From the IMG/VR virus record IMGVR_UViG_2778261354_000015: DNA of 32,488 nucleotides; one strand, written 5' to 3'. The translations under genes were made by a program, and so were the position numbers. The stretch comes from a virus (lineage: Duplodnaviria > Heunggongvirae > Uroviricota > Caudoviricetes). The notes under the pieces are model-generated. The model was not told where the DNA came from, made no database searches, and was given only the letters and a program-made list of their open reading frames with translations. Below are positions 1-32,488 of this stretch, piece after piece. How positions within the stretch are numbered: the first letter of the stretch is position 1; the number at the start of each line of letters is the position of its first letter.

Positions 1-318
1 GTGAAAAAGATAGCTGCTATATCATTAATTAGTGTTTTTCTTATGTCTGGTTGTGCTGTGCATAATGATGAGACAAGTATCGGTAAATTTGGCCTTGCAT
101 ATAAAAGTAATATTCAGCGTAAACTTGATAACCAATACTACACCGAAGCCGAAGCTTCTTTAGCCAGGGGTAGAATATCTGGTGCAGAAAATATAGTAAA
201 AAATGATGCAACTCATTTCTGTGTTACCCAGGGCAAAAAAATGCAGATAGTTGACCTGAAGACAGAAGGTGCAGGATTACATGGCGTCGCTCGTCTGACA
301 TTCAAATGTGGAGAGTGA
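1..318 (+). CDS. yegR: Small lipoprotein (YegR-like), 105 aa, host gene flanking the prophage
   Basis: Complete ORF with signal peptide and lipobox (LMSGC). Lies on the far side of the P2 remnant from yegQ, as yegR does in E. coli K-12. Symbol from memory of the K-12 locus, not searched. Confidence 0.6.
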   Translation: MKKIAAISLISVFLMSGCAVHNDETSIGKFGLAYKSNIQRKLDNQYYTEAEASLARGRISGAENIVKNDATHFCVTQGKKMQIVDLKTEGAGLHGVARLTFKCGE

Positions 319-487
319 GAATATTTTTTGGTAAGCGTCAAACATGCGCGTTCTGGCTGTGCGTAACCGGAACCTGTGCGAGCACGATGTCGATAAGTAA
401 AAGGCATCGTGCTATGAAGGAGGATTCTATCGATGTGGTCAATGGAAGACGGTGACCAGGGATCAATCCGTATTTACAGCTTATGCA

Positions 488-515
488 TAAAAAATAAGCC
501 CGTGTAAGGGAGATT
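488..515. repeat. attL core (direct repeat copy 1)
   Basis: taaaaaataagcccgtgtaagggagatt is identical to 30955..30982. It matches the 27-bp P2 att core sequence as I remember it. Confidence 0.85.
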
Positions 516-594
516 TAGGGTGTCACCAGTAGGGGCTTTCAACGGTACAATGCGGGTTTGAGCGGCATAAATTACCACTGAAAGCCCTTAAACG

Positions 595-1608
595 TTACTC
601 TACTGTGGACACTGTGTGGACACTCTCGGCCTCAGTACCACCTCTTAGCGGATTAAGAGAAATGGCGTCCTGAAGGTACTCTGGCGCAAAATGAGCGTAA
701 ACCATAGTTTGTTCAATCCGCGTGTGACCTAGTATCCGTTGTAGCGTGATAATACTTCCTCCATTAATCATGAAATGAGTGGCAAAGCTGTGCCTTAGTG
801 CATGTGTGGCTTGCCCCATTGGCAAATCCGGTTTTATTGCTTTCATTGTTCGTCTGAAGCGAGGGTAATCAGCATCAGGGAATAAAAAACCTCGTTTGTT
901 ATCCGCGATCATTTTGGCAACAGCCTCTGAGATCGGGACGGTGCGTGGTTTGTTTGTTTTCGTTTTAACAAACGTGACGCGGTTATGGATGATATTTTCT
1001 GCTTTCAAACGAGCTGCTTCTCCCCAACGTGCTCCAGTACTCAGGCAAAGAATCGCAATCTTTTTATTGTCGCCGTCAAGAGCAGCAAGCAGTAAGGCAA
1101 TTTCTTCCTGCGTGAGATAGCCTGTGTCTGGTTTTTCCTCCTTAAGCCTTTTTGTCCCTCTGATAGGGTGCTCACCAAAGAATAACTCCGCTTCAATCAG
1201 GGCTGTAAACATGCCGCTAATACATGTTAAATCACGATTGATACTCGAAGGTTTAATACCCTGACTTCTTCGGGTGGCGCAGTACTGGCTGATAAGCGAT
1301 TTCGTAATTTGAAATGCGCATGGGTCATTCGTTATTTTTGTGAAGATTTCAATTTTTCCAAGATTAGATTTCCCATGCTCTTCGTGTTTACCCTTTAAAT
1401 CCCACCAGATCTGTGTCAGCTCCGACAGACGTCGCTTGTCTGTTGGTTTTGATAGCCATTCTTTATTGTGGTGGTTGTACAACGTGTATTTCTCGAAAGC
1501 GACAGCTTCGCTTTTCTTATCAAACTTCCTACGGATGCGTTTTCCATTACGTCCAGTAGGGCGGATGTCCACTTCATATCGACCATCATCGAGTTTTTTG
1601 ATTGCCAT
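595..1608 (-). CDS. int: Tyrosine integrase, P2 Int-like (337 aa)
   Basis: Length and sequence match P2 Int. C-terminal catalytic region has the R..H.LRH..Y arrangement (HALRHSFATH ... Y). Sits next to attL. RBS ggaggg upstream. Confidence 0.95.
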   Translation of the reverse strand: MAIKKLDDGRYEVDIRPTGRNGKRIRRKFDKKSEAVAFEKYTLYNHHNKEWLSKPTDKRRLSELTQIWWDLKGKHEEHGKSNLGKIEIFTKITNDPCAFQITKSLISQYCATRRSQGIKPSSINRDLTCISGMFTALIEAELFFGEHPIRGTKRLKEEKPDTGYLTQEEIALLLAALDGDNKKIAILCLSTGARWGEAARLKAENIIHNRVTFVKTKTNKPRTVPISEAVAKMIADNKRGFLFPDADYPRFRRTMKAIKPDLPMGQATHALRHSFATHFMINGGSIITLQRILGHTRIEQTMVYAHFAPEYLQDAISLNPLRGGTEAESVHTVSTVE

Positions 1609-1723
1609 CAGAAAACCCTCCGAGTGGTGTGTTTTTTGGCGACTACTAATCGCTTTTTTCGTGGTGGCTGAAATTTAGCCACCAATAGTAGGCACTTGTG
1701 ATGAATATATTCACGATGAATTG

Positions 1724-2023
1724 TTAACCAGTCTTTTGACCGGAGTGGGGCGACGTTGTTTCGTTTTGCCCAAAGTGTGCGAGAGCGGGCGCAATTTGCC
1801 CGGACTCAGGAGCGATCTGATTGGTCATGAACCATAAAGTGTATTTGGTGAATTGTGGGGTCTGCAGGATGTTCATCATGACATCTGTTGGAGGTGTTGA
1901 ACGACCACTTTCATAGTAACTCAGCGTGCCATACGGAACCCCTGTTAAATCAGCAAGTTGTTGTCTGCTCAAATACTCTGATTTTCGCATTAAGACTATC
2001 TTCTCGCTTATCGTGTTTGACAT
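1724..2023 (-). CDS. C: Immunity repressor C (99 aa)
   Basis: 99-aa ORF divergent from cox. Sequence matches P2 repressor C as remembered. Position between int and cox. Confidence 0.92.
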   Translation of the reverse strand: MSNTISEKIVLMRKSEYLSRQQLADLTGVPYGTLSYYESGRSTPPTDVMMNILQTPQFTKYTLWFMTNQIAPESGQIAPALAHFGQNETTSPHSGQKTG

Positions 2024-2137
2024 GGTGTTTAGATCTCAATAGTATTTAGTTTAGATGTAGATTGTTTAGTGCTTGGATGTGTGCACTAAAAGGCATTATA
2101 AGGCATTAAACGCAATTCATGAGGGCTGGAGGACGAC
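2024..2137. promoter_or_regulatory. Lysis-lysogeny switch region (divergent Pc/Pe promoters with C operators)
   Basis: Intergenic region between divergent C and cox. 8-bp direct repeats gtttagat at 2027..2034 and 2049..2056 (22 bp apart) resemble the P2 O1/O2 operator half-sites. Direct repeat aggcatta at 2091..2098 and 2101..2108. TATAAT-like hexamer on the minus strand around 2095..2100. Confidence 0.6.
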
Positions 2138-2413
2138 ATGAGCAAGCAAGTAACACTCATGACTGATGCGATTCCTTATCAGGAGTTCGCAAAACTAATA
2201 GGAAAATCGACAGGAGCGGTTCGTCGGATGATCGATAAAGGAAAGCTGCCTGTAATTGATATGACCGATCCACAATCAGCTTCAGGTCGTGCAGGTGAAT
2301 ATTGGGTATACCTTCCGGCATGGAATAACGGACTAAAACTGGCTTATGAAAGCCGCCCTAAAGAGATTCGTGACGGCTGGTTGATGTGGTTAGGTCTCGG
2401 TGAACCACGTTAA
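2138..2413 (+). CDS. cox: Cox, excisionase and early-promoter repressor (91 aa)
   Basis: Matches P2 Cox in length and sequence. First gene of the early rightward operon. Confidence 0.93.
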   Translation: MSKQVTLMTDAIPYQEFAKLIGKSTGAVRRMIDKGKLPVIDMTDPQSASGRAGEYWVYLPAWNNGLKLAYESRPKEIRDGWLMWLGLGEPR

Positions 2414-2423
2414 GGAGAACCGT

Positions 2424-2594
2424 ATGAATGAACCTCGTTGTATTGCTCAGTTACTGCGTAACGAAAGCCCCAGGGCGATTGACTTCACCATCACCCACGG
2501 TAAGGGGCGTAAGGGAATCATTATCCGCACCAAAAAACAGAGTCCGTTAAAAAAGGCTCTGACCTTTCTGAAAAGCCGGAGGGTATGGAAATGA
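2424..2594 (+). CDS. P2 orf78-like small early protein
   Basis: Start chosen at the ATG preceded by RBS aaggaga (2412..2418) rather than the upstream ATG at 2400. Conserved P2 position between cox and B. Confidence 0.7.
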   Translation: MNEPRCIAQLLRNESPRAIDFTITHGKGRKGIIIRTKKQSPLKKALTFLKSRRVWK

Positions 2595-3091
2595 CAGTGA
2601 TGACGCTCAATCTCGTTGAAAAACAGCCAGCAACTATGCGCCGGATAATTGGTAAGCATCTGGCCGTCCCTCGCTGGCAGGAGACATGCGATTATTATAA
2701 TCAGATGATGGAACGCGAACGGCTAACGGTATGCTTTCATGCGCAGTTAAAACAGCGTCACGCAACGATGCGTTTTGAAGAAATGAACGACGTCGAACGT
2801 GAACGGCTGGTTTATGCAATTGATGAATTGCGTGGGGCATTCTCAAAACGCCGTCAGGTTGGCGCAAGTGAGTATGCATATATTAGTTTTTTAACAGTCA
2901 GTCAGCGTCGTACTTTATTTATGCATGCCGGATTGACTGAAAAAGAATTCAACCAGCCATACTGGCGAATTAATGAAGAATCATGTTACTGGCGTGATGC
3001 TTTATTCCGTGCATTACGTGAATTATTCAGCCTGTTTGAGTATGCACCGACAATTCTGACGTCGGTAAAACCAGAGCAATATCTGCATTAA
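2591..3091 (+). CDS. B: Replication protein B (DnaB helicase loader-like)
   Basis: Matches P2 gpB. Start set at the ATG at 2591 (RBS ggaggg 2577..2582) rather than 2585, whose RBS spacing is too short. Confidence 0.88.
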   Translation: MTVMTLNLVEKQPATMRRIIGKHLAVPRWQETCDYYNQMMERERLTVCFHAQLKQRHATMRFEEMNDVERERLVYAIDELRGAFSKRRQVGASEYAYISFLTVSQRRTLFMHAGLTEKEFNQPYWRINEESCYWRDALFRALRELFSLFEYAPTILTSVKPEQYLH

Positions 3092-3154
3092 ATAATTAAC
3101 CAGAGTTTTTAACGCACTTAATCGTGCGGGGCTTCTTTTTGCCTGGAGAAAGTC

Positions 3155-3379
3155 ATGCATACAGTTTCTGAAAACAAGTGCGGTAAATACGCATTACTGC
3201 TGCAACAGGCCAGAGCCGAAGCACAGGCCGACGCAGCGACACGCTTTTCTTCTCATCTTGACGCCATGATTCGCCATATCACAAAGGCGGAGTTATCCCG
3301 CGTGGAGATAGTCGAGCTGCTCAGTCAGGAGTCGGAAAAATTTCACAATATCGGATTGTCTCGCGGGGAGGTGCTTTGA
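3155..3379 (+). CDS. P2 orf80-like hypothetical protein
   Basis: Conserved small ORF between B and A in P2 early-operon synteny. Confidence 0.7.
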
Positions 3380-3681
3380 TGTCCTGTTCTCATTCAGTTG
3401 TATTACTGAATAACGCCTTAAAAATCGCCGTTATGAAAAATGGTGATTTGTCTCTTATTCAACTTGGTATTGATAAAGAGAAGCGCGAAATAACTGAATC
3501 TGTTATCGCGATTTATCAGAGTGAATTAAACCTCCTGTCTGATGTGGTCAATTTACTTGTTAAACGCGCTGTATTCCACAAGCAAATTTCCTCAGTGGAT
3601 GAACTGACAAAATTAACGACAGAACTCGCCAGTTATTGCGCTGATGAATTTAAGAAGCTGAACGACAAAAGGAGCTGGTAA
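3376..3681 (+). CDS. P2 orf81-like hypothetical protein
   Basis: Start is translationally coupled to the upstream ORF stop. P2 synteny. Confidence 0.7.
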
Positions 3682-3905
3682 TGCCGGACAACGTAGATTT
3701 TATTCAGGAACAACAGGCTGAATTACTGGAGCGCCAGATTAACGCGGCAAGGGTAAAACATTGCGGTGCTTCTGCGCTGGTTTGCGAAGAGTGTGACGCG
3801 CCAATACCTGCTGCCCGTCGTGCGGCTTATCCGTCAGCCACGCGATGTGTTTCCTGTCAGTCAGTCTTTGAAGCAAAAAACAAACATTACCGGAGAACGG
3901 CATGA
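3681..3905 (+). CDS. TraR/DksA-family C4 zinc-finger protein (P2 orf82-like)
   Basis: CEEC ... CVSC four-cysteine motif near the C-terminus, typical of the phage TraR/DksA zinc-finger family. P2 synteny. Confidence 0.8.
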   Translation: MPDNVDFIQEQQAELLERQINAARVKHCGASALVCEECDAPIPAARRAAYPSATRCVSCQSVFEAKNKHYRRTA

Positions 3906-4177
3906 GTATTCGTATTGAAATTGGCGAACGTTATGTCGTTACCAGTGACAGCTTTCAGTTTATTCTCCACGAGAAAAAGAGAGCTGAAAGCGGTAAAAAC
4001 GCCGGTCAGGAATGGCTGGCGGTGGTTGGTTATTACCCGAAATTAAGCCAGCTCGTTTCCGGCCTGATGCATCACGATATTCTGACCGGAAGCGCAAAGT
4101 CTTTTGCTGATTTAAACGCGCAGGTTGAGCAACTCAGCAAGCGTTGTTCAGAGGCTTTTGGCTCATATGGCCGTTAA
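3902..4177 (+). CDS. P2 orf83-like hypothetical protein
   Basis: Conserved ORF that overlaps the start of A. P2 synteny. Confidence 0.7.
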   Translation: MSIRIEIGERYVVTSDSFQFILHEKKRAESGKNAGQEWLAVVGYYPKLSQLVSGLMHHDILTGSAKSFADLNAQVEQLSKRCSEAFGSYGR

Positions 4178-6455
4178 AGCCTCCGGGCGTTTTGTCCCTC
4201 CGTCAGCATTTGCCGCAGGCACCGGTAAGACGTTTACCGGTGCTTATGCATGGAACGCGCCACGCGAGGCTGTCGGGCGCGAAAGACCCCTTACACGTGA
4301 CGAGATGCGTCAGGTGCAAGGTGTTTTATCCACGATTAACCGCCTGCCTTACTTTTTGCGCTCGCTGTTTACTTCACGCTATGACTACATCCGGCGCAAT
4401 AAAAGCCCGGTGCACGGGTTTTATTTCCTCACATCCACTTTTCAGCGTCGTTTATGGCCGCGCATTGAGCGTGTGAATCAGCGCCATGAAATGAACACCG
4501 ACGCGTCGTTGCTGTTTCTGGCAGAGCGTGACCACTATGCGCGCCTGCCGGGAATGAATGACAAGGAGCTGAAAAAGTTTGCCGCCCGTATTTCATCGCA
4601 GCTTTTCATGATGTATGAGGAACTCAGCGATGCCTGGGTGGATGCGCATGGCGAAAAAGAATCGCTGTTTACGGATGAGGCGCAGGTTCACCTCTATGGT
4701 CATGTTGCTGGCGCTGCACGTGCTTTCAATATTTCCCCTCTCTACTGGAAAAAATACCGTAAAGGACAGATGACCACGAGGCAGGCATATTCTGCCATTG
4801 CCCGTCTGTTTAACGATGAGTGGTGGACTCATCAGCTTAAAGGCCAGCGTATGCGCTGGCATGAGGCGTTACTGATTGCTGTCGGGGAGGTGAATAAAGA
4901 CCGTTCTCCTTATGCCAGTAAACATGCCATTCGTGATGTGCGTGCACGCCGCCAGGCAAATCTGGAATTTCTTAAATCGTGTGACCTTGAAAACAGGGAA
5001 ACCGGCGAGCGCATCGACCTTATCAGTAAGGTGATGGGCAGTATTTCTAATCCTGAAATTCGCCGGATGGAGCTGATGAACACCATTGCCGGTATTGAGC
5101 GTTACGCCGCCGCAGAGGGTGATGTGGGGATGTTTATCACGCTGACCACGCCGTCAAAGTATCACCCGACACGTCAGGTCGGAAAAGGCGAAAGTAAAAC
5201 CGTCCAGCTTAATCACGGCTGGAATGATGAGGCATTTAATCCAAAGGATGCGCAGCGTTATCTCTGCCGTATCTGGAGCCTGATGCGCACGGCATTCAAG
5301 GATAATGATTTACAGGTCTACGGTTTGCGTGTCGTCGAGCCACACCACGACGGAACGCCGCACTGGCATATGATGCTTTTTTGTAATCCACGCCAGCGTA
5401 ACCAGATTATCGAAATCATGCGTCGCTATGCGCTCAAAGAGGATGGCGACGAAAGAGGAGCCGCGCGAAACCGTTTTCAGGCGAAACACCTTAACCGGGG
5501 CGGTGCTGCGGGGTATATCGCGAAATACATCTCAAAAAATATCGACGGCTATGCACTGGATGGTCAGCTCGATAATGATACCGGCAGACCGCTGAAAGAC
5601 ACTGCCGCGGCTGTTACCGCATGGGCGTCAACGTGGCGCATCCCGCAATTTAAAACGGTTGGTCTGCCGACAATGGGGGCTTACCGTGAACTACGCAAAT
5701 TGCCTCGCGGCGTCAGCATTGCTGATGAGTTTGACGAGCGCGTCGAGGCTGCACGCGCCGCCGCAGACAGTGGTGATTTTGCGTTGTATATCAGCGCGCA
5801 GGGTGGGGCAAATGTCCCGCGCGATTGTCAGACTGTCAGGGTCGCCCGTAGCCCGTCGGATGACGTTAACGAGTATGAGGAAGAAGTCGAGAGAGTGGTC
5901 GGCATTTACGCGCCGCATCTCGGCGCGCGTCATATTCATATCACCAGAACGACGGACTGGCGCATTGTGCCGAAAGTTCCGGTCGTTGAGCCTTTGACTT
6001 TAAAAAGCGGCATCGCCGCGCCTCGGAGTCCTGTCAATAACTGTGGAACGCTCACCGGTGGTGATACTTCGTTACCGGCTCCCACACCTTCTGAGCACGC
6101 CGCAGCAGTGCTTAATCTGGTAGATGACGGTGTTATCGAATGGAATGACCCGGAGGTCGTGAGGGCGCTCAGAGGTGCATTAAAACACGGCCTGAGAAGA
6201 CCAAACCGTCAGCAAAGAAACGGAAGCCCGTTAAAACCGCATGAAATAGCGCCATCGGCCAGACTGACCCGGTCGGAACGAATGCAAATTACCCGTATCC
6301 GCGTTGACCTTGCTCAGAACGGTATCAGGCCTCAGCGATGGGAGATTGAGGCGCTGGCGCGTGGGGCAACCGTGACATACGACGGACAAAAATTCACATA
6401 TCCAGATGCGGATGAGTGGTCGGGGTTTTCAACCACAATAGAGTGGAATCAATGA
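4167..6455 (+). CDS. A: Replication initiation protein A (rolling-circle nickase)
   Basis: About 760 aa, matching P2 gpA. Start set at MAVKASG (4167) rather than the ORF-track start at 4125. Contains the conserved HWHMMLF and GYIAKYISKN motifs of rolling-circle initiators. Confidence 0.93.
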   Translation: MAVKASGRFVPPSAFAAGTGKTFTGAYAWNAPREAVGRERPLTRDEMRQVQGVLSTINRLPYFLRSLFTSRYDYIRRNKSPVHGFYFLTSTFQRRLWPRIERVNQRHEMNTDASLLFLAERDHYARLPGMNDKELKKFAARISSQLFMMYEELSDAWVDAHGEKESLFTDEAQVHLYGHVAGAARAFNISPLYWKKYRKGQMTTRQAYSAIARLFNDEWWTHQLKGQRMRWHEALLIAVGEVNKDRSPYASKHAIRDVRARRQANLEFLKSCDLENRETGERIDLISKVMGSISNPEIRRMELMNTIAGIERYAAAEGDVGMFITLTTPSKYHPTRQVGKGESKTVQLNHGWNDEAFNPKDAQRYLCRIWSLMRTAFKDNDLQVYGLRVVEPHHDGTPHWHMMLFCNPRQRNQIIEIMRRYALKEDGDERGAARNRFQAKHLNRGGAAGYIAKYISKNIDGYALDGQLDNDTGRPLKDTAAAVTAWASTWRIPQFKTVGLPTMGAYRELRKLPRGVSIADEFDERVEAARAAADSGDFALYISAQGGANVPRDCQTVRVARSPSDDVNEYEEEVERVVGIYAPHLGARHIHITRTTDWRIVPKVPVVEPLTLKSGIAAPRSPVNNCGTLTGGDTSLPAPTPSEHAAAVLNLVDDGVIEWNDPEVVRALRGALKHGLRRPNRQQRNGSPLKPHEIAPSARLTRSERMQITRIRVDLAQNGIRPQRWEIEALARGATVTYDGQKFTYPDADEWSGFSTTIEWNQ

Positions 6456-6520
6456 CAAAGGTAAATCACATTAAAAACGTATCTGCTTACTTTAAGAGAT
6501 GATTTTCTCTTTAAAGCATT

Positions 6521-6549
6521 GTATGGTTGCTGGCGATATGGCATATAAT
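6521..6549 (+). promoter_or_regulatory. Candidate sigma70 promoter for cargo gene 1
   Basis: Perfect TATAAT at 6544..6549, with a weak -35 (gtatgg, 6521..6526) at 17-bp spacing. Lies in the AT-rich intergenic region upstream of 6661. Confidence 0.35.
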
Positions 6550-6660
6550 GTAGCAAAAACATGAGCTTGGTAAGAAACGATTCTGTCATAAGGCATAGTT
6601 CTGCCACTCGCTCGGTATTGATGCCATGGACATGGACTCTATTTAAATCAAGGTGCATAT

Positions 6661-7620
6661 ATGAAAATATTTATTAGTTGGTCAGGTTCGGACAGCCTAG
6701 AGATAGCGAAAGTATTACGGGATTGGATCCCTAATGTTATTCAAGTAGCTGAGCCGTACGTATCAGCAGAGGATATTGATAAAGGTACTCGCTGGGCGAC
6801 CGATATATCAAAGGAACTTGATGACTCTTCTTATGGCATTATTTGTCTTACAAAGAGTAATATTAATGCTCCTTGGATAAATTTTGAAGCAGGTGCTTTA
6901 GGTAAAAAAGTTGACAAAAGCCGAGTTAGCCCTTTCTTGTTTAAAATTAAACCATCTGAAGTAACAGGTCCAATTTTACAATTTCAGTCTACTCGCTCGG
7001 ATGATAAAAACGATATTTTGAAGTTGATGTTATCCATAAATAAACAAGCTGGATTTTTGTCTGAAGATCGCTTAACAAAAGCTTTCGAGCAGTGGTGGCC
7101 AAGTTTAGAACATGAGTTAGATAGCATTCCCGATATTAGTCCTGTAGATAAAGATTCAGCAAAACAAGCAAAAGGTAGTTCAAGTTCTGAAATACAAAAC
7201 CTTTCTAAAATTGTTGAAAACTTGCTGGATATTAGCCGAACGAATCACCAGTTATTACGTGATCCAGCATCGCTTTTGCCAGAAGAATATGTTAGTAAAA
7301 TAATAAATAGAAGTGAGCGTAAAGAAAGTACCTTAAGAACCGTAGTCTCTGATTTATCAGTTGCATATCGTTCAGCTATTCGTCTAAAAAGAAGCCTCAT
7401 GAGACATGGTCTTGATGAAGTCTCGATGGACGAATACATTGATTCACTAAATAAAATAATAGATGATTTTGCTAAACCAATCAATTACTTAGAGCGTCGC
7501 TATGGGAAGGGTAGTGCTCATATGTCAGATGCTTTACTCCATCGTTCACTTAGACCACGATCCAGAAACTTAATTGATATGATGGTTGAGGAAGATACAG
7601 AACAGGATGAAATTGTATGA
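6661..7620 (+). CDS. TIR-like domain protein with uncharacterised C-terminal domain (cargo at the P2 tin/old slot); candidate anti-phage defence protein
   Basis: 319 aa. N-terminus MKIFISWSGSD ... ICLTKSNINAPWINFEAG gives a TIR-type beta-A strand and a W-x3-E motif (E76, codon 6886..6888) like the catalytic Glu of TIR NADases. The gene looks AT-rich compared with the backbone. It occupies the slot where P2 carries orf91/tin/old. Confidence 0.65.
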   Translation: MKIFISWSGSDSLEIAKVLRDWIPNVIQVAEPYVSAEDIDKGTRWATDISKELDDSSYGIICLTKSNINAPWINFEAGALGKKVDKSRVSPFLFKIKPSEVTGPILQFQSTRSDDKNDILKLMLSINKQAGFLSEDRLTKAFEQWWPSLEHELDSIPDISPVDKDSAKQAKGSSSSEIQNLSKIVENLLDISRTNHQLLRDPASLLPEEYVSKIINRSERKESTLRTVVSDLSVAYRSAIRLKRSLMRHGLDEVSMDEYIDSLNKIIDDFAKPINYLERRYGKGSAHMSDALLHRSLRPRSRNLIDMMVEEDTEQDEIV

Positions 7621-7864
7621 TCGATTACGATTAACTACAAACAATCTGATATTATAAAATTTATCAACGCTACAGCCGCCATACTACAGCGGCTGTATAG
7701 GGCTCATAATAGGTATTTTATTGCTATCCCTCAAATCCTAAAAATTGCGGATGCTGCATGAATTCGCATGCTTGATTAACTCTAAATAATCCCCTCACTT
7801 ACGGCTTTTGCGCTGGATTCAACTCTGAATGCACCTGTATTAAAACCGACCCATGAAGCGGGCG

Positions 7865-7883
7865 GGCGAGGCGGGGAAAGCAC
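7865..7883. other. cos site (19-nt cohesive end sequence)
   Basis: ggcgaggcggggaaagcac matches the P2 cohesive-end sequence as I remember it. It sits in the expected place, between the right-end cargo and Q. Confidence 0.65.
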
Positions 7884-8026
7884 TGCGCGCTGGCGGTGGT
7901 GCTGATTTTATTTTTTCAGCGTCTGAGCGCGTCGTGATGGCGTTTAAATTGTTCGCCGGGGCCGTTGGTGTGTCTGCGGGGTGTTTTGTGCGGTGGTGAG
8001 CGTATGAGGGCGTGATGACGGGGTGT

Positions 8027-8048
8027 AAAAAAGCCGCCCGCAGGCGGC
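8027..8048 (-). terminator. Rho-independent terminator downstream of Q
   Basis: GC-rich hairpin (gccgcc / ggcggc, 8033..8048) followed on the minus strand by a run of six U (plus-strand A-run 8027..8032), immediately 3' of the Q stop at 8054. Confidence 0.7.
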
Positions 8049-8053
8049 GATGT

Positions 8054-9088
8054 TCAGCCGTTGTCAGTGTCCAGTGAGTAGTTTTTAAAGCGGATGACTT
8101 CCTGGCCGAGCCAGCCGTTTATCTCGCGGATCCTGTCCTGTAGCGGGATAAGCTCATTGCGGACAAAGACCTTTGCCACTTTCTCAATATCGCCCAGCGA
8201 CCCGACGTTCTCCGGCTTGCCGCCCATCAACTGAAAGGGGATGCGGTGCGCGTCCAGCAGGTCAGCGGCGCTGGCTTTTTTGATATTAAAAAAATCGTCC
8301 TTCGTTGCCACTTCACTGAGCGGGATAATTTTAATGCCGTCGGCTTTCCCCTGTGGGGCATAGAGAAACAGGTTTTTAAAGTTGTTGCGGCCTTTCGACT
8401 TCACCATGTTTTCGCGGAGCATTTCGATATCGTTGCGATCCTGCACGGCATCGGTGACGTACATGATGTATCCGGCATGTGCGCCGTTTTCGTAATACTT
8501 GCGGCGGAACAGCGTGGCTGATTCATTCAGCCAGGCAGAGTTAAGGGCGCTGAGATATTCCGGCAGGCCGTACAGCTCCTGATTGATATCCGGCTCCAGC
8601 AGGTGAAACACGGAGCCGGGCGTGAAAGGTGTTGGCTCGTTGAAGGACGGCACCCACCAGTAAATATCTTCTTCCACACCACGGCGGGTATATTTTGCCG
8701 GTGAGGTTTCCAGTCTGATGACCTTACCGGTGGTGCTGTAACGCTTTTCCAGAAACGCATTACCGAACACCAGAAAATCCAGCACAAAGCGGCTGAAATC
8801 CTGCTGGGAAAGCCACGGATGCGGGATAAATGTCGAGGCCAGAATATTACGTTTGACGTAAATCGGGGAGCTGTGATGCACGGCAGCACGCAGGCTTTTT
8901 GCCAGACCGGTAAAGCTGACCGGTGGCTCATACCATCTGCCGTTACTGATGCACTCGACGTAATCCAGAATGTCACGGCGATCGAGTACCGGCACCGGCT
9001 CACCAAAGGTGAATGCCTCCATTTTCGGGGCGCTGGCGGTCATTGTTTTTGCCGCTGGTCGCGGTGTTTTCCCTTTTTTCTTGCTCAT
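8054..9088 (-). CDS. Q: Portal protein (344 aa)
   Basis: Length and sequence match P2 gpQ. Divergent from O and co-oriented with P. Confidence 0.95.
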   Translation of the reverse strand: MSKKKGKTPRPAAKTMTASAPKMEAFTFGEPVPVLDRRDILDYVECISNGRWYEPPVSFTGLAKSLRAAVHHSSPIYVKRNILASTFIPHPWLSQQDFSRFVLDFLVFGNAFLEKRYSTTGKVIRLETSPAKYTRRGVEEDIYWWVPSFNEPTPFTPGSVFHLLEPDINQELYGLPEYLSALNSAWLNESATLFRRKYYENGAHAGYIMYVTDAVQDRNDIEMLRENMVKSKGRNNFKNLFLYAPQGKADGIKIIPLSEVATKDDFFNIKKASAADLLDAHRIPFQLMGGKPENVGSLGDIEKVAKVFVRNELIPLQDRIREINGWLGQEVIRFKNYSLDTDNG

Positions 9089-10860
9089 CAGTAAAACTCC
9101 AGAATGGTGGATGTCAGCGGAGTGCTGATACCGGCGGTGAGTGGCTCATTTAACAGGGCGTGCATGGTCGCCCAGGCGAGGTCGGCGTGGCTGGCTTCCT
9201 CGCTGCGGCTGGCCTCATAGGTGGCGCTGCGTCCGCTGCTGGTCATGGTCTTGCGGATAGCCATAAACGAGCTGGTGATGTCGGTGGCGCTGACGTCATA
9301 TTCCAGACAGCCACGGCGGATAACGTCTTTTGCCTTGAGCACCATTGCGGTTTTCATTTCCGGCGTGTAGCGGATATCGCGAGCGGCGGGATAGAACGAG
9401 CGCACGAGCTGGAACACACCGACACCGAGGCCGGTGGCATCAATCCCGATGTATTCGACGTTGTATTTTTCGGTGAGTTTGCGGATGGATTCTGCCTGGG
9501 TGGCAAAGTCCATGCCTTTCCACTGGTGACGCTCAAGGATCCTGAATTTGCCACCGGCCACCACCGGCGGTGCCAGCACCACGCATCCGGCGCTGTCGCC
9601 ACGGTGTGACGGGTCGTAACCAATCCATACCGGGCGGGAGCCGAACGGATTTGCGGCAAACGGCGCATAGTCTTCCCATTCTTCCAGCGTGTCGACCATA
9701 CAGCGTTGCAGCTCCTCGAACGGGAACACCGACGCCTTGTCGTCAACAAATTCACACATGAACAGGTTTTTAAAATCGTCGGCGCTGTTTTCGCGTTTGA
9801 GCTGCTCAATGTCGAACAGCGTGCAGCCGCCTTTCAGGGCGTCCTCAATGGTGACAATCTGCCGCCACTGGCCGTCCGCACAGAGAAGCCCACCGGCAAG
9901 GGCGTTATGACTGACGTCGATTTCCACGCGTTCGGCGGCGCTGGCGCGTCCCCGGTTGAACAGTTCACCCGACCAGAACGGGTAGGCGTCGTGCGCCAGC
10001 GTGGACGGGGTGGAGAAATAGGTCGATCGCAGGTGACTCTGTGAGGCCATACCTGATGCCACCTTACGCAGCACCTGAAAATTCGGGATCCAGAAAATCT
10101 CGTCGACGTACAGGTCGCCGTTATGGCTCTGTGCGGTGTTGGAGTTGGTGCCGAGAAAAATCAGTTTTGCGCCGTTATTGCCCAGGACAATCGGGTCACC
10201 GGTCAGGTCAACGTCAACCAGACGGGCAAAGGCGATGATGTATTCGCGGAACACATACGCCTGCGTTTTACTGGCCGACAGAAAAATCTGGTTATGACCT
10301 GTTTTCAGGGCGCGCAGCAGCGCCTCGCGGGAAAAATAAAACGTCGCGCCAATCTGGCGGGATTTCAGGATATCGCGGATGCGGTGCTCAAGCCCGGCGC
10401 GATACCAGTGCAACTGATATTCGAAAGACTGCTCAAAGAAAATCTGCTCCAGCTTTTCGATAGCCTCGTCGCTGAAAAAATTCTTTTTCGGTTTGCGACG
10501 CCCGCCTTTGTTGCGGTTAGCGACGTTCGGATTAAGGTCTGCCTCGTTGCCGGTCTGGCTGTAGCGGTTTACCCGTGCCAGTCGTTCAATCTGGCGTCCG
10601 AGCAGGTCAATTTCCTTGAAGTCACCGCCGGTTTTCTGCGGTTTGATAATGAGCTGGGTCAGCCGCGCTTCCAGACTCATTTCGACACGGCTGATGGGGG
10701 CAACGCTGTCCCAGCCGTCGCGCTGTTTCCAGCTCTGCACCGTCGGGCGTTTCATCTGCAACATGGCGGCAATCTGCGGCACGGAAAACCCCTGCCAGTA
10801 CAGCAGCGCCGCCTGACGACGCGGGTCGTGCAAAAGAGTGGTGTCTGTGGTGATGGTCAT
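9088..10860 (-). CDS. P: Terminase large subunit (ATPase)
   Basis: 590 aa from the start MTITTDTTLL, matching P2 gpP. The ORF-track start at 10890 adds 10 residues that are probably not translated. Confidence 0.93.
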   Translation of the reverse strand: MTITTDTTLLHDPRRQAALLYWQGFSVPQIAAMLQMKRPTVQSWKQRDGWDSVAPISRVEMSLEARLTQLIIKPQKTGGDFKEIDLLGRQIERLARVNRYSQTGNEADLNPNVANRNKGGRRKPKKNFFSDEAIEKLEQIFFEQSFEYQLHWYRAGLEHRIRDILKSRQIGATFYFSREALLRALKTGHNQIFLSASKTQAYVFREYIIAFARLVDVDLTGDPIVLGNNGAKLIFLGTNSNTAQSHNGDLYVDEIFWIPNFQVLRKVASGMASQSHLRSTYFSTPSTLAHDAYPFWSGELFNRGRASAAERVEIDVSHNALAGGLLCADGQWRQIVTIEDALKGGCTLFDIEQLKRENSADDFKNLFMCEFVDDKASVFPFEELQRCMVDTLEEWEDYAPFAANPFGSRPVWIGYDPSHRGDSAGCVVLAPPVVAGGKFRILERHQWKGMDFATQAESIRKLTEKYNVEYIGIDATGLGVGVFQLVRSFYPAARDIRYTPEMKTAMVLKAKDVIRRGCLEYDVSATDITSSFMAIRKTMTSSGRSATYEASRSEEASHADLAWATMHALLNEPLTAGISTPLTSTILEFY

Positions 10861-11033
10861 GAATACCTCGCCGTGATGAATACACGGCAAGGCTACTGAG
10901 TCGCGCCCCGCGATTCGCTAAGGTGCTGTTGTGTCAGTGATAAGCCATCCGGGACTGATGGCGGAAGATGCGCATCGTCGGGAAACTGATGCCGACATGT
11001 GACTCCTCTAATCACTATTCAGGACTCCTGACA

Positions 11034-11888
11034 ATGGCAAAAAAAGTCTCAAAATTCTTTCGTATCGGCGTTGAGGGTGACACCTGTGACGGGCGTGTCA
11101 TCAGTGCGCAGGATATTCAGGAAATGGCCGAAACCTTTGACCCGCGTGTCTATGGTTGCCGTATTAACCTGGAACATCTGCGCGGCATCCTGCCTGACGG
11201 TATTTTTAAACGTTATGGTGATGTGGCCGAACTGAAGGCCGAAAAGATTGACGATGATTCGGCGCTGAAAGGCAAATGGGCGCTGTTTGCGAAAATCACC
11301 CCGACCGATGACCTTATCGCGATGAACAAGGCCGCGCAGAAGGTCTACACCTCAATGGAAATTCAGCCGAACTTTGCCAACACCGGCAAATGTTATCTGG
11401 TGGGGCTGGCCGTCACCGATGACCCGGCAAGCCTCGGCACGGAATACCTGGAATTCTGCCGCACGGCAAAACACAACCCCCTGAACCGCTTCAAATTAAG
11501 CCCTGAAAACCTGATTTCAGTGGCAACGCCTGTTGAGCTGGAATTTGAAGACCTGCCTGAAACCGTGTTCACCGCCCTGACCGAAAAGGTGAAATCCATT
11601 TTTGGCCGCAAACAGGCCAGCGATGACGCCCGTCTGAATGACGTGCATGAAGCGGTGACCGCTGTTGCTGAACATGTGCAGGAAAAACTGAGCGCCACTG
11701 AGCAGCGCCTCGCTGAGATGGAAACTGCCTTTTCCGCTCTTAAGCAGGAGGTGACTGACAGGGCGGATGAAACCAGCCAGGCATTCACCCGCCTGAAAAA
11801 CAGTCTCGACCACACCGAAAGTCTGACCCAGCAGCGCCGCAGCAAGGCCACCGGTGGTGGCGGTGACGCCCTGATGACGAACTGCTGA
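11034..11888 (+). CDS. O: Capsid scaffolding protein (284 aa)
   Basis: Starts at MAKKVSKFF, matching P2 gpO. The ORF-track start at 10968 is a probable over-extension. Confidence 0.93.
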   Translation: MAKKVSKFFRIGVEGDTCDGRVISAQDIQEMAETFDPRVYGCRINLEHLRGILPDGIFKRYGDVAELKAEKIDDDSALKGKWALFAKITPTDDLIAMNKAAQKVYTSMEIQPNFANTGKCYLVGLAVTDDPASLGTEYLEFCRTAKHNPLNRFKLSPENLISVATPVELEFEDLPETVFTALTEKVKSIFGRKQASDDARLNDVHEAVTAVAEHVQEKLSATEQRLAEMETAFSALKQEVTDRADETSQAFTRLKNSLDHTESLTQQRRSKATGGGGDALMTNC

Positions 11889-11946
11889 CCGGCGTCAGTC
11901 AGTCCGGGAAAACCTTCACGATTAACCCTTAATTTCAGGAAAAACT

Positions 11947-13020
11947 ATGCGCCAGGAAACCCGCTTTAAATTTAATGCCTACCTGTCCCGTGTTGCCGAA
12001 CTGAACGGCATCGACGCCGGTGATGTGTCGAAAAAATTCACCGTTGAACCGTCGGTCACCCAGACCCTGATGAACACCATGCAGGAGTCCTCTGACTTTC
12101 TGACCCGCATCAACATTGTGCCGGTCAGCGAAATGAAAGGGGAAAAAATTGGTATTGGTGTCACCGGCTCCATCGCCAGCACCACCGACACCGCCGGTGG
12201 CACCGAACGTCAGCCGAAGGACTTCTCGAAGCTGGCGTCCAGTAAGTACGAATGCGACCAGATTAACTTCGATTTTTATATCCGCTACAAAACGCTGGAC
12301 CTGTGGGCGCGTTATCAGGATTTCCAGCTCCGTGTCCGTAACGCCATTATCAAACGCCAGTCCCTTGATTTCATCATGGCCGGTTTTAACGGCGTGAGGC
12401 GTGCCGAAACCTCTGACCGCAGCAGTCACCCGATGCTGCAGGATGTGGCGGTCGGCTGGCTGCAGAAATACCGCAATGAAGCCCCGGCGCGCGTGATGAG
12501 CAAGGTTACTGACGAGGAAGGTCACACGACCTCTGAGGTCATCCGCGTGGGTAAGGGCGGTGATTATGCCAGCCTCGATGCACTGGTGATGGATGCGACC
12601 AACAACCTGATTGAGCCGTGGTATCAGGAAGACCCTGACCTTGTGGTGATTGTGGGGCGTCAGCTACTGGCGGACAAGTATTTCCCCATCGTTAACAAGG
12701 AGCAGGACAACAGCGAGATGCTGGCCGCTGACGTCATCATCAGCCAGAAACGCATCGGCAACCTGCCAGCGGTACGCGTCCCGTACTTCCCGGCGGATGC
12801 GATGCTCATCACGAAGCTGGAAAACCTGTCCATCTACTACATGGATGACAGCCATCGCCGCGTGATTGAGGAAAACCCGAAACTCGACCGCGTGGAGAAC
12901 TACGAGTCAATGAACATTGATTACGTGGTGGAAGACTACGCCGCCGGTTGTCTGGTGGAAAAAATTAAGGTCGGTGATTTCTCCACACCGGCTAAAGCGA
13001 CCGCAGAGCCGGGAGCGTAA
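11947..13020 (+). CDS. N: Major capsid protein (357 aa)
   Basis: Matches P2 gpN in length and sequence. Confidence 0.95.
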   Translation: MRQETRFKFNAYLSRVAELNGIDAGDVSKKFTVEPSVTQTLMNTMQESSDFLTRINIVPVSEMKGEKIGIGVTGSIASTTDTAGGTERQPKDFSKLASSKYECDQINFDFYIRYKTLDLWARYQDFQLRVRNAIIKRQSLDFIMAGFNGVRRAETSDRSSHPMLQDVAVGWLQKYRNEAPARVMSKVTDEEGHTTSEVIRVGKGGDYASLDALVMDATNNLIEPWYQEDPDLVVIVGRQLLADKYFPIVNKEQDNSEMLAADVIISQKRIGNLPAVRVPYFPADAMLITKLENLSIYYMDDSHRRVIEENPKLDRVENYESMNIDYVVEDYAAGCLVEKIKVGDFSTPAKATAEPGA

Positions 13021-13023
13021 CCG

Positions 13024-13761
13024 ATGACGAGTCCCGCACAGCGCCACATGATGCGGGTCTCGGCAGCGATGACCGCGCAGCGGAAAGCCGCCCCGCTGCG
13101 ACATGCAACTGTCTATGAGCAGATGCTGGTTAAGCTCGCCGCAGACCAGCGCACACTGAAAGCGATTTATTCAAAAGAGCTGAAGGCCGCGAAAAAACGC
13201 GAACTGCTGCCGTTCTGGTTGCCGTGGGTGAACGGCGTGCTGGAGCAGGGCAAAGGCGCACAGGATGACATTCTGATGACGGTCATGCTGTGGCGTCTGG
13301 ATACCGGCGATATCGCTGGTGCGCTGGAGATTGCCCGTTATGCCCTGAAATACGGTCTGACCATGCCGGGTAAACACCGCCGCACCCCGCCGTACATGTT
13401 CACCGAGGAGGTCGCGCTCGCGGCCATGCGCGCCCACGCGGCCGGTGAGTCTGTGGATACCCGCCTGCTGACGGAGACCCTTGAACTGACTGCCGCTGCT
13501 GACATGCCTGATGAAGTGCGCGCAAAGCTGCACAAAATCACCGGTCTGTTTCTGCGTGACGGTGGTGATGCCGCCGGTGCGCTGGCTCACCTGCAACGTG
13601 CGACACAGCTCGACTGTCAGGCAGGCGTCAAAAAAGAGATTGAACGACTGGAGCGGGAGCTGAAACCGAAGCCGGAGCCAAAAGCGGTCACCCGCGCCCC
13701 GCGTAAGACCCGGTGCGTGACACCGGCACAACGTGGGCGCCCGAAAAAGAAAGCCAGTTAA
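13024..13761 (+). CDS. M: Terminase small (endonuclease) subunit
   Basis: Matches P2 gpM. Follows N. Confidence 0.93.
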   Translation: MTSPAQRHMMRVSAAMTAQRKAAPLRHATVYEQMLVKLAADQRTLKAIYSKELKAAKKRELLPFWLPWVNGVLEQGKGAQDDILMTVMLWRLDTGDIAGALEIARYALKYGLTMPGKHRRTPPYMFTEEVALAAMRAHAAGESVDTRLLTETLELTAAADMPDEVRAKLHKITGLFLRDGGDAAGALAHLQRATQLDCQAGVKKEIERLERELKPKPEPKAVTRAPRKTRCVTPAQRGRPKKKAS

Positions 13762-13860
13762 CAACCGAATGCGCCCCGCGCCAGGGCGGCACGCCGGTCA
13801 GTGAGGGTGAATCACCTGACACTGCACCGGCGTCCACCGCCCGACTTTTCAGAGGTAGTC

Positions 13861-14370
13861 ATGATGACGCTGATTATTCCGCGAAAGGAGGCTCCCGTGT
13901 CCAGTGAGGGTACGGTGGTCATCCCGCAACCGGCAGGCGACGAGCCGGTGATTAAAAACACGTTCTTTTTTCCCGATATCGACCCGAAGCGCGTCCGGGA
14001 ACGTATGCGCCTTGAGCAGACCGTCGCCCCCGCCCGTCTGCGTGAGGCCATCAAGTCAGGCATGGCGGAGACGAATGCGGAGCTGTACGAGTACCGCGAA
14101 CAGAAAATTGCCGCCGGTTTTACGCGTCTGGCGGACGTTCCGGCGGACGACATCGACGGTGAAAGCATCAGAGTTTTTTACTACGAGCGCGCCGTGTGTG
14201 CGATGGCGACCGCGTCGCTTTATGAGCGTTATCGCGGCGTGGATGCCAGTGCGAAAGGCGACAAGAAGGCCGACAGCATTGACAGCACCATTGATGAACT
14301 GTGGCGGGATATGCGCTGGGCGGTGGCGCGTATCCAGGACAAGCCGCGCTGCATCGTGAGTCAAATCTGA
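13861..14370 (+). CDS. L: Head completion protein
   Basis: Starts at MMTLIIPRKE (169 aa), matching P2 gpL. The ORF-track start at 13801 is an over-extension. Confidence 0.9.
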   Translation: MMTLIIPRKEAPVSSEGTVVIPQPAGDEPVIKNTFFFPDIDPKRVRERMRLEQTVAPARLREAIKSGMAETNAELYEYREQKIAAGFTRLADVPADDIDGESIRVFYYERAVCAMATASLYERYRGVDASAKGDKKADSIDSTIDELWRDMRWAVARIQDKPRCIVSQI

Positions 14371-14573
14371 TGAAGACCTTTGCGCTACAGGGCGACACGC
14401 TCGACGCCATCTGTGTCCGGTATTACGGGCGCACTGAGGGCGTGGTCGAGGCTGTGCTCGCCGCAAATCCGGGACTGGCTGAACTGGGCGCGGTGCTGCC
14501 ACACGGCACCGCCGTCGAACTGCCCGACGTTCAGACCGCGCCCGTGGCTGAAACTGTCAATCTGTGGGAGTAA
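14370..14573 (+). CDS. X: Tail protein X (LysM-like)
   Basis: 67 aa from MKTFALQGDTLD. Its ATG overlaps the L stop (tgATG). Matches P2 gpX. Confidence 0.9.
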   Translation: MKTFALQGDTLDAICVRYYGRTEGVVEAVLAANPGLAELGAVLPHGTAVELPDVQTAPVAETVNLWE

Positions 14574-14576
14574 CGC

Positions 14577-14858
14577 ATGACAGCAGAAGAAAAAAGCGTC
14601 CTGTCGCTTTTCATGATTGGGGTGCTGATTGTTGTCGGCAAAGTGCTTGCCGGTGGTGAACCCATCACCCCGCGTCTGTTTATCGGGCGCATGTTGCTCG
14701 GTGGTTTTGTCTCGATGGTTGCCGGTGTTGTTCTGGTGCAGTTTCCTGACCTGTCACTGCCTGCGGTGTGCGGCATCGGCTCCATGCTGGGTATCGCCGG
14801 TTATCAGGTGATTGAGATTGCCATTCAGCGCCGTTTTAAGGGCAGGGGGAAACAGTAA
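14577..14858 (+). CDS. Y: Holin
   Basis: 93 aa with hydrophobic transmembrane segments. P2 gpY position. Confidence 0.9.
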   Translation: MTAEEKSVLSLFMIGVLIVVGKVLAGGEPITPRLFIGRMLLGGFVSMVAGVVLVQFPDLSLPAVCGIGSMLGIAGYQVIEIAIQRRFKGRGKQ

Positions 14859-15355
14859 TGCCGGTAATTAACACGCATCAGAATATCGCGGCCTTTCTCG
14901 ACATGCTGGCCGTGTCCGAAGGGACGGCGAATCATCCGCTGACGAAAAACCGGGGCTATGACGTGATAGTCACCGGACTGGACGGGAAGCCGGAAATTTT
15001 CACCGACTACAGTGACCACCCGTTCGCGCATGGCCGACCGGCGAAGGTGTTTAACCGTCGCGGTGAAAAATCCACGGCCTCCGGTCGCTATCAGCAGCTT
15101 TACCTGTTCTGGCCGCATTACCGCAAACAGCTTGCCCTGCCGGATTTCAGTCCGTTGTCACAGGACAGACTCGCCATTCAGTTGATCCGCGAACGCGGTG
15201 CACTGGATGACATCCGGGCGGGACGCATTGAGCGCGCCATTTCACGCTGTCGCAATATCTGGGCGTCCCTGCCGGGTGCCGGTTACGGTCAGCGTGAGCA
15301 TTCACTGGAAAAACTGGTCACCGTCTGGCGTACCGCCGGCGGCGTACCGGCTTAA
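14858..15355 (+). CDS. K: Endolysin
   Basis: 165 aa, matching P2 gpK. Follows the holin. Confidence 0.93.
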   Translation: MPVINTHQNIAAFLDMLAVSEGTANHPLTKNRGYDVIVTGLDGKPEIFTDYSDHPFAHGRPAKVFNRRGEKSTASGRYQQLYLFWPHYRKQLALPDFSPLSQDRLAIQLIRERGALDDIRAGRIERAISRCRNIWASLPGAGYGQREHSLEKLVTVWRTAGGVPA

Positions 15356-15369
15356 ACGGAGTAAACACC

Positions 15370-15795
15370 ATGAAGAAATTATCCCTTTCACTGATGCTGA
15401 ACGTGTCGCTGGCGCTGATGCTGGCACTGTCCCTGATTTACCCGCAGAGCGTGGCCGTCAATTTTGTCGCTGCCTGGGCGATTCTGGCGACGGTTATCTG
15501 TGTGGTTGCCGGTGGTGTCGGCGTGTATGCCACTGAGTATGTACTTGAACGCTACGGGCGGGAGCTGCCGCCGGAATCGCTGGCCGTGAAGATTGTCGCA
15601 TCGCTGTTTTTGCAGCCGGTGCCGTGGCGCAGACGGGCAGTGGCTCTGGTGGTGATGGTGACGACGTTTATCTCGCTGGTCGCTGCCGGGTGGATTTTTA
15701 CCGCGCTGATTTATCTCGTGGCGTCGCTGTTCTTCCGGCTGATACGTACGGCCTGCCGTCAGCGTTTTGAGGGGCGGGAACCATGTCAAAGCTGA
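15370..15795 (+). CDS. lysA: Lysis timing protein LysA (membrane protein)
   Basis: 141 aa, several hydrophobic helices. P2 LysA position. Confidence 0.88.
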   Translation: MKKLSLSLMLNVSLALMLALSLIYPQSVAVNFVAAWAILATVICVVAGGVGVYATEYVLERYGRELPPESLAVKIVASLFLQPVPWRRRAVALVVMVTTFISLVAAGWIFTALIYLVASLFFRLIRTACRQRFEGREPCQS

Positions 15796-16208
15796 TGACT
15801 GTGCTGGTCGTGTTGTTATCGCTGGCGGTGGCTGGTCTGTTTCTGGTGAAACATAAAAATGCCAGCCTGCGCACCTCGCTGGACAGGGCGAACAACGTCG
15901 CCAGTGAACAGCAGACGACCATCACCATGCTGAAAAACCAGCTTCATGTTGCACTCACCAGGGCAGACAAAAACGAGCTGGCGCAGGTGGCACTGCGTCA
16001 GGAACTGGAGAACGCCGCGAAGCGTGAAGCACAGCGCGAGAAAACCATCACGAGGTTACTCAATGAAAACGAAGATTTTCGCCGCTGGTATGGCGCTGAC
16101 CTGCCTGATGCTGTGCGCCGGTTGCACCAGCGTCCGGCCTGCACTGACGCCAGTGATTGTCCCCAACGCCTGCCCGAAAGTGAGCCTTTGCCTGATGCCG
16201 GGCAGTGA
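15783..16208 (+). CDS. lysB: LysB (Rz-like i-spanin)
   Basis: 141 aa with an N-terminal transmembrane segment and coiled-coil. P2 LysB. Confidence 0.9.
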   Translation: MSKLMTVLVVLLSLAVAGLFLVKHKNASLRTSLDRANNVASEQQTTITMLKNQLHVALTRADKNELAQVALRQELENAAKREAQREKTITRLLNENEDFRRWYGADLPDAVRRLHQRPACTDASDCPQRLPESEPLPDAGQ

Positions 16209-16353
16209 CCCGCAGACGAACGGCGATTTAAGTGCCGATATCCGGCAGCTTGAGAACGCGCTGGCACGCTGTGCCAGCCAGGTAAAAATGATTAAACACT
16301 GTCAGGACGAAAACGATGCTCAAACCCGACAGCCTGCGCAGGGCACTGACTGA
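16063..16353 (+). CDS. lysC: LysC (Rz1-like o-spanin lipoprotein), out of frame inside and beyond lysB
   Basis: 96 aa starting MKTKIFAAGMALTCLMLCAGC, with lipobox LCAGC. It sits in a different frame overlapping the 3' part of lysB, as in P2. Confidence 0.8.
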   Translation: MKTKIFAAGMALTCLMLCAGCTSVRPALTPVIVPNACPKVSLCLMPGSDPQTNGDLSADIRQLENALARCASQVKMIKHCQDENDAQTRQPAQGTD

Positions 16354-16783
16354 TGCCGTCACGGTGCTGAAAACCAGCCCCGAGATGCTGCGGATATTCG
16401 TGGATAACGGGAGTATTGCCTCCACACTGGCGACGTCGCTGTCATTCGAAAAGCGTTACACGCTCAATGTCATTGTGACCGATTTTACCGGTGATTTTGA
16501 CCTGCTCATCGTGCCGGTGCTGGCGTGGCTGCGGGAAAATCAGCCCGACATCATGACCACCGACGAAGGCCAGAAAAAGGGCTTCACGTTTTATGCAGAC
16601 ATCAACAATGACAGCAGCTTTGATATCAGTATCAGCCTGATGCTGACCGAGCGCACGCTGGTCAGTGAGGTGGACGGCGCGCTGCATGTGAAGAATATCC
16701 CGGAACCCCCGCCGCCGGAGCCGGTCACCCGCCCGATGGAGCTTTATATCAATGGCGAACTGGTGAGCAAGTGGGATGAATGA
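16316..16783 (+). CDS. R: Tail completion protein R
   Basis: 155 aa, matches P2 gpR. Confidence 0.92.
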   Translation: MLKPDSLRRALTDAVTVLKTSPEMLRIFVDNGSIASTLATSLSFEKRYTLNVIVTDFTGDFDLLIVPVLAWLRENQPDIMTTDEGQKKGFTFYADINNDSSFDISISLMLTERTLVSEVDGALHVKNIPEPPPPEPVTRPMELYINGELVSKWDE

Positions 16784-17228
16784 GTTTAAGCGTTTTGAAG
16801 ACCGGCTGACCGGACTGATTGAGTCGCTGTCACCGTCAGGGCGTCGGCGACTGAGTGCAGAACTGGCGAAACGTCTGCGGCAGAGTCAGCAGCGCCGGGT
16901 GATGGCACAGAAAGCCCCGGACGGCACACCCTACGCGCCACGCCAGCAGCAGAGCGCCAGAAAAAAGACCGGTCGTGTTAAGCGAAAAATGTTTGCGAAA
17001 CTTATCACCAGTCGTTTTTTGCATATCCGCGCCAGCCCGGAACAGGCATCAATGGAATTTTACGGCGGGAAGTCGCCGAAAATCGCCAGTGTGCATCAGT
17101 TCGGTCTGTCGGAAGAAACCCGGAAAGACGGTAAGAAAATTGATTATCCGGCGCGTCCTCTGCTCGGCTTTACCGGTGAGGATGTGCAGATGATTGAAGA
17201 GATTATCCTGGCTCACCTCGACCGTTAG
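16776..17228 (+). CDS. S: Tail completion protein S
   Basis: 150 aa, matches P2 gpS. Confidence 0.92.
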   Translation: MNEFKRFEDRLTGLIESLSPSGRRRLSAELAKRLRQSQQRRVMAQKAPDGTPYAPRQQQSARKKTGRVKRKMFAKLITSRFLHIRASPEQASMEFYGGKSPKIASVHQFGLSEETRKDGKKIDYPARPLLGFTGEDVQMIEEIILAHLDR

Positions 17229-17294
17229 TTGTGCCATTCCCGACACCTCATCGTCACATTGCCGCCGGTATGACCCGGCGGCATCCTTCCCGTT

Positions 17295-17930
17295 ATGAAC
17301 ACTCTCGCAAATATTCAGGAAATCGCGCGCGCACTGCGCAACATGATCCGCACCGGCCTTGTCGTCGAAACCGACCTTAACGCCGGTCGCTGCCGTGTGC
17401 AGACCGGCGGCATGTGCACTGACTGGCTTCAGTGGCTGACCCATCGTGCCGGTCGTTCGCGCACATGGTGGGCACCTTCCGTGGGGGAGCAGGTGCTGAT
17501 TCTGGCCGTGGGCGGTGAACTCGACACGGCGTTCGTTCTGCCGGGGATTTATTCCGGCGATAACCCCGCGCCGTCTGCGTCGGCGGATGCCCTGCATATC
17601 CGTTTCCCTGACGGGGCGGTGATTGAATATGAACCTGAAACCAGTGCACTCACGGTAAGCGGAATTAAAACAGCCAGCGTGACGGCTTCTGATTCTGTTA
17701 CTGCCACGGTGCCGGTGGTCATGGTGAAAGCATCAACCCGCGTCACCCTGGACACACCGGAGGTGGTCTGCACCAACAGGCTGATTACCGGCACGCTGGA
17801 AGTGCAGAAGGGCGGGACGATGCGCGGCAACATTGAACACACCGGCGGTGAACTCTCATCAAACGGTAAGGTACTGCATACCCATAAACACCCCGGCGAC
17901 AGCGGCGGCACAACCGGGAGCCCTCTATGA
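17295..17930 (+). CDS. V: Baseplate spike protein
   Basis: 211 aa, matches P2 gpV. First gene of the VWJIHG operon. Confidence 0.93.
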   Translation: MNTLANIQEIARALRNMIRTGLVVETDLNAGRCRVQTGGMCTDWLQWLTHRAGRSRTWWAPSVGEQVLILAVGGELDTAFVLPGIYSGDNPAPSASADALHIRFPDGAVIEYEPETSALTVSGIKTASVTASDSVTATVPVVMVKASTRVTLDTPEVVCTNRLITGTLEVQKGGTMRGNIEHTGGELSSNGKVLHTHKHPGDSGGTTGSPL

Positions 17931-18274
17931 CAGCGCGTTATCTCGGAATGAATCGCAGTGATGGCCTGACGGTCACTGACCTTGAGCATATCAGCCAGAG
18001 TATCGGCGATATCCTGCGCACACCGGTCGGCTCACGGGTGATGCGTCGTGATTACGGCTCGTTGCTGGCGTCAATGATTGACCAGCCGCAGACCCCGGCA
18101 CTTGAGTTGCAGATTAAGGTCGCCTGTTACATGGCGGTGCTGAAATGGGAACCCCGCGTCACCCTGTCATCCGTCACTACGGCGCGCAGCTTTGACGGGC
18201 GAATGACAGTTACGTTAACCGGCCAGCACAACGACACCGGCCAGCCACTTTCGTTAACCATCCCTGTGAGTTGA
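17927..18274 (+). CDS. W: Baseplate wedge protein (gp25-like)
   Basis: 115 aa, matches P2 gpW. Confidence 0.93.
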   Translation: MTARYLGMNRSDGLTVTDLEHISQSIGDILRTPVGSRVMRRDYGSLLASMIDQPQTPALELQIKVACYMAVLKWEPRVTLSSVTTARSFDGRMTVTLTGQHNDTGQPLSLTIPVS

Positions 18275-18278
18275 AACC

Positions 18279-19187
18279 ATGCCGATTATCGACCTGAACC
18301 AGCTACCCGCACCGGATGTGGTCGAGGAGCTGGACTTTGAAACCATTCTCGCTGAACGCAAGGCGACACTGATTTCCCTTTACCCGGAAGACCAGCAGGA
18401 GGCGGTCGCCCGTACCCTGACGCTGGAATCTGAGCCTCTCGTCAAACTGCTGGAGGAAAATGCTTATCGTGAGCTTATCTGGCGTCAGCGTGTGAATGAG
18501 GCCGCACGGGCGGTGATGCTGGCCTGTGCCGCCGGTAATGACCTTGATGTGATTGGTGCCAATTACAACACCACGCGCCTGATTATCACCCCGGAAGATG
18601 ATTCGACCATTCCGCCGACACCGGCAGTGATGGAATCTGACACCGATTATCGTCTGCGTATTCAGCAGGCGTTTGAAGGTTTAAGCGTCGCCGGGTCGGT
18701 GGGTGCCTATCAGTATCATGGCCGCAGTGCCGACGGGCGTGTTGCGGATATCTCTGTCACCAGTCCGTCTCCGGCCTGTGTCACCATCTCTGTGCTGTCA
18801 CGTGAAAATAACGGTGTGGCATCCGAAGACCTGCTGGCCGTGGTGCGTAACGCCCTTAATGGCGAGGACGTCAGGCCGGTGGCCGACCGCGTGACCGTGC
18901 AGTCTGCCGACATCGTTGAATACCAGATAAACGCCACGCTGTATCTTTACCCTGGTCCCGAAAGCGAACCCATTCGCGCTGCCGCCGTGAAAAAACTGGA
19001 AGCGTATATCACGGCACAGCACCGGCTGGGGCGCGACATCCGTCTGTCTGCCATTTATGCCGCTTTGCATGTGGAAGGCGTGCAGCGTGTCGAACTGGCT
19101 GCACCGCTGGCCGACATCGTGCTCAACAATACGCAGGCGTCTTTCTGTACCGAATACAGCGTCGTGACCGGAGGCTCGGATGAGTGA
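18279..19187 (+). CDS. J: Baseplate protein J
   Basis: 302 aa, matches P2 gpJ. Confidence 0.93.
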   Translation: MPIIDLNQLPAPDVVEELDFETILAERKATLISLYPEDQQEAVARTLTLESEPLVKLLEENAYRELIWRQRVNEAARAVMLACAAGNDLDVIGANYNTTRLIITPEDDSTIPPTPAVMESDTDYRLRIQQAFEGLSVAGSVGAYQYHGRSADGRVADISVTSPSPACVTISVLSRENNGVASEDLLAVVRNALNGEDVRPVADRVTVQSADIVEYQINATLYLYPGPESEPIRAAAVKKLEAYITAQHRLGRDIRLSAIYAALHVEGVQRVELAAPLADIVLNNTQASFCTEYSVVTGGSDE

Positions 19188-19710
19188 TTCGCGACTGCTG
19201 CCGACCGGCTCATCACCGCTTGAAGTTGCTGCCGCAAAAGCCTGTGCGGAAATTGAAAAAACGCCGGTCAGGATTCGTGAGCTGTGGAACCCGGACACCT
19301 GCCCGGTAAATTTGCTGCCGTGGCTGGCGTGGGCGTTTTCGGTCGACAGGTGGGATGAAAAGTGGCCGGAAGCGACAAAACGCGCCGTTATCCGCGATGC
19401 CTATTTCATCCACTGTCATAAGGGCACTATAGGTGCAATCCGGCGTGTGGTGGAGCCGCTCGGCTATCTCATCAACGTGACGGAGTGGTGGGAAAACAGT
19501 GACCCGCCCGGCACCTTCCGGCTTGATATTGGTGTACTGGAAAGCGGTATCACAGAGGCAATGTATCAGGAAATGGAACGGCTGATTGCTGATGCCAAAC
19601 CTGCAAGCCGCCACCTTATTGGTCTGAACATTACCCGGGACATTCCCGGCTACCTGTTCGTCGGTGGTGTGGCTTATGACGGCGATGTAATTACGGTTTA
19701 CCCCGGATAA
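19180..19710 (+). CDS. I: Baseplate protein I
   Basis: 176 aa, matches P2 gpI. Confidence 0.93.
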   Translation: MSDSRLLPTGSSPLEVAAAKACAEIEKTPVRIRELWNPDTCPVNLLPWLAWAFSVDRWDEKWPEATKRAVIRDAYFIHCHKGTIGAIRRVVEPLGYLINVTEWWENSDPPGTFRLDIGVLESGITEAMYQEMERLIADAKPASRHLIGLNITRDIPGYLFVGGVAYDGDVITVYPG

Positions 19711-19720
19711 GTGAGGAATA

Positions 19721-21838
19721 ATGAGCACAAAATTCAGAACCGTTATCACCACTGCCGGTGCAGCAAAGCTGGCAGCGGCAACCGCGCCGGGAGGGCGGAA
19801 GGTCAACATTACCACGATGGCCGTCGGGGATGGCGGTGGTAAATTGCCTGTCCCGGATGCCGGACAGACCGGGCTTATCCACGAAGTCTGGCGACATGCG
19901 CTGAACAAAATCAGCCAGGACAAACGAAACAGTAATTATATTATCGCAGAGCTGGTTATTCCGCCGGAGGTGGGCGGTTTCTGGATGCGTGAGCTTGGCC
20001 TGTACGATGATGCTGGAACGTTAATTGCCGTGGCGAACATGGCCGAAAGTTATAAGCCAGCTCTTGCCGAAGGCTCAGGGCGTTCGCAGACCTGTCGCAT
20101 GGTCATCATCGTCAGCAGTGTGGCCTCAGTGGCGCTGACCATTGACACCACAACGGTGATGGCGACGCAGGATTACGTTGATGACAAAATTGCAGAGCAT
20201 GAACAGTCACGACGTCACCCGGACGCCTCGCTGACCGCAAAAGGTTTTACTCAGTTAAGCAATGCGACCAACAGCACGTCTGAAACACTGGCCGCAACGC
20301 CGAAAGCGGTTAAGGCCGCCTATGACCTGGCTAACGGGAAATACACTGCGCAGGATGCCACCACAGCGCGAAAAGGCCTTGTCCAGCTCAGTAGCGCCAC
20401 CAACAGCACGTCTGAAACGCTCGCCGCAACACCAAAAGCGGTAAAGGCAGCATATGACCTTGCTAACGGGAAATACACTGCACAGGACGCCACCACAGCG
20501 CGAAAAGGTCTTGTCCAGCTCAGTAGCGCCACCAACAGTGATTCTGAAACGCTGGCTGCAACACCAAAAGCGGTGAAGTCTGCCTATGACAATGCTGAAA
20601 AACGTCTTCAGAAAGATCAGAACGGTGCGGATATTCCTGATAAAGGACGCTTCCTGAGTAACATTAATGTTTACAGCAAAGGTGAAGTGGATAAGAAAAA
20701 GGGAATGCGAAAGTATTCGTTTGCAGCCCCTGCAAATGTCGTTGCCGGGAAGTGGTATCCCGTTATCTTTCGCCGTGCTGCCAGCCTTTCAGGAGAAATG
20801 GCATCCCGCGTCGTTATTTCCACTGGTTGTTATAACAGCGATTATGTAATGAATAACTGCGAGTTTAATGGCATGGTTATGCCCGGAGGCTGGACTGATC
20901 GTGGTTCATATGCGGCAGGTTATTTCTGGACGTATCAGACTAATGAGCGTTCAATTCATTCCATTGTTACAAGCCTGAAAGATGATGATGTATGTAGTGT
21001 TTTTTATGTTGAAGCCAGAGCTTTCCCTGTACAAATTCTTGCAGAGGAAGGGCTAACGGTTATTGTTCCGACAGAGGATTATGTCGTCGGTCAGACGACA
21101 TATAAGTGGGGGGCAACTAATCCCGCTACAGAAAGCACGAACGCGCAGGCTATTCTGGATTTTAAAAATGGGCGCGGTTATTACTGCTCACATCCATTTA
21201 TTTCCAGCCTTTCAGGAAATGCTGCAACAGCAACAAAGTTAGCGAACGCAAGAAATATTAATGGTGTCAGATTTGATGGCTCTGCCGATATAAATATTAA
21301 TACACTGGTTTCCAGAAACCGTGTTACTGCATTAGGTGGGAGCGTAAAGGGGACACCAGGTATTCAGATGTATGAGGCATACAACAATGGCTACCCAACA
21401 GCCTATGGTAATGTGCTTCATCTCACTGGTGTAACCGCAGTAGGAGAGGGTGAGTTACTTATTGGCTGGAGTGGAACCAGCGGTGCTCATGCTCCGGCAT
21501 ATATTCGCTCCCGACGAGATACCACAGATGCTAACTGGTCTGGATGGGCGCAACTATATACAACTGCTCATAAACCCTCAGCGGGAGATGTTGGTGCATA
21601 CACCAAAGCTGAGTCAGATTCACGTTATGTGAGAGACATGCGGCTGGGCGGTGCATCTACATATAAACCAGCAAATAATGGTATTACATGGACGCATCAG
21701 GCTCCGTCAGGTTGCGTATATACCGGCATTATTGTTCAGGATACCGGCTCAAACTCTGCCGATAACATTGGTGGCGTATATTACAGACCGGTGCAGAAAT
21801 ACATTAACGGGACATGGTATAACGTGGCGCAGGTATAA
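19721..21838 (+). CDS. H: Tail fiber protein (705 aa) with conserved N-terminus, internal fiber repeats and a divergent, lower-GC distal region
   Basis: N-terminal about 170 aa match P2 gpH. Three tandem copies of a roughly 43-aa fiber repeat follow. The distal part, from about 20640, looks AT-richer and differs from what I remember of P2 H. Confidence 0.9.
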   Translation: MSTKFRTVITTAGAAKLAAATAPGGRKVNITTMAVGDGGGKLPVPDAGQTGLIHEVWRHALNKISQDKRNSNYIIAELVIPPEVGGFWMRELGLYDDAGTLIAVANMAESYKPALAEGSGRSQTCRMVIIVSSVASVALTIDTTTVMATQDYVDDKIAEHEQSRRHPDASLTAKGFTQLSNATNSTSETLAATPKAVKAAYDLANGKYTAQDATTARKGLVQLSSATNSTSETLAATPKAVKAAYDLANGKYTAQDATTARKGLVQLSSATNSDSETLAATPKAVKSAYDNAEKRLQKDQNGADIPDKGRFLSNINVYSKGEVDKKKGMRKYSFAAPANVVAGKWYPVIFRRAASLSGEMASRVVISTGCYNSDYVMNNCEFNGMVMPGGWTDRGSYAAGYFWTYQTNERSIHSIVTSLKDDDVCSVFYVEARAFPVQILAEEGLTVIVPTEDYVVGQTTYKWGATNPATESTNAQAILDFKNGRGYYCSHPFISSLSGNAATATKLANARNINGVRFDGSADININTLVSRNRVTALGGSVKGTPGIQMYEAYNNGYPTAYGNVLHLTGVTAVGEGELLIGWSGTSGAHAPAYIRSRRDTTDANWSGWAQLYTTAHKPSAGDVGAYTKAESDSRYVRDMRLGGASTYKPANNGITWTHQAPSGCVYTGIIVQDTGSNSADNIGGVYYRPVQKYINGTWYNVAQV
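20240..20593 (+). repeat. Tandem 129-bp repeat (about 2.7 copies) inside tail fiber gene H
   Basis: Units start near 20240, 20372 and 20501. Each encodes K/GxxQLSxATNSTSETLAATPKAVKAAYDLANGKYTAQDATTAR, and the third copy is truncated and diverged. Confidence 0.85.
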
Positions 21839-21841
21839 TTT

Positions 21842-22369
21842 ATGCAGCATTTAAAAAATATTACGGCGGGTAATCCAAAAACGGTTGAACAATATCAATT
21901 GACAAAGGACTTTGATGTTGTCTGGTTTTTTTCAGAAGATGGTAAGAACTGGTACGAAGAACAAAAGTATTTTGCTGATGACACGATAAAAATAGCGTAC
22001 GACAAAGATAATATTATCCGCTATGTGGAAAAGGATGTGACAGCTATCAGACCGGATGGATTAAGTGTGGTTGAAGTGGCGGATATTACTGCTAACCGAC
22101 GGGCGGACATTTCAGGGAACTGGATGTTTAAGGATGGCAAAGTGATTAAACGCATTTATACGGCAGAGGAATTGCAGCAGCAGGCAGAAAACCGGAAAGC
22201 TAGACTTCTTGCAGATGCTGAATCCGTGATTTTGCCGCTGGAGCGCGCTGTCAGGTTGAACATGGCAACAGAGGAGGAGCGCACACGGCTGGAGGCTTGG
22301 GAACGCTACAGCGTTGTGGTCAGTCGTGTGGATCCTGCAAATCCTGAATGGCCGGAAATGCCGCAATAA
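21842..22369 (+). CDS. G: Tail fiber assembly chaperone
   Basis: 175 aa, matches P2 gpG. Immediately downstream of H. Confidence 0.92.
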
Positions 22370-22555
22370 GTTGTATGAACTCTGGTGTGAGCTTACATAT
22401 CTATGGCACAGAGTAAAGCCTAATCTGACAGTCCGCTCTGTGCCAGGAGCGGAAGTTGCCAAGAGAACTCTTGCAAAGGTATGATAACGTAGGTGCTAAA
22501 TAATCATGAACCATAATAAATTAAAGGTTTTTAAGTTAACTCTATGGCGTTTCTT

Positions 22556-22584
22556 TTGCATGATGATTTTTTATTTATTATATA
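22556..22584 (+). promoter_or_regulatory. Candidate sigma70 promoter of the cargo 2 operon
   Basis: -35 TTGCAT (22556..22561), 17-bp AT-rich spacer, -10 TATATA (22579..22584). RBS agagga at 22639..22644, 6 nt before the ATG at 22651. Confidence 0.5.
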
Positions 22585-22650
22585 AAGCTTAAATATACAT
22601 AATATTTAGCTTCATTTTTTTAGGTATTTTAAAGATTTAGAGGAATGTGA

Positions 22651-23586
22651 ATGGCTACTTATGCTTCTTATTTACCAGAATCACAAATTATCACTTTGTG
22701 CAAGGATTTCCCAGCGTTTACTGATCCTGAAAAATTAGATGGATTCATTAATCCAGAACAGTTTGGCGTGTTTTTTCATGAGTGGATTCATTTTCTTCAC
22801 AATATTTCCACAATTAATGGGTTTTCTATTTTTTGCACGCAAAACATCCTGTGGTCTAATTTTCGCTGGGCAATGGACAATCAGGATGTATGTCTTGGTT
22901 CAAATGACATGGATCCAGCACATATCGAATCAAACAAAAATTTTCTCAGTTACATTCGTTCCAATAGGAGTCTGCATAAATGTAACTTACCTTATTATGT
23001 AAAAGTAAACGACTTGTATTTTGAGGATGCAATAATCCATGACATGGAGGTTGCTGACGGTAGTGTTACATGTACATCATTAATAAAGTGTAGAATTTCT
23101 CATTCTGAAAACAAATACGATCTAGATTTAGGCGTGCTTGAAATACTTGAATCCGCAGCTTTTATGCTTGAATGTAAGTGTATTAATGCGATGAATGGCT
23201 TCCCTCAAGAGGCACCCTTTTATCCGTATCATACTATCAAAGGCTTAGCAGCGAAAATTGCTCCGTCATTAAATGATGAAGATATTATTTGTTGTATGTT
23301 AGCTTCTTTGCAATCTAATAACCCTCCCCAAGTATTATTCAATCTACTACATAAATGTGAATTATTACATTCTGATTGTAGGTATGAACATCTAGTGGCG
23401 GAGGTGAAAAAACAATTAAGCGAACAAGATCAAATAATAAGCGAGTCACTTAATCAAATAATTCAAATGATTCCTGTTGATGAACCGATGGGAAACTTTA
23501 TCAAGCTTACTCTTAACAGAATAAGTAACAATTTGAACTATAGAAAGCAAAAACCGTTTTTTGAGTTAGATATAATAAAAAAATAG
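22651..23586 (+). CDS. Uncharacterised cargo protein (311 aa) with HExxH motif; candidate defence component A
   Basis: Long ORF in an AT-rich island with a strong RBS. HEWIH at residues 43..47 (22777..22791) sits in a hydrophobic context like zincin metallopeptidase active sites. No similarity to any P2 backbone protein that I recognise. Confidence 0.6.
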   Translation: MATYASYLPESQIITLCKDFPAFTDPEKLDGFINPEQFGVFFHEWIHFLHNISTINGFSIFCTQNILWSNFRWAMDNQDVCLGSNDMDPAHIESNKNFLSYIRSNRSLHKCNLPYYVKVNDLYFEDAIIHDMEVADGSVTCTSLIKCRISHSENKYDLDLGVLEILESAAFMLECKCINAMNGFPQEAPFYPYHTIKGLAAKIAPSLNDEDIICCMLASLQSNNPPQVLFNLLHKCELLHSDCRYEHLVAEVKKQLSEQDQIISESLNQIIQMIPVDEPMGNFIKLTLNRISNNLNYRKQKPFFELDIIKK

Positions 23587-23603
23587 CAGAAAAAACTGAG
23601 TTT

Positions 23604-23993
23604 ATGAATGAAGTAATACAGAAATTCGGTGGTTGCACTATCATCCAGGTAAGACATGGAGATGATAATGAACCACAGCGTGATATTATGTATGACTTTT
23701 GCTTACCTGAAAATAATGATTCAATTTTATTTGGTTCGAAAATGCTACGCGCTTGTTTTCACTTTATATTTATTCACTTTAAACTTTCTGGTGAAATCAT
23801 GAAGACAGAAGAATTAAATATTTCGCCGCGTAATAAATGCCCATTTTATACTGTTTGCTGTGCATCAATTCGAGCTAATAATAGTAATATCTGCGCTGAA
23901 TCCCCTTGGAAATCAATGTCTATTGATGACAACAAAGGTTGTTATTATGCAGCAGCGATTAAAGCTACTAACCCACCAGTTTTGCCGGATTAA
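23604..23993 (+). CDS. Small cysteine-rich cargo protein (129 aa); candidate defence component B
   Basis: ORF 17 nt downstream of the previous gene on the same strand. Eight Cys residues, including a CC pair. The RBS is weak, so the start is uncertain. Same AT-rich island. Confidence 0.45.
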   Translation: MNEVIQKFGGCTIIQVRHGDDNEPQRDIMYDFCLPENNDSILFGSKMLRACFHFIFIHFKLSGEIMKTEELNISPRNKCPFYTVCCASIRANNSNICAESPWKSMSIDDNKGCYYAAAIKATNPPVLPD

Positions 23994-24127
23994 GAATAGT
24001 GTTCTTTCTGATAAATATAAAATATTTAAGGTCAGGTCTGCTTATCGCTCAAAGCAGACTGTCAGATTTGATAACGTTTGGGCTATGTAAACCGTCAGTT
24101 GGAAAATGAGTGAGTGCAAGTCAGGAC

Positions 24128-24155
24128 AGGCGGGCGGATTGCCCGCCTTTTCTTT
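24128..24155 (+). terminator. Rho-independent terminator closing the cargo 2 operon
   Basis: Stem aggcgggc (24128..24135), loop ggatt, stem gcccgcct (24141..24148), followed by ttttcttt. Confidence 0.75.
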
Positions 24156-24251
24156 ATCTGTTGTTTCATCCACTGACCAGCCAGGTCAAATAGCGCCTCA
24201 TGCTCTGCACAACAGAAAATAGTTGCACCCATTAACCACGGAGTTAAACGG

Positions 24252-25442
24252 ATGAGTGACTATCATCACGGCGTGCAGGTGCTGGAGATTAACGACGGCA
24301 CACGCGTCATTTCCACCGTATCCACTGCCATTGTCGGCATGGTCTGCACGGCCAGCGATGCGGATGCGGAAACCTTCCCCCTCAATAAACCTGTGCTGAT
24401 TACCAATGTGCAGAGTGCAATTGCAAAGGCCGGTAAAAAAGGCACGCTGGCGGCATCGTTGCAGGCCATCGCTGACCAGTCAAAACCGGTCACCGTTGTC
24501 GTGCGCGTGGAAGACGGCACCGGTGATGACGAGGAAACGAAACTCGCGCAGACCGTTTCCAATATTATCGGCACCACTGACGAAAACGGTCAGTACACCG
24601 GACTGAAAGCCCTGCTGGCGGCGGAGTCGGTAACCGGTGTTAAACCGCGTATTCTTGGTGTGCCGGGGCTGGATACCAAAGAGGTGGCTGTTGCACTGGC
24701 ATCAGTCTGTCAGAAGCTGCGCGCTTTCGGATATATCAGCGCATGGGGCTGTAAGACCATTTCCGAGGTGAAAGCCTACCGCCAGAATTTCAGCCAGCGT
24801 GAGCTGATGGTCATCTGGCCGGATTTCCTCGCATGGGATACGGTCACCAGTACCACCGCCACCGCGCATGCCACCGCCCGTGCGCTGGGTCTGCGCGCTA
24901 AAATCGACCAGGAGCAGGGCTGGCATAAAACGCTGTCCAACGTTGGGGTAAACGGTGTTACCGGCATCAGCGCATCTGTATTCTGGGATTTGCAGGAGTC
25001 CGGCACCGATGCTGACCTGCTTAACGAGTCAGGCGTCACTACGCTGATTCGCCGTGACGGTTTCCGCTTCTGGGGTAACCGTACCTGCTCTGATGACCCG
25101 CTGTTCCTCTTTGAAAACTACACCCGCACCGCGCAGGTGCTGGCCGACACGATGGCTGAGGCGCACATGTGGGCGGTGGACAAGCCCATCACCGCAACGC
25201 TGATTCGCGACATCGTTGACGGCATCAATGCCAAATTCCGTGAGCTGAAAACAAACGGCTATATCGTGGATGCGACCTGCTGGTTCAGCGAAGAATCCAA
25301 CGATGCGGAAACCCTCAAGGCCGGAAAACTGTATATCGACTACGACTATACCCCGGTGCCTCCTCTCGAAAACCTGACCCTGCGCCAGCGTATTACCGAT
25401 AAATACCTGGCAAATCTGGTCACCTCGGTTAACAGCAATTAA
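24252..25442 (+). CDS. FI: Tail sheath protein
   Basis: 396 aa, matches P2 gpFI. Confidence 0.95.
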   Translation: MSDYHHGVQVLEINDGTRVISTVSTAIVGMVCTASDADAETFPLNKPVLITNVQSAIAKAGKKGTLAASLQAIADQSKPVTVVVRVEDGTGDDEETKLAQTVSNIIGTTDENGQYTGLKALLAAESVTGVKPRILGVPGLDTKEVAVALASVCQKLRAFGYISAWGCKTISEVKAYRQNFSQRELMVIWPDFLAWDTVTSTTATAHATARALGLRAKIDQEQGWHKTLSNVGVNGVTGISASVFWDLQESGTDADLLNESGVTTLIRRDGFRFWGNRTCSDDPLFLFENYTRTAQVLADTMAEAHMWAVDKPITATLIRDIVDGINAKFRELKTNGYIVDATCWFSEESNDAETLKAGKLYIDYDYTPVPPLENLTLRQRITDKYLANLVTSVNSN

Positions 25443-25454
25443 GGAGCCTGACCG

Positions 25455-25973
25455 ATGGCAATGCCGCGCAAACTCAAGTTAATGAACGTCTTTCTGAACG
25501 GCTACAGCTATCAGGGCGTTGCAAAGTCCGTCACGCTGCCAAAACTGACCCGTAAGCTCGAAAACTATCGCGGTGCGGGGATGAACGGCAGCGCACCGGT
25601 AGACCTCGGCCTTGATGACGATGCACTGTCAATGGAGTGGTCGCTCGGGGGCTTCCCGGATTCGGTTATCTGGGAGCTTTACGCCGCAACCGGTGTGGAT
25701 GCTGTGCCGATTCGTTTTGCAGGCTCTTACCAGCGCGACGATACCGGCGAAACGGTGGCCGTCGAGGTGGTCATGCGTGGACGTCAGAAAGAAATCGACA
25801 CCGGCGAGGGGAAACAGGGAGAAGACACCGAGTCGAAAATCTCCGTGGTCTGCACCTATTTCCGGCTGACGATGGACGGTAAGGAGCTGGTCGAAATCGA
25901 CACCATCAACATGATTGAGAAGGTGAACGGCGTCGACCGGCTGGAGCAACACCGCCGCAATATCGGCCTGTGA
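25455..25973 (+). CDS. FII: Tail tube protein
   Basis: 172 aa, matches P2 gpFII. Confidence 0.95.
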   Translation: MAMPRKLKLMNVFLNGYSYQGVAKSVTLPKLTRKLENYRGAGMNGSAPVDLGLDDDALSMEWSLGGFPDSVIWELYAATGVDAVPIRFAGSYQRDDTGETVAVEVVMRGRQKEIDTGEGKQGEDTESKISVVCTYFRLTMDGKELVEIDTINMIEKVNGVDRLEQHRRNIGL

Positions 25974-26029
25974 TTTTCATCCGGTCAGCCAGGCTGACCG
26001 GTTACCCCCTATTCAGAAGTGAGAAAACC

Positions 26030-26305
26030 ATGAACAAAGAAAATGTCATTACCCTGGACAATCCGGTCAAACGTGGTGAGCAGGTTATCGAACAGGTCAC
26101 GCTGATGAAACCTAACGCCGGGACGCTGCGCGGTGTCAGTCTGGCTGCGGTTGCAAACTCCGAAGTCGATGCACTGATTAAAGTGCTGCCGCGCATGACG
26201 GCACCGATGCTGACCGAGCAGGAAGTCGCCGCGCTGGAACTGCCTGACCTTGTGGCGCTGGCCGGTAAGGTGGTCGGTTTTTTGTCGCCGAACTCGGTGC
26301 AGTGA
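26030..26305 (+). CDS. E: Tail assembly chaperone E
   Basis: 91 aa from MNKENVITLDNP, matching P2 gpE. The ORF-track start at 25970 is an over-extension. Confidence 0.9.
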   Translation: MNKENVITLDNPVKRGEQVIEQVTLMKPNAGTLRGVSLAAVANSEVDALIKVLPRMTAPMLTEQEVAALELPDLVALAGKVVGFLSPNSVQ

Positions 26306-26457
26306 CGTTCCCGAAAAATCTCTCGGTCGATGACCTGATGGCGGATGTGGCAGTGATATTTCACTGGCCGCCATCAGAACTGTATCCCATGAGCCTGACC
26401 GAACTCATCACATGGCGCGAAAAGGCGCTCCGGCGAAGCGGAAACACGAATGAGTAA
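26030..26457 (+). CDS. Tail assembly chaperone E+E' (programmed -1 frameshift product)
   Basis: Slippery run T TTT TTG at 26278..26284 near the 3' end of E. The -1 frame stays open for 59 codons (FFVAELGAVTFPKNLSVDDLMADVAVIFHWPPSELYPMSLTELITWREKALRRSGNTNE) to a TAA at 26455..26457, overlapping the T start. This is the conserved arrangement in P2-like and lambda-like tail chaperones. Confidence 0.8.
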
Positions 26458-28897
26458 CAATGTAAAATTACAGGTATTGCTCAGGGCTGTTGACCAGGCA
26501 TCCCGCCCGTTTAAATCCATCCGTACAGCGAGTAAGTCGCTGTCGGGGGATATCCGGGAAACACAAAAATCACTGCGCGAGCTGAACGGTCACGCATCCC
26601 GTATTGAGGGATTCCGCAAGACCAGTGCACAGCTCGCCGTGACTGGTCATGCACTTGAAAAGGCACGGCAGGAAGCCGAAGCCCTTGCCACACAGTTTAA
26701 AAACACCGAACGTCCGACCCGTGCTCAGGCGAAAGTGCTGGAATCAGCAAAGCGAGCGGCGGAAGACTTACAGGCGAAATATAACCGCCTGACGGATTCC
26801 GTTAAACGCCAGCAGCGGGAACTGGCCGCTGTGGGAATTAATACCCGCAATCTTGCACATGATGAGCAGGGGCTGAAAAACCGTATCAGTGAAACCACCG
26901 CACAGCTTAACCGTCAGCGCGACGCACTGGCGCGTGTCAGTGCACAACAGGCAAAACTTAACGCAGTCAAACAGCGTTATCAGGCCGGAAAAGAACTGGC
27001 AGGAAATATGGCCTCAGTGGGCGCTGCCGGTGTGGGGATTGCTGCTGCGGGAACGATGGCCGGAGTTAAGCTGCTGATGCCCGGTTATGAGTTTGCGCAG
27101 AAAAACTCAGAATTGCAGGCTGTGCTCGGTGTGGCAAAAGACTCCGCCGAAATGGCTGCACTACGCAAGCAGGCGCGCCAGCTCGGTGACAATACCGCCG
27201 CCTCAGCGGATGATGCGGCCGGTGCGCAGATTATCATTGCGAAAGCGGGTGGAGATGTTGATGCCATTCAGGCGGCAACGCCGGTCACGCTGAACATGGC
27301 GCTGGCGAACCGTCGCACGATGGAAGAAAACGCCGCCCTGCTGATGGGGATGAAATCTGCCTTTCAGCTTTCAAACGATAAGGTCGCTCATATCGGGGAT
27401 GTTCTCTCCATGACGATGAACAAAACCGCCGCTGATTTTGACGGCATGAGCGATGCGCTGACCTATGCCGCACCAGTGGCAAAAAATGCCGGTGTCAGCA
27501 TTGAAGAAACTGCCGCAATGGTCGGGGCGCTGCATGATGCAAAAATCACAGGCTCAATGGCGGGGACGGGAAGCCGTGCCGTGTTAAGTCGCCTGCAGGC
27601 ACCGACTGGAAAAGCATGGGATGCACTCAAAGAGCTTGGCGTGAAAACCTCAGACAGTAAGGGAAACACCCGACCAGTATTTACCATTCTGAAAGAAATG
27701 CAGGCCAGCTTTGAGAAAAACCGGCTCGGTACTGCCCAGCAGGCCGAATACATGAAAACCATTTTCGGGGAGGAGGCCAGCTCAGCCGCCGCTGTGCTGA
27801 TGACTGCCGCGTCAACCGGAAAGCTGGACAAACTGACCGCTGCGTTTAAAGCCTCAGACGGGAAGACCGCAGAGCTGGTAAATATCATGCAGGACAACCT
27901 CGGCGGTGACTTTAAGGAGTTTCAGTCCGCTTATGAGGCGGTGGGGACAGACCTGTTTGACCAGCAGGAAGGCGCACTGCGTAAGCTCACGCAGACGGCC
28001 ACAAAGTATGTGTTAAAACTCGACGGCTGGATCCAGAAAAACAAATCACTGGCGTCAACCATCGGCCTCATTGTCGGTGGTGCACTGGCGCTGACTGCTG
28101 TCATCGGTGCCATTGGCCTCGTAGCCTGGCCGGTTATCACTGGCATCAATGCCATCATCGCGGCAGCAGGCGCAATGGGGGCAATCTTCACGACGGTTGG
28201 CAGTGCTGTTATGACGGCCATCGGGGCGATTAGCTGGCCGGTTGTGGCCGTGGTGGCCGCCATTGTCGCCGGGGCGTTACTTATCCATAAATACTGGGAG
28301 CCTGTCAGCGCATTCTTTGGCGGTGTGGTGGAAGGGCTGAAAGCGGCATTTGCGCCGGTGGGAGAACTGTTCACGCCACTGAAGCCGGTGTTTGACTGGC
28401 TGGGCGAAAAGTTACAGGCCGCGTGGCAGTGGTTTAAAAACCTGATTGCCCCGGTCAAAGCCACACAGGACACCCTGAACCGTTGCCGTGACACGGGCGT
28501 CATGTTCGGGCAGGCACTGGCTGACGCGCTGATGCTGCCGCTTAATGCGTTCAACAAACTGCGCAACGGTATTGACTGGGTACTGGAAAAACTCGGTGTT
28601 ATCAACAAAGAGTCAGACACACTTGACCAGACCGCAGCCAGAACTCATGCCGCCACGTATGGCACCGGTGGTTATATTCCGGCGACCAGCTCTTATGCAG
28701 GCTATCAGGCTTATCAGCCGGTTACGGCACCGGCTGGCCGCTCTTATGTGGACCAGAGTAAAAACGAATATCACATCAACCTGACGGGCGGTACTGCGCC
28801 GGGAACACAGCCTGACCGCCAGTTACAGGATGCGCTCGAAAAATACGAGCGGGATAAACGTGCGCGCGCCCGTGCCAGCATGATGCATGACGGTTAA
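26450..28897 (+). CDS. T: Tail tape measure protein
   Basis: 815 aa with coiled-coil N-terminus and Gly/Ala-rich hydrophobic segments. P2 gpT position and length. Confidence 0.95.
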   Translation: MSNNVKLQVLLRAVDQASRPFKSIRTASKSLSGDIRETQKSLRELNGHASRIEGFRKTSAQLAVTGHALEKARQEAEALATQFKNTERPTRAQAKVLESAKRAAEDLQAKYNRLTDSVKRQQRELAAVGINTRNLAHDEQGLKNRISETTAQLNRQRDALARVSAQQAKLNAVKQRYQAGKELAGNMASVGAAGVGIAAAGTMAGVKLLMPGYEFAQKNSELQAVLGVAKDSAEMAALRKQARQLGDNTAASADDAAGAQIIIAKAGGDVDAIQAATPVTLNMALANRRTMEENAALLMGMKSAFQLSNDKVAHIGDVLSMTMNKTAADFDGMSDALTYAAPVAKNAGVSIEETAAMVGALHDAKITGSMAGTGSRAVLSRLQAPTGKAWDALKELGVKTSDSKGNTRPVFTILKEMQASFEKNRLGTAQQAEYMKTIFGEEASSAAAVLMTAASTGKLDKLTAAFKASDGKTAELVNIMQDNLGGDFKEFQSAYEAVGTDLFDQQEGALRKLTQTATKYVLKLDGWIQKNKSLASTIGLIVGGALALTAVIGAIGLVAWPVITGINAIIAAAGAMGAIFTTVGSAVMTAIGAISWPVVAVVAAIVAGALLIHKYWEPVSAFFGGVVEGLKAAFAPVGELFTPLKPVFDWLGEKLQAAWQWFKNLIAPVKATQDTLNRCRDTGVMFGQALADALMLPLNAFNKLRNGIDWVLEKLGVINKESDTLDQTAARTHAATYGTGGYIPATSSYAGYQAYQPVTAPAGRSYVDQSKNEYHINLTGGTAPGTQPDRQLQDALEKYERDKRARARASMMHDG

Positions 28898-28911
28898 GGA
28901 GGTGACGAAAA

Positions 28912-29391
28912 ATGATGCTCGCGTTAGGTATGTTTGTTTTTATGCGCCAGACGCTGCCACACCAGACCATGCAGCGTGAATCAGATTATCGCTGGCCGTC
29001 AAATTCCCGTATCGGTAAACGGGATGCCTTTCAGTTTCTCGGTGTGGGTGAGGAAAACATGACGCTTGCCGGTGTGCTTTATCCCGAACTGACCGGCGGC
29101 AAGCTGACGATGACCACGCTCAGACTGATGGCAGAGGAAGGCCGGGCGTGGCCGTTGCTGGATGGCACCGGCATGATTTACGGCATGTATGTCATCAGCA
29201 GGGTGAGTGAAACAGGGAGTATTTTCTTTGCAGACGGCACACCCCGGAAAATTGATTTTACGCTGTCGCTCACCCGCGTTGATGAATCACTGGCCGCGCT
29301 TTATGGCGATATCGGTAAACAGGCGGAATCGCTCATCGGTAAGGCTGGCAGTATGGCGACCAGATTCACGGGTATGACGGGGGCGGGATAA
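28912..29391 (+). CDS. U: Tail protein U
   Basis: 159 aa, matches P2 gpU. Confidence 0.93.
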   Translation: MMLALGMFVFMRQTLPHQTMQRESDYRWPSNSRIGKRDAFQFLGVGEENMTLAGVLYPELTGGKLTMTTLRLMAEEGRAWPLLDGTGMIYGMYVISRVSETGSIFFADGTPRKIDFTLSLTRVDESLAALYGDIGKQAESLIGKAGSMATRFTGMTGAG

Positions 29392-30554
29392 TGCTGGATG
29401 CGCTGACATTTGATGCAGGCAGTACGCTGACGCCGGATTACATGCTGATGCTCGACAGCAGGGATATTACCGGCAATATCAGTGACCGTCTGATGAGCAT
29501 GACCCTGACGGATAACCGGGGCTTTGAGGCTGACCAGCTTGATATTGAACTGAACGATGCCGACGGGCAGGTCGGGCTGCCGGTTCGTGGCGCTGTCCTG
29601 ACGGTGTATATCGGCTGGAAAGGTTTTGCCCTGGTATGCAAAGGGAAATTTACCGTTGATGAGGTTGAACACCGGGGCGCACCGGATGTGGTCACCATCC
29701 GCGCCCGGAGTGCAGATTTCCGCGGGACGCTCAATTCCCGCCGGGAAGGCTCCTGGCATGACACCACGCTCGGTGCGATTGTTGAGGCGATAGCCTCCCG
29801 TAACAGGCTGGAGGCCAGTGTCGCTCCGTCACTGGCCGGAATTAAAATCCCGCACATCGACCAGTCGCAGGAGTCTGATGCGAAATTCCTGACCCGTCTT
29901 GCAGAACGCAACGGCGGTGAGGTGTCGGTAAAAATGGGAAAACTGTTGTTTCTCAAAGCGGGGCAGGGGGTGACGGCCAGCGGTAAAAAAATCCCGCAGG
30001 TCACCATCACCCGCAGCGACGGCGACCGTCATCATTTTGCGATTGCTGACCGTGGAGCCTATACCGGCGTTACGGCAAAGTGGTTACACACCAAAGACCC
30101 GAAGCCGCAAAAGCAGAAGGTAAAACTGAAACGCAAAAAGAAAGAGAAACACCTGCGCGCACTGGAGCACCCGAAAGCGAAACCGGTCACGCAGAAGAAA
30201 GAGCCAAAAGTACCGGAAGCGCGCGAAGGTGAATACATGGCCGGTGAGGCTGACAACGTTTTTGCCCTGACCACGGTATATGCCACGAAAGCACAGGCCA
30301 TGCGCGCCGCTCAGGCGAAGTGGGATAAACTGCAACGGGGTGTTGCGGAGTTCTCCATCAGCCTGGCTACTGGTCGGGCAGATATTTACACGGAAACACC
30401 GGTTAAAGTGTCAGGCTTTAAGCGCGTCATAGACGAGCAGGACTGGACCATCACTAAGGTGACACATTGTCTCAATAATAGCGGCTTCACGACGTCCTTG
30501 GAGCTTGAGGTAAGGCTTTCTGATGTGGAGTACGAAACAGAAGATGATGAGTGA
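29391..30554 (+). CDS. D: Tail protein D (baseplate hub / late control D)
   Basis: 387 aa, matches P2 gpD. Confidence 0.93.
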   Translation: MLDALTFDAGSTLTPDYMLMLDSRDITGNISDRLMSMTLTDNRGFEADQLDIELNDADGQVGLPVRGAVLTVYIGWKGFALVCKGKFTVDEVEHRGAPDVVTIRARSADFRGTLNSRREGSWHDTTLGAIVEAIASRNRLEASVAPSLAGIKIPHIDQSQESDAKFLTRLAERNGGEVSVKMGKLLFLKAGQGVTASGKKIPQVTITRSDGDRHHFAIADRGAYTGVTAKWLHTKDPKPQKQKVKLKRKKKEKHLRALEHPKAKPVTQKKEPKVPEAREGEYMAGEADNVFALTTVYATKAQAMRAAQAKWDKLQRGVAEFSISLATGRADIYTETPVKVSGFKRVIDEQDWTITKVTHCLNNSGFTTSLELEVRLSDVEYETEDDE

Positions 30555-30635
30555 TGCGGTTTATTTATCTATTTGTTTTATAAGGGTAAATTAACTAAAA
30601 TGGCACTATCAACAAAACCGGAAGAGGTGCTCGCG

Positions 30636-30854
30636 ATGTTTCATTGTCCTTTATGCCAGCATGCCGCACATGCGCGTACAAGTCGCTATATCACTGACAC
30701 GACAAAAGAGCGTTATCACCAGTGCCAGAACGTGAATTGCAGCGCCACGTTCATCACTTATGAGTCGGTACAGCGATACATCGTAAAGCCGGGAGAAGTC
30801 CACGCCGTAAGGCCGCACCCGTTACCGTCAGGGCAGCAAATTATGTGGATGTAA
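30636..30854 (+). CDS. ogr: Late gene transcriptional activator Ogr (C4 zinc finger, 72 aa)
   Basis: Starts MFHCPLCQHAAHARTSRYI with CxxC ... C..NC cysteines, matching P2 Ogr. The ORF-track start at 30573 is an over-extension. Confidence 0.92.
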   Translation: MFHCPLCQHAAHARTSRYITDTTKERYHQCQNVNCSATFITYESVQRYIVKPGEVHAVRPHPLPSGQQIMWM

Positions 30855-30866
30855 TTACAAACAGAA

Positions 30867-30891
30867 AGCCCCTCAGTCGAGGGGCTTTTTT
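30867..30891 (+). terminator. Rho-independent terminator downstream of ogr
   Basis: Stem agcccctc (30867..30874), loop agtc, stem gaggggct (30879..30886), followed by tttttt. Confidence 0.8.
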
Positions 30892-30954
30892 GTCGATGTG
30901 GTCAATGTGTGGACGTGACCAGAAATAAATCCTTTTATTTCATTGAATTACGCG

Positions 30955-30982
30955 TAAAAAATAAGCCCGTGTAAGGGAGATT
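30955..30982. repeat. attR core (direct repeat copy 2)
   Basis: Identical to 488..515. Overlaps the 3' terminator region of cyaR on the minus strand. Confidence 0.85.
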
Positions 30983-31042
30983 ACACAGGCTAAGGAGGTG
31001 GTTCCTGGTACAGCTAGCATTTTATGGGTTATGTTTTTCAGC
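30956..31042 (-). ncRNA. cyaR: CyaR (RyeE) Hfq-dependent sRNA
   Basis: Minus-strand sequence gctgaaaaacataacccataaaatgctagctgtaccaggaaccacctccttagcctgtgtaatctcccttacacgggcttatttttt matches CyaR as I remember it, including the CCUCCUUA seed-like region and the terminator hairpin plus U-tail. A CRP-like site and -10 element lie upstream. Confidence 0.85.
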
Positions 31043-31076
31043 GAAACGGATGATAACCTTAATAAATGCAGCTGTA

Positions 31077-31092
31077 TGTGATCGGTTTCTAA
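31077..31092 (-). promoter_or_regulatory. Candidate CRP-binding site of the cyaR promoter
   Basis: Plus strand reads TGTGA-tcggtt-TCTAA, a near-consensus CRP dyad centred about 41 bp upstream of the cyaR 5' end. A -10-like element (TTATCA on the minus strand, plus-strand 31051..31056) also lies upstream. CyaR is known to be CRP-activated. Confidence 0.55.
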
Positions 31093-31126
31093 GAATTTTC
31101 CATCCGGGAAAAATAATCGAAATTAA

Positions 31127-32488
31127 TCACTTACCGTGGGGGTTACGCGTGGTTTCCCCGGAGAAATTACGCATCAGCAGCGCGTAATTTAGCTCAAGAT
31201 CCTGCGGCACCGGGAGCCACACAGTATAACCATCGCCTGGTGCGACCGGCATTGCTTCACCTTTGGCGTTTTCCATGTGCTCAAGGGTAAAGTTAATGTT
31301 GCCTTGCGGCGTCATCAGCTCAAGGCTGTCGCCAACGGAGAATTTATTTTTCACCGCTACCGCCGCGAGCTCCCCCTTGCGCTTACCGGTAAACTCACCA
31401 ACAAACTGCTGACGGTCAGAAACCGAATAACCGTATTCGTAGTTCTGATAATCGTCGTGGGTATGACGACGCAGGAAACCTTCGGTATAGCCACGATGCG
31501 CCAGACCTTCCAGAGTTTCCAGCAGGCTGGTATCGAACGGTTTGCCCGCAGCGGCGTCATCGATAGCTTTACGGTAAACCTGCGCGGTGCGTGCGCAATA
31601 GTAGAAAGATTTGGTACGGCCTTCGATTTTCAGCGAATGCACGCCCATTTTGGTCAGGCGTTCAACATGGGCGATGGCGCGCAGATCTTTCGAGTTCATG
31701 ATGTAAGTGCCGTGCTCATCTTCAAACGCGGTCATATACTCGCCCGGACGCTGGGCTTCTTCGATCATAAACACTTTGTCGGTTGGCGCGCCGATACCCA
31801 GCGTCGGCTCAACATTTTGCACCGGAATCGGCTCGTACTTGTGTACGATGTTGCCGACGTCATCTTCTTTCCCTTCCTGGACGTTATACTCCCAGCGGCA
31901 GGCGTTGGTGCAGGTGCCCTGGTTCGGGTCGCGCTTGTTGATATAGCCAGAGAGCAGGCAGCGACCGGAGTAGGCCATGCACAGCGCGCCGTGAACGAAG
32001 ATTTCGATCTCCATATCCGGTACCTGATTGCGGATCTCTGCAATCTCTTCCAGTGACAGTTCGCGAGAGAGGATCACGCGGGTTAGACCCATTTGCTGCC
32101 AGAATTTTACCGTCGCCCAGTTTACGGCGTTAGCCTGTACCGAGAGGTGGATTGGCATTTCCGGGAAGTGCTCACGCACCAGCATAATCAGCCCTGGATC
32201 GGACATAATCAGCGCATCCGGCCCCATTTCCACCACCGGTTTCAGGTCACGGATAAAGGTTTTCAGCTTGGCGTTGTGCGGTGCAATGTTGACCACGACA
32301 TAAAACTTTTTCCCCAGCGCGTGGGCTTCATTGATGCCGAGCTGAAGATTTTCGTGGTTGAATTCGTTGTTGCGCACACGCAGGGAGTAACGCGGCTGGC
32401 CCGCATAAACAGCATCTGCGCCATAAGCGAAAGCGTAACGCATATTTTTCAGCGTTCCCGCCGGGGAAAGGAGTTCCGGTTTAAACAT
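31127..32488 (-). CDS. yegQ: U32-family peptidase-like protein YegQ (RlhA), 453 aa, host gene
   Basis: Complete 453-aa ORF on the minus strand; sequence and length match E. coli YegQ from memory. Neighbour of cyaR and the P2 attachment locus in E. coli. Confidence 0.8.
   Translation of the reverse strand: MFKPELLSPAGTLKNMRYAFAYGADAVYAGQPRYSLRVRNNEFNHENLQLGINEAHALGKKFYVVVNIAPHNAKLKTFIRDLKPVVEMGPDALIMSDPGLIMLVREHFPEMPIHLSVQANAVNWATVKFWQQMGLTRVILSRELSLEEIAEIRNQVPDMEIEIFVHGALCMAYSGRCLLSGYINKRDPNQGTCTNACRWEYNVQEGKEDDVGNIVHKYEPIPVQNVEPTLGIGAPTDKVFMIEEAQRPGEYMTAFEDEHGTYIMNSKDLRAIAHVERLTKMGVHSLKIEGRTKSFYYCARTAQVYRKAIDDAAAGKPFDTSLLETLEGLAHRGYTEGFLRRHTHDDYQNYEYGYSVSDRQQFVGEFTGKRKGELAAVAVKNKFSVGDSLELMTPQGNINFTLEHMENAKGEAMPVAPGDGYTVWLPVPQDLELNYALLMRNFSGETTRNPHGK

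Follow-up and report, generated by a model that had tools for sequence, protein, structure and literature searches.

In Salmonella, the 3' end of the sRNA gene sdsR has been described as a repeated integration site (PMC3333887), and P2-type prophages have been recorded at a "cyaR RNA" insertion site at which the "ogr-D'" element of Escherichia coli K-12 is found as well (PMC3032704). In the GenBank record of P2 itself, the phage attachment region is laid out in the order ogr terminator, Int P-arm footprint (tcgatgtggtcaatgtgtggacgtgacc), IHF site, core, Cox sites and Int P' arm. We take the P2 attachment site at the cyaR locus to be the locI of the P2 literature, and the cryptic P2 remnant of K-12 was reportedly first described there by Barreiro and Haggard-Ljungquist in 1992. 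As with the other integration sites at sRNA and tRNA 3' ends (sdsR, ssrA and rybB), the core at the locus analysed here is the terminator end of a conserved sRNA gene. Unlike those sites, however, the cyaR locus has layers that can still be read, namely a probable fossil, the K-12 remnant and an intact prophage.

The window, by which we mean the whole stretch of 32,488 nucleotides analysed here, is an E. coli-type chromosome segment holding a complete P2-like prophage that runs from int (595-1608, minus strand) to ogr (30636-30854, plus strand). The features of the two attachment sites and their surroundings are the following, with the strand given for genes and terminators.

1-318, plus strand: yegR, an orphan lipoprotein gene, named yegR in E. 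coli genome annotations
319-424: 3' flank of yegR, of unknown origin, with an inverted repeat at 381-413; part of the inserted segment
425-488: probable fossil P arm, derived by decay from the left arm of a P2-type attP (alignment and shuffle test)
430-457: homologue of the P2 Int P-arm footprint (annotation of the P2 record and sequence comparison)
489-515: attL core, duplicating the final 27 nt of cyaR; same sequence as 30956-30982 and as the attP core of P2
516-640: P' arm of the resident prophage with the Cox-binding region (P2 annotation and repeat scan)
595-1608, minus strand: int, the P2-type tyrosine integrase gene of the resident prophage (Pfam Int_N and Phage_integrase)
30636-30854, plus strand: ogr, late-gene activator and final gene of the prophage (Pfam Ogr_Delta; P2 annotation)
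30865-30888, plus strand: rho-independent terminator of ogr, with the same sequence as the annotated terminator of P2
30893-30955: functional P arm of the resident prophage, with the Int footprint at 30893-30920 and then the IHF region up to the core (P2 sites)
30956-30982: attR core, the 3' end of intact cyaR (repeat finder; Rfam)
30956-31044, minus strand: cyaR (RyeE) sRNA gene, its terminator hairpin lying across the boundary of core and B' (Rfam RF00112)
31127-32488, minus strand: yegQ, a conserved host gene flanking the site on the right, whose orthologues in 80 species share 88-99% identity

The prophage ends are marked by identical 27-bp cores (AAAAAATAAGCCCGTGTAAGGGAGATT) at 489-515 and 30956-30982, and the annotated attP core of P2 is the same. 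In the P' arm of the resident prophage, a repeat scan located two TGTGGACA Int repeats, at 604-611 and 615-622; its P arm has the same Int footprint as P2 and, compared with the annotated P2 site, a nearly identical IHF region. On the attR side, Rfam model RF00112 (CyaR/RyeE) matches the minus strand of 30959-31044 over its full length (model positions 1-85 of 85) with 100.7 bits against a gathering score of 47. The 27-bp core makes up the 3' half of the CyaR terminator stem together with the U-tract. Integration thus regenerates cyaR at attR and leaves a 27-nt duplicate of its end at attL.

The interior of the prophage holds several features of its own. At 6661-7620 on the plus strand, in a cargo position after the replication genes, lies a 319-aa ORF with an N-terminal TIR domain (PF13676), which may be an anti-phage defence gene. 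A 705-aa ORF (19721-21838), probably a tail-fibre gene, contains a 132-nt tandem duplication at 20239-20502, the copies of which are 84% identical. Two plus-strand ORFs of 311 and 129 aa (22651-23993), both without a Pfam match, sit between the presumed tail-fibre genes and a 396-aa ORF at 24252-25442; P2-like phages are known to carry variable cargo in this region.

A first-pass annotation, made from the letters of the window, had proposed that the DNA to the left of attL resembles the phage P arm and that this likeness was left behind by an older P2-like integration. The resemblance itself was confirmed, as positions 425-488 align in register with 30888-30955. A repeat finder returned an ungapped match of 425-469 with 30888-30932 (76% identical) and a second block, 481-515 with 30948-30982, separated from the first by a 4-nt indel. 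Global alignment of the 64 nt at 425-488 with the 68 nt at 30888-30955 gave 50 identical columns out of 69. With the P arm defined as 30888-30954, the alignment score was 23, against -9.4 ± 4.2 for dinucleotide shuffles, none of which was as good in 20,000 trials; the best score among 9,188 other 64-nt segments of the window was 7. The similarity reported in the first-pass annotation therefore stands, and it is its starting point that had to be moved: "tcgatgtgg" begins at 430 rather than 433, and the likeness as a whole at 425.

The segment 430-457 (tcgatgtggtcaatggaagacggtgacc) spans the entire annotated Int P-arm footprint of P2 and is identical to it, ungapped, at 22 of 28 positions. The single arm repeat that had been recognised as retained, TGTGGTCA, is indeed present at 434-441 beside attL and at 30897-30904 beside attR. 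Downstream of the footprint, 458-488 aligns weakly with the IHF region; a scan with the IHF consensus WATCAANNNNTTR found no match within one mismatch either in this B arm or in the true P arm, and is hence non-discriminating. Like the P arm of P2 attP, the segment 425-488 adjoins the 27-bp core on the ogr side and in the same orientation, and it shares with that arm the first TGTGGTCA and a TGGTCA...TGACCA inverted repeat. Unlike the P2 arm, it carries a degenerate second arm repeat (ggaagacg at 444-451 as against TGTGGACG, with 5 of 8 positions matching and the spacing changed by 1 nt), and its IHF region is partly recognisable, in the long allele described below. The flank is also in register with the P arms of the resident prophage and of six further P2-like elements. 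What precedes it is not ogr with its rho-independent terminator; yegR and an unrelated hairpin lacking a U-tract lie there instead.

The same sequence is found throughout E. coli. In a search with window positions 1-600, yegR, the P-like flank and the core were present in about 5,368 of 5,426 complete E. coli genomes. In the prophage-free strain S1 (locus L002), yegR is followed by tcgatgtggtcaatggaagacggttaccagagatagggcttatgcat, the core and cyaR. Prophage-free strains had been named in the first-pass annotation as the place where the stretch might turn out to be ordinary conserved host intergenic DNA with no relation to P2-like att arms. Conserved host DNA it is, but the relation to the P2 arms is present there all the same, so that only the first part of that expectation holds.

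To establish the state of the locus in other species, we compared the yegQ locus from 80 Enterobacteriaceae species. The core and B' (cyaR) are conserved downstream of yegQ in 76 of the 80 loci. In 46 of these 76, that of Escherichia sp. E1V33 among them, no more than 74-145 nt separate the start of yegS from the core, and both yegR and the P-like flank are absent. E1V33 is the one non-coli Escherichia in this sample that shows the ancestral state. The distance from yegS to the core in E. coli is 882 nt, and the short (empty) yegS-cyaR arrangement was found in none of the 5,426 E. coli genomes. The remaining 30 of the 76 loci are occupied or scarred; DNA has been inserted there at the same position, in lengths from 243 nt to over 2.8 kb. 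Given so many insertions at one point, the cyaR site is a repeatedly used integration point.

A counterpart of the flank lies outside the window, between yegS and yegR. There, the DNA beside yegS in strain S1 is homologous to the ancestral flank of E1V33 and Citrobacter, and the homology stops exactly at the position of their core. At that point S1 carries a degenerate core (aaaaagtcagttcaagtatggaggatt), which matches the core at 18 of 27 positions and is followed by cagtggttaccaccaggagcttgcaatggggac, identical to the P' arm of P2 in 24 of 34 columns. One further feature is thereby added to those of the window.

L002 1182-1241, E. coli S1, in the yegS-yegR intergenic region just left of window position 1: degenerate attL (core and P')

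This attL is short, at about 60 nt with about 70% identity; over the 60 nt it scores 19, against -6.2 ± 4.2 for shuffles, none of 5,000 being as good. The 33 nt after the degenerate core score 10 against the P' arm (0-2 of 5,000 shuffles as good) and -5 against the cyaR side. The region is present in 5,289 of the 5,426 E. coli genomes. With a degenerate attL on the left and the P relic and intact core on the right, the yegR segment of about 0.8 kb therefore lies between two fossil att sites, an attL and an attR. The older P2-like integration scar that had been proposed is thus borne out by the in-register P arms, the absence of the flank from the ancestral arrangement and the matching degenerate attL. 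We conclude that 425-488 is very probably a molecular fossil, in which the P arm of a P2-like element, integrated long ago at the 3' end of cyaR, survives in decayed form.

We propose that this element would have entered the last 27 nt of cyaR by Int-mediated recombination in an ancestor of E. coli. The core would have been duplicated on integration, the copy on the attR side staying intact as the CyaR terminator and the copy on the attL side drifting, together with both arms, to about 70% identity; since the cyaR sRNA gene ends in this core, the core would survive while the arms decay. Deletions would then have removed the recognisable phage genes and left about 0.8 kb with yegR. The resulting order would be yegS, ancestral flank, degenerate core and P', yegR, 106 nt, degenerate P arm, intact core, cyaR and yegQ. 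Later P2-like phages would use the preserved core, and since they integrate into it, every newer layer would be inserted with the fossil P arm on one side and cyaR on the other. Two such layers would be the K-12 ogrK-yegZ remnant and this window's intact prophage. Because the yegR segment is bracketed by fossil att sites, the modern P2 attB at this locus would be the attR of the fossil. From the observed homologies, positions and presence or absence across genomes we infer this order of events, and likewise that the fossil is no longer active in recombination. Bearing on its activity, one Int arm repeat is intact and its partner degenerate, and 12 nt of the IHF region are missing from most E. 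coli.

The remnant of K-12 must be kept apart from the flank. The first-pass annotation had named the K-12 ogrK/yegZ remnant locus for comparison; the flank is not that remnant. In K-12-type genomes, the initial 18 nt of the core come after the flank and run directly into the 3' end of gene D; ogrK, a P arm and the full core are next, and this P arm has a single mismatch to that of the window. The remnant is therefore a layer of its own, younger than the flank and placed on its right, and did not give rise to it. At a K-12-type locus (L001, 1977-2000), the 18-nt core and gene D are joined at a GTGT microhomology, the point in D corresponding approximately to window position 30345. The left junction of the K-12 remnant suggests a single illegitimate deletion from attL into D. 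Like the fossil, the remnant represents a P2-like prophage at the 3' end of cyaR that was reduced by deletion with the attR side left intact. The remnant, however, is young and has a recognisable D' and ogr, whereas the fossil is older (about 70% identity), contains no phage gene and is fixed across E. coli.

Further insertions at the site are found in other species. Five Enterobacter and Leclercia loci (L079, L057, L080, L008 and L073) have independent insertions of 0.6-1.7 kb between yegS and cyaR. The core boundary is the exact starting point of these insertions, in some cases with 10-17 nt of a partial core in front; in L079, L057 and L080 the partial core is kept beside the ancestral flank, and L079 additionally has a degenerate P arm on the cyaR side. 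In E. albertii NBRC 107761 (L010, 4534-7091), a P-arm-like relic lies beside the cyaR core, with an IHF region nearly identical to that of P2 and degraded Int repeats. It is followed by two unknown ORFs and then by cdtA and cdtB (cytolethal distending toxin), as if a further P2-type remnant at this site had kept a toxin as cargo.

Several alleles of the B arm exist within E. coli. Those that are common measure 47-49 nt, and a 60-nt long allele is present in this window and in a handful of genomes; a second, diverged long allele and several short ones also occur, and the core-proximal part is unusually polymorphic. The common short allele, carried by most E. coli, is the form that lacks 12 nt of the IHF region. 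Because the long allele matches the P arm much better (score 26, versus 3 for the common short allele), the comparison suggests that the short form may have arisen through a 12-nt deletion. In two IMG/VR E. coli lysogens (L091 and L098), the B arm ends in "cttacgcgt" instead of "cttatgcat". The "acgcgt" beside the core in these arms corresponds to the bases of this window's P arm, which suggests occasional exchange of the host flank with the phage arm beyond the 27-bp core.

Exchange of this kind could be thought to account for the likeness as a whole. There would then have been no single scar; the P arms of one prophage after another would have maintained the likeness of the flank through recurrent gene conversion or homologous exchange, an account that fits the minority "acgcgt" allele and the unusual polymorphism close to the core. 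We consider it quite unlikely. Repeated exchange needs prior homology and so leaves the origin of the similarity unexplained, and it likewise does not explain the fossil attL 0.8 kb away. The flank is, moreover, about 28% diverged from modern P arms, and among the IMG/VR matches listed for its diagnostic 18-mer (80 of 116) none lies inside a phage genome, all of them being near contig ends, that is, in host flank beside prophages. Exchange is better understood as a later overlay on the fossil, in which incoming phages may have renewed some of its likeness to the P arm.

Similarity alone gives no direction, and the DNA could in principle have passed from host to phage. Aberrant excision is a known process, by which a P2 ancestor might have taken up E. 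coli DNA past the cyaR terminator and turned it into its P arm. P2-like elements are found beside cyaR in Citrobacter, Trabulsiella and other genera, however, and their P arms, which align with the flank, share a layout of terminator, TGTGGTCA-N3-TGTGGAC, A/T-rich block and core. Five loci (L012, L044, L051, L066 and L072) have an ogr-type terminator and a P arm beside the core, L066 also retaining D and ogr. The P-arm layout and the Int footprint are thus conserved at cyaR in hosts that lack the E. coli flank, and P arms of this type are widespread in phages, whereas the flank is restricted, in the genomes compared, to the E. coli lineage. It is also the host copy that is degenerate, its second Int repeat broken and part of its IHF region lost in most alleles. 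Finally, the flank belongs to an insertion that the ancestral arrangement lacks and that has a fossil attL at its other end, a configuration that capture by a phage would not produce. We therefore regard transfer in this direction as highly improbable and retain the reading of 425-488 as a decayed phage arm. No phage with a P arm nearer to the flank than that of P2 was found among 50,697 phage records. Phage TP and vB_EcoM-720R8 came up as candidates for closer P arms and were rejected, their matches being E. coli host flank included in the records.

The first-pass annotation had also placed a 9-bp inverted repeat with a 15-nt loop in the same stretch. The repeat is real (381-389 and 405-413), but it lies outside the P-like stretch. 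As RNA it would form 11 pairs, by way of a G-U pair. A role as a terminator or structured RNA found little support: the hairpin has no U-tract and matches no terminator pattern, the region folds only modestly better than shuffled sequence (z = -2.2), and no compensatory changes occur in the stem across E. coli alleles, in which it is nearly invariant. The surrounding positions 319-424 show no similarity to phages other than in records that include host flank. That the P-arm likeness of 425-488 arose by chance, or from a shared low-complexity or host regulatory element such as a yegR 3' UTR or terminator, has a negligible probability, for although the region lies downstream of yegR and folds slightly better than shuffles, none of the 20,000 shuffles or 9,188 other segments came near the observed score, the likeness abuts the core and covers the Int footprint, and the hairpin, itself no match to a terminator pattern, is not part of it.

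Little of the ancient element can be recognised between its fossil att sites. A tblastn search with every prophage ORF for P2 protein-coding relics in this interval returned noise only. No phage homologue of YegR was found either, the IMG/VR matches all being E. coli flank. With no phage coding relic and no phage relative of yegR, it is therefore the att arms, and these only, that give the element its phage identity. All the YegR homologues retrieved carry the label PF27694, and a direct Pfam scan gave no PF27694 match.

Distant yegR homologues occur in unrelated contexts, in an IS-flanked island, beside a UDG-family (PF03167) gene and near a glutaminase gene. The closest non-coli homologue of YegR, with 83% identity, is encoded on a metagenome contig (L178, 3001-3654). 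It lies between glutaminase and nitroreductase genes, followed by a 110-aa ORF. The nucleotide homology of this contig to E. coli does not reach beyond the ORF, so that yegR has the behaviour of a small mobile gene. The apparently divergent YegR proteins P0044 and P0018 were left out as outgroups, their neighbouring genes being split in the assemblies. At two other loci (L003, 1825-1994, and L004), a 170-bp AT-rich insertion directly follows the yegR stop codon. In these strains yegR is 99% identical to that of the window; the insertion is absent from the window, from K-12 and from S1, and one phage record annotates a 41-aa hypothetical ORF in it.

Scars left by prophages at sRNA genes are a familiar type of relic; what is new is that the standard P2 attB would be a fossil attR that has become fixed in E. 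coli, although an extended homology between attP and locI may already be part of the 1992 literature. A stronger version of this reading, in which locI is a fossil attR whose Int arm repeat still matters and yegR, which today belongs to the core genome of E. coli, was delivered as cargo of the ancient element, appears rather doubtful to us. If it were true, Int binding at 434-441 would make attB resemble attR and attL resemble attP, and the arm repeat could add to the strong site preference of P2 or alter excision.

For the calling of prophage boundaries, the locus advises caution, as the likeness of attL and attR runs about 64 bp beyond the true core. The arrival of yegR at the locus would be dated to the old insertion. 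More broadly, the cyaR locus offers a clean worked example of layered integrations at an sRNA gene, in which the textbook P2 attB of E. coli would not be naive host DNA and would have been kept because of its double role as the CyaR terminator.

Follow-up and report, generated by a model that had tools for sequence, protein, structure and literature searches.

The DNA analysed here, a stretch of 32,488 nucleotides hereafter called the window, very probably contains a complete P2-type (Peduovirus) E. coli prophage that should be viable and in which the accessory slots carry exchanged cargo. The element extends from 489 to 30982 of the window and has a size of 30,467 bp. Three moron slots are recognised in P2-like phages (PMC6823313); in this prophage all three, as well as the receptor-binding end of the tail fibre, are unlike those of P2. 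Gene order, the C repressor, Cox, Ogr, the operators O1 and O2, cos and the 27-nt att core are the same as in P2 (NC_001895, genus Peduovirus). The prophage lacks the P2 genes orf91, tin, old, orf30 and fun(Z), and other cargo is found instead.

Alignment to P2 NC_001895, by blastn for DNA and by tblastn for proteins, gave four collinear blocks with a DNA identity of about 97% that is lost only in discrete blocks. These are 430-6447 (P2 24293-30314, 97.5% nt), 7865-17230 (P2 1-9369, 97.3%), 17295-20446 (P2 10308-13459, 96.9%) and 24037-30982 (P2 17433-24382, 96.4%). Within them the identity per 200-bp window ranges from 91% to 100%, partial windows at block edges excepted. The DNA difference of about 3% is found across the backbone except in int-C-cox, where identity reaches about 99.6%. 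The collinear P2 order comprises the int-C-cox switch, the A/B replication genes, the QP/ONML head genes, lysis, the V-G and F-D tail operons and ogr. Each of the 37 backbone proteins of P2 is encoded at full length in this order, uninterrupted by stops or frameshifts; tblastn gave aa identities of 91.7-100%, and the sole gap in end-to-end protein alignments is a 2-aa in-frame gap in M. By tblastn, the integrase gene int (595..1608, minus strand) encodes a protein with 99.7% aa identity to P2 Int (337/337). It is followed, beyond the switch, by the intact early operon with cox, orf78, B, orf80-83 and the replication endonuclease gene A (2138..6455, plus strand, 94-100% aa). The genes for the portal Q (98.5%) and the large terminase P (99.8%) lie at 8054..10860 on the minus strand. 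On the plus strand are found the intact operon with O, N, M, L, X, Y, K, lysA, lysB, lysC, R and S (11034..17228, 91.7-100%), the baseplate genes V, W, J and I (17295..19710, 97-100%), the intact operon with FI, FII, E/E+E', T, U and D (24252..30554, 98-100%), in which the -1 slippery site of E+E' is conserved, and the late-gene activator gene ogr (30636..30854, 100%). The near-identical, intact backbone proposed by an earlier sequence-only reading is thus borne out. Neither of the observations that this reading had named as contradicting it, evenly spread divergence and broken backbone genes, was encountered. Its description of a clean natural swap within the same phage goes too far, given the difference of about 3% in backbone DNA, the 74% aa identity of G and the presence of another H/G allele. 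Identity multiplied by aligned fraction is about 0.83 of the prophage genome and about 0.75 of that of P2. By ICTV convention, members of the same species share at least 95% nucleotide identity genome-wide, and by this rule the prophage would not belong to the same species as P2.

The C immunity repressor (1724..2023, minus strand) has 100% aa identity to P2 C over 99/99 residues in tblastn. A position-by-position comparison of the Pe/Pc switch region (2017..2120) revealed no difference from P2 in O1 (2027-2034), O2 (2049-2056) or any of the Pe and Pc hexamers, and Cox is identical as well. Because C and the operators match exactly, the immunity of the prophage is assigned to the P2 type, as the sequence-only reading had suggested. 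The 19-nt cohesive-end site cos (7865..7883) is also an exact match to that of P2.

The ends of the element could be placed precisely. Identical 27-nt att cores found by exact match search, attL (AAAAAATAAGCCCGTGTAAGGGAGATT, 489..515) and attR (30956..30982), delimit the prophage on both sides and correspond to the P2 attP core. The insertion point is the 3' end of the host sRNA gene cyaR (RyeE; 30959..31044, minus strand; Rfam RF00112, 100.7 bits, E=3e-19), which coincides with the att core and is restored by the phage copy; no tRNA gene takes part in the integration. The flanking host genes, identified by megablast, are yegR on the left (1..318, plus strand; compared with E. coli genomes and the empty site) and trhP (yegQ) on the right (31127..32488, minus strand). 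In silico excision of 516-30982 yields a gapless empty site as in E. coli 2022H047. The prophage entered between yegR and trhP by Int-mediated recombination, for which the 27-nt core at the cyaR 3' end served as the site. P-arm-like DNA at 430-488 was considered as a remnant of a second prophage, a reading that was dropped because nearly all E. coli have the same DNA at their empty site.

Whole-element alignment had been expected to break at three sites only. All three breaks lie near the predicted positions: 6448-7835 against 6456-7860, 20447-21783 (beyond which G continues at 78% to 22453) against 20640-21838, and 22454-24036 against 22370-24251. However, there is a fourth break at 17231-17294, which corresponds to orf30. 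The tin/old (TO) and Z/fun slots do carry foreign AT-rich cargo, with GC contents of 0.369 and 0.328 versus 0.545 for the backbone. The proposal that only these two variable slots had been replaced was too narrow, as the third recognised moron slot also differs, being empty, and orf91 is missing too. The differences from P2 may have arisen by the replacement of cassettes when P2-like genomes resident in one host recombined within the conserved DNA on either side of each slot. The swap as such is an ordinary finding, since the exchange of cargo and defence genes on the conserved P2 backbone has been documented on a large scale (PMC9122126, PMC13586616). Catalogues of thousands of prophages already list swapped cargo for the TO, orf30 and Z/fun slots, and this element adds little to them.

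In the orf30 slot, 64 bp (17231..17294, from the blastn gap and the sequence) stand in place of 938 bp of P2 (9370-10307), and the slot is likewise empty in phage 9W. The tail fibre gene H (19721..21838, plus strand, 705 aa) was assigned by tblastn, blastn to 9W, a phage search and PHROG tail fibre families. Its residues 1-251 have 95% identity to P2, and its distal part is unrelated to that of P2 H, as had been anticipated, with 95-97% nt identity to phages 9W and P22H4. The adjacent tail fibre assembly gene G (21842..22369, plus strand; tblastn, blastn and PHROG) has only 74% aa identity to P2 G, with 78% at the nucleotide level reaching 22453. By these alignments the distal part of H together with G is the already known 9W/P22H4 allele, which predicts a receptor range different from that of P2. 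Phage 9W and Peduovirus P22H4 also give the best DNA match overall, with 97.2-97.3% identity over 86% of the query (window 488-24000), yet their TO-slot and Z/fun-slot cargo is unlike that of the prophage. H contains internal repeats of about 132 bp each at 20239-20596; the 9W protein has 748 aa versus 705 aa here, a difference in repeat copy number, and a 300-bp segment of H (window 21238-21538) fails to align with 9W.

The TO slot (6448..7835) has no blastn alignment to P2 and contains, in the place of orf91, tin and old, a gene for a solo TIR-domain protein of 319 aa (6661..7620, plus strand). This protein matches the PADLOC profile PDLC03016 'TIR-TM' (E=1e-117, 283/293 profile positions) and Pfam TIR_2 (34.8 bits versus a cutoff of 28 bits). 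It resembles the TIR protein of the P2_AC1 defence system Rst 2TM-1TM-TIR (PADLOC 'TIR-TM'), which occupies the same gpA-gpQ slot (Rousset et al. 2022, PMC9122126). The two proteins have 78% aa identity, being nearly identical over the first 230 residues and diverging over the C-terminal 80. AC1 has in addition two transmembrane (TM) genes, gp04 and gp03, whereas the prophage has neither: tblastn with both partners detected no homologue in the whole window, and the 205 bp between gpA and the TIR gene contain no TM-like ORF. Neither W72 nor E76 varies among 22 homologues, and E76 is the putative catalytic Glu. By analogy, the TIR protein could act alone as a phage-triggered NAD+-consuming or signalling abortive-infection protein. 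Around the TO slot only short boundary repeats at chance level were found. Promoter and terminator scans of the TO and Z/fun slots gave nothing above shuffled expectation, except the backbone terminator at 24128-24148. That the tin/old cargo is a lone component of a validated three-gene system had been overlooked by the sequence-only reading.

The Z/fun moron cassette (22454..24036, 1583 bp), delimited by blastn and prophage comparison, is bordered exactly at the ends of P2 homology by inverted repeats (22422..22453 and 24037..24068) with 32-nt arms that are 78% complementary. Comparable inverted repeats are annotated in AJ512685, where the P2-EC67 Z-region cassette also lies between G and FI with imperfect inverted repeats at the backbone edges. 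The cargo gene of the prophage is a different one, of the phrog_15354 family, and is frameshifted. Compared with other E. coli P2-like prophages, the cassette is 99.8-99.9% identical versus merely 95-98.7% for its flanks. Its two ORFs, which had been read as a pair of genes, are by alignment to L002 one gene of 447 aa split by an A8-to-A7 slip. The N-terminal fragment (22651..23586, plus strand, 311 codons) contains HEWIHFLHN and is terminated by a TAG that arises from the frameshift at the A7 homopolymer (23577..23583, plus strand; A8 in the intact allele). The C-terminal fragment (23604..23993, plus strand, 129 codons) contains four invariant Cys and belongs to phrog_36473. Of 13 complete E. 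coli genomes, 11 have the gene as a single 447-aa CDS, and members of the family are single chains of about 440-500 aa. Owing to the A8-to-A7 contraction, the 447-aa protein is cut short at residue 311 and is most likely inactive in this prophage.

Three other explanations for these features have to be weighed. The prophage could be defective (cryptic) instead of viable. Most P2-like prophages contain at least one pseudogene (PMC13586616), and one cargo gene is indeed frameshifted here. However, no essential P2 gene is shortened or interrupted by a stop, the operators, cos, the two att cores and the E+E' slippery site are all intact, and the genome size, 30.5 kb, falls in the range seen in viable relatives, for example 9W and L-413C. 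We thus regard a cryptic element as very unlikely and retain the reading of a complete, probably viable prophage. The A7 run could instead be a sequencing or assembly artefact at the homopolymer, in which case the prophage would really encode the intact 447-aa protein. A7 versus A8 is the sole difference, the source is a draft assembly (GCA_002461255.1, contig NJZR01000016.1), and the intact allele is about 60 times commoner (936 contigs versus 15 with the 129-aa fragment). Against this, short-read assemblies rarely miscall eight-base runs, and the 129-aa downstream ORF is also present in finished genomes, MS1679 and GPEC1054, among those 15 contigs. The 15 contigs and the existence of a PHROG family for the fragment itself show that the A7 allele exists in nature. 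An artefact is accordingly improbable, and a genuinely frameshifted gene remains our preferred reading.

The lone TIR gene, finally, could be a decaying remnant of the three-gene 2TM-1TM-TIR system, functionless without its membrane effectors. Its homologue follows two TM genes not only in AC1 but also in 14 complete E. coli genomes, and the TM-TM-TIR order recurs in distant Lysinibacillus and Pyrinomonadales loci. The system validated against lambda, LF82_P8 and P2 comprised all three AC1 genes (PMC9122126), and the homology to AC1 extends no further than about 113 bp ahead of the TIR start codon. On the other hand, the ORF is intact and keeps all 73 family-invariant residues, and defence pseudogenes are reported to be rare in P2 (PMC13586616). 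The closest relative (86%) is solo in Klebsiella, where P2-like prophages on 24 contigs carry it in the gpA-gpQ slot, and a relative at 62% is solo in Serratia chromosomes. The intact ORF and the recurrence of solo relatives argue that the lone TIR gene is kept by selection, so a remnant seems rather unlikely, although less so than the two preceding alternatives. Since this TIR protein had been known solely as part of a validated system of three genes, its solo recurrence makes the need for membrane partners testable. A scan of genome contigs returned only distant TIR relatives (34-52%, other phyla), in mixed neighbourhoods with and without TM genes.

Of the features described here, the gene family in the Z/fun slot is the only lead worth pursuing. 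The prophage documents a cargo gene of a P2 hotspot caught as a frameshifted allele, at a place where surveys find defence pseudogenes to be rare. The family counts about 850 representatives at 50% identity. Its motif HExxHxxHN (H43-E44-x-x-H47 with H50 and N51) is invariant in 26 sequences, together with three invariant Glu and the four C-terminal Cys. Pfam, PADLOC (PADLOC-DB v2) and NCBIfam assigned no family to the fragments or to the full-length protein, and a literature search by accession retrieved no paper. The HExxH motif of zincins is present, but no similarity in sequence or fold to a known peptidase family was found. A profile search against the PDB returned only chance-level matches to cGAS/DncV (E about 0.8). 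The confident AF2 model of the 447-aa protein is one compact fold (pLDDT 91.6, pTM 0.92) with no match among solved or viral structures. Since Fun(Z), the known occupant of this slot, excludes T5, an unannotated and widespread HExxH family with no structural neighbour is a reasonable candidate for a new exclusion gene, and we infer that the 447-aa protein may be a metal-dependent hydrolase serving phage exclusion. Going further, we tentatively propose that phrog_15354 (intact form WP_000257039.1) could be a new family that confers phage exclusion by one gene alone, its product being a metal-dependent enzyme whose fold is new to solved structures, in which the A8 tract would be a slippage on/off switch and this prophage the off state; as a whole this proposal is speculative. 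The evidence from defence contexts is anecdotal: family members stand alone in mobile, variable loci, which besides the P2 Z/fun hotspot are ICE cargo beside an ApeA-like HEPN protein and a site beside an RT-ATPase system.

The window is a piece of E. coli chromosome with a P2-type prophage inserted between yegR (1-318, + strand) and cyaR/trhP. The right flank comprises the host cyaR sRNA gene (30959-31044, - strand; Rfam RF00112, 100.7 bits) and trhP/yegQ (31127-32488, - strand). The 27-nt att core AAAAAATAAGCCCGTGTAAGGGAGATT, identical to the P2 attP core, is present at 489-515 and at 30956-30982. Once 516-30982 is deleted in silico, what is left aligns without gaps to the unoccupied yegR-trhP site of E. 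coli 2022H047, with substitutions at 20 of 2021 bp, which puts the length of the phage genome at 30,467 bp. Judged by the att cores and the excision junction, the element bounds of 488-30982 proposed in the sequence-only reading were essentially exact. The core corresponds to the 3' end of cyaR, which terminates inside the attR copy. The prophage is integrated into this 3' end, the gene being restored by the phage's own core copy; attL thus retains a second, incomplete cyaR 3' end. Contig NJZR01000016.1 of GCA_002461255.1 is 100% identical to the window over the 10,960 bp compared. Host DNA directly left of attL (430-488) aligns with the P-arm/IHF region of P2 (P2 24293-24355), the alignment containing one deletion of 8 nt and one insertion of 4 nt. 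It belongs to a left flank (1-492) found in nearly all E. coli, and an empty site still carries it. An ancient P2-like att arm at the yegR-trhP locus may have left this stretch behind.

Among phage records, a megablast search gave P2 and its near relatives. Alignment to P2 (NC_001895) resulted in four collinear blocks of 96.4-97.5% identity, within which 200-bp windows range from 91% to 100%, except for partial windows at block edges. All 37 P2 backbone proteins are present, in order, at full length and without stops, with 91.7-100% amino acid identity and a 2-aa in-frame gap in M as the only gap. The near-identical P2 backbone that had been claimed is thus real: divergence is not spread evenly along the element and no backbone gene is disrupted. 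Ten proteins match P2 at every residue (C, Cox, Orf78, Orf82, O, Y, K, W, FII and Ogr). In the DNA, nothing separates the two phages in operators O1 and O2, in the Pe and Pc hexamers or in the 19-nt cos site, and the slippery site for E+E' has been kept. The identity of C and of both operators agrees with the proposed P2 immunity type. The int-C-cox-orf78 region (600-2600) shares about 99.6% of its DNA with P2 (5 mismatches per 1000 bp), versus about 97% for the other backbone. This suggests that the integration/immunity module was exchanged with a P2-proper lineage more recently than the remainder.

P2-like phages have three recognised moron regions, TO (tin/old), orf30 and Z/fun (PMC6823313), and all three differ from P2 here. 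In the TO slot the alignment breaks at 6448-7835 (predicted, 6456-7860), and orf91, tin and old of P2 are missing. The Z/fun slot breaks at 22454-24036 (predicted, 22370-24251) and lacks fun(Z). Both carry foreign cargo that is AT-rich, as had been noticed (GC 0.369 for TO and 0.328 for Z/fun versus 0.545 for the backbone). The sequence-only reading was right on these two slots and on the distal tail fibre, but it listed only three blocks and missed the orf30 slot, where 64 bp (17231-17294) replace 938 bp of P2 carrying orf30. This empty slot is shared with phage 9W. As expected, the tail fibre is unlike that of P2: H diverges over 20447-21783 and is followed, up to 22453, by a G with 78% nucleotide and 74% amino acid identity. 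Distal H and G match phages 9W and P22H4 at 95-97% and are already known rather than new. H is 705 aa long, compared with 748 aa in 9W and 669 aa in P2. Tandem-like repeats of about 132 bp lie within H (20239-20596), their copy number varying among this prophage, 9W and P2. A 300-bp segment of distal H (21238-21538) aligns with neither P2 nor 9W, while both its sides match 9W at about 95%; this looks like one more mosaic patch in the part of H that binds the receptor.

In an analysis of 18,150 loci, P2 backbones were conserved while the cargo between gpA and gpQ varied greatly (PMC9122126). What had been presented as a natural swap experiment therefore follows a pattern already published. Nor is the element a clean swap on the same phage: it is not isogenic with P2, since the backbone diverges by about 3%, H and G are of another allele and the third slot is empty, and in addition one cargo gene is broken and one defence system is incomplete. 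Overall, the initial observation is confirmed and its interpretation is borne out only in part. What remains of note is the solo-TIR question and an uncharacterised 447-aa family.

The only gene of the TO slot (6661-7620) encodes a 319-aa protein with a Pfam TIR_2 domain that matches the PADLOC model TIR-TM (E=1e-117). Its identity to the P2_AC1 TIR protein is 78%, the first 230 residues being nearly identical. In AC1 two small transmembrane (TM) genes precede the TIR gene, and the three genes cloned together confer protection against lambda, LF82_P8 and P2 (PMC9122126). Here the TIR gene stands alone, AC1 homology starting only about 113 bp upstream of its start codon. The whole window encodes neither of the two AC1 TM proteins, and membership in the 2TM-1TM-TIR system is therefore, by its definition, incomplete. 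A dead remnant would be one reading of this arrangement. All 73 family-invariant residues are kept, W72 and E76 among them. The closest relative (86% identity) likewise stands by itself, in the slot between gpA and gpQ of Klebsiella P2-like prophages (24 contigs), and so does a 62% relative in the chromosomes of Serratia. Among distant relatives, arrangements with and without TM genes both occur. We infer that the gene is probably a functional stand-alone TIR, a dead remnant being less likely.

Imperfect 32-nt inverted repeats (22422-22453 and 24037-24068) mark the exact limits of the Z/fun cassette. The P2-EC67 Z-region record has annotated inverted repeats like these; no comparable repeats were found bounding the TO slot. 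Compared with two E. coli P2-like prophage loci (L002 and L003), the cassette is 99.8-99.9% identical versus 95-98.7% for the adjoining backbone, the signature of a recent cassette exchange, presumably by recombination in the conserved flanks. Backbone DNA just right of the cassette, upstream of the FI promoter region, holds a strong terminator-like hairpin (24128-24148, + strand; 9 pairs, 7 of them GC, then a T-run).

In the ORF list the cargo appears as two ORFs of 311 and 129 aa. The same DNA is a single 447-aa CDS (WP_000257039.1) in 11 of the 13 complete E. coli genomes that carry the cassette at 99.6% identity or better. In the window and in two chicken isolates, A7 replaces A8 at 23577-23583, which creates a TAG stop at 23584. 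Homologues are all single chains of about 440-500 aa (27 clusters by word search, 849 representatives by profile search), and the intact protein is recorded on 936 contigs versus 15 for the 129-aa fragment. We therefore read the A7 form in the window as a derived frameshift; an error of assembly is less likely. PHROGs contains both forms (phrog_15354 and phrog_36473), each listed as unknown function. The situation is reversed in L002, a related prophage in E. coli 2013C-4830: its 447-aa gene is intact, whereas H is frameshifted and T has an internal stop, both being annotated as pseudogenes (L002 positions 62-2379 and 6992 onward).

Homologues of the 447-aa protein are solitary genes in variable or mobile surroundings. 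In Enterobacter the neighbours are an RT and AAA-ATPase pair and IS elements, in Sodalis the gene lies within T4SS-element cargo with an ApeA-like HEPN protein at its side, and in Aeromonas it follows the trp operon. Our best guess, from motif and context only, is a metal-dependent exclusion enzyme. In the Enterobacter contigs the homologue is immediately preceded by a conserved gene of 202-218 aa (L007/L008 5034-5690; L009 69-725; L010 1620-2276), which has no Pfam hit and is missing from the P2 cassette. This gene could be either a facultative partner or cargo with no link to the homologue.

What the first reader, a model, noticed from the sequence alone, without database searches (positions are those of the whole stretch)
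6456..7864. Single-gene TIR-like cargo at the P2 tin/old slot, with a putative catalytic Glu and an unknown C-terminal domain
The slot between A and cos, which holds orf91/tin/old in P2, here holds one AT-rich gene (6661..7620). Its N-terminal 135 residues or so read like a TIR domain: MKIFISWSGSD as strand beta-A, and ICLTKSNINAPWINFEAG giving the W-x3-E motif (E76) found at TIR NADase catalytic sites. The C-terminal 180 residues or so are helical and unrecognised, possibly a sensor or oligomerisation domain. A stand-alone TIR effector at a prophage defence hotspot suggests an NAD-depleting abortive-infection function.
Basis: partly seen in the sequence, partly recalled or inferred. Interest (0 to 1): 0.75.

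Follow-up and report, generated by a model that had tools for sequence, protein, structure and literature searches.

The report
Lone TIR defence gene in P2 prophage
A P2-like E. coli prophage carries, next to its packaging site, one gene for a TIR-domain protein; its closest studied relative sits in a published three-gene anti-phage cassette, but here, as in most relatives, the gene stands alone and probably works by itself.

Summary
One AT-rich ORF (6661..7620, 319 aa) fills the slot between replication gene A and the P2 cos site.

- **TIR domain.** Residues 1-154 are a TIR domain (Pfam TIR_2 above cutoff; AlphaFold model matches PdTIR, AbTIR, SpbK and SPARTA TIRs). W72-x3-E76 is invariant and aligns with the W-x3-E segment of AbTir.
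- **C-terminus.** It is helical, has no family match, and carries a second near-invariant motif (residues 186-202).
- **Known relative.** The protein is 78% identical to the TIR protein of phage P2_AC1. Rousset et al. 2022 showed that its cassette (2TM + 1TM + TIR) blocks lambda, LF82_P8 and P2. It hits PADLOC's model for that TIR component at 1e-117.
- **Missing partners.** The two membrane-protein genes are absent from the whole window.
- **Lone state is usual.** The lone state appears ancestral and is under purifying selection (dN/dS 0.12; 0.01 in the TIR domain). It recurs in Klebsiella P2-like prophages, on ~4.7-4.9 kb plasmids and in defence islands. The membrane pair also occurs without TIR.

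Most likely it is a self-contained TIR NADase that senses infection and depletes NAD+, as SpbK does; this is inferred, not shown. I rate it a new variant of a known kind, of moderate interest.

The parts
4125..6455 (+). Left flank: P2 replication gene A (gpA)
   Evidence: PF05840 Phage_GPA, E=2.8e-123
6456..6660 (+). Upstream non-coding region (205 bp). The last ~113 bp (6548..6660) travel with the gene: they are homologous to the region upstream of the TIR gene in P2_AC1. The whole stretch, including the end of gene A, is shared with the Klebsiella lone-TIR loci.
   Evidence: DNA alignments. No convincing sigma-70 promoter: promoter-like sites are no more frequent than in shuffles. A TATAAT at 6544..6549 is not conserved in relatives. 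The antisense 69-aa ORF 6449..6658 is broken by stops in relatives.
6661..7620 (+). The TIR gene (319 aa plus stop), the only gene in the gpA-cos slot
   Evidence: PADLOC PDLC03016 'TIR-TM' 1e-117. phrog_13899 2e-99. An identical protein is in NCBI as an E. coli TIR domain-containing protein.
6661..7122 (+). TIR domain, residues 1-154
6886..6888 (+). Codon of E76 (gaa), the candidate catalytic glutamate in W72-I-N-F-E76
   Evidence: Invariant in 24 and in 76 relatives. Aligns with the Glu of WTNYE (AbTir) and WTEYE (BtTir).
7123..7185 (+). Variable, probably disordered linker, residues 155-175
   Evidence: pLDDT below 50 at 162-173. Poorly conserved columns.
7186..7305 (+). Conserved helix region, residues 176-215, holding the second family motif E186-x2-L189-x3-R193-x-N195-x3-L199-R200-x-P202
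   Evidence: Near-invariant in 82 family members from many phyla, and not part of the patterns used to find them.
7309..7503 (+). Two long antiparallel helices, residues 217-249 and 253-281: the fast-evolving C-terminal hairpin
7671..7697 (+). Hairpin 51 nt after the stop codon, conserved in P2_AC1; possible terminator or 3' end of the module
   Evidence: 9-bp stem. The same hairpin in AC1 was flagged as terminator-like. Alignment.
7621..7829 (+). Downstream non-coding part of the cargo, homologous to P2_AC1 up to about 7857
7865..7883 (+). P2-type cos cohesive-end sequence (right boundary of the slot)
   Evidence: Exact 19-mer, 0 expected by chance. Sequence as quoted for P2-related phages in PMC3931495.
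8054..9088 (-). Right flank: portal gene gpQ
   Evidence: PF04860

Best explanation
The gene is a self-contained, single-gene anti-phage module carried as cargo by a P2-like prophage.

Proposed mechanism:
- The N-terminal TIR domain is an NAD+-cleaving enzyme that uses E76.
- In uninfected lysogens the protein is inactive.
- A component of an infecting phage is recognised by the fast-evolving C-terminal helical hairpin.
- Recognition brings TIR domains together, and NAD+ is consumed.
- The infected cell stops supporting phage growth (abortive infection), which protects the lysogen population and the prophage.

The strongly conserved helix motif at residues 186-202 is proposed to couple sensing to TIR activation.

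Shown here: the TIR fold, the conserved Glu, homology to a validated defence-cassette component, absence of partner genes, purifying selection, and a lone state that is usual in the sampled relatives and appears ancestral.

Inferred: NADase activity, the trigger, oligomerisation, and the abortive-infection outcome.
For: 1. **TIR domain with catalytic-site signature.**
2. **Homology to a validated cassette.** The protein is 78% identical to the TIR protein of P2_AC1 and hits PADLOC's model as strongly as AC1's own protein (1e-117 against 2.7e-118). That cassette protects against lambda, LF82_P8 and P2 (PMC9122126).
3. **No partner genes here.** tblastn and profile HMMs of the 2TM and 1TM families find nothing in the 32.5-kb window. 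The protein has no predicted TM helix.
4. **The lone gene is maintained.** Window versus the Klebsiella lone allele gives dS 0.62 and dN/dS 0.12, with 0.01 in the TIR domain. The two share the same upstream junction, so the lone state predates their divergence.
5. **The lone state appears ancestral.**
   - In a neighbour-joining tree, (window, Klebsiella) plus AC1 form a clade with 100% bootstrap.
   - All successive outgroups with known context are lone genes.
6. **Sole cargo of complete or near-complete small mobilisable plasmids.**
   - A 4,747-bp Serratia plasmid carries only mob genes, rep, NadS and the TIR gene.
   - Klebsiella-type plasmids of about 4.8 kb are listed in 365 index blocks.
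7. **The AC1 membrane pair is separable.**
   - It occurs without TIR in lambdoid prophages.
   - Its family is small, 49 clusters against more than 2,300 for TIR.
   - In AC1 a strong intrinsic terminator (dG -17.8 kcal/mol, z -5.15) separates it from the TIR gene.
8. **Precedent.** SpbK is a single-gene, element-borne TIR NADase switched on by a phage portal protein (PMC11984713). Single-protein E. coli TIR systems need their TIR active-site residues (PMC11350192).
Against: - No experiment exists on the lone gene. Rousset et al. cloned the three AC1 genes together and did not report single-gene dissection.
- In every place read (25 contigs read, 8 places shown), the AC1-type allele sits with the membrane pair and a further 305-aa membrane protein, including one locus outside a P2 prophage. 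This hints at functional linkage.
- Small membrane-protein genes are mildly enriched next to family members: 14/79 against 102/1071 background genes, odds ratio 2.0, p=0.03. Most of these lie upstream in the ~290-aa subfamily.
- No recognisable promoter was found.
- The inter-domain geometry of the model is uncertain (pTM 0.49).
- Part of the evidence for invariance of W72-E76 is circular, because the 80 genome loci were found with a pattern containing that motif.
Confidence: 0.55

Rival explanations
1. Signal-generating TIR that needs an effector. As Rousset et al. proposed for P2_AC1, the TIR protein makes a nucleotide messenger from NAD+ that activates membrane proteins. In this window the effector is missing, so the gene either works with an unlinked host-encoded effector or is inert on its own.
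For: - The authors' hypothesis for AC1 (PMC9122126).
- The AC1 allele is always found with the membrane-protein genes, including in a non-P2 context.
- Small membrane-protein neighbours are mildly enriched across the family.
- Thoeris sets the precedent of TIR as a signal producer (known family behaviour; discussed in PMC11350192).
Against: - No 2TM or 1TM homologue exists in the window.
- No conserved neighbour family appears in 80 diverse loci.
- The gene is the sole cargo on ~4.7-4.9 kb plasmids.
- The lone alleles are under strong purifying selection.
- The lone state appears ancestral.
- A terminator separates the membrane pair from TIR in AC1, and the pair exists without TIR.
Confidence: 0.2
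2. Inactive orphan: a leftover of a larger cassette that no longer does anything.
For: Two of the three genes that define the published system are absent. No clear promoter was found. This exact allele is rare: one contig in the large protein index, and none of 5,426 complete E. coli genomes has a match closer than the ~80%-identical AC1-type allele.
Against: The reading frame is intact. dN/dS is 0.12 overall and 0.01 in the TIR domain across dS 0.62 between two lone alleles. All invariant family residues are retained. The lone state appears ancestral rather than derived.
Confidence: 0.07
3. A role other than protecting the host from phages. Examples are plasmid or prophage maintenance (an addiction-like toxin), competition between mobile elements, or interference with another immune pathway that uses NAD-derived signals.
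For: On small plasmids the gene is translationally coupled to rep and sits next to RelE-type toxin-antitoxin genes. It is always on, or next to, mobile elements.
Against: The AC1 lysogen and the cloned cassette do protect against phages. Several relatives sit among restriction, GmrSD/HEPN or ThsB/SLATT genes. No antitoxin-like partner is conserved.
Confidence: 0.12

Closest known systems
TIR component of the '2TM-1TM-TIR' system of Escherichia phage P2_AC1 (Rousset et al. 2022; PADLOC models 2TM-TIR, 1TM-TIR, TIR-TM)
   Same: - Same protein family: 78% amino-acid identity, and a PADLOC TIR-TM hit at 1e-117.
- Same genomic slot, gpA to cos/gpQ of a P2-like phage.
- The same ~113 bp upstream and ~240 bp downstream non-coding DNA, including the downstream hairpin.
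   Different: - The 2TM and 1TM genes, and AC1's further 305-aa membrane protein, are absent from the whole window.
- The last ~100 residues are strongly diverged (dN/dS 0.72 against AC1).
- Defence was shown only for the three AC1 genes cloned together.
SpbK of Bacillus subtilis ICEBs1 (single-gene TIR NADase activated by the SPbeta portal protein YonE)
   Same: - One gene on a mobile element.
- A TIR domain with a conserved catalytic Glu, plus a non-TIR domain joined by a linker.
- This is the best model for how the window gene probably works (PMC11984713).
   Different: - No detectable sequence homology beyond the fold (16% identity).
- The domain order is reversed: in SpbK the sensor is N-terminal and the TIR C-terminal.
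- The trigger and the NADase activity of the window protein are untested.
Single-protein E. coli TIR systems TIR-V, TIR-VI, TIR-IX (Wang et al. 2024)
   Same: Single TIR proteins of E. coli that protect against phages and depend on TIR active-site residues. Their triggers include portal and tail-fibre proteins (PMC11350192).
   Different: I could not establish whether any of them belongs to this family, because the accession list is in a supplement that is not held.
Thoeris (ThsB TIR sensor plus ThsA effector)
   Same: A bacterial TIR protein used in anti-phage defence.
   Different: There is no ThsB_TIR (PF08937) match, and no ThsA-type effector in the slot, which holds a single gene.
P2 old / tin (canonical cargo of this slot)
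   Same: The same hotspot between gpA and cos. Its genes exclude other phages (PMC9122126).
   Different: The proteins are unrelated. The window gene is a TIR protein with no Pfam, PADLOC or NCBIfam match other than TIR families.

Membership tests
TIR domain superfamily (Pfam TIR_2, PF13676) | Profile match above the curated cutoff | tested here: met
   34.8 bits against a cutoff of 28, residues 3-110
TIR domain superfamily (Pfam TIR_2, PF13676) | Flavodoxin-like alternating strand/helix TIR fold | tested here: met
TIR NADases | Conserved catalytic glutamate in a W-x3-E context | tested here: met
   E76 and W72 are invariant in 76 relatives and align with the W and E of the WTNYE / WTEYE segments of AbTir and BtTir. 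That this Glu is the catalytic residue in AbTir is my recollection of the literature, not a tool result.
TIR NADases | NAD+ cleavage activity | not testable with these tools
   Needs an enzyme assay or NAD+ measurement in cells.
2TM-1TM-TIR system (Rousset 2022; PADLOC/DefenseFinder definition) | TIR component matching the system's TIR model | tested here: met
   PDLC03016, 1e-117, residues 1-287 of 319. AC1's own TIR scores 2.7e-118.
2TM-1TM-TIR system (Rousset 2022; PADLOC/DefenseFinder definition) | Adjacent 2TM protein gene | tested here: not met
   No tblastn hit (best E 1.5) and no profile hit (best E 0.098) anywhere in the window. Only 205 bp separate gpA from the TIR gene.
2TM-1TM-TIR system (Rousset 2022; PADLOC/DefenseFinder definition) | Adjacent 1TM protein gene | tested here: not met
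   No tblastn hit (best E 1.7) and no hit with a 47-sequence profile (best E 0.55) in the window.
2TM-1TM-TIR system (Rousset 2022; PADLOC/DefenseFinder definition) | Location in the gpA-gpQ hotspot of a P2-like phage | tested here: met
2TM-1TM-TIR system (Rousset 2022; PADLOC/DefenseFinder definition) | Protection against phages | not testable with these tools
   Shown only for the AC1 lysogen and the three cloned AC1 genes.
Thoeris | ThsB-type TIR (PF08937) with an adjacent ThsA effector (SIR2 or Macro with SLOG) | tested here: not met
   Only TIR_2 matched. The slot holds one gene.
Single-gene, element-borne TIR abortive-infection proteins (SpbK-like) | One gene, on a mobile element, TIR plus a non-TIR domain, no partner gene | tested here: met
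   The same lone arrangement recurs in Klebsiella prophages, small plasmids and islands.
Single-gene, element-borne TIR abortive-infection proteins (SpbK-like) | Sequence homology to SpbK | tested here: not met
Single-gene, element-borne TIR abortive-infection proteins (SpbK-like) | Activation by a phage protein and NAD+ depletion | not testable with these tools
   Needs infection assays, escape mutants and NAD+ measurements.

The most novel reading that the evidence does not exclude
The published three-gene '2TM-1TM-TIR' system may really be two autonomous modules that happen to sit side by side in phage P2_AC1. The TIR protein family would then be a very widespread single-gene sensor-plus-effector immune protein. 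Its parts are a TIR domain, an invariant helix motif at residues 186-202, and a swappable C-terminal domain. The family has more than 2,300 protein clusters in many bacterial phyla and in Methanosarcina. On my understanding that current defence-annotation tools demand all three genes before calling the system (not checked here), they would miss almost every copy, including this one.
Probability: 0.4. Interest if true: 0.6.

Novelty: new variant of a known kind. Interest (0 to 1): 0.45.

Why it matters
The only experimentally tested relative was described as a three-gene system in which TIR signals to membrane proteins. This window, together with the relatives found here, shows three things:
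- The TIR gene normally travels alone.
- The lone gene is kept by selection.
- The membrane pair has an independent life of its own.

If the lone gene protects on its own, the definition of that system in defence databases would need revising, and a large, phylogenetically broad family of currently 'invisible' single-gene TIR immune proteins would gain a function. It would also give a compact 319-aa model for how a TIR enzyme is switched on by a phage cue through a small helical domain. The conserved motif at 186-202 would be an obvious target for mutagenesis.

Tried and rejected
- **Partner genes in the window.** tblastn with the AC1 2TM, 1TM and 305-aa proteins, and profile HMMs against the six-frame translation, found nothing.
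- **Conserved partner family.** Around 80 diverse family loci, phmmer, profile HMMs and all-against-all BLAST of neighbours found no shared family. There is only a mild excess of unrelated small membrane proteins.
- **C-terminal domain fused to other effectors.** phmmer of residues 176-319 against 1.84 billion representatives gave only 7 hits and no informative fusions.
- **Solved structures by sequence.** Nothing was significant. The AbTir and BtTir hits are weak (E about 1) and useful only for placing the W-x3-E motif.
- **Fold of the C-terminus.** Only generic helical hairpins matched.
- **Promoter.** The consensus scan is no better than shuffles. The TATAAT at 6544..6549 is not conserved in Klebsiella or AC1, so I make no promoter claim.
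- **Antisense 69-aa ORF 6449..6658.** It is broken by stops in relatives and has no PADLOC match, so I reject it as a gene.
- **Was this family among the 32 E. coli TIR systems tested by Wang et al. 2024?** The supplement with accessions is not held, so this is undetermined.
- **Host-targeting virulence TIR (TcpC/BtpA type).** I rejected this as the main reading because the family is spread through environmental bacteria and an archaeon and sits in phage, plasmid and defence contexts.

Full report
**What is there.** The window is a P2-like prophage. An identical TIR protein and matching gene order occur on contig NJZR01000016.1 of E. coli assembly GCA_002461255.1. Between replication gene A (4125..6455; PF05840, E=2.8e-123) and the portal gene Q (8054..9088, minus strand; PF04860) lies one ORF, 6661..7620, 319 aa. 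GC falls to 0.35-0.38 there, against about 0.52-0.57 in the flanks. The 19-nt cohesive end of P2-related phages is at 7865..7883 (sequence quoted in PMC3931495). Similarity to P2-type phages resumes at about 7830. This is the hotspot that holds old and tin in P2 (PMC9122126).

**The protein.**
- Pfam TIR_2 matches residues 3-110 above its curated cutoff.
- An AlphaFold2 model built on 76 relatives (mean pLDDT 77.5) gives a strand/helix domain at 1-154, a low-confidence linker (162-173 below 50), then helices 176-198, 217-249 and 253-281.
- W72 and E76 are invariant in alignments of 24 and 76 relatives. In weak but clear alignments they fall on the W and E of the WTNYE / WTEYE segments of AbTir and BtTir. 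That this Glu is the catalytic residue of AbTir is my recollection of the literature, not a tool result.
- The same invariance in the 80 genome loci is circular, because those loci were retrieved with a pattern that contains the motif.
- A second motif, E186-x2-L-x3-R193-x-N195-x3-L-R200-x-P202, is nearly invariant in all 82 sequences and was not used for retrieval. It marks a functionally important helix that no database family describes.
- The C-terminal hairpin matches only generic helical hairpins. Searched alone, it finds almost nothing outside its own family.

**It is not an unknown family.**
- PADLOC's model 'TIR-TM' matches at 1e-117 and phrog_13899 at 2e-99.
- The DNA from 6548 to 7857 is 80% identical to Escherichia phage P2_AC1 and to 14 of 5,426 complete E. 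coli genomes. The proteins are 78% identical.
- In P2_AC1 the TIR gene is preceded by genes for a 126-aa and a 185-aa membrane protein, which match PADLOC's '2TM-TIR' and '1TM-TIR' models.
- Rousset et al. 2022 showed that the AC1 lysogen, and the three cloned genes, protect E. coli C against lambda, LF82_P8 and P2. They suggested that the TIR protein makes a nucleotide messenger for the membrane proteins. No single-gene dissection is reported.

**The partners are missing here, and that is the normal state.** Neither tblastn nor profile HMMs find the 2TM or 1TM proteins anywhere in the window. The TIR protein has no hydrophobic segment. The lone arrangement recurs in these places:
- Klebsiella P2-like prophages: 86% identity, 24 contigs carrying it read (6 places shown), same slot.
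- Mobilisable plasmids of about 4.8 kb, where the TIR gene overlaps the end of rep.
- A complete 4,747-bp Serratia plasmid whose only cargo is the TIR gene.
- A Serratia chromosomal islet.
- The end of another enterobacterial prophage.
- A Proteus prophage moron next to GmrSD/HEPN genes.
- A Providencia island next to type I restriction genes.
- A plasmid-like contig next to SLATT and ThsB-TIR genes.

The family is large: 2,313 protein clusters at E<=1e-3, and 269 of 283 pattern-matching stretches in species-representative genomes were confirmed as relatives. These span many phyla, including Methanosarcina. None of the 80 loci kept has a detectable homologue of the AC1 membrane proteins, and no neighbour family is conserved.

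**Is the lone gene alive?** Window and Klebsiella alleles differ by dS 0.62 but dN/dS is 0.12, with 0.01 in the TIR domain, 0.12 in residues 151-215 and 0.35 in the C-terminal hairpin. Both share the same upstream junction. The Klebsiella locus even keeps a remnant of an E. coli-type gene A end in front of it. The lone state therefore predates their divergence and has been kept under selection. In a neighbour-joining tree, (window, Klebsiella) and AC1 form a clade with 100% bootstrap. The next branches are all lone genes: P0005 on a small plasmid, then P0011, P0012, P0009, P0016 and P0021. By parsimony the membrane-pair association is a novelty of the AC1 lineage, not something the window has lost.

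**The membrane pair is separable too.**
- Its family is small (49 clusters) and, apart from one partial protein attributed to Streptomyces, the named sources are all Enterobacterales.
- Homologous 2TM+1TM pairs sit in lambdoid prophages of E. coli and Klebsiella with no TIR gene within 4 kb.
- In AC1 a 12-bp stem followed by a U-run (dG -17.8 kcal/mol, z -5.15) directly follows the 1TM stop codon. It lies ahead of the 113-bp upstream block that the TIR gene shares with the window.

**Evidence pulling the other way.**
- In every place read (25 contigs, 8 places shown), the exact AC1 allele sits with the membrane pair and a further 305-aa membrane protein, including one locus next to a SIR2 gene outside a P2 prophage.
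- Across the family, small membrane-protein genes are mildly enriched as same-strand neighbours (14/79 against 102/1071; odds ratio 2.0, p=0.03). Most lie upstream in the ~290-aa subfamily to which the window protein belongs.
- A facultative partnership between this TIR family and membrane proteins therefore cannot be dismissed.

**Most likely mechanism.** I favour a self-contained sensor-effector:
- The TIR domain cleaves NAD+ through E76.
- The fast-evolving hairpin (dN/dS up to 0.72 between alleles; unrelated sequence in a ~340-aa subfamily) recognises a phage component.
- Recognition drives TIR self-association and NAD+ loss, aborting the infection.

This mirrors SpbK, a single-gene TIR NADase of ICEBs1 activated by the SPbeta portal protein (PMC11984713). 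It also mirrors single-protein E. coli TIR systems that need their active-site residues (PMC11350192). The steps from 'TIR fold with conserved Glu' onwards are inference. My confidence is about 0.55. The rivals are a signal-producing TIR that needs an unlinked effector (0.2), a role in element maintenance or competition (0.12), and an inert orphan (0.07).

**Classification.** The gene is a member of the TIR superfamily and a homologue of the TIR component of the 2TM-1TM-TIR system. It fails two of that system's three defining gene requirements, so it should not be filed as that system. It works most like SpbK-type single-gene TIR defence proteins, without being their sequence homologue. I rate it a new variant of a known kind and moderately interesting. 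Its main value is that it makes the modularity of a published system, and the function of a very large unassigned TIR family, directly testable.

Noticed in passing
window 22651..23993: A second AT-rich island (GC 0.31-0.35) lies between the tail-fibre assembly gene (21842..22369) and the next late gene at 24252. By position this would be the P2 Z/fun slot; that name is from memory. It holds two ORFs of 311 and 129 aa that match positions 1-311 and 319-440 of a single 441-position family, phrog_15354. It therefore looks like one gene split by a stop or frameshift near 23586-23604. The first ORF contains an HExxH motif (HEWIH). There are no Pfam or PADLOC hits.
   Followed up: partly
L099 3604-4579; L100 1162-2137; L101 and L102 3594-4573: Homologues of the P2_AC1 2TM+1TM membrane-protein pair (50-62% and 42-53% identity) occur as a two-gene unit in lambdoid prophages of E. 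coli and Klebsiella. They sit near the lysis and terminase genes, with no TIR gene within 4 kb. This may be an independent, uncharacterised two-gene module.
   Followed up: partly
L001 6817-7734; L109-L116 4702-5619: The AC1-type cassette always carries a further 305-aa predicted membrane protein downstream of the TIR gene, with no PADLOC match. The 2TM-1TM-TIR-305aa genes also appear in one non-P2 context, next to a SIR2_2 gene (L111).
   Followed up: partly
L083 about 5740-5800: The Klebsiella lone-TIR locus keeps, about 200 bp downstream of its own gene A, a remnant of the 3' end of an E. coli-type gene A fused to the same junction as in the window. This is a footprint of recombination that moved the TIR module between P2-like phages of different hosts.
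   Followed up: partly
L090-L092, L117, L103 (NZ_CP091124.1): Family members (48-69% identical) are the only cargo of mobilisable plasmids of about 4.7-4.9 kb (MobC/relaxase, RelE-type toxin-antitoxin or NadS, Rep). The TIR start codon overlaps the rep stop codon. One such protein is listed in 365 blocks of the contig index, so these plasmids are common.
   Followed up: partly
window 6449..6658 (minus strand): A 69-aa antisense ORF covers the whole intergenic region upstream of the TIR gene. It is interrupted by stops in the homologous Klebsiella and AC1 DNA and has no PADLOC match, so it is probably not a gene.
   Followed up: yes
window 19721..21838: The tail-fibre gene contains near-identical tandem copies of a ~45-aa segment (…SATNSTSETLAATPKAVKAAYDLANGKYTAQDATTARKGLVQLS…).
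   Followed up: no
JQ182729.1 (phage mEp390) 33763-34218: The lambdoid phage mEp390 encodes a protein 42% identical to the TIR domain (residues 1-151) of the window protein. It is annotated as hypothetical.
   Followed up: no

Follow-up and report, generated by a model that had tools for sequence, protein, structure and literature searches.

In P2-like phages, gene G (tail-fibre assembly) and gene FI (sheath) flank a site, the position of Z/fun in P2, that Vassallo et al. 2022 described as P2 defence hotspot #2; it is documented to house fun and three PD systems (PMC9519451). The question raised here is what occupies this slot in the viral record IMGVR_UViG_2778261354_000015, the 32,488 nucleotides of which are referred to below as the window, and whether its occupant could act in anti-phage defence. 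From the sequence of the window, an original prediction had described a self-contained operon of two genes, encoding an HExxH protein and a small Cys-rich protein, and had considered it a candidate for an undescribed anti-phage system. In this report, we compare this island with those of related prophages, its product with homologous proteins, and both with described defence systems.

The G-FI slot and its cargo

The predicted boundaries of the island, that is, the end of G at 22369 and the start of FI at 24252, were borne out. So was its assignment to the Z/fun slot, described as a P2 hotspot by Vassallo et al. (PMC9519451): the cargo lies between G and FI, with an inverted repeat on each side. 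The island is indeed AT-rich, with a GC content of 0.32-0.35 over 22401-24000; in the variable cargo itself (22459..24035) this value is 0.328, versus 0.555 and 0.559 in the late regions on either side. The island gave no match in Rfam. The other hotspot of the same prophage is occupied by a TIR-TM gene.

The extent of the cargo was delimited by alignment with the Z-region record of P2-EC67 (AJ512685), which is annotated with a 'left inverted repeat' and a 'right inverted repeat' and contains a cargo unlike that of the window. An inverted-repeat search of the window paired 22422..22453 with 24037..24068 (Table 1). The hairpin and T run that had been reported from 24128 onwards do exist, but they are not a terminator of the island's own, because they lie in backbone sequence common to P2-EC67, which bears another cargo. 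By this comparison, both the putative terminator and the inverted repeats on either side are part of the conserved Z/fun slot of P2 and not of the cargo. Z/fun and the other cargos of the G-FI slot have the same insertion point, flanking inverted repeats and downstream backbone terminator as the cargo of the window.

Table 1. Features of the island between G and FI (positions in the window)
Feature	Position	Strand	Basis or remark
Conserved left flank of the Z/fun slot, including the left inverted repeat (22422..22453)	22370..22458	+	Near-perfect alignment with the P2-EC67 Z-region record AJ512685
Cassette also found outside P2, in a lambdoid prophage (99.4% identity)	22434..24060	+	Ends within the inner part of both inverted repeats
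Best sigma-70-like promoter candidate, TTGCCA-18-TATGAT (10/12 consensus)	22456..22485	+	Consensus scan; kept in the H3 copy
Cargo, variable with respect to other P2-like phages (1577 bp)	22459..24035	+	P2-EC67 homology stops at 22458 and resumes at 24036
Earlier promoter candidate, TTGCAT-17-TATATA (7/12 consensus)	22556..22584	+	Read from the sequence; unreported by the scan
Shine-Dalgarno GAGGAA	22640..22645	+	Read from the sequence; 5 nt before the ATG at 22651
N-terminal 311 codons, with H43-E44-x-x-H47, N51, E167, Y193 and R298	22651..23586	+	phrog_15354 positions 1-311
Frameshift site, A7 homopolymer (A8 in intact alleles)	23577..23583	+	Comparison with NZ_CP027325
C-terminal part, +2 frame, with H376, C397, C403, C415 and C431	23583..23993	+	phrog_15354 positions 319-440
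Right inverted repeat of the slot	24037..24068	+	Repeat pair I1; matches the annotated place in AJ512685
Intrinsic-terminator-like hairpin and T run, P2 backbone	24128..24155	+	Identical hairpin in P2-EC67 past a different cargo

The expression signals of the island had been read as a near-consensus sigma70 promoter followed by a strong ribosome-binding site. The latter was confirmed, GAGGAA being located 5 nt upstream of the ATG at 22651. The claim of a near-consensus promoter at 22556..22584 is weak, as just 7 of 12 positions fit and the consensus scan did not pick this site. The scan proposed another candidate (Table 1); overall, promoter-like sites in the region were not above the level of shuffled sequence (6 found versus 7.5 expected).

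The cargo is present in only 13 of the 1324 E. coli genomes that matched the query, nearly all of which matched through the conserved flanks of the slot. It is also found in a lambdoid prophage. In E. coli H3, the cassette is located between a DUF2254 gene and hokD/DUF968/RusA/Q, and it has the same lambdoid context on the IMG/VR contig L028. That prophages of the P2-like and lambdoid types share a near-identical cassette, whose edges fall within the inverted repeats, makes it a concrete case in which to study the swapping of hotspot cargo.

One gene divided by a frameshift

Both predicted ORFs are present on the + strand (22651..23586, 311 aa, and 23604..23993, 129 aa), and the second has the eight cysteines that had been counted in it. 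They do not constitute a two-gene operon, however, but the halves of one 447-aa gene, parted by a 1-nt deletion in a homopolymer. Compared with NZ_CP027325 of E. coli 2013C-4830, in which an intact CDS of 447 aa is annotated, the 1882-bp island differs by this deletion and one substitution, and by nothing else. ORF1 reproduces residues 1-311 of WP_000257039.1, the intact 447-aa protein, with a single residue exchanged (T140, where the intact protein has I), and closes at a premature TAG (23584..23586); the listed ORF2 begins at an internal ATG (23604), and its frame is open upstream to the A run. Moreover, the intact protein is a member of phrog_15354, and the match to this profile of 441 positions is full-length when taken across both ORFs, ORF1 matching positions 1-311 (E 1e-201) and ORF2 positions 319-440 (E 3e-62). 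As judged from these alignments, 22651..23993 is one gene cut in two by the loss of one nucleotide from an A8 run, and what had been taken for an HExxH protein paired with a small Cys-rich protein are the N- and C-terminal parts of a single protein.

The distribution of alleles and homologues agrees with a single gene. The A8 run, with a single CDS, is found in 11 of the 13 complete E. coli genomes that have the cargo and in four of four viral contigs. The exact intact protein is present on 936 contigs, ORF2 on 15, and the ORF1 of the window on one. All 36 close clusters are 440-494 aa long and cover 97-100% of the query; among the best 150 of 1029 representative clusters, most are 440-540 aa long with one full-length match, and about a dozen are shorter and match part of the profile. 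A conserved pair of genes was not observed for any homologue, and most are single full-length proteins. The original prediction had proposed co-occurrence of the pair as a check, but this is no meaningful test, because both ORFs are parts of one protein.

One might suppose that an HExxH enzyme and a separate small Cys-rich partner are made from two cistrons and form a genuine two-component system: both ORFs are open in the window, RefSeq annotates two proteins in MS1679 and GPEC1054, and the ATG of ORF2 lies only 17 nt past the stop of ORF1, so that coupled re-initiation could occur. Nevertheless, the split hinges on 1 nt lost from the A8 run, the allele counts and the absence of a conserved pair among homologues run counter to it, the internal Met is not kept in distant members, and the full chain is predicted to fold as one confident unit. 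We therefore hold a two-component system to be extremely improbable, and two cistrons as the ancestral architecture are already refuted.

A different doubt concerns the reality of the deletion. The sole lesion is one A missing from an A8 run, a classic site of error, no further decay is visible downstream, and a single other substitution is present in 1882 bp; the frameshift could thus result from an assembly or sequencing error, in which case the window would truly encode the intact 447-aa protein. We find this rather unlikely, as A7 is found again in two complete genomes and 15 contigs, and is carried by two slightly different haplotypes (the window and MS1679 differ at 3 positions). Recurrence of A7 on two haplotypes fits recurrent real slippage as well as recurrent error.

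The copy in the window is thus a frameshifted minority allele by these comparisons, and is probably non-functional, because the A7 run would sever H376 and a Cys4 module (see below) from the catalytic part of the protein. Phase variation at the A run, as a designed feature, was considered and rejected, since conservation of the run does not extend past close relatives. More generally, the locus teaches that an indel in a homopolymer can give one gene the look of a two-component system. Its A7 and A8 alleles would also constitute a natural loss-of-function control.

A widespread protein family

The intact protein (447 aa, approximately 51 kDa) has no transmembrane segment or signal peptide suggestive of export, and is predicted to be soluble and cytoplasmic. 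Its family comprises 1029 clusters at 50% identity; the homologues examined are single proteins of approximately 440-540 aa, except that some shorter entries align with part of the profile only. The HEWIH motif noticed in ORF1 is real: it corresponds to residues 43-47, and HExxH is found in 162 of 163 full-length family members. When these 163 sequences (median identity to the E. coli protein, 23%) are aligned, H43 and E44 do not vary, and H47 and E167 are each 99% conserved. Together with HExxH and E167, residues Y193, R298, H376, C397, C403, C415 and C431 are invariant or nearly so across the family.

The full chain was modeled by AlphaFold2 with a pLDDT of 92.4 and a pTM of 0.92. As in zincins, HExxH lies within a helix of the model (35-53), and E167 belongs to a motif, G-x-x-E-I-x-E-S-x-A, placed in a later helix (162-180). 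A helix-borne HExxH and an invariant Glu in a later helix, a candidate third metal ligand, recall the gluzincins (HExxH and a downstream Glu ligand; thermolysin, M1 and M48 clans), and the invariant Tyr, Arg and His of the family could stabilise a transition state. Searches with the model detected no fold relative in PDB or BFVD, and no zincin peptidase above background; the assignment to peptidases is therefore one made on motifs. Of the possible zinc metallopeptidase-like site that had been proposed, HExxH stands, and proved to be conserved and to lie within a helix of the model; a likeness in fold or profile to a known peptidase family was not found.

The earlier statement that the cargo is not recognisable as a known defence family or a P2 protein also stands, with no match to a P2 structural or lysis protein or to a PADLOC 2.0 defence model. 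Scans of both ORFs and ten distant members against Pfam, NCBIfam and PADLOC detected no family, the sole exception being a short DUF2934 tail at the C terminus of some distant members. Searches of PDB sequences with the single protein and two profiles gave only chance coiled-coil matches. Neither ORF matched any of the 5027 defence protein models of PADLOC-DB 2.0.0 at E<=1, and among the ten distant members there was one chance-level match (E 0.022). PADLOC includes PD-T4, PD-T7 and PD-Lambda models, and none of the PD systems was matched by the window protein. As for the described occupants of the slot, hhalign gave probabilities of 0.13% against the 181-aa ORF in the P2 record and 0.07% against ORF1 of P2-EC67. 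Membership in phrog_15354 says nothing on the role of the protein, since this entry has no function or category in PHROGs. Finally, searches of Vassallo 2022, Rousset 2022, the 2026 P2/P4 preprint, DefensePredictor and the language-model screen detected no mention of the family. To judge from these searches, it is an undescribed but widespread protein family.

Genomic contexts and proposed function

The neighborhoods of homologues provide an indication of function. Eighteen contexts were inspected and scored by eye, as raw counts: 10 have recognised or candidate defence genes nearby, 5 more are mobile-element cargo, and 3 are uninformative. Genes found next to homologues are those for ApeA-HEPN (inside an ICE), a reverse transcriptase and an AAA_15 ATPase (retron-like), Gabija-like genes and a RES-domain gene, CBASS type III and JetD, Shedu and an Avs-like NTPase, MksBEF and pPIWI_RE, LmuA-like (Lamassu-like) and caspase-like genes, PDC-S39, and a DUF4062 protein; one homologue is cargo of a Tn7-like element. 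Wadjet-like genes are among these defence neighbors. An all-against-all BLAST of the upstream and downstream ORFs of the homologues revealed no conserved partner gene. Taken as genome context, these neighborhoods may point to defence.

The descriptive part of the original prediction thus holds for the AT-rich island, its boundaries, the ORFs, HEWIH, the cysteines, the ribosome-binding site and the hairpin, but not for the two genes, the promoter or a terminator of the island's own. Its interpretation is retained as regards the slot, the lack of a known-family match and HExxH, and the defence role that it proposed would agree with the contexts of homologues; it is abandoned as regards the gene pair and the terminator, and weak as regards the promoter. 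The best explanation, to which we give a probability of about 0.6, is that the island is a slot cassette with a gene of a single-protein anti-phage metallohydrolase family, the copy in the window being probably inactive.

A factor of lysogenic conversion or fitness apart from phage defence, for instance a host-beneficial hydrolase linked to virulence or stress, would agree with the carriers, which include human clinical and avian or chicken E. coli isolates, with the name 'putative lysogenic conversion protein' given by its depositors to the P2-EC67 cargo of the slot, and with the three homologue contexts that are plain chromosomal or uninformative. We consider such a role improbable: homologues in environmental Beta- and Gammaproteobacteria directly adjoin recognised defence systems, and no export signal is present in the protein.

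The gene recurs as mobile-element cargo, namely in lambdoid and P2-like prophages, an ICE, Tn7-like elements and integrase islands, which would also suit a counter-defence or inter-element competition factor. Such a factor would not protect the cell but break down immune proteins of the host or parts of competing elements, and a protease-like motif would be appropriate for an attack on defence proteins. Typical anti-defence proteins are much smaller than 447 aa, however, and several copies of the gene reside in chromosomal defence islands. Furthermore, the slot is inferred to be lysogen-expressed, being situated between late operons and not in an early-injected region, and it houses prophage-expressed defence genes, namely fun and the three PD systems (PMC9519451). 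Counter-defence appears distinctly improbable to us.

The cassette, with a putative promoter and bounded by inverted repeats, rides in the Z/fun hotspot of a P2-like prophage; if the protein is an anti-phage metallohydrolase, its intact form would be expressed from the prophage as a single-protein immunity factor. Judging from the motifs, H43, H47 and E167 would hold the catalytic metal, with E44 serving as general base in the manner of gluzincin-type hydrolases. A second metal, either a structural zinc or an Fe-S cluster, may be held by the Cys4 module, which may also aid sensing or stability. Upon infection by a competing phage, the enzyme would cleave a host or phage macromolecule, and so abort the infection in the fashion of Lit.

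Lit, the cell death peptidase of the E. coli e14 prophage (Pfam Peptidase_U49), sets the precedent for a zinc metalloprotease acting in abortive infection, and cleaves EF-Tu once the T4 Gol peptide appears. Like the protein described here, it is a single, prophage-encoded protein with an essential-looking HExxH. It is shorter (297 aa versus 447 aa), and unlike Lit, the present family has an additional invariant Cys4 module and a fold without a solved relative. No homology was detected between the two, the family having no Pfam match and an hhalign probability of 0.2% between its profile and the Lit of E. coli K-12.

A more complete proposal, which we put forward tentatively and with less than even confidence, is that of a new single-protein anti-phage family: a cytoplasmic protein with a zincin-like HExxH-Glu center, a Cys4 metal module and a fold without solved relative, which would abort infection by target cleavage, and whose cassette, bounded by inverted repeats, would be exchanged between lambdoid and P2-like prophages and, on a wider scale, among ICEs, Tn7-like elements and defence islands in Gamma- and Betaproteobacteria. 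If the intact allele does protect, a widespread defence family (over 1000 clusters at 50% identity) would have been missed by Pfam, NCBIfam and PADLOC, and also by the machine-learning screens in the papers searched. After Lit, it would be only the second type of abortive-infection enzyme based on HExxH, built on an unrelated fold.

One gene split by a homopolymer frameshift

The window contains a P2-like prophage in which GC falls to 0.32-0.35 between genes G and FI. In this AT-rich island the original prediction had seen a two-gene operon with its own promoter and terminator. The island itself is borne out: GC is 0.328 in the variable part of the slot, designated here the cargo, versus 0.555 and 0.559 in the flanking late genes, and the two plus-strand ORFs, the HEWIH motif of ORF1, the eight cysteines of ORF2, the GAGGAA site and the hairpin with its T run are all as described (see the table of features). 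The observation was real but mis-parsed, as the two ORFs are the halves of a single frameshifted gene and do not form a two-gene system.

Indeed, the 441-position profile of PHROG family 15354 spans both ORFs, positions 1-311 matching ORF1 (E 1e-201) and positions 319-440 matching ORF2 (E 3e-62). Thirteen complete E. coli genomes carry the cargo: ten have a matched span of 1883 nt, not 1882, and one annotated CDS, in MS1679 and GPEC1054 the span is 1882 nt with two CDSs, and strain H3, in which 87% of the query is covered, also has the longer form. Only two differences separate the window from NZ_CP027325, a single substitution and one A missing from a homopolymer, which counts seven A in the window (A7) and eight (A8) in intact alleles. 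The A8 allele, found in all four close copies on IMG/VR contigs, encodes the 447-aa protein WP_000257039.1. In a collection of 15 billion proteins, this exact intact protein occurs on 936 contigs, against 15 for the 129-aa ORF2 and one for the 311-aa ORF1 as it stands in the window. In length the 36 close homologue clusters all fall within 440-494 aa, with 97-100% coverage of the intact protein. The AlphaFold2 model of the full chain is confident (pLDDT 92.4, pTM 0.92), and the start ATG of ORF2 corresponds to an internal Met of the intact protein, not conserved among distant members.

The A7 allele was seen on two slightly different haplotypes, a pattern that either repeated slippage or repeated sequencing error at the homopolymer would explain. 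A built-in phase-variation device was rejected, since only close relatives share the A run. In the window, the premature stop parts the section bearing HExxH and E167 from H376 and the Cys4 module. Because the latter are invariant or nearly so and belong to one compact fold, the window copy is probably inactive; some residual function is possible, through re-initiation at 23604 and assembly of the fragments, or through rare transcriptional slippage.

Features of the window
Feature	Position	Strand	Remarks
Integrase	595..1608	-	near left end of window
AT-rich gap	6456..8053		old/tin position
TIR-TM gene	6661..7620	+	319 aa; PADLOC 'TIR-TM' E 1e-117; Pfam TIR_2
H (tail-fibre gene)	19721..21838	+
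G (tail-fibre assembly gene)	ends 22369
Slot inverted repeat	22422..22453 / 24037..24068		imperfect; counterpart of AJ512685 repeats
Best promoter candidate	22456..22485	+	predicted; 10/12 consensus matches (scan)
Cargo	22459..24035
Ribosome-binding site	22640..22645		GAGGAA
ORF1	22651..23586	+	311 aa; HEWIH at residues 43-47
A7 homopolymer, frameshift site	23577..23583		TAG directly after; A8 in intact alleles
ORF2	23604..23993	+	129 aa; 8 cysteines
Terminator	24128..24155		hairpin + T run; P2 backbone
FI (sheath gene)	starts 24252
Peptidase_U32 gene	31127..32488	-	reaches right end of window

The slot, its cargo and the prophage

Slot edges were set by an alignment of the window to AJ512685, the P2-EC67 Z-region record, whose cargo is another one. 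The shared backbone reaches as far as 22458 and starts again at 24036 beyond the cargo, and left and right inverted repeats are annotated in the record. The terminator assigned to the island therefore belongs to the backbone and is common to all cargos. The near-consensus promoter is not borne out either: the site proposed earlier agrees with the consensus in no more than 7 of its 12 positions and was absent from the output of the promoter scan, and promoter-like sites over the whole region showed no excess over shuffled sequence in the consensus scan. In nearly all of the 1324 E. coli genomes matching the query, it is the conserved slot flanks that match; only 13 have this cargo, and among the slot contents of others are a restriction endonuclease, DUF4145, SMEK and further genes.

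The cargo is also found outside P2. In strain H3 (locus L024, 6001..7631), a cassette equivalent to ~22434..24060 lies within a lambdoid prophage at 99.4% identity and with the A8 allele, between a DUF2254 gene and hokD/DUF968/RusA/Q; the context is the same on an IMG/VR contig (L028). Homology with H3 breaks off within the inner portion of both inverted repeats, suggesting that they delimit the unit of exchange. In the P2-like prophage of NZ_CP027325 (locus L001, 152..2469 and 7082..7883), the tail-fibre gene is frameshifted and the tape-measure gene has an internal stop, and the 447-aa cargo gene is intact despite this damage, the reverse of the window's situation.

The second P2 hotspot, at the old/tin position between gpA-like and gpQ-like genes, has the TIR-TM protein as its single occupant. 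Protein H, of the tail fibre, has tandem segments that are nearly identical, with KGLVQLSSATNSTSETLAATPKAVKAAYDLANGKYTAQDATTAR repeated, and the GC of its gene declines toward the 3' end. With the integrase near the left end and, at the right end, the Peptidase_U32 gene, taken to be a host gene, the prophage boundaries appear to fall inside the window.

A widespread protein family

A profile search of 1.84 billion representatives gave 1029 clusters at E<=1e-3. The best 150 of these are mostly 440-540 aa long with one full-length match each, about a dozen being shorter with partial profile coverage. Pfam, NCBIfam and PADLOC gave no match for ORF1, ORF2 or ten distant members, the exceptions being a C-terminal DUF2934 tail in some distant members and one chance-level PADLOC match; searches of PDB by sequence and profile returned chance matches only. 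The DUF2934 segment, of ~30 residues, is extra in P0102, P0132 and P0078 and missing from the E. coli protein.

In an alignment of 163 full-length members (identity to the E. coli protein: median 23%, minimum 17%), H43, E44, Y193, R298, C397, C403, C415 and C431 are 100% conserved; H47, N51, E167, P192, P419 and W420 reach 99%, T54 and H376 97%, and C329 90%. A second, separate alignment of 150 gave a closely similar set. The model places HExxH inside helix 35-53, E167 inside helix 162-180, directly after a five-stranded sheet, and the cysteines within the last 50 residues; the predicted fold is confident and has no relative in PDB or BFVD. The intact protein is acidic (pI 5.3), of ~51 kDa, and is predicted to be soluble, with no stretch hydrophobic enough to span a membrane.

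The hosts that carry a name belong to the Gamma- and Betaproteobacteria (Escherichia, Salmonella, Yersinia, Sodalis, Serratia, Enterobacter, Aeromonas, Rheinheimera, Pseudomonas, Paraburkholderia, Cupriavidus, Rhodoferax and Azovibrio), with a weak, partial match in Odoribacter. Gene GC is 0.33-0.37 in every host examined (L004, L005, L006, L008, L011 and L012), including Sodalis, Aeromonas, Enterobacter and Serratia; this AT-richness is consistent with a gene of foreign base composition having spread horizontally in recent times.

Defence neighbourhoods and a possible mechanism

In the contexts examined the gene is solitary, and BLAST among the upstream and downstream ORFs of homologues found no conserved partner gene. 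Three contexts were uninformative; taken together and judged by inspection, the neighbourhoods suggest a defence role through strong qualitative guilt by association. On IMG/VR contig L032, a 29%-identical homologue (3971..5356) starts 13 nt downstream of a DUF4062 protein gene (2906..3958), the only tightly abutting upstream gene seen among homologues; DUF4062 is reportedly a defence family, according to a 2026 preprint.

Neighbourhoods of family members
Homologue	Context
Sodalis	within ICE; IS element and ApeA-HEPN gene adjoin
Enterobacter	reverse transcriptase and AAA_15/SMC ATPase adjoin
Paraburkholderia	reverse transcriptase and AAA_15/SMC ATPase adjoin; E2/E1/JAB fusion gene downstream
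Rheinheimera	cargo of Tn7-like element
Azovibrio	cargo of TniQ-bearing element
Near fis/dusB	DUF5906 gene and run of unannotated ORFs upstream
By Gabija-like pair and RES protein	ANT, Toprim, DUF927 genes upstream
By CBASS type III and JetD	both adjoin
Pseudomonas migulae	integrase island adjoining tgt/queA
Cupriavidus	flanked by Shedu and Avs-like/PDC-M54A NTPase
Rhodoferax	MksBEF on one side; HNH effector-like gene and pPIWI_RE on the other
Pseudomonas	LmuA-like and caspase-like genes adjoin
By PDC-S39	adjoins

We take as established that one gene, carried as solitary cargo of defence islands, encodes a soluble protein with invariant motifs and a confident, relative-less fold. From the motifs, H43, H47 and E167 would bind a metal in the manner of gluzincins and E44 would act as the catalytic base, while Y193, R298 and H376 may assist catalysis and the four cysteines could hold a second metal, in the form of structural zinc or of an Fe-S cluster. 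The trigger would be a signal from a rival phage; the activated enzyme would then cut a host or phage target and abort infection. Lit of prophage e14 aborts infection by cleaving EF-Tu; it is unrelated to the family protein (hhalign 0.2%), as are the 181-aa slot ORF of a P2 record (0.13%) and P2-EC67 ORF1 (0.07%), and none of the PADLOC models is related. The protein resembles gluzincins in the logic of its motifs, but neither fold nor profile comparison showed a similarity. The motifs suggest a peptidase, yet searches by family and by fold turned none up, which makes 'metallohydrolase of unknown substrate' the more cautious name.

The intact protein is a member of phrog_15354, a PHROG family without assigned function, and its gene is cargo of a known slot, the P2 Z/fun hotspot. 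Candidate defence genes as cargo of P2 hotspots are an established pattern, with thousands of such candidates predicted. The family itself is undescribed and widespread, and a good candidate to be a new type of single-protein defence.

Follow-up and report, generated by a model that had tools for sequence, protein, structure and literature searches.

The locus analysed here raises the question of whether a prophage that ends exactly where a small RNA gene ends has integrated into that gene, and, if so, whose DNA then encodes the end of the RNA. The stretch of DNA examined, 32,488 nucleotides in length and referred to as the window, contains a complete 30.4-kb prophage of the P2 type at the classical E. 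coli site of P2. A first-pass annotation of the sequence had proposed that the attachment core of this prophage overlaps the 3' terminator of cyaR and that the phage thereby supplies the 3' end of the sRNA. The evidence presented below leaves very little doubt that a full-length P2-type prophage occupies its preferred E. coli site in the 3' end of cyaR, and that the gene is rebuilt via the phage core. Coordinates of all features are given in Table 1.

Table 1. Features of the cyaR locus, the att cores and the P2-type prophage, in window coordinates.
Feature	Position	Strand	Basis or remark
yegR, host flank, attL side	1..318	(+)	RefSeq annotation of matching genomes
Putative remnant of the P arm and IHF region of an earlier P2-like element, decayed; host DNA to the left of attL	425..486	.	
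attL core copy: CyaR loop, 3' half of the stem and tail, but no 5' half	488..515	.	
P2-type (Peduovirus) prophage body	516..30954	.	30,439 bp, 52% GC
Cox-binding region (predicted)	532-605		transferred from AF063097 annotation
int, tyrosine integrase, adjoining attL	595..1608	(-)	Pfam Int_N 1e-24, Phage_integrase 9e-22; matches P2 int
P' arm Int sites (predicted), ACTGTGGACACTGTGTGGACACT	603..629	.	transferred from AF063097 annotation
ogr, late-gene activator	30636..30854	(+)	Pfam Ogr_Delta 1e-21
ogr terminator hairpin, convergent with cyaR	30865-30888		
P arm Int sites (predicted), TCGATGTGGTCAATGTGTGGACGTGACC	30893..30920	.	transferred from AF063097 annotation
IHF site (predicted), next after P arm	30924-30957		transferred from AF063097 annotation
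attR core copy	30955..30982	.	28-bp repeat of 488-515; classical 27-nt P2 core = 30956-30982
cyaR (ryeE) sRNA gene, intact	30956..31042	(-)	87/87 bases = K-12 b4438; Rfam RF00112
CyaR intrinsic terminator hairpin, 11-bp stem and loop UCUCCC	30964..30991	(-)	terminator scan, RNA fold, covariation
cyaR -10 hexamer TATCAT	31055..31050	(-)	at -13..-8
CRP-type dyad TGTGA-N6-TCTAA of the cyaR promoter, TGTGATCGGTTTCTAA	31077..31092	.	kept in 75 loci of Enterobacteriaceae
yegQ/trhP, host flank upstream of cyaR	31127..32488	(-)	

The minus strand between 30956 and 31042 had been read as CyaR, and this proved correct. The annotated 87-nt cyaR of K-12 (b4438) aligned with 31042..30956 (-) without a single mismatch, while the Rfam family CyaR_RyeE (RF00112) matched 31044..30959 (-) with 100.7 bits (gathering score, 47; E = 3e-19). 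This match spanned positions 1–85 of the 85 in the model and was the sole Rfam match in the window. Both of the 3' hairpins typical of CyaR_RyeE were present in the minimum free energy fold; the first carries the anti-Shine-Dalgarno-like loop ACCACC, and the second is the terminator, with its loop UCUCCC and a U-tail.

The CRP-like dyad placed at the cyaR promoter was also upheld, through its conservation. The half-sites (TTAGA and TCACA) and their spacing to the start were kept in 75 Enterobacteriaceae cyaR promoters, and the centre of the dyad was located 42.5 bp upstream of the annotated cyaR +1, i.e., within 1 bp of the canonical class II position at -41.5. The CRP pattern alone, with two mismatches allowed, was not significant (20 matches in the window versus 14.8 expected); the pattern count was therefore dropped as statistical support and conservation used in its place. 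A generic sigma-70 scan identified no promoter at cyaR, a result that would be consistent with an activator-dependent promoter with a weak -35 element, and which is no argument against the identity of the gene. Expression of CyaR is CRP-dependent (PMC3333887), and CyaR showed a 21-fold enrichment in Hfq co-immunoprecipitation (PMC2515195).

The att core was recognised as a 28-bp direct repeat, TAAAAAATAAGCCCGTGTAAGGGAGATT, with exact copies at 488–515 and 30955–30982 that diverge one base further out (A at 487 versus G at 30954). No comparable pair arose in dinucleotide-shuffled versions of the window. The 27-nt attP core annotated in P2 (AF063097), AAAAAATAAGCCCGTGTAAGGGAGATT, is identical to 30956–30982 of the window, and on its outer side it ends flush with the 3' end annotated for CyaR. 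Read on the minus strand from 30991 to 30964, the terminator hairpin comprises the stem AGCCUGUGUAA, the loop UCUCCC and the stem UUACACGGGCU, followed by the tail UAUUUUUU at 30963..30956; the RNA fold had a free energy of -22.6 kcal/mol (z = -3.5). The first-pass coordinates of the core, 30955..30982, were exact, and its overlap with the loop, 3' stem half and U-tail was slightly more extensive than had been claimed: the repeat takes in the final two A's of the 5' half of the stem, then the loop, the full 3' half, the U-tail and one extra base. When the minus strand was folded across attL, the half-terminator situated there did not re-form a terminator hairpin for int.

Gene order in the prophage was P2-like (int, C and cox, then the late genes, D and ogr), and Pfam identified Phage_Cox (5e-48) and an HTH_3 repressor (C) beside int, in their expected positions. 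The first 24.5 kb of the prophage (516–25000) aligned with phages 9W and P22H4 at 97.1% identity (86% of the query) and with P2 at 96.5% (83%). Joining the two prophage ends gave a reconstructed attP of 908 bp; this was contiguous in P2 (AF063097) with 98.3% identity, and in phages 9W, P22H4 and P22H1 with 99.2%. The P2 record annotates ogr and its terminator, the P arm, an IHF site, the 27-nt attP core, Cox sites, the P' arm and int. The putative P and P' arms, present as direct repeats on both sides of the core, match that annotation in the window prophage; the published consensus of arm-type Int sites is tgTGGaCa (PMC3448106). The window prophage can probably excise.

Unoccupied strains revealed the state of the site before integration. 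In PU-1 and PK6, yegR and yegQ are neighbours and there is one copy of the core, which lies inside cyaR, so that the overlap proposed in the first-pass annotation is borne out at attB also. The first base of the window to differ from the empty site is 30954, two nucleotides past the 3' end annotated for CyaR. With identical phage and host cores here, CyaR was rebuilt base for base; the claim that cyaR is intact after integration holds for all 87 of its bases when compared with K-12, with the core overlapping the 3' end of the gene. CyaR should accordingly stay functional, with its expression unaffected. It is highly improbable that integration instead harms the terminator or 3' end of cyaR and makes the lysogen a CyaR hypomorph. 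A reporter gave a high intrinsic read-through of 41% for the CyaR terminator (PMC9765468), so that its context might matter; moreover, the core ends on its outer side in an A-run of polymorphic length, seven residues (A7) in PK6-type hosts and six (A6) in the phage, such that lysogeny trims the T-tract template of CyaR by one in A7 hosts. However, the gene in the window is identical throughout to the K-12 allele, which itself lies at a P2 attR and is the allele studied experimentally, and the first difference from the empty site falls outside the annotated gene.

The same polymorphism bears on the origin of the rebuilt 3' end. The attL and attR cores of the window are identical, and phage-derived bases are not distinguishable from the window sequence alone. 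Identical cores would equally accommodate a prophage that only abuts cyaR, exchange having taken place at the outermost edge of the core and all CyaR bases being host DNA. Against this, lysogens of A7 hosts carry the phage A6 beside cyaR and the host A7 at attL, which makes mere abutment very improbable. Two full-length, mutually independent lysogens with a PK6-type flank displayed this arrangement (L125, 588 and 32634; L126, 542 and 34261), while the naive PK6 site has A7 beside cyaR (L002, 2499 in the marker comparison). K-12 (L003) similarly has A7 at the left junction of its cryptic prophage PR-X and A6 at attR, and an exact A7 attL was present in 166 genomes. The combination of A7 at attL and A6 beside cyaR places strand exchange on the cyaR side of the A-run; therefore, the U-tail template of the lysogen is phage DNA, and this includes the K-12 allele. 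The phage-supplied 3' end that had been claimed was thus demonstrated by the marker in related lysogens and in K-12, rather than in the window itself.

More weakly, two observations suggest that the crossover is near the centre of the core (GTGTA), namely the K-12 deletion junction at GTGT(A) and one mismatch in Buttiauxella. The latter was seen in a Buttiauxella metagenome-assembled genome (L071), in which a P2-type arm immediately adjoins the terminator and the first T of GTGTAA is the position of a C·A mismatch in the stem (GGCCCGCGCAA / UUGCACGGGCC). This stem could be a chimeric terminator, derived from a phage core unlike that of the host.

Finally, the notion that the 28-bp repeat arose by chance or as a transposon target-site duplication, its overlap with cyaR being incidental, deserves practically no credence: short AT-rich repeats are common, but no shuffle matched this one, it is the annotated P2 attP core, the joined prophage ends give a contiguous P2 attP and the same junctions recur in hundreds of genomes.

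Integration within cyaR, with the phage core rebuilding the gene, would proceed as follows. The P2 tyrosine integrase, together with IHF, would recombine the 27-nt attP core with the identical chromosomal sequence, which encodes the top of the CyaR terminator stem, the loop, the 3' stem half and the U-tail. Strand exchange would occur inside the core and on the cyaR side of the A-run, at a crossover point whose exact position is inferred. After integration, the cyaR body and the 5' half of the stem would remain host DNA, while the outer core beside cyaR would be phage-derived, certainly as regards the U-tail template and probably for most of the 3' half of the stem. The host's own copy of the core would be displaced to attL, beside int. 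The first-pass interpretation is supported in this form, by the identities, coordinates and geometry of the window and by the phage origin of the tail in related lysogens.

Insertion of P2 at the cyaR terminator is real, ordinary and already known, since ryeE in E. coli has been described as 'previously known to be targeted by phages' (PMC3603311, citing Wassarman et al. 2001), and since PR-X and cyaR are annotated as overlapping in K-12. When an explicit statement of the overlap between cyaR and the P2 core was sought in the open-access literature, only the indirect one in PMC3603311 was found; P2-type integrases have been described as integrating 'between other genes', with cyaR not named (PMC3448106). 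Integrases that act at the 3' end of a tRNA or tmRNA gene (186 at tRNA-Ile, HP1 at tRNA-Leu, Fels-2 and SopE-phi at ssrA) likewise have a core that copies the 3' part of an RNA gene; there too the gene is restored by phage sequence, and the other junction retains a truncated copy (PMC3448106). At cyaR, by contrast, the integrase targets no tRNA-like fold but a Rho-independent terminator, which belongs to an Hfq-binding sRNA. The suggestion that the tRNA/tmRNA principle applies to an Hfq-dependent sRNA was therefore sound, given that the core overlaps the 3' end, the gene is intact and the 3' bases are phage-derived in related lysogens. Integration of phages and an island at an sRNA is also found at the Salmonella sdsR/ryeB-ryeA locus, although both the sRNA and the phages are different. 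The cyaR site is a textbook-like case: a temperate phage aims at a structured and conserved portion of a regulatory RNA gene, its 3' end, and brings a replacement copy; lysogeny would therefore be without cost to the host at that locus.

Occupancy of the site was estimated from its two junctions. Of 5426 complete E. coli genomes, 812 had the junction between yegR and int, with 80% or more of the query aligned, and 1168, K-12 among them, had that between ogr and cyaR. Other genomes matched only from approximately 30948–30956 onward, which is the start of the core. The cyaR terminator marks the P2 attachment site, occupied in approximately 15–21% of complete E. coli genomes, and can serve as a marker of that site in annotation. 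Presumably, this is the site called 'locI' in the older genetic literature on P2.

In the K-12 reference annotation, PR-X (ogrK and a fragment of gene D) overlaps the last 18 nt of cyaR. The P2 attB at PR-X resembles the window in its identical 27-nt core, in how it is placed with respect to cyaR, ogr and the P arm, and in the same attR sequence. However, PR-X (ogrK, yegZ) keeps only 0.63 kb, whereas the window prophage is complete at 30.4 kb and has both int and attL. The left end of PR-X is a deletion junction within the att core (L003, ~4812–4825, compared with 30340 of the window); the core continues up to GTGTA and is followed by gene D, the two being joined at a common GTGT. This deletion could have arisen through Int, or through microhomology at the crossover region.

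A scan of one genome per species across the Enterobacteriaceae returned 120 cyaR loci, of which 119 were retained after removal of one chance match; yegQ was upstream of cyaR in 117 of these. Among the 116 loci that aligned in register, the terminator loop and its closing A-U pairs (AAUCUCCCUU) were near-invariant, with one exception at each end position, while stem positions 5–9 covaried through several Watson-Crick types. An invariant loop on a covarying stem indicates that the terminator is an old structure, selected in the host; the part of it that is most conserved is the one occupied by the P2 core. In several genera, the U-tract of CyaR was directly followed by a P2-type arm (an IHF-like GAAATAAAAGGATTTATTTC, then ATGTCCACACATTGACCACATCGA). 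The carriers were two Citrobacter youngae, another Citrobacter, an Enterobacter, a Buttiauxella, Salmonella diarizonae, E. albertii and two more Enterobacteriaceae, and in three of these genomes homologues of Ogr and gpD came next after the arm. Thus, the site is a P2-family attachment site throughout the family and not in E. coli alone. One further locus was unusual in another respect: in L020 (440–2500), a record labelled Enterobacter hormaechei B56, yegQ and cyaR were 98–99% E. coli-like up to the U-tract, past which there was DNA without an E. coli match (containing two membrane-protein-like ORFs) and an Enterobacter-like yegS. This could be a recombinant bounded by the att core, or an assembly chimera.

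The host DNA to the left of attL suggests that the 'empty' site may have a phage history of its own. Comparison of 425–486 with the P arm and IHF region of the prophage gave 50 identical positions (z = 7.9 relative to shuffles), including one intact arm-type repeat, TGTGGTCA; this flank was present in 5358 of 5426 E. coli genomes, also at empty sites. A decayed core with ~50 nt of P'-side flank was detected in a second place (L001, 1533–1609, versus 487–565 of the window; z = 9.0), which was identical in PU-1, PK6 and K-12 and present in 5382 of 5426 genomes. The two relics, at 1533–1609 and 2455–2535 in L001, bound a segment of 1,003 bp that holds yegR and has a GC content of 37%, against 49–54% in the flanking genes. 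Almost every E. coli has this segment between cyaR and yegS, with an intact core and the decayed P arm towards cyaR, and the decayed core with its P' flank towards yegS. yegR was absent from the other enterobacterial cyaR loci scanned (about 115–119). Where cyaR and yegS are uninterrupted, as in Escherichia sp. E1V33 among others, yegS lies ~80 nt past the CyaR terminator; in E. coli, homology to this ancestral spacer resumes ~1 kb from cyaR, directly after the decayed core and P' flank. The E. coli order of cyaR, core, P arm, intervening DNA, P' flank, core, spacer and yegS is the geometry of an integrated P2-like element.

On balance, this comparison of sequences favours the view that the 'empty' E. 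coli site is probably the scar of an ancient P2-like prophage, since deleted almost completely. Were this so, the 3' half and U-tail of the CyaR terminator would be phage-donated in essentially every E. coli, K-12 included, and the original host copy of the core would have decayed beside yegS. Modern P2 would enter the attR of its predecessor, the old attR acting both as the CyaR terminator and as the attB of modern P2, and yegR would be a leftover of the older element. The locus would then provide a concrete case of a phage-supplied RNA 3' end that became fixed in a species. A tblastn search with yegR against phages returned two records only, both apparently prophage excerpts with host flank. 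The 3' stem has an E. coli-specific variant, UUACACGGGC, where E. albertii and E1V33 have UUACGCAGGC; at the two diagnostic positions, decay of the old attL copy has gone too far to reveal the direction of copying. The relic structure of the empty site is the only element of the present analysis that might be new.

Several other features of the prophage were recorded. Between replication gene A and the portal gene, a cargo gene (6661–7620, +) encodes a 319-aa TIR-domain protein (PADLOC 'TIR-TM', 1e-117; Pfam TIR_2), which is probably anti-phage defence cargo in a known P2 variable hotspot. Two ORFs between the tail-fibre assembly and tail sheath genes (22651–23586, 311 aa, and 23604–23993, 129 aa; both +) had no Pfam or PADLOC match, and their position is a second P2 variable region. 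Within the 705-aa tail-fibre ORF (19721–21838), a 132-nt unit was tandemly duplicated at 20239–20502, with 84% identity between the copies. At the other end of the prophage, cyaR and ogr converge (30865–30991), with their terminators ~75 bp apart. Given the 41% read-through of the CyaR terminator in a reporter (PMC9765468), CRP-driven transcription of cyaR could therefore enter the prophage as antisense and reach its P arm and ogr.
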